Assembly: GCA_002269645.1 (NCBI GenBank)
Contig: NIVC01003170.1
Coordinates: 51,299-115,298, forward strand
Length of the DNA stretch: 64,000 nucleotides
Reading direction: 5' to 3'
Source: Macrostomum lignano
Taxonomy: Eukaryota
The notes under the pieces were generated by a model, which had not been told where the DNA came from, did not search any database, and was given only the letters and a program-made list of their open reading frames with translations. Position 1 is the stretch's first letter. Every line of letters begins with the position of its first letter. Both the position numbers and the translations under genes were made by a program. This document shows positions 1 through 64,000 of the stretch, piece by piece.

Positions 1-1506
1 CTTCGCGCACCAGACCAGATGTCTCGGGGTCATACTTGACCACCGGCTCAACTGGTCCTTCCACGTGAAAGCAAAAGCCAAGCGTGCCTCAGCCATCCTG
101 GCCCAGCTCCGACGAGCACTTGGCACTTCTTGGGGTCTATCCCCAAAGCGGCTTTGGTGGATCTACACTTCCGTAGTAAGACCTGCCATTACGTACGCCT
201 CGGTTGTCTGGGTTAGCGCTACCCAGGTCAATAGCCATGCAGATTTGCTCAACACGATCCAAGGCAGAGCGTGTAGGCTTATCTGCAACGCCACCAGGTC
301 CACGCCCTTTGCCGGCATGGGGCCTTCCTTAATCTACCGCCTCTCGACCTCTTCGTCAGGGGTGAGGCGGCTAGAACGACGCGGTGTTTACTTGATGCCG
401 GTGTCAAATTCCTTTACATGAGGGCACCTGCTAAGCGGAACCTCGTCCCGCATAGCGACCTGTGCCTCAACATTCTCAACGAGTGTCAGGCCAATCGCGT
501 CTTCACCGATGGCATTGTCTCAACGCTCAACCTGAGACAACGCTACTCCGTAGCTATCGACTCGCGCGATACCATCAATGACCACTGAAACCCTGGTGAG
601 CTTCACTGCTACACCGACGGTTCTAAGCAGTCAGCCAACACCGGTTTTGGTGTTGGAATCTTCCTGAACTGGAGGGTCCATTTTCCATTCGGACAGCCAA
701 GCTGCCTTGCACGCCATCAGTGGCTGTAGTACCAATTCTGCTACAGTCATCGACTGTATCAAACTCCTCAACATGTTGGGCTCCACCAACAAAATCACCC
801 GTAAGTGGGTTCCGGAGCATGTGGGGATCCGAGGGAATGAGTTGGCTGACGCCCTTGCAAAATTTGGCGCCTCCGGCTCCTCTCTCGGTCCCGAACCCCT
901 TGTCCCGATTCCTGGCTATGTCATCGACTCGCGCATCAAAGCGTGGATCAGGACCCAGCACCGCTCGACTTGGGCGAACTGCACTACCTGCAGGCAATCC
1001 AGAGGCGCTGTCCCTCGTCCCTCTCACCAGCTCCGGAAGCTCCTCTTGCGCCTCTCGCGCAGAGACATCCGGGCTGCCACCATGACCCTCTCAGGTCACG
1101 GCTGCTTCTCTAGGCACCAGTACCTGCAGGACTACGCCACCAACGCCATCTGCAGTTTCTGTAACTCAGGTGACGAAACCGCTGAACATTTCGTCAGCAT
1201 CTGTCCCGCCTTTACGCGAGCCAGACTCACTTACCTCGGGCCACACACATATATTACTGAAGCGTGCAAACCCGAAAACTTTAATCAGCTCATGCGCTAC
1301 CTCCGGGCCACCCACAGGGCTGAACTCTCCTTTCCAGAGAACACTATAGCTGCTGGCGACACTGGGGGACCTCCCTGGGCGGCGCCAACCCTTCGTCCAT
1401 AGCTCGTAGCGACGCGTCGGCCGTTCAGGGATTAGCGGAATGGGCGCTCGCGCCTTCCCGCTGTGTCCCCCCGGGACAGCCCTGCAGCTAGCCTAACCTA
1501 ACCTAA
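1..1506 (+). mobile_element. 3' part of a degenerate non-LTR retrotransposon (RT C-terminus + RNase H, LOA/R1-like), (CCTAA)n tail
   Basis: Fragments LRRALGTSWGLSPKRLWWIYTSVVRPAITYAS, CYTDGS, WVPEHVGIRGNELADALAK (RNase H) and CSFCNSGDETAEHFVSIC (C-terminal Zn finger) lie in different frames. Tail CCTAACCTAACCTAA at 1492-1506. Confidence 0.9.
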
Positions 1507-1751
1507 TGCTGAGTTTGTCCTTGGCCAGTGAGAAAGTTCTCAGGTAGCTCAGAGGTAGCATCAGAGTTCATATGTGACTACAAAGGTCAACTAGAACATA
1601 ATTGTTAACATTAGGCCGCGCCAGCCTAACTGGCAGGTGTGCAACCAACAGCTCAGCTGCAGCTATCGCGGGGGGCTTCATATTACCGGAATTTCACAAC
1701 GCCGAAAATTATGCATGGTCCTGGTTATATAAGTTTTCTACGATGTGAAAT

Positions 1752-2012
1752 TTTGGCCTTCTGAAGATTCGGTGTTATGAAGGACCATGCAGTAGTTTTC
1801 GGCCTTGTGAAGATTCGGTGTTATGAAGGACCATGCAGTAATTTTTGACCTTGTGAAGATTCGGTGTTATGAAGGACCATGCAGTAATTTTCGACCTTGT
1901 GAAGATTCGGTGTTATGAAGGACCATGCAGTAGTTTTCGACCTTGTGAAGATTCGGTGTTATGAAGGACCATGCAGTAGTTTTCGGCCTTGTGAAGATTC
2001 GGTGTTATGAAA
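1752..2012. repeat. Tandem repeat, about 47-bp unit, 5-6 copies
   Basis: Unit ccttgtgaagattcggtgttatgaaggaccatgcagtagttttcg(g/a). Confidence 0.95.
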
Positions 2013-2042
2013 GCGACGCCTTATTTACTGCGAGGCGCATCT

Positions 2043-2259
2043 GAAGGCTGCGTACGGCTGTTCAGTCCAAGGACTGGGGGGGGGGGTCGTCACACACACC
2101 GTCAATTATCTCAGCTAATGCTGGTACCCATTTACAGCTGGGTGAACTGAAGCAATGCAGAGTTAAGCGTCTTGCTCAAGGACGCAAATTGTTCCGATTG
2201 TGTCAAGAATCGAACCCCCGACCTTTCAGTCGTGAGTCCGACGCTGTAACCGAAGCTGG
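2043..2259 (-). mobile_element. tRNA-derived SINE, copy 1
   Basis: Minus strand: A-box-like gcttcggttacagcg, B-box ggttcgattc, then gtccttgagcaagacgcttaac and cacccagctgtaaatgggtacc (conserved central SINE-domain-like motifs). A diverged second copy lies at 50887-51072. Confidence 0.75.
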
Positions 2260-2892
2260 AATTATAAAAAGCTCCAAAACTACAAGATAAAGCAGGTTTG
2301 GAAGCTTGCTTGCTTCTTCAGTGTCAGAATCAAGCGAATGCGTCCTGGATGACCTCGCGTCACCTCTTGGTTACAGAACGCGATTCGGGTTGATTAGAAA
2401 TTCAGAAGAGCAGGAAGAAAACTCGGTGCGTTCACTTTTCCATGTTAAGTTGTAATGTACATTGCTAACTATGACATATTGCCCTAAGTATTTGGAGCTC
2501 CGACAATCCTGGCTGAGTTGATCTGAACGCGTGTGAGAGGAAAAGACACACACGCACACACACCGAGAGAGAGAGAGAGAGAGAGACAGAGGCGGGACCC
2601 GAAAGCAGCTGGTGTCAATAACGATCACTGAATTTATGACAGCCAACCCATTACTGTGCGCGAGACGTGCGGAAGGTTGCGCCAGCTCTGATCCGACCCA
2701 ACCCCCATGTAGCCCCCCCCGAACCAATGCAGAGTAATTATAAAGCAGCTTAGCAAACATGCAGGTCTCTGCAACAATCTGCTGCAGAATAAGGTGCTTG
2801 TTTACTTGCTGGAAAGGACACTCAGACAGTCTGCTGTCGAAGCGATTCGTTGCGTAAATCTCTCCTTTGTCCAGGTGAACCCGTTCATTACA

Positions 2893-4524
2893 ATGGCCGA
2901 CCAGTTGCACTCCGATTCCGATTCAACAGGTGAGCTAAGTAGGCATTTAAAAATAGGATTCATTTCTCTATTTCTATAATTTAGGCAACCGTTTCCAGGA
3001 AAATGTTACCTTGGAAGAGTAAAATTATATCGGGGAAAGATGAGCTCGATAGAGGATGCACTCGAGGCAGATAAACGCATGCCCCTCGCGTTACATGCGT
3101 TCGATTAAGGTTGCCAGAGGACAGGTAGACAAGCAGGTAGGTCGGGGGAGGCACACAGGTAGGCAGGTGACTGTTAGCTACTATGCAGAAGTTAGTACAC
3201 AGGGTGTGTTCCATTATCTCTATGCACATTGACTGCTCCGGTTTCTACCAAAAACCTGTTTTATTTTATTACTAATTTCCATTATTGCTCCACCAGCCCA
3301 GAACGGCAACGCCAAGAAGCAGCAGGACGCCACATCGATAGTGGAGAGGCGCCAACGAGATCATCTGCTCGGGGAGATGTCGAGTGCCTACAAGAGCGTC
3401 ATCAGCATGGTTGGAGAGAACCCGGAGCGGCAGGGACTGAAGAAGACTCCGGAGCGAGCGGCCAAGGCAATGCTGTTCTTCACTAAAGGTGAGAGGCTGC
3501 GATTCAAAATGCGCATATCTAGTTGGGACACGTAGAGGTCACAATTGGACCACTAGAAGTTACCGTTGTACATGGTATTAGCCCGAAATCATATTTTTAA
3601 CAGAATTGAAATATTCTGCTCTTCAGGCTACGACGAGACAATCGACGACGTTCTTAACGAAGCTATCTTCGACGAGGACCACGACGAAATGGTAGTAGTG
3701 AAGGACATCGAGATGTTCTCAATCTGCGAGCACCACATGGTGCCGTTCATTGGCAAAGTCTCCATTGGCTACTTGCCGAATAAGCGGGTTCTGGGGATCA
3801 GCAAGCTCGCCAGGATTGTGGAGATCTACAGCCGGAGAATGCAGGTGCGCATCTGTGGACTTTTTGTAGGTGTGGTAGCTATAGGCACCGCTGGGATCGG
3901 GACTGATATGGGATCGGGACTGATATGTGATCGGGACTGATATGGGATCGGGACTGATATGGGATCGGGACTGATATGGGATCGGGACTGATATGGGATC
4001 GGGACTGATATGGGATCGGGACTGATATGGGATCGGGACTGATATGGGATCGGGACTGATATGGGATCGGGACTGATATGGGATCGGGACTGATATGGGA
4101 TCGGGACTGATATGGGATCGGGACTGATATGGGATCGGGACTGATATGGGATCGGGACTGATATGGGATCGGGACTGATATGGGATCGGGACTGATATGG
4201 GATCGGGACTGATATGGGATCGGGACTGATATGGGATCGGGACTGATGGCAGGGACTGATGGCATTGTGAAGCCAATCAAGCCGATCCCAAACTACAATG
4301 TAATGCAACAGGTCCAGGAGCGCCTGACAAAGCAAATAGCGATGGCCATCACGAAGGCTGTGCAGCCAAACGGGGTTGGAGTGGTGGTGGAGGCCACGCA
4401 CATGTGCATGGTGATGCGAGGAGTGCAGAAGATCAACGCCGTCACCGTCACTTCCACCATGCTGGGCTGCCTTCGCGACGATCCAAAGAGTCGAGAAGAA
4501 TTTCTCAGCCTGATTAAGAAATAA
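2893..4524 (+). CDS. GCH1: GTP cyclohydrolase I, 4 coding exons
   Basis: Exons 2893-2929, 3297-3488, 3627-3844, 4312-4524 join in frame via GT-AG introns. Motifs [61 protein letters not shown] further upstream exon is possible (acceptor near 2874). Confidence 0.95.
3893..4257. repeat. Intronic minisatellite, 17-bp unit (gggatcgggactgatat), about 21 copies
   Basis: Fills most of GCH1 intron 3. Confidence 0.97.
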
Positions 4525-6151
4525 ATTCAATCGCTAACTGTACTTAGTGTGTGAACTAAATATAGTGTGAACTATATTTGTTTTTCATTGCTGTGGAAAA
4601 TATATTAACTGTTTATGGTTTTGGATTCATCAAATTTTAATCGTATTCATGTACTCTGGTGCTCTTTTTGATGCGATGGATTAAACTACTTGACCCAAAC
4701 TAAAAGGTTGCCTGAAAAATGTGTTGCAGACATCTTATTTATAAACTTTTTCTATGTTGTATATCTAATTATAAATGCATCAATCAATTATATCTGATAC
4801 ATATGCATCAGGTGGACGTAAGTTATATAGTTTGTACTCATCATTTGGCAAAGATTCCTTCAAAATTTAATGATAGATTTCCTCTCCTGCTATGTTCAAA
4901 TTTCTAATTCATATGCGGTTGTTTATTAAACCAGAAAATAGGAACAAAATATAACGAGAGATGATTCGTCTTATTATAGACATTTTTTGCTCAGAACAAC
5001 TGATTAACAACCAAACCTCTCAGGCAAGTCTTGCAAATAACAGGGCTGAAATTAAAGAGAGTAAAATTATTCGAGCTTTTATACAATTTTACTTTTTCAG
5101 CACCAAGGCGGACAAACAGGTATTTCGAAATTTAAGCTTCGCGAAGTTGTGCAAAGAACATACGGTAAAATACGTGTACTGATTGAGTTTTTATGGAAAC
5201 AACTGAAAAGTTAAAACAAAATTTCGAGAAACAATATAAAATAAATAAATTATCGCCATAAACTACGCTTTCTTGCTTTAATAATAACTTCAGTAACACT
5301 TTATAGCCTGGAAAACTTTTAACACTTACAGATTTTAGCGTTTGTAGTAGTTTAACTTTGAATGTACTAACTAATTTTTAAATCAAGTTGATGAGAGGAA
5401 AAAAAACTTACCATGCAAGGTCACTAAAATTTAAGTTGTAGAGAGCTTCATAATCTCACGAATAGTTATGCAGAGTTTAATTGCGCCATCGCTTTAAAAT
5501 TAGCAGTAGTAAACCAATAAATATTAAGGAATAATGATCTGCTGCGCAAAAATGAATACGAGCTCAACTTCAACGTCATCAGTTCAATCTAGTTCTATCG
5601 TCGAGGTCGACAAAAATTGTAAACTAAGTGTAAGTTAAATTAGATTTTTCAAATTAGAATAGTGAAAATAATGCTTGGTAAGCAGCAATGCTTTTTAATA
5701 CAGTGATGTTATTAACACTTAGAAAGACATTAAGAATAAGATGCGCAAATTTAAACATACGAGCGTAATTGACTTAAATTTTCTTTGTGTTGAATATTTC
5801 AAACTTCTCATTCAAGGATTACAGAAATAAGAATTTTATGTACCCATACAAACTATTTAATGATACTTCTTTATATAATCTATATAAAAAATCAGGACTT
5901 TCAGAAATACAGTTAATTGAAAATCAAGCAGACATAATACAAATAATAAAGTGATTTTAAATGTGTTTCTAATAATTTTATTAGCTTTAATTTGTCTTTT
6001 CGAAATCACAAGCAATTAGTGCCAAATAAAAAGCTCACTAAATTAAAAAAGATTGAAATCCCTATTTAAATATTGTTTAAGTACAGTACAAAAATTTCTG
6101 AAAGCATCTGTCTATTCAATCTGATGCAACACTGGTGCCCAAACTCGACAG

Positions 6152-7349
6152 GCATCGATCGCTGCGTACAAGAAAGCTGTGGAAGCAGAGACGGAGCAGA
6201 AATTTGTCGCGGCTTTTTGGCTCTATCGCCAAGCAGCCCAACAGATGTCAGAAGCGCTGGCAGAACGTCCAGAACTGAAGCATTTTGTCACCGATGGCGG
6301 TTCAGCGGCTGCTGAACTGCTGAGGATCAGCACCAGTAGGGCTTTGGAGCTGCACCGTGAACTCAAAATTGAAGGTTATTTTTTGCCTTTATGCATCCGC
6401 TTTATTGTTCAAAACACGTCACAGGGCGTGCGTCATGAGCCATCCTAAAGAAGAAAGATCGTGCATAACTGCAGTAGATCGAAGGACCCCACACACTCGG
6501 TTTTCTTAGAAATGAGCTGGAGGCCGGTAAGGATATAGCAAGCTCCGGAGAACGCATAGCTCTGAATGGGATTCTACCATAGACAGAATCGATCGATAAA
6601 ACGATAAATACCGATTTCTCCAGAGCATATGCTAGAAGATCGAATAATAGCGTCCTTTGTACTCCAGTTGTTCATGGGGCAGATAGCTGTGGATATTTCA
6701 GTGGATCATCGAAGTAGTAAAGTTCAGCCAAGCCAAGGTTCAGACCGCCACTATTTTCCTTTTTGTAGTACCAGCGTCTCCCGAAGTGCTGGCTGCTCGA
6801 GCTGCTGTCGAGCGTCTTCTTTTGCAAAGTTTCACGCCCCTGCCACCATCGCCAACGCTACAACTCACGGATTTTTCGACGCAGGCCTCAGCAACCAGCA
6901 GTCGCCTTGCCGACACAGCTGGTTGGGTCTCCGCACTGATTGTCGGGCCAACGGCCGCCACCGATCTGGTGATTGCCGCCGCGATGGCGGACTGTCCAGA
7001 CGGTGTGGCTGAAACAGCAGATATTTCGGCCGCGATTTCAATCGCCACAGTTGAGTCCGAGCGCTGCTCGAGAATGGGTCGACTTCTCATGTCCGAGCTG
7101 ATGCAGAGACCGGGTCTTTTGTGCCTGCGCCAGCTGGACTGCCTGTTCAACAGCGACAGCGTCATCTCCTCCGAGCTGCGTACGGAGCTTCTGGTTCGAG
7201 TCCACGCCTTGCGGAGCGCCGCTGGCGCCAGCGGAAGGAGCAGCGGCGTCCGAGTTTCTCGGTCCCGAATTCTGGCCACCGCTGCCAGCGCCGACGCCAT
7301 TCCGAGCAGCGCCAGGCGAAGACTGTTCGACCTTCAGCTGTCCTGCTGA
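6152..7349 (+). CDS. MIT-like domain + degenerate AAA domain (VPS4/spastin/katanin-like); 5' end and middle exons unresolved
   Basis: Exon about 6152-6374 (AAYKKAVEAETEQKFVAAFWLYRQAAQQMSEAL) is MIT-like. Exon 6769-7349 aligns by eye to the VPS4-type AAA domain: GWVSALIVGPTAAT, VESER, RPGLLCLRQLDCL, ELRTELLVRV, ILATA...SARRRLF. Confidence 0.55.
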
Positions 7350-8063
7350 CAGATTCCCACTCACTGTCTTTCAAAAGTGCTTTCAATTCCTGTCTTTTTT
7401 CACGCATCTTATATAACCATGTCATATGTAAATAGTACATGTTTACTCTGTCGGGTTTCAAGAAATTCTCAAAGAAATATACCGGGATTTCTGGCGAATC
7501 GCAATGTAGGCGATGATGACTGCTTCAGTGGATGGCTGCTGTAACTAACTGCTGCATATAGCAGATCCTTATAAAACATAGAGCTTCGTTGCTCTGCTTT
7601 TGTTGACATAAAGCGACCGTTCTTTGGTACGAGCCTACATGTACATCTTACAGTCTGACAAGCAGCCATTTGACAAAACTCTCATTTACATTGTGTCCAG
7701 TGTACAGCCCAATTAGTTATAGCTATACATTGTACACTAGATCTGCAGGTACATGTTACTCGTATCTGCATCTACAATCGCATAAGCGAGCTAAGCAGAA
7801 TCCTAAAAATACGATCTTAAGTGCCCAGCTTAGCTCGCGAATTCATGATGCAATGATACGAGTAATTTCAAAGTTCAGATCAGCGTTGATAAGCAACCAG
7901 CCTCGTGCAACTGTGATGCATTCAGAAAAGAAGGAAGAAATTAAAATAGCTGTGTCATGATGTGTATCGCATCGTCTACATGCAGTTGTTTTTCACTCGT
8001 GAATAAGTTGTTTGTTCATTTGTCATTTCACCACAAATCCTCACGTTGAGACAAACTTCATCA

Positions 8064-8999
8064 TCAGCCAGCAGTGATCAGCATGTGGTCGGCCAGTACG
8101 GCCTGATCATTCCAGACTCCGGCACTCGGGTTGTACACGATTCTGGGTAGTCCGGTGCCGTTGCCGCCCAGGTTGGCCCAGGCGCAGATTTCGATCTTCT
8201 CCACCACGGCCAGGACGCCAGAGTCGTCGTTGCAAGTTGAAAAAGCGGTGTTGATGAAGAATGTGCGATTGTGGTAGCTACCGGAGCCCACGCTGGAGGA
8301 GCCGATGATGGAGAAGAAATTGTACGACCTGCCGGGTAGGCTCATTTCCGGCTCGCTGCCGACCAGTCGCGACGGGTCGAACCAATTCATGAAGTTGAGT
8401 TCGGCAAAGCTCGCATCGAACGCGATCTTGAGCACAGTTTTGCCAGCTGTGACCAGCTCGATGGACAGAGTCTTTGCTGTTATAAGTTTCACGAGATCCG
8501 ACAGTCGGTCGAGCCAGCAGGACCGCCAGAAGGTCGCGGGAGGCGGCCCAACGTCCGGTGACATGAGCAGAGTCTCGTTGCACCCGTCCGGCTTCAGGTA
8601 CGAGTCCAGCACTTTCACCTGGCTGCCGGAGCTCACGGCGAACAGCACGATTCGCGGCTGAGCCTTGGACACCGGCAGCAGCACCGTCTGCTGGTCGGAC
8701 TCGTTCGCCCGAACCTGGTCGCACCAGCTCAAGACGTCGCAGACTCCGGCCTGGTCGGTGGTCGCGTACCGGACGAAACCGGGCTCAGCCGCCTGTTGCT
8801 TGAGCAGCAGCCAGTTGCTCAGACAGTCCAGAAGGCTCCTTACCGGCTCCTTGAGCATCGATCGGCAGCCGGTGAGAGCTCCGGGCAGTGCCAGCTGCTT
8901 GAAAGTCTCCGAGTCCTGACTTGTTGGGTCTTCGCTGCAGACAGACGAGGCTGAAAACGCCAGCAGCATGAGGAGGCTGGTGAAACTCTGAGAATGCAT
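8064..8999 (-). CDS. Intronless secreted protein, 311 aa; PAN-like N-terminus + uncharacterised invertebrate domain
   Basis: Signal peptide MHSQSFTSLLMLLAFSASSVCS. C-terminal pattern NWFDPSRL...NFFSIIG...RTFFIN...C.DD.G.LAV...C.W...Y...W...ADHMLI. Confidence 0.7.
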   Translation of the reverse strand: MHSQSFTSLLMLLAFSASSVCSEDPTSQDSETFKQLALPGALTGCRSMLKEPVRSLLDCLSNWLLLKQQAAEPGFVRYATTDQAGVCDVLSWCDQVRANESDQQTVLLPVSKAQPRIVLFAVSSGSQVKVLDSYLKPDGCNETLLMSPDVGPPPATFWRSCWLDRLSDLVKLITAKTLSIELVTAGKTVLKIAFDASFAELNFMNWFDPSRLVGSEPEMSLPGRSYNFFSIIGSSSVGSGSYHNRTFFINTAFSTCNDDSGVLAVVEKIEICAWANLGGNGTGLPRIVYNPSAGVWNDQAVLADHMLITAG

Positions 9000-9767
9000 T
9001 CGCTAGAGCTTCCAACTTAAAACGTGCTGTTGTTAATCTTTTTCAGGAAGGAGCAAAGCATGCACTCAGGGAAAAAGAAAAGGGAGGATTCTCCAGTTTC
9101 GTATTTATACAGAATTTTATACAAAAGAAAGGAGACATCATAGCATGCATTAGGCTTTGCTCCGATATCCTTTGGTTTGATTGACGTGCTTAAGCAGAGC
9201 GATTTGCATAAGAAGTAGCTGGCTGCTTTGTTGAATACGCATGAATAAAGTTTCTTTTTTGATAACGTGAGCCATTTCGATCTGTCAATAAAGTCTGTCA
9301 ATAGTCTCACAGAAAACGCTGAATTTTGTTTTGAAGAGACTGAGCACCCATTTCTTCATGCAATATTTCGATTGCATTTATCCTTTCTTTAGCCACGTCC
9401 GGTCTGCAAAAGGATAAAACACTGAACTACCAGCATATGGTTTCTTTGTCAAGTGCTTCACGTCTTTCCCTGGTATACTTTTAAAGCGTAGTCCAAACGG
9501 ATAAAAAGATTCGCATGAGTCGCAGAATTTTCTTTACTCAGACCGTTTCAACTTATGCAAAGGCCTATTCTGCAGAGACTCAACGCATGAAAAGTCATCA
9601 GAAGTCTTTATTTGAACTTTTAACAAAGTAACCAAATGGAAAAAAAATTGAATTAGCAACAAAACGGCACGAGCTATTAGCCAACAGGACTCATACGATG
9701 GACAAACATGTCAGTAAAGTTTCGTCATTGTGCGCCGTCTTCCATAGCGAACTGGCAGAAACTCTTC

Positions 9768-10904
9768 TCAGGCCAGCCGCAGCATCAACCGGATGCTCTT
9801 CAGCGCGTTCGCTCTGTCTGTCGTGGCACCCCACCAGATCATTGAGCTTGCATCCTTTATGGCAGAGAAACGGTAAATTCCGTTTGGATTCGTCTTTAAA
9901 CAGTGTTTATACCACCAGCCGCCGTAGCCATAGACTGCGGAACAGTGACGCATGCTGTCAACGTCATTGTCCCTGTCGAAGGTGGAGAACTGCATTCCCC
10001 GGTGATAAGTGAGCGAGTCTTCGCTCATATTAGAATTGCCAACCAGGTACGAGTCTAAGGTCATCTTGTAGTTGGCGCTGGCATCGCCCACGGTGAAGCC
10101 GGAGTACTCGCAGACAAACAGGGCATCCGACCACGCGACGGCCTCGATTCTCAGAAGCCGCGGATGATTTCCACTCAATTCGTGGATTTTTCTCAGACCT
10201 GAAAGGCAATAAATTTTAGAGAAAACTGAACCTGTTACTGGGAGTTCGGACTCTCAGGAAGACTGAAAATCATGATTCACTCGCCAATCCAGAAGTCAGA
10301 GCTGTCTCCGAAGCCGTTCTCGTACTCCGACCAGTTCCTGGCAAAGCTCACGCTGCCGTTGATTCGCTGCTGAATCAGGTAGAAATGTCTTCCCTCGACG
10401 ATGTCTGGAATTGGAAGGTTGGTAAAACTTCATAGGTGTGAATTCTGATTCGTTTAAACGAGGTAATATTAGTTTTTAATAGCTCAGTAAATCGTCAATT
10501 TTGTGCCACTTACAAGGCTCAAAGGCTGACTCGTCAGCTGGTCGGCGGAACACCTGGCCGCTGCCACCAGCAGCCCCGAAGTCGGCATTCCACAGGGCAG
10601 ACAGCAGGCAGAGACCCGATTCCGGTACGAATGTCACAGCCGAGCAGACAAGGCTGCCCAGCCACTCGCATTTCATCGCGCAGTCTCGCTCGTTCCGACC
10701 CGACAGAGCTCTATAGATTGAGCTGACTGTCGAGTTCAGAGGCTGACTGGAGAACTCTGCAAGAAGCGAGAGCATTTTCGCAAATAATCAGGGTTGCAGA
10801 TTGCCAGAGTCAATTACTGAGCAATTATTCATCTTACCGGCGGCAGTACAAACGGAGACTAGCAGAGCCAGATTCACAGTTGCCAACAAGCAGCAGCTCC
10901 ACAT
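9768..10904 (-). CDS. Secreted PAN/apple + fibrinogen-related domain (FReD) protein, paralogue 1
   Basis: Exons 10904-10838 (signal peptide), 10756-10514 (ERDCAMKC...CSAVTF...CLL), 10404-10285 (QQRINGSVSFARNWSEYENGFG...FWIG), 10198-9768 (FSTFDRDND, GGWWYKHC, NPNGIY). In frame; intron 3 is GC-AG. Confidence 0.9.
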
Positions 10905-11589
10905 GCAGCTTCAGTTTTGGCTCCTTTACGTAATTTTTATTGCTGCTTTGACGTGTCAATACCGTTCTAGTTTGAGCTTCGGGCTTATATATGCTGAAAA
11001 AGTCATCTTAAATTGCATGGCATCCAAATTAACCAGACGGAGGGTAAACATCGTCAGGTTGTTTAATGGAAGCGTAATGGGATGATGGAGCTGAAGAGGA
11101 TGCTTCTTAGACCACTTCAGTGAAACTTTGGAGGTGTTAATCTTGCTGTGTGGTCAGAATTGAATTACAGCTTATGACAGATGGACTGTTTACTCCATTT
11201 AACTTCGATCCCTAGGGTGTCTACAGGTAATTCAATGATAATGGTTCATAATTGTTCTTCAGCTCATTCAGAGTGTCAATTTCTGTGCATCGTTGAGCAA
11301 ATTTGAGAATTTTAACCTCCATTAAGTTCCTATTACTTACATATATTACTACATATTACTACATATTACTACATATATAAGACCAAAACTCCCTGGGCAA
11401 TTAGTGATTCACAGAGTGATTGTAGTAAGCACTCCTTATTTATATTATACTTATTAACATTTTGACTGCTTTTAGTCTCTTCATCCCTTTCCAACAAGTT
11501 ACGAAATATGCAGAAACTTGTTTTAGCTTAGAGTTTAGGAGCTGAGGAAATGCATGAGAAATTTTGCGACTGAATCCAGTAGAAAATTG

Positions 11590-11768
11590 TATACAGGTGC
11601 AGGTGTTATAGCTACATGTACACAGTTGATACAGATGCAGGTGTTAGCTACATGTACACAGGTAACACAGATGCAGGTGTTAGCTGCATGTACACAGGTA
11701 ACACAGATGCAGGCATGTACACAGATGCAGGCATGTACACAGATGCAGGTGTTAGCTACATGTATACA
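11590..11768. repeat. Degenerate tandem repeat (atgtacacag/atgcaggtgttagct units)
   Basis: Visible periodicity; explains the low-complexity ORFs here. Confidence 0.85.
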
Positions 11769-12228
11769 CTGCTTTCTCTCGTTCCAAACAATATTCCTGA
11801 CGATGCGATGACCTTGGTCTTCGAAACGCGTCATAACAACCTACATGTTGATTTTCGGCTTCCACAGTTAGGGAAATTTTGCTGACTCTACTCACACACA
11901 GGTTGCATAGCCACCAAAATGCCTTTCTCAACCCGTCAGGTCAAGTACGCGACTTGTGCCTTTTAGGATTAAACTTGATGGGCGTGAAACGCACGAGTCT
12001 TAGGTGAATCCTATATACTAAAAATGTGATGTTTATATATATATATATATGATAGATTAGAGAAAAAATGGCTTAACCGATTTTCATGAGACTTGCACTT
12101 GAGAAGTAGGTATTATGAAGTTCTGCAGCTGCATTTCCATCCACCTGAGACGCTCGTAGCGGACGATGCACCTCAGTGGTCTCACCAGGTCCTAGCCACT
12201 TATTGACAGATGAACAAAGCGAGACGAG

Positions 12229-12232
<4 letters not shown>

Positions 12233-12315
<83 letters not shown>
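12233..12315. repeat. (GA)n microsatellite
   Basis: Direct observation. Confidence 0.98.
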
Positions 12316-12317
<2 letters not shown>

Positions 12318-12595
12318 GAGAGAAGTTAGGAAAGAAGTAAAATGGCTGCCAAGGGCAGTCAAGTACTTATCAAGCCTGAACGCACCAACGATTCATGCAT
12401 TAACCAGTCATGCAAAAAATGTATTTCCGCCGATGACTCCATGCATTAAGCATTGTTTTCATGCATTCATGAGGCAGAGGAAAGAGGATGATTAGGCAAT
12501 AAAATTATTGTCAATTGTTTGCTTCAGACATAAAAGTCAGGTAGAATCGCAATTTTTGTCAGGTGAGGGACTGACGGCTCCGAACGCATATCGAT

Positions 12596-14052
12596 ATGGA
12601 CAGCAGGCTGTTGACGGTGGTAGCTGCGCTATCGCTGCTTGTCACCGCCTCTGCTGCAGCTGGTATGTCATTAAAATTGACTGAGTATCGCCCAATCACG
12701 AGCCAAATTCTTAAGAATTACCCTCGTACATGTACACGGTAGTACACCTAAACTTAATTCCAGAATTCTCGATTCAGCCAGTGCAACCAGTAGCAATCTC
12801 AGGGCACAGGACTTTTCCCGGTCTAAACGAGAGAGACTGCGCGATGAGGTGCGAATCGCTCGGCCTGCTCTGCTCGGTTGTTGCATTCGTGCGGGAATCC
12901 GGTCTCTGCCTGCTGTCTGCCATCCGGAATGCCAGCTTCGGAGCTGCTGCTGGCAGCGGCCAGGTGTTTCGCCGATCCGGCAGCGGGCTGAGTTTTGAGC
13001 CGTGTGAGTCGGAATTCGGTTGATAGGGTTTTATGGTAATGCCGCCCGGCCCTAGGCAATGATAAACATTTTACCTGTAGCTGGTAAACATCTTTTTTTG
13101 AGATGAAAAGTCATAACTGGAAGGACGCTACCTCGAACATCAGAAAATTTAATTGGGAGGTCTACGCTGCGACATGCATTAGCAATATAAGCTTTTGCAG
13201 CGTTTTATCAGCACTAAATTTGCAGTAACTCACTTTCTGAACTTTCCCTGCAGTCCTGCAGTAACAGAGGAACCTGTCATGTATTTTGTCCTCCGACGCT
13301 GATTCAAACATTTAATCGAAGATTGACAAAAGACAAAATAAAAAACACCAATAGTTATTAATTTTTAGTGCATTATGTACGATTCTTAATTTCAGAATAA
13401 ATCTGTACCAAACTTAATCAGATATTGTGGACGGCAGGACGTTCTGGGTGTTCTTGAAACGCGTTCTGGGCAATTTGAGCTTTGCTAAGACCTGGTCTGA
13501 ATACGAAAATGGATTTAGTGATGGAATCGACTTCTGGATTGGTAAGCAGTCAACAAAAGTCAAGTAGAAAGTAGAAAGAGCATCCTAGAACTGAATGTCA
13601 ATGCGTTTGTTTCAGGTCTTCGCATCATCAACGAGCTGACGGGCAGCACGCCGAGAGTGCTGCGGGTGGAGGCTGTCACCTGGGCTGACGAACTCTTCAT
13701 CGCCGAGTACTCCGGCTTCACCGTAGGCGACGCCAGCACCAACTACGCCATGACTTACACCTCGTACCTGACCGCCAGCTCCAACATGACGGGAGACGCT
13801 CTGGCCTACCACAAAGGCAGCCAGTTCTCCACTATGGACCGGGACAACGATGGCAGGTCCGGTTCCAGCTGCTCTGTGGCTCACTGCGGCAACGGCGGCT
13901 GGTGGTACTCGAGCTGCGCCTACTGCAACCCGAGCGGCGTCTACGAGACCTCCGTCATCGCTGATTCGCTCAAGAAGATGATGTGGAAATACGCCACTGG
14001 TGGCACCTATGCCGCTCTGAAAAGCATCCAGCTGATGGTGCAGAATGGTTAG
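12596..14052 (+). CDS. Secreted PAN/apple + FReD protein, paralogue 2
   Basis: Exons 12596-12662, 12764-13003, 13422-13541, 13616-14052. All GT-AG, same intron phases as paralogue 1. Motifs FSTMDRDND, GGWWYSSC, NPSG.Y. Confidence 0.92.
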
Positions 14053-14406
14053 GGTTGGTTTGGAGCTACGACAGGCATTGGCATACTGCAAAACTTTATA
14101 TAGACTGACAAAAAAGCATCTATCAGCAGTGTAGAACCAAATACGACGGACGGAACATCAAATATATGACGGCGGCTATAACTTTTTATGATTAGTTGAG
14201 GCTTGCAAAAAATGCTCCAACGTTATTTAATTTTGAGCAATCAAATTATCTGTTCCTTGTACTTTTCATTAACAATCGACATAAAACTACTATGAGCCGA
14301 TTTTTTCAATTCGAAATCTTATAAATCAATATTTATAAAAAATATTATCAAGATACTTACTGACGGAAACTCGCTACACGTGTGTTCTCCAATTTTATTT
14401 CAGTTG

Positions 14407-14956
14407 AGTAGAAGGCATGAGGGGGCTTTTGGGACAAAATTTTTCACGTCCTCCATAATCCCATTAAATCCATCCATATTATCCCTGACAGAATCAGAAA
14501 AAAGGGGGGTCGGACTTGTTCACAAAACGTCCTCCATAATCCCATTAAATCCATCCATATTATCCCTGACAGAATCAGAAAAAAAGGGGGGGGTCGCACT
14601 TACTCCAAAAACTTCGAACATAATCCACCTAAATCCATCCATATTATCCCTGACAGAATCAGAAAAAAAAGGGGAGGGGCCGCACTTGCTCCGAAAACTT
14701 CGAACATAATCCCATTAAATCCATCCATATTATCCCTGACAGAATCAGAGCAGGTGTCCACTGATACCTGTTATGCTCACTGTGGACACCTGTTATGTTC
14801 ACTGACACAGACATAATCCACTGACATCCATCTATAGCATGTTCGAAACAATCAGAAAATAATCTGCATTCTTCTCCCCACATTCAATTTGCAAAGCGAA
14901 ACCAGATCCCAAAGACTTTAAATCATCAGCGCAGGGTCCTCACCCTTTGAAAAAAA
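14407..14956 (+). repeat. Left TIR of the Maverick (4 internal units of about 80 bp)
   Basis: Reverse complement of 40571-41037, with one extra internal unit. Confidence 0.95.
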
Positions 14957-15231
14957 TTAAATTCTCAATAAAAAAAATGTTTCCAGTTGTCTCTCCGGGT
15001 TCTTATTACAAAGCGCACGAGCCTAATTACAAATCCAAGTACCGATGCAAACTTGAATGCAGCGAGTACATGAGAAAATATTGGCCCGGCATTGATATCA
15101 ATGTCCCTACCCGAGAAAAAAAAACAAACCAAACTTGCTAAGTACTTGGTAAGTCAACAATGCAACCTCGTGGCAAGTACCGCCTAAGTACTTTCTAAGT
15201 TTTCCAAGTACACTCAATAAGTACTTTCCAA

Positions 15232-15840
15232 GTATCAAGTATGCAATGTTTTCTCCAGTCACTTCTCAAGTACTTTCCAAGTATGCAATGTTTTCTCTAG
15301 TCACTTCTCAAGTACTTTCCAAGTTTGCAATGTTTTCTCCAGTCACTTCTTAAGTACTTTCCAAGTATGCAATGTTTTCTCCAGTCACTTCTCAAGTACT
15401 TTCCAAGTATGTAATGTTTTCTCCAGTCACTTCTCAAGTACTTTCCAAGTATGCAATGTTTTCTCTAGTCACTTCTCAAGTACTTTCCAAGTTTGCAATG
15501 TTTTCTCCAGTCACTTCTTAAGTACTTTCCAAGTATGCAATGTTTTCTCCAGTCACTTCTCAAGTACTTTCCAAGTATGTAATGTTTTCTCCAGTCACTT
15601 CTCAAGTATTTTCCAAGTATGCAATGTTTTCTCCAATCACTTCTCAAGTACTTTCCAAGTATGCAATGTTTTCTCCAGTCACTTCTCAAGTACTTTCCAA
15701 GTATGCAATGTTTTCTCCAGTCACTTCTCTAGTACTTTCCAAGTATGCAATGTTTTCTCAAGTCACTTCTCAAGTACTTTCCAAGTATGCAATGTTTTCT
15801 TAAATCACTTTTCAAGTACCTTCCAGGTATGCAATGTTCA
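15232..15840. repeat. 42-bp subterminal tandem array, about 14 copies
   Basis: Unit aagtactttccaagtatgcaatgttttctccagtcacttctc. Confidence 0.97.
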
Positions 15841-16962
15841 CAAGAGCTATAAATACTTATCACATTTCAAAGTGATTTAGGTGACTTATTTACGAGAAAG
15901 TATATGGTTCCAAGTGTGAACCTATTAAATATATAATTTATCTATAGAGCACTTGGCAAAATGTTGATACTCATACTATGGACTTGCAAAAGTTACAAAG
16001 AACAAAAAATAATTCCATCATACAGAATTTCACTTGTTAAAGAAAAAATTCAACAAGCAATAGGGAGCTTCAAAATAATTGTAAAGTGTACTGTTATATT
16101 GTATTCAAAGTATTGATACACATAAAAGTTGCAACTTAACAAATTATTCAAATGATCACAGGCAGAAAAAATGCAAGACAAAGAAAAAGCAGCATAAAAA
16201 ATGGACAATTATATAGCTAACAAATCTTCATTGTTTTCAGCAGGTTTTTTAAATATAGATGATGACATTTGTAGATGGTAGCTAAAATGGAAATTTAAGT
16301 GAATATGAATAATTATATTTCACAAAAAATTAAACCATGTAAATTTTACCCAGGTAATAGTTCTTAATCTAAAGAAATGCTAAGTAAATGCACTTTATAA
16401 CCAATAATATAACATAGTTTATAAATATACTTAAATATTTTTTTATTATAAATTGCTTAATTTTCTGATCTTAAAATCTAAATCATCAAATATACTAAAA
16501 ATAAAAATATTCTATAAACTAAAAATAAAATTTTAAGTCTAAATACTTCTAGGCTTATAATTAAAAACTAACTAGGCTTATATTATATTTCTAATAAGCT
16601 AAAGACAATTTATTAGAATGATTATAATTAGGCTATAATTGGGCCTAATCAACAAATATCCTAAGACTTAATAAAACAATATTATTACTACCAATCTATT
16701 ATCAATAATAAAAGTAAAAAATTTGCAATCAAAATTATTAACATAGCCTGGATAATTCTAGTCCAGCTGTCTAAAAGAAAAAAAACAAAGTATTTTTACT
16801 CTGAAGCATTTCTTGCACTTTTTACAATGACATTAAATCTGAAACTGAAGATTAAAAACAGAAGCTATAAGGCAAAACTATAAACAAGGTCAAGGTTAGA
16901 TAAGGAAGGCCAGATGATTTTTCCTATCTAACCATTATGCAGATCAAGACAATAATTCTTAA

Positions 16963-18246
16963 GTAGGCACTTCAGTGAGAAAATTAAATTTCAGAAATTG
17001 TTATAGGCTGCTATTTCACTAGATAGATCTTACTTTCCCATTTCCAAAATGGCCAAACTTTAGTGATTTGGTTGAGTAATAAGGAAACTACAGCTATTTT
17101 AGTAACCCCGATTTGTGCCTTTAGCCAATGGAATTTTTACATTACGGTTTGTGATCATTTTTGGCCAAAAAGTTGGCTTTTTGTCTTTGAACACTTGTAA
17201 TTAATTTTCTAGCCAACCAAAATGACTGTGCTTGGTGTCATTTTGTTCAGTTTTTTAGTGTTAATTGTATGAATTATATATTTTAATATTATTTTATATG
17301 CCCAAGTTGCTAAGCTAATTGAAACAGGATGGGTGTATGAAATTTTGACTATTTTAACCAGATACGCAATGATTGCAATTTTAAAAATACAATAGCATCT
17401 GTTCTGCTTGCTTAATTTATACAAGGCTAGTGTCATTTTGTTCAGGTTTTTACCTACTATAATACTATTCTACTTCTTGCCCTAAATTTTTAATGCATGA
17501 CAGACACCCCAACTGCAATGTAATGTGCTGTACAGGCTTTGCGCATGGGTTTATTAAAAAACGGTTTTGTCTATCGTGTTCAGCATAGCAGAATTAGTTA
17601 AATGACACAGAGAACTAGTTTGCCGGAAGGCAGAGTCTCACAAAAAACACGAAATACACGTTTCAATGGGTATTTTACATGTAAACGTATCAAAAAAAGA
17701 AACCTCCACAAAATTTTTGCGCCTATAGCTATTGACAAGCGGTTTTTTTTACTGTGCTTGTATTGTCAATAGGTAATGAAAAATATAAAGAGAAACAATG
17801 CAGGAAAAGGATTTCATGGAAAATTTTGGATTTGAAATTTTGCATAGAGCCATATGGGCATTAAAAGAAAAAAAATTTTTTTTTAACACCAGAAAAATGT
17901 TTCTAAATTATCCCTTTACACTATAAAACCTTTGTTTCCATTATAAGAAACACATTGCAGCTAAGAAAAAGCATTTTCTGAACCACTGTTTTTTTATTCA
18001 TTTTGGCTTCAATTTTATATTCCTCCTAAAAATGGTCAACTTTAAAAATAGACAGTGCAAAAAGTATAACAAAGCTAGACTTGCAGTTGGTGTCATTTGA
18101 AAGAGCTCCTTTTTACCTTTTAAATGCATATTTTACTTTCATCCTGGCTTCTATAGTTTCTTTAAAATCGCCCTTGAAAAATTGGACTTTTTTCTTACTT
18201 TTTTGCCATTGGCACGCACTTCTTATAACTCACTGAAGTCCCTATC
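16963..18246. mobile_element. Non-autonomous TTAA-flanked DNA transposon (Kolobok-like), 1.28 kb
   Basis: TTAA|GTAGGCACTTCAGTGAG at left and CTCACTGAAGTCCCTATC|TTAA at right (imperfect 17-18-bp TIR). No ORF. Confidence 0.7.
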
Positions 18247-19099
18247 TTAAGTCACAACTCAAAAAAGTCAGTTTTAAAATTTTATCTATATTTATATTCT
18301 GAGTCAGTATAAGTAATATACTAAGCCCATATGACTATAATATTAGCCTTCTAAAAAACTTCTAGATCTAGTTAAAGAAGCCAAGAAGGCAGGCCTATGC
18401 CTATAGGGCATAGTGGGTAGGCTGGCCTACTGGGCCATATAAAATGTCAATTACAATAACTATAGTCAGCCAATTGTTGAGCGACAAGGTATATCAACTA
18501 CTATATGAAATAAAATCGGCAACAAATAATTGCTAAAAGGCCTATCTAACTAAAGCCTAAGTTTGAAAAGAAAGATAAAAGGACAATTTTACACAAACCT
18601 ATGCGAAAGCGAAAATTAGAATTTTCGTTTCAAATTTTGACAGTTTAAACAAATTAGATAATAATCATTTGCCCCAAACAATATAAGATGTAATATATAT
18701 TTCATTTGTTAATGAAACAAACACTCAAGAATCAGTAAATACTGATATTTTAGCAAAACTTCCTAAAATTTTTGTCATAATAGATTAGTAAAAGAATTAG
18801 TCTTGCAATGTGCAATTGTGTAAATGTATTTATAGAGTCTTTTCATGTAAATTATGCAATCCAAAAGAATGTTTGCCTTTTACGGAACACTAGCTTTGAT
18901 GATGCAGCTAGCCAAGCTCTTCCCAAAGAAAAATACAGACACCTATAGCTTCGGGATGTATTGCTGTAGCTGTATTCAGCTGTATTCAGGAATATAAAAA
19001 TTCCGAGGAATAGCCAAATAATCATTTTTTGTGAGCGGGAGCGATGTCAGCTAAATAAAAGCTGTTATCCTGCTGGTAAAAAATGTGTATGTACGGATT

Positions 19100-20100
19100 T
19101 TGCAAACTTGGAAAGTCAACCAAGTAGGCTCTACTTTGGATACTTTCCAAGTACTTGGATGTAGACATCGGAAGTGTACTTTGCAAACTTGGAAAGTCGA
19201 ACCAAGTAGGCTCTACTTTGGATACTTTCTAAGTATTTGGATGTAGACATCGGAAGTGTACTTTGCAAACTTGGAAAGTCGAACCAAGTAGGCTCTACTT
19301 TGGATACTTTCCAAGTACTTGGATGTAGACATCGGAAGTGTACTTTGCAAACTTGGAAAGTCGAACCAAGTAGGCTCTACTTTGGATACTTTCTAAGTAC
19401 TTGGATGTAGACATCGGAAGTGTACTTTGCAAACTTGGAAAGTCGAACCAAGTAGGCTCTACTTTGGATACTTTCTAAGTACTTGGATGTAGACATCGGA
19501 AGTGTACTTTGCAAACTTGGAAAGTCGAACCAAGTAGGCTCTACTTTGGATACTTTCTAAGTACTTGGATGTAGACATCGGAAGTGTACTTTGCAAACTT
19601 GGAAAGTCGAACCAAGTAGGCTCTACTTTGGATACTTTCTAAGTACTTGGATGTAGACATCGGAAGTGTACTTTGCAAACTTGGAAAGTCGAACCAAGTA
19701 GGCTCTACTTTGAATACTTTCTAAGTACTTGGATGTAGACATCGGAAGTGTACTTTGCAAACTTGGAAAGTCGAACCAAGTAGGCTCTACTTTGGATACT
19801 TTCTAAGTATTTGGATGTAGACATCGGAAGTGTACTTTGCAAACTTGGAAAGTCGAACCAAGTAGGCTCTACTTTGGATACTTTCCAAGTACTTGGATGT
19901 AGACATCGGAAGTGTACTTTGCAAACTTGGAAAGTCGAACCAAGTAGGCTCTACTTTGGATACTTTCTAAGTACTTGGATGTAGACATCGGAAGTGTACT
20001 TTGCAAACTTGGAAAGTCGAACCAAGTAGGCTCTACTTTGGATACTTTCTAAGTACTTGGATGTAGACATCGGAAGTGTACTTTGCAAACTTGGAAAGTC
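19100..20100. repeat. 82-bp subterminal tandem array, about 12 copies
   Basis: Unit ggaaagtcgaaccaagtaggctctactttggatactttctaagtacttggatgtagacatcggaagtgtactttgcaaactt. Confidence 0.97.
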
Positions 20101-20345
20101 GATTGAAGTTGGGTAAAAACATTGCATACTTTTTAAGTACATGACAATGATACTTTGCAAACTTGGTAAGTCAACAATGTCATCCAAGTACATGGTTGAC
20201 TTGGAAAGTTTAGCATGTTTTTTTTTCCCGGGTAATATTAATCAAGCTCTCCAAAGACACTGGTTTCATAAGTATGGAATAACCTACGTAAAAGATTACG
20301 ACAGCTACTATAACTTTGCAGAAATCATTAAGCAATTGTGATTTC

Positions 20346-21213
20346 TTACATTCTCTCAATGATCAACGTCAATACAAACTCTTCACCGTTGAAATCAACA
20401 CCCATCCCATCTTCAGTCTCAAACTGTAGCACAATCTCGTGAATCTCCTTATTACTCAATACAACTCTTTTCACTGGATTTGGTTTCTCTACCACCATCT
20501 GTCCTCCAGCTACAGAGTTGGAGATATTGTACAAAATATTCGTTCGCTTTCCCTTAAATACCCAATCAAGACTGAGATTGCTTCTGATTAGAATATTCAA
20601 ACCCTTTACAATGTCTGCAATATTGGGTGCTAAGAACAAACCGCTTACATTTTCCCGGGCCATTTTAACGGTCCTCGATGCTTGAGTGGCGGTCCGCGCC
20701 GCGGATTCTGCCTTATAAACTTTCTTCTCGAATCCCAGTTCCCTATACCAAGTGTCATCTTTAAACTCAACCTCCGCATCTTTGTGAACTTGCATGACCA
20801 CTCTCATTACAGTGAGATCATAGGTTAGTTTGACAGGGAACAGTTTCTTCTCTGGCTTACTCGCATCAGGTGTCTCAAAATGGCCTCTCTTAGTAAAGAC
20901 ATTTTCTAGAAAGTTATTGTAGGTATCCACTCTTTGCGTGCTACCATGGAATACCACAGGGTCTGCTGCTGCACCTTTCCATTTGTAATAAAATTTATTA
21001 TTTGCTGCCATCACATTGGGAACGTTTGACCAACCAGTGAAGTCGTTAAGATAGACATGGTAGCTAATTAGCGCCAGGATCCAGGCGAATCGCCTGCTCT
21101 AATTTTTCAACAAACATCCCGTTTGAGTCATTAATTCGCCCAGTTATTGTAATAGGAATGCTCTCCTTAGAGTGAGAAACAATATTATTTAGTCTTTCAG
21201 CAATCGCTTCCAT
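20346..21213 (-). pseudogene. Minor capsid protein (penton), frameshifted near 21062
   Basis: MEAIAERLNNIV...AIRLDPGAN*, then after a 4-nt shift YHVYLNDFTGWSNVPNV...NNKFYY and C-terminal IHEIVLQFETEDGMGVDFNGEEFVLTLII, typical of Maverick mCP. Confidence 0.8.
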
Positions 21214-21232
21214 TTTTTCACAAAAAGAATAT

Positions 21233-22512
21233 TTAAACTTTACTGGATGAATTGTTGATCATGTTAAGCTTCACCTTCCTCTCAAATGCATAGACAATGT
21301 ACAGGTCCACGGGTGTTGCGGCAGTCCTTTCAATGTTAGTCACGATATTCACAGGGCTGTTATCAGTAGGCATTTGTCTGGCAGACACATCAGCGCCAAA
21401 CATCGGATATAGAGTTCCATTGCAGTGATAGCAATTCCATTGTTCTCTTTCACAGCCAAGTCGACCAACTCGCTATAAAATTTGCTAATCTTGTTTTGAC
21501 TGAAATCTCCATTTTGTGGCAGTGCAGGGTAAAGATTATCACTGATTTCATGCTGAATGGACCGCACGTCTCCATGCATGTAGCGTATAATGCTATTTGG
21601 GTTTCTCATATTAATAATGATATACCTTGGATTGCTGCATGATCCCTCTTTAATGCAGATGTTTGTTCTAGTTTCGTTTCGCTCATCTCGACACATGTAG
21701 GCCGTGTATGCAACATCAATGTCCTTCTCTATTGCCTTAAGATAATCAGCTTTTAGTGCAGTCTTTGGCTCAATGACTTCCAAATACAGCTCGATTCCGG
21801 TTAGCTTCACATCCATCCTAGTGTGATCCGCCCCAGTCCACAACGCTCTACTGCGATCATCTCTAGTCAGTCTAAATGTGTAGCTAAAGTTACTAGTCAG
21901 TCGATTAAATGTATTACAGAATCCACTCATGAATCTTAGTGGTACAAATACATCAACAGACCGATACTGCGGGTTCTTAGCAGCATCATCAGCACCTTGC
22001 AATGCATAGTTGTATCTCTTCTTCCTCTTTTTATAGCCACTGTCATTGGTGTCTCCTTCTTTTTCATCTGCAATAAAACCCGCACCACTTCCCAACTGAA
22101 TAAAATCAGGATTCTCGATCAAACAATGAGCGTCATAGACAATTCCAAAGTTGGCGATTCGCTCCAACTCAGTGCTCCCATTCGATACACTAAACTCCTT
22201 GAACATGTACGCCAAAAAGTTACTGATCAGAGCCACATCCGCATCATGCTTGTCAACGTTAGCACGAGCCGCATCCGCACCACCCTTTGTCTTGAATTGA
22301 AATGTCATATGGAAGCCGCTCTTAAGACTGTGCACACTAACCAGAGACGAACATCCATTGTAAGTGAATGTCAGTGTTTGACCAGGACCAAGATTAGTTT
22401 CATTCTGATTTTCCTGACTGGGAACTCTTACCTGAGTCGCTTTGATTGTGCTATCATCACTCAAAATAGGCTTGTTAATTTTGTAGAAAACTGGTGTCAG
22501 TGGGTCGTTCAT
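21233..22512 (-). pseudogene. Major capsid protein (double jelly-roll), frameshifted near 21410
   Basis: 387-aa ORF with N-terminal DDST...P...NLGPGQTLTF and FVPLRFMSGFC. The alternative frame continues PMFGADVSARQ...AFERKVKL...*, the expected MCP C-terminus. Confidence 0.82.
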
Positions 22513-22544
22513 TTTTTTTAACTAAAAATAAAATAAAATAAGAA

Positions 22545-23801
22545 ATGAAGCGAAAAAGTACACAGCAGATATCTGAATTGGAGAAGCTAGCACAAGCAGA
22601 GAAACGAGTTACCGGGCTAATAAATAAGGAGCAACAATCCTACAATGAGTTTGTCCAAGCAGCTACAGAGTTTCATAAACCCGGGTATGGAGAAGCTAAG
22701 AAAAATATTGATCAGGTCAAAGAAACTATCGACGACATACAGGAAACCCAGGTGCAAAAGGCTTTGGGCAAAATTCCAGAAGCACCACAGATACAGCCGC
22801 AACTACAACAATCACAACCACAACAACCACAACCACATCAATCACAACTAAAAGTGACAGATAACATTTTTGGACCAGTAGAGCGTGTAGAACATGATGG
22901 GAAATATGTATTTGGAATAAGTATGTGGAGAAAAAATATTTATAATGAACCAGTGGAATATTATATCGACATAAATAAGAAACATATTTCTGTTGTCAAA
23001 GGCTCGGAAACTAAGAGCATTCCTTTCACAGAAACCTTACTGAATTTTATGACCAAGAACCAAGAGAGAATCTCGGACAAACAGCTAAAGAACTACAGAG
23101 ATCTAGTGATTTTTTCTCTTGCTAGAGATATAGAAATACTAAAGGTCCCAGAAGTTCTGAAACACATGTACGATAGCGGTGTCAACCTGACTAAATTCAA
23201 AAAGTACAAGCACTTTAAACAATGGTTCGATTTGCCAGATCAGGGGGAAGTCATTGATCAGATGAAATATCTAGAACAACAACAGCAACCGCCACAACAG
23301 CAGCAACATTCCACAGAAGAACAAGTACTTAGTCAACTCGAGCAGTTAGACCCTTTGAAAGTAGCTGAATATAAAAATGATCACCCAGATGCCTGGCAAC
23401 TCTTAGAACAACACTCTCCAGATCGAATGAACAGAATCAAGCAAAGAGTTTTCACACCTCAACAAAGACAGGCGCCACATGACAGTTCCATCTCTGAAAG
23501 TGAGCAGTCTTTTGCATCACCTCCCCAGCAGCCACAAGCCCAACCAACTCCACAACCTCAAGACCAACCGCCTTCAACTGGAAAAGGAATAGCTGAAATC
23601 TACAAGCGAGTAGCGGTTCTTCTAGGAGCAGCAAAGACCGGAATGAAAGATGAGAATAGAAAAGAGTTCGTTCACATCCTCAATAAAATGCTTGAGAGAA
23701 AATACATCGATAAGAGGGCGAGAGAGCTTCTGCTTTCGCGGTTCAACAAAAAAAAATTTATTTCAAGTAAAAATGCCACTTATTTTCGAAAAAGACATTG
23801 A
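22545..23801 (+). CDS. Maverick hypothetical protein, 418 aa, Q/P-rich, with a conserved-looking C-terminal helix motif
   Basis: Long ORF. C-terminal GKG^IAEIYKRVAVLLGAAKTG...EFVHILNKML..YI resembles a motif I recall from Maverick proteins. Confidence 0.75.
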   Translation: MKRKSTQQISELEKLAQAEKRVTGLINKEQQSYNEFVQAATEFHKPGYGEAKKNIDQVKETIDDIQETQVQKALGKIPEAPQIQPQLQQSQPQQPQPHQSQLKVTDNIFGPVERVEHDGKYVFGISMWRKNIYNEPVEYYIDINKKHISVVKGSETKSIPFTETLLNFMTKNQERISDKQLKNYRDLVIFSLARDIEILKVPEVLKHMYDSGVNLTKFKKYKHFKQWFDLPDQGEVIDQMKYLEQQQQPPQQQQHSTEEQVLSQLEQLDPLKVAEYKNDHPDAWQLLEQHSPDRMNRIKQRVFTPQQRQAPHDSSISESEQSFASPPQQPQAQPTPQPQDQPPSTGKGIAEIYKRVAVLLGAAKTGMKDENRKEFVHILNKMLERKYIDKRARELLLSRFNKKKFISSKNATYFRKRH

Positions 23802-24150
23802 CAAATACTATGACAAAGAGGAACTTAATCTCATTAAACGCGGATCTGGACTTTTCCCTGCAGGCCACTATCCAAGAAAAGAACGCTCAGGGAACGGTCT
23901 TGCCGATTTGATCGCTCAGGGGGCCAAGATTTTTAAGGTCATTGGAGAGAACAAAGAGAACATCAAGAACGTTGCCGAAGCGGCTGGCAGTGTAGCCACA
24001 GCAGCCAAAAAGATAAAGGATACTGTAACACCTAAACAAGAGATTCAACCGCTGGCTCCGCTGGCCCCAAATCCAGACAATGTGGACCCTGCAGTCTATG
24101 AGAAGATGAGAGCTAGCATTAAAAAGGGAAGCGGTTTCAAATTTGACTAA
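23773..24150 (+). CDS. Small Maverick protein with GxG motifs and an amphipathic helix (candidate membrane-lytic virion protein)
   Basis: KRGSGLF, RSGNGLADLIAQGAKIFKVIG, KKGSGF. ATG preceded by an A-tract. Confidence 0.65.
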   Translation: MPLIFEKDIDKYYDKEELNLIKRGSGLFPAGHYPRKERSGNGLADLIAQGAKIFKVIGENKENIKNVAEAAGSVATAAKKIKDTVTPKQEIQPLAPLAPNPDNVDPAVYEKMRASIKKGSGFKFD

Positions 24151-24199
24151 AGGGTACTTTTCAAGGGTACAAGACATGTAAGAGTATAAGACTAGTCCT

Positions 24200-24302
24200 G
24201 AAATGACACATCTAAGTCCCAAAATGACACATTTAAGTCCCAAAATGACACATCTAAGTCCCAAAACGACACATTCAAGTCCCGAAATGACACATCTTCT
24301 AA
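24200..24302. repeat. 21-bp tandem repeat, about 5 copies
   Basis: Unit aaaatgacacatctaagtccc, just upstream of the ATPase. Confidence 0.9.
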
Positions 24303-24340
24303 ATGATTTATTATTTAATTTTTTTTCAATCATAGAAAAA

Positions 24341-25141
24341 ATGGACTTCTCAAACGACTTCAATCCTCACTGGACGCGTAATCAGATTAAGTTTTCTCAT
24401 CACGAGTCAATCCCGAGTCACTTCAGATGCATTGTTGTTGGTTCATCAGGTTCAGGTAAAACATTCAGAGTCTTTAACATGCTTCTTAGACCTGGCTTTA
24501 TCGACTATGACACTCTGCACATCTACTCTCCCACACTGTATCAAGATGAGTATAAAATGCTGATTTCTGGATTGCAAAACAAACTGAACAAAGAGGACAT
24601 TATTCAATGTTTTAATAACCAAATGAGCCTTCCCAGTAACCCTGAAATTGTAGCTGCTGAATATGCAAAGCACCTCAAAGACAATGAAAAATGGCAGAAC
24701 ATTAAAGTGTTCACCTATGGAGATCCGCAGGCTGATCCAAAGACCAAACTTCTACCCCAACCAGATGAGCTAGAAAAAGGGAGAAAGCATTTGATCGTCT
24801 TTGATGATTGTATGACAGGCCCACAGAAGCAGATAGAGAACTATTTTACAAGAGGGCGACATAACAATTGTAATGTAATTTACATTGCACAGAACTGGTT
24901 CGAGCTCCCGAACAAAACAATTCGTGGGAACTGCAATCTGATTCTCCTGTTTCCAACCATTCCACAGGATAGGCTAAAAAGATTTTACAATGAGGTCATT
25001 GCGCCTGCCTATTTTATAAATCCAACAAAAAACTCAAGCAGAAAGATTTCACAAGAGGAATTCGTTAATCTTTGCTATGACAAGTGGAACCAACCCTATC
25101 AGTTTGTCATGATCAACAAGGAAAAAAGAACTGTAATTTAA
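24341..25141 (+). CDS. A32/FtsK-like genome-packaging ATPase
   Basis: Walker A VVGSSGSGKT, Walker B LIVFDD, TRGRHNNCNVIYIAQ. Confidence 0.93.
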   Translation: MDFSNDFNPHWTRNQIKFSHHESIPSHFRCIVVGSSGSGKTFRVFNMLLRPGFIDYDTLHIYSPTLYQDEYKMLISGLQNKLNKEDIIQCFNNQMSLPSNPEIVAAEYAKHLKDNEKWQNIKVFTYGDPQADPKTKLLPQPDELEKGRKHLIVFDDCMTGPQKQIENYFTRGRHNNCNVIYIAQNWFELPNKTIRGNCNLILLFPTIPQDRLKRFYNEVIAPAYFINPTKNSSRKISQEEFVNLCYDKWNQPYQFVMINKEKRTVI

Positions 25142-25157
25142 AATTTGCTAATAAAAG

Positions 25158-25976
25158 ATGTCTATTAATTTTGCAGGTGAATCCATTTCTGGCAACAGCG
25201 CTCTTACATCAGCTCAAATATCCATCCTTGACAGGCGATATATCAACAGCGACGAAAAGATCCCAGAGATCAAACTGAATAAAAACAGACTGAAAGCCCT
25301 GGAGCGCTCCATGCACCAGTTGCAAATAAACATGGAAGATCTCAGGCTTAAAGTAGCTAGGCAGAAGTTTGAAAGTGATAAGCTTTATGTGCCGTTGTTA
25401 AACGCAACTAATGAACTTAGGTCAGAAATAACTTCGGCAGTCTCGCAAATCAACAGCTTAAGATCGACAGTTAATCTTCTGGGAAATTCCACTGATAGAC
25501 GGATGCGTATTCTTGAAGGAGGAGTTTTCACAAACACAGCTAAAGTGAATAATTTAGAAGAGTTCATGAACCAGTCAACAGCGTTGCATGATAGAATTAA
25601 AGAAAACGTCGCAACCAACACAGGTAAAGTGAGGAATTTAGAAGAGTTCATGACTCAGTCAACATCGTTGCATGATCGAATCAAAGAAAGACTTGAAGCA
25701 TTAAAGAGAAAGGATGTATCACACAGTAGCTATCTAAACGGAATGTATAGCTCTTGGGGTAAAATACTAAGGAGGCTTGATCGTCTGGAGAGAACACTCA
25801 ATCTTCGTGATATTGCTATTGATGAAGCAGAATCTACTGCTCGTCCGGTCATGTCTACAGATCGAGTAGAAGGAGCTCTGGACCCCGCCGGAGTAATCCG
25901 GCACGCTCTCAAACGTCAGCCGCCCAGCCGCTGCCTGCTGGACTCGCGATCCTCCGGCGTCACGAGAGCCGCCTAG
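25158..25976 (+). CDS. Coiled-coil protein with an internal 28-aa duplication (candidate fibre)
   Basis: Heptad pattern; TNTAKVNNLEEFMNQSTALHDRIKE repeated as TNTGKVRNLEEFMTQSTSLHDRIKE. Confidence 0.6.
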   Translation: MSINFAGESISGNSALTSAQISILDRRYINSDEKIPEIKLNKNRLKALERSMHQLQINMEDLRLKVARQKFESDKLYVPLLNATNELRSEITSAVSQINSLRSTVNLLGNSTDRRMRILEGGVFTNTAKVNNLEEFMNQSTALHDRIKENVATNTGKVRNLEEFMTQSTSLHDRIKERLEALKRKDVSHSSYLNGMYSSWGKILRRLDRLERTLNLRDIAIDEAESTARPVMSTDRVEGALDPAGVIRHALKRQPPSRCLLDSRSSGVTRAA

Positions 25977-27146
25977 ACAACCGGCGGTGCAGATGGAATT
26001 ATCAAAAAGAAAACAGATCTTTCAACCGGGTAGTTTTGTAATTTTTTTATTTTTTCTAGAGAAAAAAATGGCCCAACAAAATTCTCTATACGATCAGTCT
26101 CAATACGTTGAACCTAAAATACCGACAGCACCAAACCCAATGGCACCGAATTCGAACACACAAAGCCTGAATGCACCGAATCTGAATGCACCTCAATATG
26201 AGCAACAAAAACTCTACCCCGTCATTACTTGTAACTCTCAACAGTTTCGACTAGTGGAGATTCAAAAAATGCGAGATGATCTTGAAAAAAATATTTTCCA
26301 CAACACAAAGAAAATTAAGCGCTATGACAGCCACTGTAAATTTTTCGACTACAGCAATATGATTCTAGGATCTGTGTGTGTTCTAACTGGGTCTGCTGCA
26401 GCTGTCTCAGTGTTGCCAGTCATCACAGCCCCAATCGCAATCCCGCTCGGCTCTGCTGGTGCTGCATGTGGACTTATTTCAGCAATTACTGGAGCATTAG
26501 CGCGAAACAGGCGAAAAAACTAAAGCAGCTACAGGAGAAGCAAGTAAAAGAGAAAGGGGTGCACACTTCAATCATAGGATACATTTCAAGGGCAATCGAG
26601 GATAAGTTCATTTCAGAGGATGAGTTCAAAACCATTCAGGATCTTTATGAACAATCAATTCGAATGAACTTGAACATGGTCGGTACTGGGGGGGCAAACG
26701 GCAACTTAAACCGAGGGACTCTGTGACATCCGCCAGCTTTTCGTTTTTCGAGGAGGCTCTTCCCCCTCCTTTTCGTTCTGGCCTGGCGTGGAAGCGGCTA
26801 GCTTCCTCGTCTTGGTCTGCTGGTGGGGGACGGATCCCCCCTGCTGCTTTTTTGCGGGGCAGGTGGCTGCTAAGTAGTTGGCTGCTGGCTAAGCGCCAAC
26901 TACCCATCGACAGCCCTTAGTTGCAACTGGTACCACACGGGTTCTCGAGGGCCGCTCTTGTGGGGGAGGGCTCGGGCGTCGGCTGTCAACTCGACCTGGC
27001 GCCTGTGTCCCAAGCCCGCAGCCGGCCTCCCGCCCCCTGATCTTGCAGAGTGTGGACCGGGGGCCTGCCGGAGCCTCGCCTGGGAGCAATCCTGGGATAA
27101 GACGGCAACCCAAAGCTTCTCTGCTGTTTACCGTGGCAGAGGGTAG

Positions 27147-31977
<4,831 letters not shown>

Positions 31978-32195
31978 TCCTTGTGCTCTTTTACCTTGGG
32001 GTTGCGATAGGGGCCTCGCGGCCTATTCGCGGCGCCTGCGCCCCCCGTCAGTAGTAGTAAGTATGGTCGGTACTGATGACATGAGTCAACTGAAAAATGA
32101 ACTCGAGAAAGTTTTTCAACATTATGCGGAAAGAAAGTCGGCAAGAAGGACGGTGAGAAATTCGGTAAGGACAACGAGAAATGCACAATGAACCC

Positions 32196-32597
32196 CTATG
32201 AAACACAGGTACGAATAATTTCCTTGTAGGTCTTTCGTGTTTTGGTCATTGCAAACAAAACAGTCATGCACAGCTCACCGCAAATATCACTGCTAAGACC
32301 TTGGAGAATAAAGTCTGAGCGATAAATTTTTTTATTCTTTTTTCCCTTCATATAATTTCTTAGCTCTTCTGGTACTGCCGTCCCATAGCTATCGAAGTAA
32401 TAACACTTGTGCTTGCGATCGGGATCAATCACCCAGCAAACCCAATGAGATCCCGGCTTATCAGTGGTGTCAAAGTTCATGATGCCGCATTCTTTTCTTA
32501 GAGGAAAACCAGGCAGAGTGTCCCTCATAAATATTCCTCTAAAGTTTGGGATTTCCAGTTCGTTAGCCAAATCTTCAAGAAAGTTATTTGTCGTCAT
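32196..32597 (-). CDS. Adenain-like cysteine protease
   Basis: GSHWVC, YYFDSYG, Q...SDICGELC: catalytic H, D, Q, C present. Confidence 0.93.
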   Translation of the reverse strand: MTTNNFLEDLANELEIPNFRGIFMRDTLPGFPLRKECGIMNFDTTDKPGSHWVCWVIDPDRKHKCYYFDSYGTAVPEELRNYMKGKKNKKIYRSDFILQGLSSDICGELCMTVLFAMTKTRKTYKEIIRTCVS

Positions 32598-32649
32598 TTT
32601 TTTTAGTTTTATTAAACTTTCTCTTAAACCTAAACCTAGTCTCCACCTC

Positions 32650-35600
32650 CTAAACCCAACCTCCTAAGCCTAATCTCCAATGCCCGAACGGTAGACTGTT
32701 AATATTGTCATCAAAAATGAATCTCTTGTTATCTGCACCTGACAGACCAATCTTCTTTTGCTGAATTGTGTGAATAATATGGTTTTTAGATTGTAGCTTT
32801 GAGAACTCATGTGATGTCTTTTTGTTGCAATTCAAGGCGTCTCTGTATTCAGCTTCATTAATTTCCTTCCTAACCACACGTTTCGGAATTCCCTTTGATT
32901 TTTTAATTGGGTCTGACGACTCACATTTTACAAAATAGGACTTTGCTCTCAACCCAATGAATTCAGTGATTATGTCACCAGCAATCTCGTCCTTCATTTT
33001 CCCAATCACTTTCTTGTTAGTAGCGTCAAACACTTGATCGCCATTCTGTGTCCTGCAAGATTCATCATACTCAGACAAGTCAAACAAATCTTTTTGCTGC
33101 AGCATGTCCTGATAAATGTCTTCTGTTTGAATGTCCATAATAAAACTGTCTGTGTCAGTGTACAAGAGTTTCATTTTATCCTTGTACTGCTGCTTCATGC
33201 CATAGAAGAACTGGTACATCAGACGTTTTGATTCGTCGAGAACAGTGACACCTGTATAGATCGGCTTGCGCAGCGTCACCTTGGTTTTGTAAAATATGAT
33301 CACACCTAAGTAGCTATTAAAGATATGGAGTTCTTTGAATGTTGGCTTTGACATATTTGCCTGAATAACAGCAGGCTCTGATGAGGTAACAAGTTTCAGG
33401 TTTGTTCTTTTCCGCTCATTCTCAAGAGTCTTGCCATAGACAGAGTTGTTGGCCAACTTAAAGAGGTTCTTGTCAAAGTCGTTGGTTGCTTTGGTCCTAA
33501 ACTGGGTGTTCTTATCAATGTAGGGTTTCATCCACGCTTCCTCTGTAAATGTAAGAGCCCGGTGAACTTTGGTGACCCTGCAACCAAGTGAGATAAAATA
33601 TTGAAGCAGTTTGTAATGGATTTTGTAACGTGTCTTGTTGTTTAGATTCTGTGTTAGTTTCTCTGTATGTTCTTTTTCTGTTCCTGACAGGTGCCAAGTT
33701 CCATTATTATCATTGGGAGTTTCGATTATTTTCGGGCACTTGATGTTCTCTGGGAAGGGTGGAAAGTCAGAGAAATAGTCGTGAAGCTCTGGTGGAATGT
33801 AAACATCAACTTCATAAATGGCAGCCAATGAAAAGTCCCACTTTAGTTCTGATGAGGGTAGCCATCGAAAATCTCTAACTGGAAGATCTTGACTCATCGC
33901 CCACCCGTAGAGATTATTAGCGTCCAAGTAAGTAATGTAGTTTGAGGGTTGCTCCTTATTGTAAGATCCAATGTAGGGATTGTTTGCTCTTGCATACCTG
34001 TTAACACAAATTGAGATTCCCCCTCGCTTTGACGATTCGACAAAATTGTACATGTCAATGTCTGTAAGAAGTTCAATGTACCAATCTGGATCTTGATCCC
34101 ATTTCATTTTAAGCAAAGATTCCCAGCTAGTGGCAGGCAGAGACACATAATGTGCTGGATCGAGGCCATATGCTGTGTACCAGGTGTATCTGAAGGTTTC
34201 AAACACATCGGCCAGCAGAAACACATCTGTGAAGAGGTAAAGCAGGTGATACTGGAAAAAGTTTTGACAATTAAAGTAATTATAGACATGCTTCGCGTGC
34301 TCATAGTCTTTGTCAGAGATTCCAGAGTTTGTTAGCTTTGAAAAGAATTTCTCCTGTGGTGGTAAACCTTCTTCAAATACGTGATACCCAGTAATATTTT
34401 CATAGGGGTAGAAGCCTTTGGTTCTCAGGAGTTTAAATGATTCATCACTGTTGTAAATTTTACTTGCAAACATCTTTGTATATGTACATTGTTCATCTTT
34501 TAGATTCTTGCTTAGTTCGTCTAGACTGGCAGCAAGAAATTGATATGAATCCTTCAGTCTTATTTTACCTGTAATTGAATTGTCCTGTTTAATATCAACA
34601 CACTTAAACTTCTCCTTGGTCTCTGCGATGCAATCAAGGTGTATGTCTGGAATCATGCCGATTTTTTCAACTATTAAATGCATGTCATAGTTCTTTGCGT
34701 TGTGACAAAATATCGTTAGATCATGAATGTTCGATTTTAGCTTTAGATTACAGGTGTTATGCGCTGCACCTCTAAATTTCCCAGTAAAGTGGCAGTGGTC
34801 CCTAACGGTGGGGTTTTTTTAAATCAGTGCAAGTTAACTGTTTCCTGCAGATGTGGCAATGAGTTGCTGATAGGAAATTGCTTTCATCCTCCTCAGACAT
34901 ACTTATTGGAACAGGTTGAAGGGTGCTAATCACTTTTTGCAGCTCTAACATTCTGGCAATAAACTGCTCCACACACTGCTCTCCAAAGAAATAATTATAC
35001 TCAACAAGTCCTTTTGTATTAATAAAGGCATATGCTACTGAATTGGGGACATGTTTTTGAGTTTGAGTTTGTTTTTGAGTTTCTGGCACGATTGAGCATT
35101 CGAAATCAGCATATACAACAAATGGGAGCTTCTCCATCTTGTGATAGTTCTTAAACCGGAGATACTTCTCTTCAGCTGAAGGAAGAGAGCAGTTTGTTGG
35201 GTGATCCTCGCATGATAATTCATGCTCTGCTAGTTTTTCAAAGCGTTCAGGTCCACTGTAATGCTTAAGGCACAAGCGGCAGATGGCAACAGCCTCGTGA
35301 TGATTATTCAACTGCTTGTGAATGAGTCTTGAAAGATCTTTAATCCAAACATAGTGAGCCTCCTCTAGTAAATTACCAATCACTAGAAGATCCACTTCAG
35401 TCCGCCTTTTCCCCTCAGGATCTAAAACGTCTTTGCTACATCTGACCGGTTGAACTTTCTCAGTTTTTTCACTCCACTCAAAGACTGTGATTCTAATTTT
35501 GTTATTAAACACTTCTTCTAGCTTAGGGATCTGAGAAATCGCCAAGCCTCCTTTGTCAAACCTGATTCCCTTCTTTTCGCATTCGATGAGATAGTAGTTG

Positions 35601-36496
35601 AAATAATTTTGATAATTTGAGGTTCTTTCGGGGTGGTGAGGGACACTATCATAAAGAAGTGCAGAAAGAACTGCCCATAGAGCACAGCAATTGTCTTTAT
35701 TTTTAACATTTATGCAAGCTTTTTTGCCGGCTAGCTTATGCGGGAGCTCTATATAAGAGGAGGCTTTAAGTGGGTCATATTTCATGACCATGACAGTCGC
35801 TCTTTGAATCCCCCCTACGACCCATCCGGAACCTCTGGATGTAAACGCTTCAATTTTCTTAGTGACATCTTGAAGGAAAGGATCCAGTGTGTCTGTAGGG
35901 GTGAATGGCTTTGCCTTTGTTGTCATGTAATACTCGAGATGCTCAGTGGGTTTTGCAGGCATATAAAACGCAATCTTGAATGATATCTGTAGTTTAAAAG
36001 TCTTGCGTGTTTTGAGTGTGTGATCAACAACTGATTGGATGCTGTCTTTATAGTCGTAGATATTTGCGGTGGTACCGTTGGTGCCGTTAATTGGGATTGT
36101 GTACTCTATGTAATGTTCTGTAAACTTCCTCTGTGCAAAATTAATCTCTTCAATGGCAAGCTCCGACTCTTTTAAATGGATTAATTGCTCTAATTTCTCT
36201 TGTTCCTGCTTATTTTGTGGGTACTTTGCTTTTTCACCAGTGAGAGTTTCGTATTTGTTAACTAAGTTGCGACTCCTCTCTTGGTGTTCCTTTGCAGGAT
36301 TTTGTATAGGCGCATATTGGTTGGATTCTAATTGATTGATGATTTCCAACTGTTTTTCATAGCTTCCCAGGTGACCAGGGTCGGTGTTGAACCTTTGTTT
36401 GCATGCTTCTCTTAGTAAATTACTTTTGTCTTGAAATGAGACGCCTTTTGAAAAATATTTGTTGACTAAATCTTTTGCTGGATTAGCTTTTGGCAT
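32650..36496 (-). CDS. Protein-primed DNA polymerase B, split by one +1 frameshift in a homopolymer near 34810-34820
   Basis: ExoI YADFEC, VRDHCHFTGKFRGAAH across the junction, FCHNAKNYD, YLDANNLYGWAM, KLANNSVYGK, YTDTDS. Confidence 0.95.
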
Positions 36497-36620
36497 TTTT
36501 TTCTCTAAAATAAAAAAAATTTTTGAGGGTGACCACCCTGATAGAAAAGTTGAACTGTTTCTACATCCTATAAGTAGCGTTAGGTTTATGAAGCTGGATA
36601 AAGTGGGGTTTTAAACCTCA

Positions 36621-37066
36621 TCACATCCGCATTATTGTAAACCCAGCATTGTGTAGTGTCATGATTGCTTTGACAATGTCAGACTTGCTTACAGAATTTT
36701 CATGCTCACAATCATCAAAATCCGGGCAGCCCTCTCCTGCCTTAATTGTTATACCTTTATCTCTTGCAATCTTTTGCAATTCCAGCTGGTGGGCTCTATC
36801 ATTACCAGCTTTAACAGCAGTTGCTACACCTCCAGCTACACCACCTGCGGCACTTACAGCGCCTGCAATGATCGGAATAAGAGCTGCTAATGGTAGGATT
36901 CCTCCTGACTTTTCATCTGTGATGCTGTGTCTTTGCTCATTACACTGAACTATTTGCTGCACGGGATCGACTTTTACTTTGGCACCTTTAATTGATATAA
37001 GACCTGGTTTCTTTGATTCAATGATTTTATTGAGTTTATTGAGGTTCTAGTTTCAATCTTTGTCAT
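36621..37066 (-). CDS. Adenovirus protein X (mu)-like protein, 1-nt frameshift near 37045
   Basis: KSGG^ILPLAALIPIIAGAVSAAGGVA resembles adenovirus pX RGG^ILPLLIPLIAAAIGAVPGIA. Confidence 0.7.
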
Positions 37067-37082
37067 TTTTTATTTTAATATT

Positions 37083-38078
37083 TTAATTAATTTCCGTGTC
37101 AGCTGGTATCACTAGGAGTTCAGCTCTAGTGAATGACCGCGTGGGGGATTTAGGGTTAAAAGCCTGAGATAAAAAGTAATAGTCACCGGAGTCGGAGGTA
37201 AAATGTCTGTCTATTTTATGTACATCAAGGCTGAAGTATGGATCTGTAGCTCTTCTTTTGGTGTCCTTCTCTAGCTCTCCAGGTAGATATAAAAAGCGTA
37301 GAAACTCAGAGTTTGTCAGTATGTATGGTGATTCAACTCCTGGAAGCTTAGGGTAGTTCGAGGTGTCTGTTCTATGAGATGACTTAAGTTCGACAGTGTC
37401 TTGTTTAATTGCATGGGATGGTTTCAATCCAGTCATGCGTGTGACTTCATTGTTCAGTTGCTCTATAACAGTGGGGAGCCGGTCTGACCACTTGGTATAG
37501 TACTGACCACTTTTTAGTTTCAGCTCTTCAGCTGTCTGCTTAGTGAATAGCCTCTTGGCTAGAGTTAGATTGAATCTTTCCACAAAAGCCTGGTCTCTGT
37601 GTAGCTCAGTTCTTCCATAGCGAATTTTTGTGTCATGCTTATGTAGAAGTGATTTCACTGCACCCATGAATTCTTTACCCGGGTCCGTCATAAAGATTTC
37701 AGGGTAACTAAGGGGTGAGTTTTTATAAATATCTTGGAGGGCGGCTGCAACTGCTTCTGACTTCTTCGTCTTAAGCGGTCTCGCTTCCTTATATCTGGAG
37801 GCAACGTCTGTAATTGTAAGAGCATACTTGTAGCCTGAGTCGTTGGGGAGAAACAAAAGATCTGCTTGGTGCGCTTCATTAGGTTTATAGATGCTAAAGT
37901 GAGGTCTTGTAAATTTTACTGGTGGGAAATAGACTTGAAAGAGAGCCTGCTTAGAGAGCGATTTTTCTACTGTAGCTTTTGGTTCCTTACTCAGCTCCAT
38001 TAGTTTACTAACGGCATTTTTGCCTACAAAGAATCCTTTGTCGCTGTAGTAGAGTTTTTTAAGTTTCTGATCTGTCAT
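37083..38078 (-). CDS. Retroviral-like (rve) integrase
   Basis: HQADLL, TDVASRY, TDPGKEF, VERFN (D,D,E intact). Confidence 0.95.
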   Translation of the reverse strand: MTDQKLKKLYYSDKGFFVGKNAVSKLMELSKEPKATVEKSLSKQALFQVYFPPVKFTRPHFSIYKPNEAHQADLLFLPNDSGYKYALTITDVASRYKEARPLKTKKSEAVAAALQDIYKNSPLSYPEIFMTDPGKEFMGAVKSLLHKHDTKIRYGRTELHRDQAFVERFNLTLAKRLFTKQTAEELKLKSGQYYTKWSDRLPTVIEQLNNEVTRMTGLKPSHAIKQDTVELKSSHRTDTSNYPKLPGVESPYILTNSEFLRFLYLPGELEKDTKRRATDPYFSLDVHKIDRHFTSDSGDYYFLSQAFNPKSPTRSFTRAELLVIPADTEIN

Positions 38079-38108
38079 TTATTTAAAAAGAAAATTTTAA
38101 ATAAAATA

Positions 38109-38579
38109 ATGCAGCGCTCTGGTGGTAAAATAGATTCACATGGACTGATAGAAAAGCTTCCTCATCCAAACAAAGGCTGGACACTTCCCGGCTATAAATA
38201 TTGCGGGCCTTTGAATCCACTTGAAATACAGCTAGATAAAAACAATAATCCACATCCTGGGCATGAGCCTGTGAACGAGCTAGACTCTGTCTGCATGTGG
38301 CACGACGTTAAGTATAGAGATTTTCCTGAGGAGAAGAATCGCTGGGACAAAGAAATGCTCAGGAGACTCGACAATATAGGGGCTTCAAGCGGATTTCGCG
38401 AGTCTATTGCTCGGAAGCTAGTTAAAGCTATTATTTTTAGTAAGACAAAATTGGGGTTGGGGGTTGAAGGCGAGGGTGGGTGCACAGGGAGAGAGAGCGG
38501 GGTGGGCTTTGTACTGCATGCACCAAGGAAAGAACTAGGAAGACTGCTGAAAGAGCTGGGGGTTGAGAGAGCAGAATGA
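38109..38579 (+). CDS. Parvovirus VP1u-type phospholipase A2
   Basis: LPGYKYCGPLN (Ca loop), NELDSVCMWHDVKY (HD dyad), downstream D. Confidence 0.88.
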   Translation: MQRSGGKIDSHGLIEKLPHPNKGWTLPGYKYCGPLNPLEIQLDKNNNPHPGHEPVNELDSVCMWHDVKYRDFPEEKNRWDKEMLRRLDNIGASSGFRESIARKLVKAIIFSKTKLGLGVEGEGGCTGRESGVGFVLHAPRKELGRLLKELGVERAE

Positions 38580-38831
38580 TTCAAGCAAGAAAATTCAAGA
38601 GAAACTTTTTAAGAAAATAACAGCAAAAGAAAAAGAAATGAAAGACATACTTTTTGAGCAGCAGTTAGTTTCCCAAATTTGGTACTCACACAGGCTGCCA
38701 CTCGAAGGCCGCTGCTACAGCCCGCGCATCTTTAAAAGAAGAAAAAAAGTAATTTGATATTAGCAATCTCCTTACTTTCTTTTTTCTTTTAAAGATGGAA
38801 AAAATGTTAATCTTGTCTGAAACATGAAAGA

Positions 38832-38930
38832 GAAGATTTAGAGAAGAAGAGAAGAGAAGAGAGGAGAAGAAGAAGAAGAAGAAGAAGAAGAAGAAGAAGA
38901 AGAAGAAGAAGAAGAAGAAGAAGAAGATTT
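38832..38930. repeat. (GAA)n / purine-rich microsatellite
   Basis: Direct observation. Confidence 0.95.
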
Positions 38931-39075
38931 AGAGAAAATGAGAATTATCTTCTTATTATTATTCATAAGATATAGCGAAAGAAAGCGAAAAAGAAAGCGA
39001 AAGCGAAAGTGAAAATTATTAAGAAGATAAAGAAAATAAAATAAAAGTTATATTTATTTACTATTTTTACTATTT

Positions 39076-39849
39076 TTATTTACTATTCTTTTTTATTTGA
39101 ATAACACCCATACTCCAATAGGTTTTATATTGATGTGAACACATTAACATGTCTTCAATATCATTTTTTAAGGTGTAAAGTTCTTCAAATGTTATATTTA
39201 GCTTAAAAAAACGAGGATAATCATGTAATGTTTTACTAAGAGACAACATTTTTCTAATAGTGCTTTTAGCATATGTTATCCCATGTTGTTGCAAAAACTC
39301 CAAAACCTGATCATCACAACTTTTACATATAACAGTTTCTTCAGGATGTTCTATTCTATATTTCGCTGCGTTGTGGTTAAACCATACACCACAGATGTAT
39401 GTGGCAATGAGCATACGATTATTACATCTTTTTAAACTTGTGACTGCCGTCTGTAGTTGTTCTTGTACAGATAACGGCATATTCGTATCAACAATAGAAT
39501 AGGGGTGATTAAATTCATCGACCCCTTCAAATTCAAATACTTTTGCGCAAAGATATTGATGAAGCGTCTCACCAGTTGGCCGTAGTTTTTGCTTCTTTAC
39601 TTTTACTTTCTTTCTTGCTGTTTGATCTTGATCCTCATCTACATCCATGCGCTCTTCATTTAATTTTTTTGATCGATCTTCTAAATTGCCACAACTAGGT
39701 ACCAACGGGCAATCTAATGTAACTTTTAAATGAATTAAATCATCTTCAGATAAGAGTAGTTCGTGTTTATTGTTATATTTTGCTAACTCATTTAGCTGTA
39801 AAATTTTAGAGAAGAGAGATAGATCTGGTGTGACAGACAAGTCAGACAT
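39076..39849 (-). CDS. Maverick orphan, 257 aa, AT-rich
   Basis: Open frame with a basic NLS-like stretch RKKVKVKKQK and a helical C-terminus (KSTIRKMLSL...DYPRF). Confidence 0.65.
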   Translation of the reverse strand: MSDLSVTPDLSLFSKILQLNELAKYNNKHELLLSEDDLIHLKVTLDCPLVPSCGNLEDRSKKLNEERMDVDEDQDQTARKKVKVKKQKLRPTGETLHQYLCAKVFEFEGVDEFNHPYSIVDTNMPLSVQEQLQTAVTSLKRCNNRMLIATYICGVWFNHNAAKYRIEHPEETVICKSCDDQVLEFLQQHGITYAKSTIRKMLSLSKTLHDYPRFFKLNITFEELYTLKNDIEDMLMCSHQYKTYWSMGVIQIKKNSK

Positions 39850-40271
39850 TTTTAACCGAGTAACTCTTCAAAAGTAGTTGTATAAATAAGCTTTCTTCCT
39901 TACCCGACCGACTTTGGGGGGGGGGGTGTCCGCCTGATAGCGGCGAGACGACTTGGCTTTGGGGATAAGGGGAGAGAATTGAGTAGACTGAGAAGAGCTG
40001 TGGGACGAGGGACAATGGAGGATCGGGGGTATGGTTTTGGTTGGCCATACGTATGCCATACGTAGCATACACGTGCTGCGGGATTGACTGTAGGTAGAGA
40101 AGTGGAAAGAGAGAGAACTTGCTATGTAGAAATAAATGCTCGCGGTGAGGAGAAGCTTGTGCATAGGAAGAGAGGTTCTCTCTGTATACGGGGCCTGCGT
40201 ACTCTGAGTTAGTGAGGGCATGAAGCTTTTGTATGGGGGAAGAGATATTTGCTCTGTACATGTTCGGCGGC

Positions 40272-40378
40272 GGAACATTTGTTGGGCTGAGGAACAAATG
40301 TTCGGCTGAGGAACATTTGTTCGGCTGAGGAACATTTGTTCGGCTGAGGAACATTTGTTCGGCTGAGGAACATTTGTA
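40272..40378. repeat. 19-bp tandem repeat, 5-6 copies
   Basis: Unit gaggaacatttgttcggct. Confidence 0.9.
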
Positions 40379-40570
40379 GCTGGCTCTGTAGCTGGTGCCC
40401 TAGAGGGTAGTTTTACATTTTTCCCTTAGATAAATAGTTGCAAGTGGTTGATTTTAGATGTAAGAGCATTGTGTATGAATAGATCTTAGTAGACATTAAC
40501 AAGCCTGGCAGAACTGTTCAGTGTGAGTTCCTATAATAAGAACCTGGAGAGATGATTGGAAGCATTTTTA

Positions 40571-41037
40571 TTTTTTTCAAAGGGTAAGGACCCTGCGCTG
40601 ATGATTTAAAGTCTTAGGGATCTGGTAGCACGTTGCGAATTGAATGTGGGGAGAAGAATGCAGATTATTTTCTGATTGTTTCGAAGATGTTATGGGTGGA
40701 TGTCAGTGGATTATGTCTGTGTCAGTGAACATAACAGGTGTCCACAGTGAGCATAACAGGTATCAGTGGACACCTGCTCTGATTCTGTCAGGGATAATAT
40801 GGATGGATTTAATGGGATTATGTTCGAAGTTTTCGGAGCAAGTGCGGCCCCTCCCCTTTTTTTCTGATTCTGTCAGGGATAATATGGATGGATTTAGGTG
40901 GATTATGTTCGAAGTTTTTGGAGTAAGTGCGACCCCCCCTTTTTTTCTGATTCTGTCAGGGATAATATGGATGGATTTAATGGGATTATGGAGGACGTGA
41001 AAAATTTTGTCCCAAAAGCCCCCTCATGCCTTCTACT
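40571..41037 (-). repeat. Right TIR of the Maverick (3 internal units)
   Basis: Inverse of the left TIR. Confidence 0.95.
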
Positions 41038-41107
41038 CAGTTGATTTTGTTTTAAACAGGAAACTAAATGGACGTTAGGAGACGATTTTGATTTTAATAG
41101 GGAGTTT

Positions 41108-41535
41108 CAACAGCTCAACTTTGCGCTTAACTCTGTACTCAACTCTGTACTCAACTCTGTACTCAACTCTGTACTCAACTCTGCACTCAACTCTGCACTC
41201 AACTCTGTACTCAACTCTGTACTCAACTCTGTACTCAACTCTGTCCTCAACTTTTTACTTAACTCTACTTAACTCTGTACTCAACTCTGTACTCAACTCT
41301 GCACTTAACTCTGTACTCAACTCTGCACTCAACTCTGTACTCAACTCTGCACTCAACTCTGTACTCAACTCTGCACTCAACTCTGCACTCAACTCTGTAC
41401 TCAACTCTGTACTCAACACTGCACTCAACTCTGTACTCAACTCTGTACTCAACTCTGCACTAAACTTTGTCCTCAACTTTTTACTCAACTCTACTCAACT
41501 CTGTACTCAACTCAGTACTCAACTCTGTACTCAAC
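41108..41535. repeat. 12-bp minisatellite (ctcaactctgta)n
   Basis: Direct observation. Confidence 0.95.
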
Positions 41536-42329
41536 AGAGCGTCGCTTTCAAAGTTCATCCATTCTCCTCCATTGTTGGAAGAGCAGTTTATTTCAACTCC
41601 ATTGCTTTGTTTTTACAGGAAGCATGCATCCAATGCATTTGATCCACTCTAAAATATCGTGCATTATGCCCTGAGTCAACGAAGCATTAAGCTGTTTTAA
41701 TTATTTATGAGTTTTAAGTTTTTTTTTGCATGCGCTTTACAGGGACCACTAACAGTTAGCATCTTCGAGTGGAAGCGTTCTCAAACTATGCGACGGCTTT
41801 TAAATTTCTATTTTCAATTTGTTGCTGGTTAGCTGCCAGTCCAGCTGCAAAATCAAGGGATCCTTGGCAGTTTGTCCCTCCCAGTCATTGCCTCTACCTG
41901 TCAACCCGAGGTGGCTCATCCAGCCTCTCTCTCCTTCATCACCGGGCTTCGCTTCCAATTAATGGACCCCCACTTCAATTAGTGGTAGTTGTTATGATAA
42001 AGTGCATCAGGTACGTTTCAAAATAACTCATAAGTCCCTGCATCATGCAGGTACGCTTATTAACACAGGGATGGGGCTTATTGGCTTGAAATTTATAATC
42101 AAAATGAGAGGACATAAAGACAGAGAGGAGAACCTGGGGTTTTCAGAGTTCAGCCCTTACGCTTGTCTTAGTCTAGTTTAGACTAAAGGACTAGTCTAGT
42201 CCAGTTTAGTCTAAGCCCTAAGCTTATCTCTATCTTCTGGCTCTTTACCTGGACAATTTTAACGGTAAGTAAAACAGCAGGGTGACTGCTATGTAGAAAT
42301 GCTTCATTAAAACTTCAGCTTCACCACCG

Positions 42330-42876
42330 AAACTCGTCGTTGCAGGAATGCCAATTGAAACCTCCGGTTTCCCGTCAATCGCCGATCGCTGAAGGCCAAG
42401 CTCAGCAACCTGTGGCTGGCCGGCGGTGCGAGCCGGCTGGAGAACCTGGTGTGCCAGGCCGATGAGGACACGAACCGCCTGCACCCGTCTGGCGTCGAGT
42501 GGAGCAGCGAAGGCGCGGTGTTCGACGATCAAGCAAATCACCGGGACGTCGCTGCCCAGACTGTTCACCCCGAGCAACACCCTGCCCGCCAGTTCCAGCG
42601 ATCGACTGGCTGAACATTGGCTTCACCGTCTCAGGTGCCGTCTACGACTTTTTCGTAGCGGATTCGTTCCTGCCGAGGGCTCAAATTGTGCAGACACCGG
42701 ACGATGACCTTAACACAGTGAATAGTAGCACTAATGCTTGTCTTTACCTCGGCATGCGGCACAGCCCTCCGAGCAGCGTAATGTTCAACGGCACCCTGAA
42801 GGCTCTGGCCATGGCCAACGTGAGCATGTCCGAGACCGAGATTCGAAACTTCTTCTCGCTGATCGACAAAATTTAA
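42330..42876 (+). pseudogene. Possible LamG/concanavalin-like domain exon, frame-disrupted
   Basis: SGVEWSSEGAVFDD in one frame; LYLG...FNGTLKALAM.N.SMSETEIRNFF in another. GC-rich codon style. Confidence 0.35.
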
Positions 42877-45029
42877 CTGCTCCAAATTTTTTATACCTGG
42901 TATAAACTTTTTTGCAACTGAGCGAACTTTTGTTTTTTCACGCGGCTCTATTCGTAATTTCAGTGACTCTAATGCTTCTATACTTGAGTCACCGATTTAA
43001 TTTGGTTTCATTAGGACCAACCTGTCAGAAGTAATCACAGATGGCGTTACTTGTACGCTCGTACACATGTATCAAAATTGAAAATCCTGTTCTACAAATA
43101 ACTATACATCTTACAAGCGTATTCCGAGCACTGTTCCATGCACTCTCATAGAGAGCTAAGCATCTTACATTTAAACTGTATCCAAACAACCAAAAAAGCA
43201 ATAAAATGTTCCTTATATACGTAAATAGATTACATGTAGTTCGTACGTAAGCATACACTGTGCAGAAAAGTTGAGAGAAACTTGTGTAGTAGACGTGAAA
43301 TCGCTGGGAAATGAATACCAATTTCACTAAATCCCAACTTCACAATTCCACCGCTGATAAGCCAAATGCAAACGTTCTGGCCATCTACTTAACATTTAAC
43401 AAACCACGATAACTAAAAGGCTATTGTTCTATCACCGAACTCAACTAATAAGGCTTCTCCACCCGAACTCTACGCGGCGGCGGGTGCAGAATGATCGGCT
43501 CGGTTTGGCCGCAATCAATAAAAGCGAATTTAAAAAAATAAGGCTAACTGTCTCGCTATGACTTACAGTGACAAACTGTCTGCCACACTTCACAAAAGGC
43601 TAAAGATCACCGAACTCCTGGCTTGCGATGACTAAGGTTCTGACACAACGGTGAATGTTGGCTAAATTAACGTCTCAGATCCTCTTAAAATATTTATATC
43701 TTTATCATTGATCTTTATCAAATATATGATTATAATTCTGTGCATAATCATGGATATACACAATTACTGTAAAGGCCACTACGATACAGTTATTTTTGTA
43801 TATTCTTTTATAAATAAGGTTACATAGGCGGATGTCACCCTAAAGTGGATCACATCACGATTTTGTACGGAATAAGCGTTACAGAAATTATTATAAGTTC
43901 TCTTTTAATTCTAATTTTTAATTTATCAGTAAAAATCAAAAAGCATATCTAGATGGTAAGCTTTTAGGCACAAACGTATTTCTTCAGATTATTAACATTT
44001 GGTTTTGTTTAAACTTGCTATTGTCAATGTAAAATTCTTAGGAGACTATTTAACTTTGGTTTTATCGGTAAATAATAATTGATTGATTTTTGTTATTGTG
44101 CAATACTTTGGTTATTGTGACTACTTGATTGACAGTCTGAATTAAATTTGTCGTACTCGTATAAATTGGTATTGATATTTTTATTTGGTATCAATGGGCT
44201 AGTCGCAAAAACTAGCTATGCGTTATAGGCCTACCCTACGAGCAACACTTGCTATACCCAGTGTGCTTTATTACCTTGTACGAGCTAGTGATCAGTCTAT
44301 AGTCAAAAATTTTTTTATTATTTTTTAGTTTTGTGCGATAGGGTTTTTAGATGAGTAATAGATGAGTAAAGATGGACTTGAAATTTGGGTGTTCATGTAG
44401 ATTGTTTTTTTCTAGCCAGTACGTTAGCTTTCCATAAGATTTCGCCTTTTACATGTAGCTATATTTAAATTTCGTTACAACTAGAATTTTTGTCTCGGTG
44501 TATAATTAATTATTTTTCGACTTAAGAGCTGTATTTTTAATGCCTTTTATATTTATATTTGAAAAAAAGACTTTCACAGAAAGAAATTATTGAACAATAC
44601 GGCCAATAAAGCTTCACTTGCGCAATTCATGTGGATTTATATTCAATAAATTGATATGATATTGCACAAGTGAAGTTGTTCTTCCTAATGATATTGGGAA
44701 GAAGTAAAACAGTAGTTACGAATATTTTACTTACTACACATACGAGCGTATATCAAGCCATTCGCAGTAATTTTGCTTTTATATTAAAGTAAAATCAAAA
44801 TAGGTAAATTTATGCATTAAAAAGGAATATTTTGTATGATATTTCTGCAAAGTTCTCTTAATCCAAATTAGTTAAAATATTTGATGGAATCACAATAGTT
44901 TTGGATGTGATCTTGATCATGAAATTTATTATTTAATAGTTAAATGAAAATGTTATGTTGAGATTTTGATAGACATTTTTGATAAAGAGAATATCTGCAG
45001 AATCTGCTATTAGATATTGCATTCAATAA

Positions 45030-46205
45030 CAGTGTTGGGCACTTCCGTTACCGAGTAACTTGTAAATGGTAACGCAAGTTACTTTTTCGTAAAGCGTTCC
45101 TTACGCAAGTTACTTTCCTATTTTGGTAACGGAGTAACGGTAAGTTACTCAAATTTCGGAAGTCCGTTACAGTTACTTTGCAACAATCGCAATATTTAAA
45201 TTTAAAACTGATATGCTTAGCTATTACGCCAGTTGTCACATTTTTAGCATTTTTCATTCTTAAATTCAAAACTAAGTGAATAATATCATACGGTATTACG
45301 CTGTAATTAATAAAGAAATACTTGAAACATGTTTTTACTTTGTTATTTTCGGTAAAATATTTTTGCTTTTCGTTTTTAAGTTAATAAAAATATTTTGTTT
45401 AGTTCTTAGAAACAAACAACCAAAGAAAGAAATTCATCTGTAGTCTCCACAAATCCACTCAGTGATCGACGTAGCCAGGAATTTTAATTGGGGGGGGGGG
45501 GGCGGGTTGACCTGGCTGGCCATGCCTCATGCACCCGCCACGCCCAACCCCACCCCCCCTGGTGGGGTGTCTTGCAGGTGGGGTGAAGTTGCCGCCCCAA
45601 CGATTGTTAAGGCGGCCTCCCTGGCTACACCACTAAAGTCCACTGGCACTGCACTGCACTGCACAATAATTTAATATTAATGAATTGAAAAATAATTGAA
45701 AAAATTGAAAAAAATTTCAAATAATTGAAAATAAAAAGACTAGTAAAGCAGACTGTAGAGTGGAGTAAAGCCAGGTACTTATTACGAGCGATGTATTATC
45801 AAGGACAACTGAAGTTACGTTAAGTTGTCCTTGTGTATTATAACTTATAATGTTATTAAAAATTAAATTGCGTTTTGCCTTTAACGTTTCTGACCTTCAG
45901 CTTCTCTTCTTTTTACGGAAAGGGCCTAAAGTGATTAAAATTTAATACAGTTACTGAAATTAATTTTGTTGTATTTTTCCTTCTGGCTTTCGCGATCATT
46001 TGTGCTGTTCCAGCACATTTGCAATGTTAAAAAAGCAGAAAATTTTGTTTATAACATAGGTAACGGAAGTAAGTAACGGAAGTAACTTAAAAGTTACCGG
46101 GTTTTTGTTCAAAGTTACTAGGCTAACGTAAGTTACTTTTTAAAAAGTGGTAACTTAAGTTACAGTAACGCAAGTTACTTTTTTTGAGTAACTTGCCCAA
46201 CACTG
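45030..46205. mobile_element. Non-autonomous hAT-type element
   Basis: TIR CAGTGTTGGGCA...TGCCCAACACTG, perfect 8-bp TSD TTCAATAA, subterminal gtaac/gttac motifs. Confidence 0.9.
45460..45635. mobile_element. Small MITE nested in the hAT element
   Basis: cagtgatcgacgtagccagg...cctggctacaccacta; imperfect TSD aatccact/agtccact. Confidence 0.6.
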
Positions 46206-46685
46206 TTCAATAATCATCTTCCTTCCCAGCACAGCAAAAGCAACTTTTATTCGGTTCAAATATTTAAAATGGCTAGGCCGAACCAGCCCATACCGAAAAT
46301 CCAAGTTACTTATGCTAAAAGAGAAAAGTTATTTGTTTAAGTTTAATTTCAGTTTGATCTAGTGGAAGTAAGCTAGATTTTATCGCATTTTGTTGGATTT
46401 AGTTAGATGTTGTATACCGATCCGAATCCAATGCACTTATATTTTCAGCCGTTGCCCCAGCATTAATTTATTTGCGTCCCAAACAGTTACCGACTCTATG
46501 CGGAGTCTGAACGCAGAAAAACGAAAATAAATTTTGTTGGGATTTAGTTTAATTAAGTTGGACTTTAGTTGAATTTATTGCTCGTAGGTAAAATACTTTT
46601 CAACTAAATTTCTAATTTTAGATTTTGCTCCTCACGGCACCAGTAGTCCTTAACTTTCCTAAGGTAGATCAATACATGACCTTCC

Positions 46686-47667
46686 ATGTCGTTTCCAGCC
46701 GTTGCCAAGCAGACCGCAGGCCCTCCCATGTCGAATTTCTCGCTGCCACCTGGCACCGACCGGAACTCTGTGCCGGACGGCGACCTCGGCCCCAGCAACG
46801 AGCTGAACCGGCCGCGCCAGGCCCGGACGGTGTTCTTCCACCGCGATGGCGACTCAAGCAACCAGTCGCTGCGGGTGCCGATCCACCCCAACCGCTACCG
46901 CGGCCTGGACGCCCTGCTGACCGACCTCACGCTGCGCATGCCGCAGCTCGCCTACGGCGTGCGGGCCGTCTTCACGCCTCGGGGCCGGCACCGGGTGGCC
47001 TCCTTGGAGGACCTGGCAGCCGGCGGGCACTACGTCTGCTCCACGAATCTGCGGCGGCCCGGCGTGCCGCTCGAGTCCGGCGGGGACGGCGACACGGAGA
47101 GGACGGCGTCTCCGAAACCGCCGCCGAAGCCCCCGCCGCTTGCTCTGAAGGTTTGATTGGCAGTCTGCCTGTCTGTGTCTGTGTCTGTCTGTGTCTGTGT
47201 CTGTGTCTGTCTGTGTCTCTGTCTGTCTGTGTCTGTGTCTGTGTCTGTGTCTGTGTGTGTCTGTGCCTGTCTGTGTCTGTGCCTGTCTGTGCCTGTTTCT
47301 GTGTCTGTGTCTGTCTGTGTCTGTGTGTGTCTGTGCCTGTCTGTGTCTGTGTCTGTCTGTGTCTGTGTCTGTGACTGTCTGTGTCTGTGTCTGTCTGTGT
47401 CTGTGTCTGTGCCTGTCTGTGTCTGTGTCTGTGCCTGTCTGTGTCTGTGTCTGTGTCTGTCTGTGTCTGTGTGTGTCTGTGCCTGTCTGTGTCTGTTTCT
47501 GTCTGTGTCTGTGCCTGTATGTGTCTGTTTCTGTCTGTGTCTGTGTCTGTCTGTGTCTGTTTCTGTCTGTGTCTGGGTCTGTCTGTGTCTGTGTCTGACT
47601 GTGTCTGTCTGTGTCTCTGTCTGTCTGTGTCTCTGTCTGTCTGTGTCTGTGTCTGTGTCTGTGTCTG

Positions 47668-47746
<79 letters not shown>

Positions 47747-50700
47747 GCCTGTCTGTGTCTGTCTGTCTGTCTGTCTGTCTGTGTCCCAAACGCAATCCCT
47801 CCTCCATCTTCGCAGCCCCGCGGACTCCGCCGGCAGAACCGGGCTCGCCTGCCGCCGCTGCCCGACCGCGCCGCCGCCAGCAACAGCCACCCGAGCTCCG
47901 AGGCGGCCGCTGACCCACTGCCATCCTACCGAAAGCCTCGGCGCCAATTGCGGGCACCGGCCGGGACAGCTGACGCCGGCGCGCCGCCCGACTGCAAGCG
48001 GGTGTACATCAGTCGGAACGATGACAGGCAGCAGCGGCACATCCTGCTGCTGAACCGGCGCACTCTGCGCAGCTTCGAGCAGCTGCTAGACGACCTGTCG
48101 GGAATTTTCCGCATGTTGGTCTGTCGGCTGTACACCTCTGACGGCAGGCCGGTGAGTTCGAGCTCTAGCTGTAGGTCCCGGGTTCGAATTTTTCGTAGAA
48201 AGGAGGTGCAAGTCTGTCATTTTTTGCTGCAAAGTTTTGGCCAAATTTGGTCAGACAGCCGAAGATTGAGAAAGTCGGGACCGCTGTACACCCTGGATGA
48301 GCGCGTGCCTCCAAACATACACACGGACACAGGTGGAGTCACTTTCGGCGCTGTACAATGGGCCCGACAGCTTTGTAGCCGCTGGCTCAGAGAAATTCCA
48401 GACGGTGCGGACGGCGTGGAGCGGCGGAGGCGGCGGGACCGGCAGAAACGGAGCCGACAAAGCCGCAAGCCCGGCGCCAGCTGCAATCAAGACGAAACCG
48501 CAAAAAATTGTCAAGTCACGTGAGTCCGTTGATTATTTGATATCGATTGGTTATTCAGTGTGTCAGTCCCCCAGTGTGAGTGTGTCAGAGTCACCGGTGT
48601 GAGTGTGTCAGAGTCACCGGTGTGAGTGTGTCAGAGTCACCGGTGTGAGTGTGTCAGAGTCACCGGTGTGAGTGTGTCAGAGTCACCGATGTGAGTGTGT
48701 CAGAGTCACCGGTGTGAGTGTGTCAGTCACCGATGTGAGTGTGTCAGAGTCACCGGTGTGAGTGAGTCAGAGTCACCGGTGTAAGTATCAGAGTCACCGG
48801 TGTGAGTGTGTCAGAGACACCAGTGTGAGTGAGTCAGAGTCACCGGTGTGAGTGAGTCAGAGTCACCGGTGTGAGTATCAGAGTCACCGGTGTGAGTGTG
48901 TCAGAGACACCAGTGTGAGTGAGTCAGAGTCACCGGTGTGAGTGTCAGAGTCACTGGTGTGAGTGTGACAGAGTCACCGGTGTGAGTGTGTCAGAGACAC
49001 CAGTGTGAGTGAGTCAGAGTCACCGGTGTGAGTGTCAGAGTCACCGGTGTGAGTGTGACAGAGTCACCGGTGTGAGTGTGTCAGAGTCACCGGTGTGAGT
49101 GTGTCAGAGTCACCGGTGTGAATGTGTCAGAGACACCAGTGTGAGTGAATCAGAGTCACCGGTGTGAGTATCAGAGTCACCGGTGTGAGTGTGTCAGAGA
49201 CACCAGTGTAAGTGAGTCAGAGTCACCAGTGTGAGTGAGTCAGAGTCACCGGTGTGAGTATCAGAGTCACCGGTGTGAGTGTGTCAGAGACACCAGTGTG
49301 AGTGAGTCAGAGTCACCGGTGTGAGTGTCAGAGTCACTGGTGTGAGTGTGACAGAGTCACCGGTGTGAGTGTGTCAGAGACACCAGTGTGAGTGAGTCAG
49401 AGTCACCGGTGTGAGTGTCAGAGTCACCGGTGTGAGTGTGACAGAGTCACCGGTGTGAGTGTGTCAGAGTCACCGGTGTGAGTGTGTCAGAGTCACCGGT
49501 GTGAATGTGTCAGAGACACCAGTGTGAGTGAATCAGAGTCACCGGTGTGAGTATCAGAGTCACCGGTGTGAGTGTGTCAGAGACACCAGTGTGAGTGAGT
49601 CAGAGTCACCAGTGTGAGTGAGTCAGAGTCACCGGTGTGAGTGTGACAGTTTCACCGGTGTGAGTGTCAGAGTCACCGGTGTGAGTGTGTCAGTATCATC
49701 GGTGTGAGTGTGTCAGAGTCACCGGTGTGAGTGTGTCAGAGACACCAGTGTGAGTGAGTCAGAGTCACCGGTGTGAGTGTGTCAGAGTCACCGGTGTGAG
49801 TGTGTCAGAGTCACCGGTGTGAGTGTGTCAGAGTCACCGGTGTGAATGTGTCAGAGACACCAGTGTGAGTGTGTCAGAGTCACCGGTGTGAGTGTGACAG
49901 AGTCACCGGTGTGAGTGTGTCAGAGTCACCGGTGTGAGTGTGTCAGTGTCACCGGTGTGAGTGTCAGAGTCACCGGTGTGAATTTGTCAGTCTCTGAACT
50001 GAAAGAGTCATCAACAACCCCCAGTTGGCCACTGGCGAGTTCAGATCGACACGCCGGGCGTCGGCCATGAAAGTTCGACAGCCGCGAGTTCCTCCCGTCG
50101 CCTCTTTCTCACCGTGTACGGCAGGCAGGGCTGCTCAGGCCCGCTGCCGCTGCTTCGCTCTCAAGCCCTCATTGATGAGGCAGAGTCAGATTTTGAGGTA
50201 GAAATTTCAGTAAATTCTTATATTTGTACATTTGTGATAGACACTTGAATCCTGCTCAGGTACATGAAGATGCAAGTTGATACTTTAGGACAAAAATTTT
50301 ACTTGAAGGATGATTCTGAGGTGAATGAGTCATCGGGCAGGTGTACATTAGGGACAGAGTTTATCGGGGTGGGGAATGAGTCATCGGCCAGGTGTACATT
50401 AGGGACAGAGTTTATCGGGGTGGGGAATGAGTCATCGGGCAGGTGTACATTAGGGACAGAGTTTATCGACTGTAAATTCCGCTGCACATTGGATCAAAGA
50501 TTATTTTACTTAGCGAACAGTCCGAATAGCGATAAATGATTTTTATGATTATGAGTGATTATTATTTAATCACAGGTGCACACGGGGCAAATTGGTGAGA
50601 TTCTGAAAGTGCGGCTGAGCCTGGAGGCCCGACCTCGGAGTTCAGCGGCTGCCACGGTGGCCGCGGCGTCGGCCGCCGATCTGCCAGTCGGGCGTCTCGT

Positions 50701-51725
50701 CATGACCGACGCCGACACGGGCGAGGAGCTTCGGTTCGACTTCAATTGCTCGCTGGCCCGCGCCATGATGTGCAAGGAGCTGCCCGCCTTGGGTCGGGAC
50801 GGGCGGCCTGTGTTGCCAGGTCTGTCTAAAGTTTGCCATGACTTCTACTTAAGTCTAGCGTTTTCTTCTAGCGTTTTGTACAGTGGGAGGCTGCGTACGG
50901 CTGTTCAGTCCAAGGACTGGGGGGTCGCCACACACCCTCAATTACCCCAGCTAATGCTGGCACCCATTTTATAGCTGGGTGAACTGAAACAATGCAGAGT
51001 CAAGCGTCTTGCTCAAGGACACAAATTGTTCCGAGTGGGTTGAGAATCGAACCCCCGACCTTTTAGTCGTAAGAGTAATGAAAATTACATTAAAGCTGTC
51101 GATCAAGCTGAAGTGAAAATGAAAAGTGCAGTGCCTGGCTCCACTCAGATAACGCCCAACTGCAATGGAGGTCATCCAATGGAGGTCAAGGTGGTCAAAG
51201 GCCCCCCAGGAAAGAGTCTTCCATGCTTGCCTGATGACATCTGCCATAGCTGTGCAAAGCACTGATTCATTGCGCGACCAAAATTCTCCAACTGGCCACA
51301 GACCCCTTTGGGCCATAGACAGTGCAAAGCCAGTCTTCAACAGCTTGACTCTCCCGAATTTAATTGCGATGCATTTAACAACAAAATGGGCACTGAAGGC
51401 GCATCACGGATGGAAATTTGACAGAAAATACCGCCTCCCGGAGCCGCTGTTTTGCTCTGTCTCGGGTTGCTAAGCAATGTGGATCAATTTTTTGGGGAGT
51501 GACTAAGGGAAAGAACGCCGAAAAGGGGAACTAAGGATTAAAAATGGGACGATAGGATGGAGAAGAAGCTCGTTAGGCTGAGTGGGGCTTCCGTTGTAGG
51601 AGGCGAAGAGGCTGCATGGAGGCGGGCTCGTGCGCGACCTGGGAGTGCGGGAAAAAGGACGTGCCGAGTACAATCCCCAGGGAGAGGCGCGGGAAGACGA
51701 AACATTAATGCCTGCCATCATTGCT

Positions 51726-51772
<47 letters not shown>

Positions 51773-54700
51773 AATAGCGGGGCACCTATTCCATCACCAA
51801 TTGCAGTGGAGCGGTACACTCTGGAGGTGCACACAGGTGACCTGTACAACGCTGGCACCTCAGCCGCAGTCACCGTCACCCTTCACGGAGACCTTGGCGA
51901 CACCGGACCCCGAGAACTGCTTTTCGATCGCGTTGAAGATAAAGATTTTCAAGTTGCACCGTTTATGAAAGGACAGGTGCGGGCAGCTGACTAATTTTTA
52001 TGCTTTGATGCAGCTCTTTGTAGCTTATCTTTGTGCCGCTGCAGGCAGATTTCACTTTAATGATTAATTTTCAACTTCAAGGTGGACAAATTCTCACTCG
52101 AGGCTGTGCACCTGGGCCGCCTGACCAAGCTGAGCGTCTGCCACGACGCCAGAGAGCCCGGACACGGCTGGTACCTGGACAAGGTGGCCGTGCGGCCGGA
52201 GTCCCAACCGGATGAAGCTGCGGAGTTTCTGTGCTACAGGTGGGCGGGATTTGGTTCTGCGATGGAGAGGCTGTAGATAAGAGTAATAAAACACTACTTA
52301 GAGTAGAGGCGAGAGTTTGAGTAGACGATCTGGAGAAGAGGGCTTAGTGGCTGACATTAGGGACGTAAACAGAAAATTTGAATAGATTTAATGTAGTAGA
52401 TAGAGCAATATTAGATTAAATTATGCAGTAGAGTAGAGTAGAGTAAAGTAGAGTAGAGTAGAATAGAGTTGAGTAGAATGTAGTAGAGTCGAGTGGAGTC
52501 GAGTGGAGTAGAGTGAAGTAGAGTGGAGTAGAGTGTAGTAGAGTGGAGTAGAGTGTAGTAGAGTATAGTGGAGTAGAGTGGAGTAGAGTGTAGTAGAGTA
52601 TAGTGGAGTAGAGTGGAGTATAATAGATCAGAGTTGTGTAGAGTAGAGTTAAGTAGAGTAACCCTCGCTAATCCGTCGCTCCAATCCAGGTGGCTGGACT
52701 CCGCCGAGGACGACGGTCGACTGGCCAGGGACCTCCGGCCGCTGCGCAGACAGTCGGCGGCCGCCGCCGCATCAGCCGGTGTCCCGCCGGACGAGCAGCC
52801 GGCGCTGCAGCAGCTGGAGCGGTCGTCCTGGCAGGGCATCGCCTGGATGTTCGAGAACAACTGCACCGTGCAGCTCTACTGCCCGGCCACTGGCCGGCCT
52901 GTCCGAGTGAACTCGGACACCAGCGTGGACGCGGCAAGGACGAACGATTTGAGCGAATCGGAGGCCGAGGGGAATCCAATGTGTGAGATTTAGATCTTGC
53001 ACGATGTCTTAACAACAACATAGCAACTAGGTAGCAACGAGCAACCAATTAGCTACGGCAAAACAACTGGTTGGCAACGGCATAGCAACCGGTATAAGAA
53101 TCGGCATAGCAACCAGTTAGCAACGACACAGCAACATGCTAGCAACGGCATAACAACCACTTGGCAACGGCATAGCAACCAGTTAGCAACGGCATAGTAA
53201 CCAGTTAGCAATGGCATAGCAACCAGTTAGCAAAGGCATAGTAACCAGTTAGCAACGGCATAGCAACCAGTTAGCAACGGCATAGCAACCAGTTAGCAAC
53301 GGCATAGCAACCAGTTAGCAACGGCATAGTAACCAGTTAGAAACGGCATAGTAACCAGTATAAGAAACGGCATGGCAACTAAAATCCTCATGGAACCTAC
53401 CTAAGGAATATGCGGTCATAAACAATGCATTTCAGCCTTCTTCACCGTGCTGGCAAAGCCAGATGGGTCGCGGATGTTTCGCTGCCTCGGCGCTCCAAAA
53501 TGCTACCTGGGGCTCAGCCCGAACGGTCTCATAAAAGGCCAGGTAAGGCGGCACCGTATTGACTGAGATCAATAAATACTGCTGTACTCTTAAGACTGTT
53601 TCAGTCTCACAAGACATCATCGCTCGGTTTTCAGTTTCTCATGACCGAGCATCAGGTTCAGGTACAGGTTTTATGATTTCTTAGAAACATGATCCGTTTT
53701 GTTCGACCACCACAAACTAAATAACATTAGAAATTATTGCACTGACCCTTGAAGTTTTTTATCGAATTTACCGATAGCAAAAATAAACAATTCCATTTTG
53801 CCCAACAATGTTACACTGTAGCTTTGCACTCAGCCTGTAGTTACATGATGCAATAAAATATACTTTATTTCTCTTCTCTCCTCATTTATATCTCACTCTA
53901 ATCTCTAGTCTCTAATCTCTAATCTGTCTTCTCTAGTCTCTGATATCTATTCTCTAATCTCTAGCCTCTTCATCTTCCATCTCTTTTTCTCTAATCGGCA
54001 ATCTATCATTTAATATCTTTCATTTCCATTGTTTTATGTCTAATATCTTATCTTCTCCTAATATGTCATAGTGTCACAATCATTCGATATAGAAAGTGAC
54101 CTGATTTCTTAGAAACAAACCTTCGCCTCCGGCCTCGTTTTGCTATTTTTGTTAGAGTTTGTTTTAATAATCCATCAGACTACCGGTAAACCCGCACCAG
54201 CCGCATGCGGGACCTAATTATAACAAAGTATAATTATAACAAAATATAATTATAACAAAATATAATTATAACAAAATATAATTATAACAAAATATAATTA
54301 TAACAAAATATAATTATAACAAAATATAATTATAACAAAATATAATTATAACAAAATATAATTATAACAAAAAAACGAAAAAAAACAAATCGAACCAGGG
54401 CAAATCCGGTGCCCAATGCGAGTTCCGCCTGCGGCCTCACGAGCTGCTGCCGCGCTCCGTTGTTGTCGCATCGGCCAGGCGGCCGTCCCAGCAGCTCCTG
54501 CTCAATGCCGACGGTCGCCAGTCGACGTTGTCGACGTCGAAGAAAGCCGCAGCGGCGACTTCGCTGCCGCAGCCGCTGGTTCCGCACTGCCGCGGTCGGT
54601 TCCGGCAAGGCTCTGTGGTTACCATGGCAACCAGTAGGGAGCAGGCGCTGGCGGTTGAGCAAGACGGCCGCCGCCTGAACGGGGCTGGTCGGCGAGGCCG

Positions 54701-57700
54701 GGTGGCGCTCTTCAGGGTGCGCCGACTGCCCGATGACGAGGGCGAAGGCTACGATGACGGCGAGGGCCGGACAGCGCTGCGGATGTTCGAATCGGTGCTG
54801 CTGCCGGAGCAGTTTCTGCGGCTGCGGGACGGCGAGTTCGACTGCCTGGTTGGTTGCTATGCTGTTGCTATGCTGTTGCTATGCTGTTGCTACGTTGTTG
54901 CTATGCTGTTGCTATGCTGTTGCTATGCTGTTACTATGCTGTTGCTAGCTGTTGCTATGCTGTTGCAATGCTTTTGCTATGCTGTTGCTATGCTATTGCT
55001 ATTGCGTTGCCATGAGGTTGCTATCAGAGCGCGCATTTTTTAATTTTTATTTTCAGGGCACCGGGGACGTCAGCTGCCATTTCAAAGTGGAAAAATTCAA
55101 AACAGGCGCTTTCGTCACCCTGCGCAGCTGCTCCAGCGGCCTGTGGCTCGGCTTCGAGCCGGACGGTCGAGCGGTACCAGTGAGCGATGACGCGGAACCG
55201 AATGTTCGGCTCTATCCGGAAGTTTTGACCTGTGAGCAATGTGGAATAGCCACTGGGAGCTGACTGGGAGCTGAGTAGGGAGAGTCAATAGCTGAGTCGG
55301 GAGAGTCAGTAGCTGAGTAGGGAGAGTCAATAGCTGAGTAGGGAGAGTCAATAGCTGAGTAGGGAGAGTCAATAGCTGAGTCGGGAGAGTCAGTAGCTGA
55401 GTAGGGAGAGTCAATAGCTGAGTAGGGAGAGTCAATAGCTGAGTAGGAAGAGTCAATAGCTGAGTAGGGAGAGTCAATAGCTGAGTAGGAAGAGTCAATA
55501 GCTGAGTAGGGAGAGTCAGTAGCTGAGTAGGGAGAGTCAATAGCTGAGTAGGGAGAGTCAGTAGCTGAGTAGGGAGAGTCAGTAGCTGAGTAGGGAGAGT
55601 CGGTAGCTGAGTAGGGAGAGTCAATAGCTGAGTAGGGAGAGTTAGTAGCTGAGTAGGAAGAGTCAGTGACTGAGTAGGGAGCACCAAAAATGCTGTTGTC
55701 ATGAATGTGTTATTGTAACTTGAGTTGAGTGCACTATTCTACGCCGGGCCAGTCTGGCCGGCATCTTTCCCCCCCCCTCCTCAGATATTTTCTGACTCAA
55801 CCCCCTTTCACTTCTGCGCGTGCGTATCCTCCCCCTCTCTGCCTAGGCCTTTTCCGTTTAGTCAAACCCCCCTTGCTCTGTGTGCGCCCCGTGCGCCCCC
55901 GCCCCATTCTTTTGTTAGCTTTGCTGCCCCGCCCCTGTTTGTGATTGGCTGCCAGTCCCAGTCTGCCGTGCTGCGCCCCGGCGATTGGCTGGTACGGCTC
56001 ATGTTTTTTCTATGCTGATGTCTAAGCCTCTTTCTGCCTTTATCCCGCGCCCTCAACCCCCAGTTTGCTGCCTATTTATTCTGACCCCCTTGAGACCCCA
56101 TTCTCGTCATCTTCGTGGCTCTCCGGTGATTTTGCCAGCGTTGGTTGCTATTAAGTGTCCGAATTGTCCTACAAATACAATTAAAGACTATCGATACTCC
56201 CACTGCTCTGTCGGCGCTGTTCCCGAGTTGTACGACTGAAATCGCGCCGGTAAGCCTTCCAATTTGCAAGTCATTTGGGTCTGCATCTGTACTAGGCACC
56301 TTAGAGGGATTAAGTGCGTCGTACGCCGGTCCCAACCCAAGCAGCTCTGCGTCGTACGCGAGTCTGTAGGCTGTCGTGCGTCGTACGCTCGAGCAGCCTG
56401 GTCCTGACGGACACCGCGTCGTACGCGTGTCAGTGGAGGACCGCAGCCAGGTTCAGTGCGCGAACCCGGGTCTGGGAAAGGGGCACGAAAGGACCGAGCC
56501 CTTGAGCCCCATCACAACACTGTAATAGAAAAATTCATTAAATTCTCCATAATAATTTTCACACATGCACAGTCGGCAGCCCGAAGCCTCCTCCAAAGGC
56601 GCCGCTGCCGCCGCCACCGCAGCCACTGAAGTCGGAGTCGCCACCGCCACCACTGCCTTCGAAGCCCCAGACGCCGCCGCCGCCGCCACCGCCAGCTCTC
56701 GGCCCAGACGAATGGTTGCTGGGCTTCGCTGACTTCGATGCCAAGAAAAGCAGCGTCGGCCAAAACTTGGCCAGCATGGAGGCCACCGTCTGCTTCGGCT
56801 CGGGCGACGCGGCAGCGACTGCCTCGGCGACAATTTTGCCTCAGTCTGGCGGCGAGGTGCGGCTTCGACTGGCCTTGAAGTCCGCGTCGGCTGACGAGGC
56901 GGCGTCCAGACCGGAGCTGTGGAAGCTGCGTCTCGACCTGATCCCGCGGGATCCTCGGCTGGCGGCGACATGGCAACCGCCTCCGACGCTGCGACGTCTG
57001 TTGCTATGGAAACCGGCGCTTCAAACGACCAACCAGGCGAAAGCGTCGCTATCGATAGAGTTTCGTCTGCCGGCCGCGGCTCGACTTTTCTGGCCGGCGG
57101 CGTCGGCGCCTGGAGACGCGGCGAGCGCGCAGGCGAGCCTGGAGGTGCCGGCCGGCCGACAGGCGGTGGCGGACTATCAGCTGCGACTGGTGACGCTAAA
57201 GGCCTCGACATCGGCTGACGGCGGTCCACTGCAAGGTTGCCTCCGGCTGGAGCTGGTCGGCGACCTGGGCGACACCGGGCGACGGGCCATCAGTTTGCCG
57301 GCTGGGGGCCTCGGCAGCGTCGACGGAGAGGTTTGTGGAATTAGGGAATTCCCGGATTGGAATTTGGGGATCCCCCGATTGGAATTTGGGAATTCCCGGA
57401 TTGGAATTTGGGGATCCCCCGATTGGAATTTGGGAATTCCCGGATTGGAATTTGGGGATCCCCCGATTGGAATTAGAGAATTCCCCGACTGGAATTTAGG
57501 AATCTCCCGATTGGAATTTGGGAATCACTCGATTGGAATTTGGGAAATCCCCAGATTGGAATTTGGGAATCCCTCGATTTGAATATGGAAATCCCTCGAT
57601 TGGAATTTGGGAATCCTCGATTGGAATTTGGGAATCCTCCGATTGGAATTTGGGAAATCCCCAGATTGGAATTTGGGAAATCCCCAGATTGGAATTTGGG

Positions 57701-59410
57701 AATCCCCCGATTGGAATTTGGGAATCCCTCGATTGGAATATGGAAATCCCTCGATTGGAATTTGGAATCCCTCGATTGGAATTTGGGAATCCTCCGATTG
57801 GAATTTGGGAAATCTCCATATTGGAATTTGGGAAATCCCCAGATTGGAATTTGGGAATCTCCCGATTGGAATTTGGGAATCCCTCGATTGGAATTTGGGA
57901 AATCCCAGATTGGAATTTGGGAAATCCCCAGATTGGAATTTGGGAAATCCCCAGTTTGGAAATTGGGAATCCCTCGATTGGAATTGGGGAATTACCCGAT
58001 TGAAATTAGGCAATTTCTTGATAGAGGAATTAGGGAATAATTAAGCTACGAATTTAGCTTAAATATCTTTTCGGTCTTGCCTGTACCAAAAAAATCATAA
58101 GATGATGTCATTCAATCAGTTTATTTACCTAATATGCCTATAAATCTGATTGACAGGTACTCGAAGTGCAGCTAAGCGCAGTGGATCTGGGTCAGCTCAG
58201 GCTGTGCCGAATCTCCGCTGACAGTCGCGAAGCCTCGGGAGCCTGGAACTGCGACCGCCTCATTGCTGCCAGGCTGGGTCCGGGCTTCTCCGTCACCGAC
58301 TTCATCTGCTGTGATTGGCTGCGGCCTCGGGGGAGCCGGACGGCAGAGCCGAGCGAACTCTGCGGCCCGACGGTGAGGCCCGAATTCCTGCCCTGCCTGC
58401 GGCTGGGGACATTGGCGTTTGGGGATCTTTTTGGAATTGGGGATCAGTTAGGATGCAGGAAATCATTTGGGAATCCTTGGCGATTTGGAATTTTAGGGGT
58501 TATTTTGTACTTGGGATCATTTGGGACTCGGGAATTAGTTGGGACTTGGGAGCATTTATCTGGGATTTGGGGGGTTAGTTGGGATTAGGGGGGATTTGGG
58601 GGGGTTAGTTGGGATTTGGGGGGATTAGTTGGGATATGGGGAATTAGTTGGGATATTGGGGAATTAGTTGGGATTTGGGGGACTAGCGGGGATGTGGAGA
58701 ATTTGTTGATAAGCATCACTCGAAACAACTAAGGATGTGAGTATCCCATTTCAGGTAAAAATTTACACGTACATGCCATACTTTCAGAGTTCGCACTCAC
58801 TCGAAAAGAAATCGGGTATATAATACAATTGTTTCAATCCAGCAGCAGCTTCCACAAGTCCGCCCAGCTCATAAAATGCATTCATCAAATTTTGTTGTTC
58901 ATTTGTTACAAATGTTTTGCAATGCCCGTAAAAAGGTTGGCTGACTTTATTTGAGTGAGTAGTATTGCCGGGTTTAGAACGGAAATGGACTTCCTCTCAA
59001 AGGTGTCTGATGTGGGATGCTGGGAGGCACCGTAGACTCCATGAACCTCCATAATAAGCTGAGTCCTGCTCAGGACTTTTTTGTTTCCCTCTCCCCTCTC
59101 TTCCTCGTTCTTCCCTTCTCTCTCTCTCTCCATCCTGCTTTTGCCATCTCTGTTTCTCTTCTCTCGTTCTTCCCCAACTCGCCCTCTACCCTATAACCCC
59201 CGCTCTCTCTTCCTCTCTCTCATCCAACTCCTCTCTCCCCTCTCCCCTCTCCCCCATCTCCCCTCTCTCTCCCCTCCCCAGTGGGAAATTCTGGTACGCC
59301 AAGGGTGCGCAGACCGCGGCGCCCGGTGGCCTGTGGCCGGTAGCGGGGCGTACTCTTTGTCCAGTCGGGGCGCCGGCCTTATACCCGGCGCCCGGTGGAC
59401 TGCCCAATAA
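46686..59410 (+). CDS. RP1-like gene: two doublecortin (DCX) domains, PLAT/LH2 domains, beta-trefoil-like segments; 3' end unresolved
   Basis: In-frame GT-AG exons 46686-47150, 47816-48151, 48333-48519, 50025-50197, 50576-50819, 51807-51976, 52082-52239, 52690-52982, 53436-53542, 54399-54848, 55057-55231, 56573-57330, 58157-58372, probably 59282 onward. DCX motifs (TVFFHRDGD...LDALLTDLT...VRAVFTPRG; [11 protein letters not shown]). PLAT motifs ([24 protein letters not shown]; GWYLDKV; RWLD..EDDG). Confidence 0.85.
47160..47785. repeat. (TGTC)/(TGTGTC)n microsatellite in intron 1
   Basis: Direct observation; source of several spurious ORFs. Confidence 0.98.
48572..49985. repeat. About 23-bp minisatellite (gtgagtgtgtcagagtcaccggt)n
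   Basis: Fills intron 3. Confidence 0.97.
50318..50470. repeat. About 60-bp repeat, 3 copies
   Basis: gaatgagtcatcgg...tacattagggacagagtttatcg repeated. Confidence 0.9.
50887..51072 (-). mobile_element. tRNA-derived SINE, copy 2 (5'-clipped)
   Basis: Highly similar to 2043-2240. Confidence 0.75.
52412..52660. repeat. (AGAGT/GGAGT)n pentamer array
   Basis: Direct observation. Confidence 0.95.
53015..53382. repeat. 22-bp array (ggcatagcaaccagttagcaac)n
   Basis: Direct observation. Confidence 0.93.
54215..54370. repeat. 16-bp AT-rich array (tataacaaaatataat)n
   Basis: Direct observation. Confidence 0.95.
54850..55022. repeat. 11-bp array (gttgctatgct)n
   Basis: Core is the reverse complement of the 53015-53382 array core. 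Confidence 0.9.
55255..55680. repeat. 21-bp array (gagtagggagagtcaatagct)n
   Basis: Direct observation. Confidence 0.97.
55694..56519. mobile_element. Candidate solo LTR, about 826 bp
   Basis: TGTTGTCATG...CATCACAACA (9/10 inverted match, TG...CA ends), CCAAT-like boxes, AATTAAA. No matching TSD found. Confidence 0.4.
57335..58020. repeat. 20-23-bp array (gattggaatttgggaatccc...)n
   Basis: Direct observation. Confidence 0.95.
58420..58695. repeat. Degenerate G-rich array (gggaattagttgggattt)n
   Basis: Direct observation. Confidence 0.8.
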
Positions 59411-59856
59411 ATTAAGGCAAGAATTGGTTTACTCTACTAACAGTAGTATGCAGGGCTTTTATTGATATATTTTGCTCTGGCAGCAGCCTAGCTTTCTGGT
59501 TGTTTCAAAATTGAATTTATTTCCAAATAATTTTCAGAGCTATCTGATTTTTTTAAGCAATTGTCTCTTCCATTATAAATTTAAACAACCTTGCTGCTAC
59601 CTGCTTACGAAGTTTGCCTTTTGTGAATTTTTTTGCAGTTTTTTAGAAAATTAGTTTGAGTCTATGAATGAAATCGAATAAGAAACTTAAATGTAATGAA
59701 ATTTGAATTTATTTAGCGAAGTTAAATGGAACTGATATTAAAACACAATATTAGAACGAAAAATAGTTAAGTTTTTGGCAACAAAGGTGTTGAAAGAATG
59801 TCAGTTTTAAAATCATTTTGTGACAGCATTTACTCGTAAAATACGTGCTCTCATAA

Positions 59857-62800
59857 TTAGAAGATTTTAAATTGTCCATCATCCAGCTCTCGCTGATCTT
59901 CGGACCAGTTTGATCCACTTGATTCGGTTTCGTCATCAGATTCGAGAGAGCAGTCAGTGCGGTAGTTGGTTTTCGACTTTGCTGAACGGGGGCGATGGTT
60001 GTTCCGCTTTCGAGGCTGAGAATCCAACTGAATACTCGCTCGCTTTCTGGATTGGGAGCTCGGCTTTGCTGTCGCCGCTGGCGGCACTTCTCCCGCTGAT
60101 AGTCGCGATGGTGTCTGTGACATTGGAAAGAAAACAAAAAATTACTGCATGCACATTTTATCTTACTGACAGTAGTATTTAATGCTTAGCAATCATCGTA
60201 TTCATCGTTCATTATTCAGTTTAGATACGTTTTTACTCACTAGGGAAAAAGAAGATGAATGGCTGTGTCTTTGCACGGCGCTGCCAGAAGCGGGGCTTGG
60301 AGTCGCTGCCACAGAGACTGTCTTTGCACGGCGCTGCCAGAAGCGGGACTTTGAGTCGCTGCCACCAGAGACTGTCTTTGCACGGCGCTGCCAGAAGCGG
60401 GACTTTGAGTCGCTGCCACCAGAGATCGTCTTTGCACAGCGCTGCCAGAAGCGGGACTTTGAGTCGCTGCCACCAAAGACCGTCTTTGCACGGCGCTGCC
60501 AGGAGCGGGACTTTGAGTCGCTACCACCAGAGATCGTCTTTGCACGGCGCTGCCAGGAGCGGGACTTTGAGTCGCTGCCACCAGAGATCGTCTTTGCACA
60601 GCGCTGCCAGAAGCGGGACTTTGAGTCGCTGCCACCAGAGATCGTCTTTGCACAGCGCTGCCAGAAGCGGGACTTTGAGTCGCTGCCACCAAAGACCGTC
60701 TTTGCACGGCGCTGCCAGAAGCGGGGCTTGGAGTCGCTGCCACCAGAGACTGTCTTTGTACGGCGCTGCCAGAAGCGGGACTTTGAGTCGCTGCCACCAG
60801 AGACTGTCTTTGTACGGCGCTGCCAGAAGCGGGGCTTGGAGTCGCTGCCACCAGAGACTGTCTTTGTACGGCGCTGCCAGAAGCGGGGCTTGGAGTCGCT
60901 GCCACCAGAGACTGTCTTTGTACGGTGCTGTCAGAAGCGGGGCTTTGAGTCTGGACTCCGGAAAGCAGCTGGCTTCCTGTGCGATGCGACCGCCCCTTTA
61001 ATCGGTCACCGCCATGCTTTAGCTGCTGTCTGCAAGTATTTCTTACAGATTGTTCAGAGGGCCTGCCGGCTTCAGCGGTCGCGCCATAGATGAATGTGAT
61101 TGCTTCTGTTAGGAAAAAAGTTGAAAGTTACTATGAATAGCATGCACTGTGCTCGACTAATTTCTTGATATTTAGCTCTAAAAGTCTCATTGAACGTTGA
61201 TTAAGTAGACTTACTTTGGAAATGGCTGAGCAGAGTGCTCTGAAATCCAAGCTGCGCATCAGCAAGGTTGGTCGCAACTCCAGCAGCAACAGCTCAGCTT
61301 CGCATGTCTGACCCGATTAAATTAATAACCGCCTGCATCTCTTTCGACAAGCTCTCGTTAAGCATTGCCATTAAAGCATCGGACCACTTGTCTCGCTTGC
61401 ATGAACGTAGCAGGCTCTTCTGTTTAGATTTTTACAGGTGAGAATACTTATAGATTATTATTTCAGTGATAGTACTAGTGCGCTTTGAGTAGTAGTTAGA
61501 GCATTTCTTCTAATGAAAAGAAAATAAAAAACTCTGTCATGAACTTACCAAAGTAGAAATATGTTCATTTGGACTGGAAGCGAATTGCACATATTTTTCC
61601 CAGGAGTTGATCGGCCAGAATGAAGGCTCAGAATTATCAGTTGGAATGTCAGCGCCAACCGGTTCCAAAAAGCGTAGCACGCTCTGCACTTCAGTGCGCA
61701 TTGCGGTGATTTGTTTGGTCAAACTATTTTCTAATGCTTTCAATTAATTCTTGCGCATAGTAAGTTCGCGTAGGGCATATAAGGACAGAAACTTGATGCC
61801 TCTTGGACTTTCCAGCTCAAAGCTAACACCGGCTTGGATCTGCTCTTCTAGTTTTCTAAGAAAGCCAGAACCAAAATTAAAAGATGAAATGGTGGGAGGC
61901 GACTTAGGAATCGTCGATCGATCATCTGCTACGAACTCAGCTTCTATTTCAGCTTCCGCCTCAGCTTCCACCTCAGCTCCCATCTCAGCTTCCACCTCAG
62001 CTTCCGCCTCAGCTTCCGCCTCAGCTCCCATCTCAGCTTCCACCTCATCTTCCGCTTCAGCTTCCGCCTCAGCTTCCACTTCAGCTTCCGCCTCAGCTTC
62101 CACTTCAGCTTCCGCCTCAGCTTCCACCTCATCTTCCACTTCAGCTTCCACCTCAGCTTCCACCTCAGCTTCCACCTCAGCTTCCACTTCAGCTTCCGCC
62201 TCAGCTTCCATATCGGCGTCTACGCCAGCTTCTGCTTCATCATCACTAATAGGAGGCATTGGCGCTAACTGTGCAATCGTAGGCGGATGTTGTTTAGGCA
62301 GCAAAGCTGGAGGTTGCAAACAGCGGCTGCTCTTATCTTCGAAGATTGCCTCGGAATCGGTGGCTGAGCCGTCTGACAGATTCTGTTTGGGATGGTTACG
62401 GCATGAGAAATTATCAAGTTAATGTCAGTTTTAAAGATTATTTTCACATTTAATTTCTTCCCTTTTCTTAAAAATTAGTTTGAAAGGTAAAACGGAGAAA
62501 ACAAAGTTCTCGATAAAAATTATATGGGCTGTGCTTAATTTTACCTTTGTCTGGTAATGCCTTCGTGCTTTCTTCATGTCACGCTCCTGAAAGACTCTGG
62601 GTTGAACCAACTCGAGAATTCGGTTCAGTCGGGTCTTTTTGGCCACCAATTCACGCACAAAGCGGAAGCTCCCAGGCTCTAGGTTGTTGCTTAGTATTAC
62701 CTTTAAATTAATGAGAAAATATGAGCGTACAAATATTAGATCGATTCAAGAATTTTAACATTTCAATCGTTGGGATCGGTTGCTTACCTGAATAATTAGA

Positions 62801-62990
62801 GCAGAGTAAAAACAGCCTTCATACAAGGCTTCACACTTCCACTTCTCAGTGGAGTCCCTCTTTTCTAACCATTCCTCTTCCTTAAGGTTTTGAAAGCCTT
62901 CAGGAAGCTTCACTTCGCTTTCCGAGACCTCAACAATTTGACGGTCGTCTTTAAGATCACTAAAAACTTCATTGTAGCATGCAGACTAAA
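59857..62990 (-). CDS. Spliced accessory gene of a CMC/EnSpm-type transposon (DUF4806-like), with coding repeats; partly disrupted
   Basis: Exons with ...IVEVSE...[19 protein letters not shown]|, an EAE-rich tract (61930-62230), [10 protein letters not shown], ...[20 protein letters not shown] followed by 20-aa (60-bp) repeats, and an acidic last exon. Splice sites visible; one internal stop near 61300. The DUF4806 label is by recall. Confidence 0.5.
60268..60950. repeat. 60-bp tandem repeat, about 11 copies, probably coding on the minus strand
   Basis: Encodes ([18 protein letters not shown]..)n in frame with the exon above. Confidence 0.95.
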
Positions 62991-63332
62991 CTATGCTAGT
63001 GCAAAACTGAGTACCAAATAAAGCAAGAGTTGGAGCTCACACTATAGTTTATGCTTATTTAATGATTCAGTGGTTTAGGTTGCTTCTAGAAGCAATTGTC
63101 TTCTATAGTTCTTCGAATGAAAAAGGCCGCAATGGCTTTTCCAATTTCATTGGCCCTACCGTCCCCCATCCATACCTGTCAATCAGCGCGCACAAACCCC
63201 CAAAGGAATAGTTTTCAATTCTTCCCAGCTTTTGTTCATATCCTTTCTTTAATACGAAATAAGCAATCGTAGTAATTACTTTATTATTATTACAACAGTC
63301 AACTATCATCAAAGTCTGATTCGACGAAAACA

Positions 63333-64000
63333 ATGACAAGGCAATTGAGGCGACAAGCAAATAAGGATTTGCTGGGCTTGTTCATGGAAGGAGAACAAGA
63401 AGCTTTGGAGACATCGCACTGCAAGAGAAAAAAGAAAAGTAGTCGAAGCAGATGATTCTGGAGTAAGCCCGGTTTCATCGCTTCGGAGTCCTCTGTAGCA
63501 GAAGCAATGAAGGTACGGATCCAGATCTGGCAACGACAATGGCAGCTATCCTGATTTTGACGAGTTCGCGCGAGTTTGCAGCGATGAAGATGAGGAGATT
63601 GACAAGAAAGAGGATGACCGCTCTTTAGAAGATAAAATATTCGCCTTGCTGGTAGTCTACTTTTCTTGTTTCAACCTAAGTCATGGATCTAAAAAATTCC
63701 TTGTTGATGGTCTAAGAGACATAGGTTTGCCTGCGCCGAAGTCTGTCAACTCTATTGAGGCCGTCATCAATGCTGGGATCCAAGGAAAAATTGGAGTCCA
63801 TGGAAAAGGCCATTTTCGCTACATTTCGATTCTGAAAATCTAGAACTAATGTTTCGCAAAAACCAGCTGCACATGAAGCCAGAATATCTACAACACGATA
63901 GTGAAACTGAGAAGGTTTACAAAATTGAAGCCATCGTTAATTTTGACGGCTTGCCTTTGTACCGAGCAAGCCACTTCGGTCTTTGGCCGCATACTAATGT
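63333..64000 (+). pseudogene. CMC/EnSpm (CACTA-like) transposase, N-terminal part, frameshifted; runs off the window
   Basis: ...FNLSH...FLVDGLRDIGL.APKS..., GHFRYISI, IVNFDGLPLYRAS.FGLWP(IL), matching the N.DGLP...S....WP motif. Shifts near 63840 and 63990. Confidence 0.7.

Follow-up and report, generated by a model that had tools for sequence, protein, structure and literature searches.

Does the 64-kb window of Macrostomum lignano DNA (the whole stretch analyzed here) hold a complete, virus-like Maverick, and to which class does that element belong? A preliminary description had proposed a complete adintovirus-like Maverick, integrated recently and carrying a full set of virion and entry genes, with two further insertions nested inside it.

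A bounded Maverick contains two nested transposons

The element occupies positions 14407-41037 and has the termini AGTAG...CTACT, flanked on both sides by a perfect 6-bp target site duplication (TSD), CAGTTG. The chance of such a match is ~2e-4 for a given 6-mer. Terminal inverted repeats (TIRs) with AG...CT ends and a 6-bp TSD are the hallmarks of Mavericks/Polintons in the accessible text of PMC8097293. The boundaries and inserts are as follows.

14401..14406, + strand: left TSD CAGTTG, same letters as 41038-41043
14407..15008, + strand: left TIR, starting AGTAG, ~85-bp subunit repeated 3.5 times
14977..20341, + strand: small ORF (~80 codons) that starts within the left TIR and is interrupted by insert 1; frames open on either side of the TA duplication
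15110..20232, no strand: insert 1, a 5.1-kb non-coding DNA transposon with a TA duplication, CCC...GGG ends and 42-bp and 82-bp subterminal arrays
26689..32062, + strand: insert 2, a full-length 5.4-kb LINE with a short (AGT)n tail
40534..41037, - strand: right TIR, 2.5 subunits, CTACT at the end
41038..41043, + strand: right TSD CAGTTG

The left and right TIRs are 602 and 504 bp long, the left arm having one additional 81-bp subunit, and align with 488 matches, 16 mismatches, and 4 gaps. All 16 substitutions lie in the inner part. The outermost 341 aligned columns contain two single-base gaps and no substitutions (upper bound ~0.9%). Because these columns are free of substitutions and the duplications around all three insertions are perfect, the insertion appears to be young, which supports the recent integration proposed earlier.

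The two nested inserts were also borne out: removing them from the 26.6-kb element leaves, by arithmetic, ~16.1 kb. Insert 1 has 33% GC and its longest listed ORFs are 75-87 aa; we take its anatomy to be EnSpm/CACTA-like. The LINE, presumably LOA-like, encodes ORF1 (27237-28160, 307 aa) and ORF2 (28160-31852, 1230 aa, endonuclease-RT-RNase H) and is flanked by a 13-bp duplication (26676-26688 and 32063-32075). Each insert interrupts one Maverick ORF, insert 1 the ORF at 14977 and the LINE a membrane-protein gene at 26068.

Core, virion, and entry genes

Between the TIRs we identified the following genes.

20346..21214, - strand: candidate minor capsid protein (penton); position behind the major capsid protein, A-rich start at 21214, motifs
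21233..22512, - strand: major capsid protein (MCP, hexon); PF21738, relatives, tblastn, fold matches
22545..23801, + strand: 418-aa Q/P-rich ORF with a helical C-terminal domain; no Pfam match
23773..24150, + strand: 125-aa basic protein with three G-x-G sites and an amphipathic helix; no Pfam match
24341..25141, + strand: A32/FtsK-type packaging ATPase, open frame; Pox_A32 E 5e-6, Walker A GSSGSGKT
25158..25976, + strand: 272-aa coiled-coil protein, fiber or cement candidate; generic SMC-type coiled-coil matches only
26068..26688, + strand: hydrophobic helical-hairpin membrane protein, cut by the LINE; 23 relatives, tblastn, a relative's model, fold search
32076..32191, + strand: basic C-terminal remnant of the membrane-protein gene, beyond the LINE; frame open via the right duplication, stop at 32191
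32196..32597, - strand: adenain-type cysteine protease, 133 aa, open frame; Peptidase_C5, adenovirus proteinase 1avp E 0.001
32650..36496, - strand: protein-primed family B polymerase (pPolB), probably Beta class
36621..37066, - strand: pX-like core protein gene, apart from the phospholipase gene; Adeno_PX PF05829 E 4e-7, above the cut-off
37083..38078, - strand: rve integrase, 331 aa, open frame; rve profile
38109..38579, + strand: parvovirus-type phospholipase A2 (PLA2), 156 aa, open frame; PF08398 E 1e-13
39076..39849, - strand: 257-aa accessory ORF; no Pfam match, Atlas matches are unnamed eukaryotic clusters

This set includes the genes by which Mavericks/Polintons are recognized: a protein-primed family B polymerase and an rve integrase, together with a packaging ATPase, an adenain-type protease, and a double-jelly-roll MCP, the polymerase and MCP being frameshifted. 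The proposed core and virion set was upheld by our tools for pPolB, integrase, ATPase, protease, MCP, PLA2, and pX; the minor capsid protein is a candidate by position and motifs. None of 10 window proteins was found by exact look-up in the protein collection, and Rfam gave no matches across the 64 kb.

The MCP matched PF21738 at E 2e-5, below the cut-off, and has nine relatives at 42-76% identity, including a small set of seven at 70-76%. The best eight PDB fold matches to its model, which is poor (pLDDT 44) and was used for fold class only, are all viral capsid or scaffold jelly-roll proteins (8/8); its profile had no matches among PDB sequences. With these tools, its prediction as a double-jelly-roll capsid protein is confirmed. 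The gene behind it contains what we take to be penton motifs and had no match in Pfam, PHROGs, NCBIfam, or, by sequence, PDB. Its position and motifs make it a probable minor capsid protein. We rejected ORF 20346-21011 as the entire penton. Also rejected as real starts were the first ATGs at 23650, 24203, and 25993; the one at 24203, upstream of the ATPase, falls within a 21-bp repeat. By position, we take the 418-aa ORF to be Adintoc2-like, and the 125-aa protein is presumably a cupiennin/pVI-like core candidate.

PLA2 retains its catalytic residues: H65, D66, Y69, and D80, together with YCGP, are invariant in 9/9 aligned sequences. It has a small set of eight relatives that are 55-64% identical. 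With an open frame and these residues, it is directly assayable. In Pfam, PF05829 matches the separate pX ORF and not PLA2; HHpred, used by Starrett, is more sensitive. The pX ORF has no in-frame ATG upstream of its domain.

The gene at 26068 is a GasderminX candidate by synteny. The model of one relative (P0131) is a helical hairpin that matches iridovirus proteins of unknown function (E 1e-5 to 2e-4); SLATT proteins account for 8 of 50 matches, all of them weak (E 0.06-0.6). Gasdermin was absent from the 50 PDB and 50 BFVD matches shown for this model, with kinship still possible; the PDB matches were generic BAR and coiled-coil proteins (Z<=10.5). Sequence profiles of the family gave weak matches to AopB (E 0.002), the RTX N-terminal domain (3/21), and LeoBC (7/16), which we put down to hydrophobic hairpins present in both. 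The gene is probably GasderminX/SLATT-like, as far as the model can tell. The hairpin fold puts in doubt whether the GasderminX-type family is gasdermin-like at all.

A divergent polymerase

At E<=1e-30, 7161 of the 8000 sequences scored are relatives of pPolB. Across its two fragments it retains the motifs GSGW, NKDNCCALW (the Cys motif), YADFE, DANNLY, KLANNSVYGK, and YTDTDS. The Cys motif spans residues 266-274 of the N-terminal fragment, which aligns with 78/78 full-length relatives. A terminal protein-vOTU-polymerase layout is described in the accessible text of PMC11161782; no OTU profile in Pfam matched pPolB. A search of a pPolB fragment against PDB sequences returned a chance match only. 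There was also no match to PF03175 at E<=0.01; of 12 relatives tested against this profile, six matched weakly (46-65 bits) and six not at all, and 10/12 matched endonuclease VII at E<=0.01. Identity to the listed relatives is at most 46%, and 41-46% over the catalytic part among the 120 matches listed. In a tree with 31 of these 120, the pPolB branch is 0.90, compared to a median terminal branch of 0.08.

Coding capacity and alternative explanations

Is the copy complete? As a gene inventory it is; as coding sequence it is not, since frameshifts affect a minimum of three core or virion genes, besides the two ORFs interrupted by transposons. Homologs place frame changes by tblastn at ~34810-34830 in pPolB, ~21415 in MCP, and ~26490-26520 in the 26068 gene. 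From start-codon context and gene spacing, the penton gene (~21070-21100) and the 5′ end of the pX ORF (between ~37010 and 37066) are probably frameshifted as well, which would bring the number to five. All core ORFs are uninterrupted in intact Mavericks as defined by Barreat and Katzourakis (2021); here pPolB and MCP contain frame changes, subject to assembly error. The available text of PMC8097293 gives 96% of vertebrate Maverick loci as defective.

Within homolog-aligned stretches, every located lesion is a frame change and none is a nonsense codon. The probability of finding no stop is ~0.09 at 10 substitutions per indel, 0.30 at 5, and 0.008 at 20. Assembly error may therefore account for part of the decay. 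Were most of the frame changes indels introduced by sequencing or assembly, the real copy would be very recent, with open core genes, and damaged by the two nested transposons only. We regard this as possible, if doubtful. The missing nonsense codons fit it, as do homopolymer runs at two of the three homolog-located breaks, outer TIR parts that differ by gaps only, and a young LINE that also seems to shift frame near the end of ORF2. However, slippage in real genomes favors homopolymer runs too, the MCP break lies at no such run, and the tandem arrays in the window keep exact spacings (82-bp, 11/12; 42-bp, 13/13; 16-bp, 9/9), as would not be expected if indel errors were frequent.

It is very hard to believe that the assembly fused different copies into a chimera: although the region is repeat-rich and the TIR arms differ by the 81-bp subunit and the 16 inner substitutions, matching duplications surround the element and both inserts, the core genes are all single, and homologs are collinear over the breaks. 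We also find it improbable that a non-autonomous, still mobile element brought one or both inserts along as cargo. Its ends and integrase are intact, and insect polintons with LINE cargo and without polB stayed mobile, according to the accessible part of 10.1101/2025.02.07.637071. However, 26.6 kb exceeds the 12.7-24.6 kb that the available text of PMC8097293 gives for intact vertebrate elements, a single copy is visible, and it is simpler to suppose that the inserts arrived after integration.

The locus is likely the product of a recent integration: a divergent Maverick (Eupolintoviridae-like) with a Beta polymerase, now defective, into which a LINE and a non-autonomous DNA transposon inserted afterwards. 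As assembled, this copy is predicted from its sequence to make neither full-length polymerase nor full-length capsid, and would depend on help in trans to move. That an active relative exists is plausible.

Class assignment and gene mix

The earlier argument that PLA2 places the element with the beta adintoviruses has to be reversed. Starrett et al. (2021; PMC8502044) assign PLA2X to Alpha: in their scheme PLA2-like genes typify the virion modules of Alpha (Mayetiola class), and Beta modules are marked by GasderminX and Cupiennin. We rejected PLA2 as a Beta marker. The element is probably of the Beta class, as judged from its polymerase, because this belongs to the divergent class (no PF03175 match, an endonuclease VII-type insertion): it diverges from pfam03175, as Betadintovirus polymerases do, and is not of the pfam03175 type of Alphadintovirus. 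The adintovirus definition of Buck et al. (2024; 10.1101/2024.03.25.586562) includes an N-terminal OTU-like polymerase domain and a C-terminal integrase chromodomain. No chromodomain was detected here, rve being the sole match of the 331-aa ORF at E<=0.01.

The element thus appears to combine a stand-alone PLA2 with a Beta-type polymerase and a probable GasderminX/SLATT-like gene; the GasderminX and Cupiennin candidates at 26068 and 23773 are named tentatively, from synteny. PLA2 genes adjoin Beta-type polymerases in marine invertebrate Polintons. A literature search, of little weight as gene maps in figures lay outside the text searched, found no statement of PLA2 within a Beta element. Could the element be a chimera, in which an Alpha-class donor gave a Beta element its PLA2 and perhaps the adjoining block of pX and integrase? 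In favor, PLA2X typifies Alpha modules and exchange of modules has been documented (PMC8502044), AB and BA pairings have been reported (10.1101/2024.03.25.586562), and pX, integrase, and PLA2 are grouped at one end. Nevertheless, we consider this origin unlikely: PLA2 is not fused to pX here, unlike in PLA2X, whose pX-like domain is C-terminal, and PLA2 and MCP have similarly small sets of relatives (8 and 7), which would fit one stable clade. The marine invertebrate neighborhoods also count against it.

Were the ancestor of this Beta-polymerase Maverick to have behaved like known families, its linear DNA would have replicated from the polymerase's own terminal-protein domain and been packaged into an MCP/penton shell, adenain would have matured core proteins at glycine sites, PLA2 and amphipathic peptides would have allowed endosome escape, and the hairpin membrane protein may have been an additional entry or exit factor. 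Integration itself was by an rve integrase, which left the 6-bp duplication. We are inclined to doubt a bolder version, in which an undescribed Beta-type lineage is still active, its virion has both entry kits, regarded as alternatives in the current scheme (stand-alone PLA2 and pX; a cupiennin-like peptide and a GasderminX-type protein that is a SLATT/2TM-like hairpin pore protein, also found in iridoviruses, and no gasdermin derivative), most frameshifts are assembly errors, and the 55-76% relatives on short contigs are circulating forms.

Animal genomes commonly contain bounded Mavericks with capsid genes, most of them defective, so the basic finding is ordinary. Two features add a little to it: the lineage is divergent and lacks a named close relative, and its gene mix straddles the division of entry genes between Alpha and Beta in the published scheme. 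This mix bears on cell entry of such elements, a step predicted so far.

Comparison with known systems

Like Betadintovirus (Terrapene box turtle class; Eupolintoviridae), the element has a divergent non-PF03175 polymerase, an rve integrase, an ATPase, adenain, and hexon, with candidate GasderminX and cupiennin-like genes. The order of penton, hexon, unknown ORF, ATPase, membrane protein, adenain, and polymerase is also similar, going by the text of Starrett Fig. S2 panel B, whose columns we inferred from the layout. It differs in having PLA2 (an Alpha-module gene in PMC8502044), a separate pX, and no detected integrase chromodomain. With Alphadintovirus (Mayetiola barley midge class, PLA2X) it shares a parvovirus-type PLA2 and a pX domain; in contrast, its polymerase is not PF03175-type, its PLA2 and pX are unfused, and a probable GasderminX/SLATT-like gene is present. 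Lepidoptera Polintons with LINE/LTR cargo, as described in the accessible part of the Pannagram preprint, likewise contain a LINE within a TIR-bounded polinton, but there the cargo-bearing form was amplified, whereas here one copy with two inserts is in view. The polymerases of marine invertebrate and snake Polintons (Dendronephthya, Sycon, Anneissia, Elysia, Mytilus, Actinostola, Pantherophis, and Ahaetulla) differ by the long branch here and by 41-46% identity over the catalytic part (120 matches listed), yet belong to the same family, with an endonuclease VII-like insertion and full-length alignment.

Boundaries and nested inserts

The element is a real, young, and defective Maverick copy. 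Its position as originally proposed, from AGTAG at 14407 to CTACT ending at 41037, is confirmed, and CAGTTG is duplicated at both flanks. In the alignment of the inverted repeats (602 and 504 bp), 488 positions match, against 16 mismatches and 4 gaps. The outer 341 aligned columns contain no substitutions (upper bound, ~0.9%); an 81-bp subunit and two individual bases account for the gaps there. A small ORF begins within each repeat (14977 and 40565), so that related N-termini are encoded at the two ends; the right-hand ORF has an early stop. Beside the right repeat (39842-40425) lie a 19-bp tandem repeat and two open frames that overlap, 155-185 codons long; they matched no family and may represent a disrupted accessory gene.

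GC-rich and AT-rich blocks betrayed two inserts within the element:

15110-20232: insert 1, non-coding, carrying two tandem arrays, with CCC...GGG termini and a TA duplication
26689-32062: insert 2, a full-length LINE whose 1230-aa ORF is of endonuclease-RT-RNase H type, flanked by a 13-bp duplication

Subtracting both leaves ~16.1 kb, in agreement with the ~16 kb remainder of the preliminary description. Most simply, both arrived after integration. The LINE ORF2 seems to shift frame at 31830-31920, just short of its expected end, with weak support from the window's other LINE (E 12). The 3′ part of that second LINE (2-1402) shares ~31% protein identity with this ORF2.

Flanking sequence

Pfam matches in the flanks were to GTP cyclohydrolase I, MIT, PAN, fibrinogen-C, and doublecortin (8 of 78 scanned frames hit a family). 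These domain matches point to an animal host, with exons as follows:

3233-3937: GTP cyclohydrolase I host exons
6125-6445: MIT domain host exon
47375-48520: doublecortin domain host exons

Two fibrinogen-C domain genes (9771-10787 and 12820-14052; 73-80% DNA identity) form an inverted duplication; one copy has a PAN match, and the right-hand copy ends ~350 bp from the Maverick. An intronless 311-aa ORF (8064-8999, minus strand) begins with a signal-peptide-like stretch and matched no Pfam family. A 190-bp dispersed repeat (2045-2236 and 50888-51073; 88% identity) flanks the element on both sides. Minisatellites with units of ~4-54 bp are dense over 41114-62210, one beginning ~75 bp from the element's right end.

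Gene inventory and coding state

A Pfam scan of 24 ORFs matched the major capsid protein (MCP; PF21738, below cut-off), A32 ATPase, C5 protease, rve integrase, PLA2, and pX, the last two as previously claimed. The polymerase matched no Pfam family; it retains its catalytic motifs, and of 8000 scored candidates 7161 are relatives (41-46% identity in the 120 listed). Nine of 2220 candidates are MCP relatives, seven at 70-76% identity and two at 42-45%, all on contigs <4 kb. For a low-confidence MCP model, the top 8 of 48,161 PDB chains were viral jelly-roll capsid or scaffold proteins (best match: Z 9.6, rmsd 4.2, 167 aligned). PLA2 has eight relatives among 86 candidates (55-64% identity), with YCGP, H65, D66, Y69, and D80 invariant across those aligned. 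The penton was the sole core gene without a match in sequence-family and PDB searches. Of the core genes said to be all present, polymerase, integrase, ATPase, protease, and MCP are supported by tools; the minor capsid (penton) candidate is presumed from its position and motifs.

The copy had also been called complete. The core gene set is listed, but frame changes interrupt MCP near 21415, the polymerase near 34810-34830, and the 26068 gene, which encodes a hydrophobic membrane protein (26068..26688, plus strand), near 26490-26520. Relatives align across all three breaks; the 26068 gene is also split by the LINE. The reading frames of integrase, ATPase, protease, and PLA2 are uninterrupted. 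AAAA precedes ATG at 11 of 15 predicted starts versus 20 of 535 ATGs overall, a partly circular contrast, as six starts were picked with that context in view. Judged by this A-rich start context, the penton and pX genes probably carry frameshifts as well.

The frameshifts might instead be assembly errors. Homopolymer runs lie at two of the three located breaks, and no nonsense codon was found in any homolog-aligned stretch; the probability of five frameshifts without a stop is 0.30, 0.09, and 0.008 at 5, 10, and 20 substitutions per indel, respectively. However, the tandem arrays of the window vary hardly at all in unit length, and we consider assembly error rather unlikely. With real decay or assembly error alike, the assembled sequence is not that of an intact copy.

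Polymerase class and accessory genes

In the available text of Starrett et al. (2021; PMC8502044), Alpha (Alphadintovirus) has a pfam03175-type polymerase and Beta (Betadintovirus) a divergent one; PLA2X, a PLA2 with a C-terminal pX-like domain, typifies Alpha virion modules, and GasderminX and Cupiennin typify Beta. The element's polymerase has no match to PF03175. Among 12 of its relatives, 6 give a weak PF03175 match, and an endonuclease VII-like insertion is present in 10. From the missing match and the insertion in relatives, we classify the polymerase, by sequence, as Beta-type. PLA2 (38109..38579, plus strand) had been taken to place the element with the beta adintoviruses; the argument is reversed, since that text gives PLA2X to Alpha and PLA2 counts against Beta. 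An integrase chromodomain belongs to the adintovirus definition of Buck et al. (10.1101/2024.03.25.586562, available text), and a Pfam scan of the ORF detected none. On these grounds we assign the element to the Maverick/Polinton group, as one working like a Beta adintovirus, and claim no genus membership.

The 26068 protein has 23 relatives. A model of one (pLDDT 73) folds as a long hairpin of helices whose turn is hydrophobic. Its best viral matches were iridovirus proteins that are uncharacterised, and SLATT/2TM proteins came next, with weak scores. The family would correspond to GasderminX. The gene's position between ATPase and adenain agrees with Beta maps in the text of PMC8502044 Fig. 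S2, but that figure labels SLATT genes as well, and related viruses reportedly carry SLATT-like genes (10.64898/2026.10.13.758929, in part). The 26068 gene is a probable Beta accessory gene, a candidate GasderminX. Near-identical stretches (T-rich, TAGAG, A-run) precede the ATGs of the membrane-protein and polymerase genes (26040-26068 and 36496-36525), resembling a splice acceptor or a shared late-promoter motif.

Proposed mechanism

Integrase-type insertion, the terminal repeats, and the gene set are the directly established parts of the mechanism. By analogy with PMC11161782 and with adenovirus and parvovirus biology, a terminal-protein domain, released by a vOTU protease, would prime replication, the ATPase would package the genome, adenain would mature proteins, and PLA2 with amphipathic peptides would allow endosomal escape. 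G-x-G or G-G followed by a hydrophobic residue or lysine occurs at three sites each in the 125-aa (23773..24150, plus strand; basic, cupiennin-like candidate), pX (36621..37066, minus strand), and PLA2 ORFs, and at zero to two in longer proteins (plain counts). These motifs would fit protease-processed core proteins.

Comparison with known elements

Defective bounded Mavericks are already common. This one is divergent and pairs a stand-alone PLA2 with a Beta-type polymerase and with accessory genes that are probably of Beta type, a combination unstated in the literature text searched. As PLA2 genes occur in Beta-type Polintons of marine invertebrates, such a pairing may not be rare and may simply be under-reported. 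The combination is unstated in the available parts of 10.64898/2026.07.28.741253, 10.1101/2023.10.06.561300, PMC3671162, 10.1101/341131, 10.1101/2023.08.22.554363, PMC12567637, PMC9683012, and PMC8363768. Mobile polintons bearing cargo exist (10.1101/2025.02.07.637071, in part), but this element exceeds in length every intact vertebrate Maverick given in the available text of PMC8097293.
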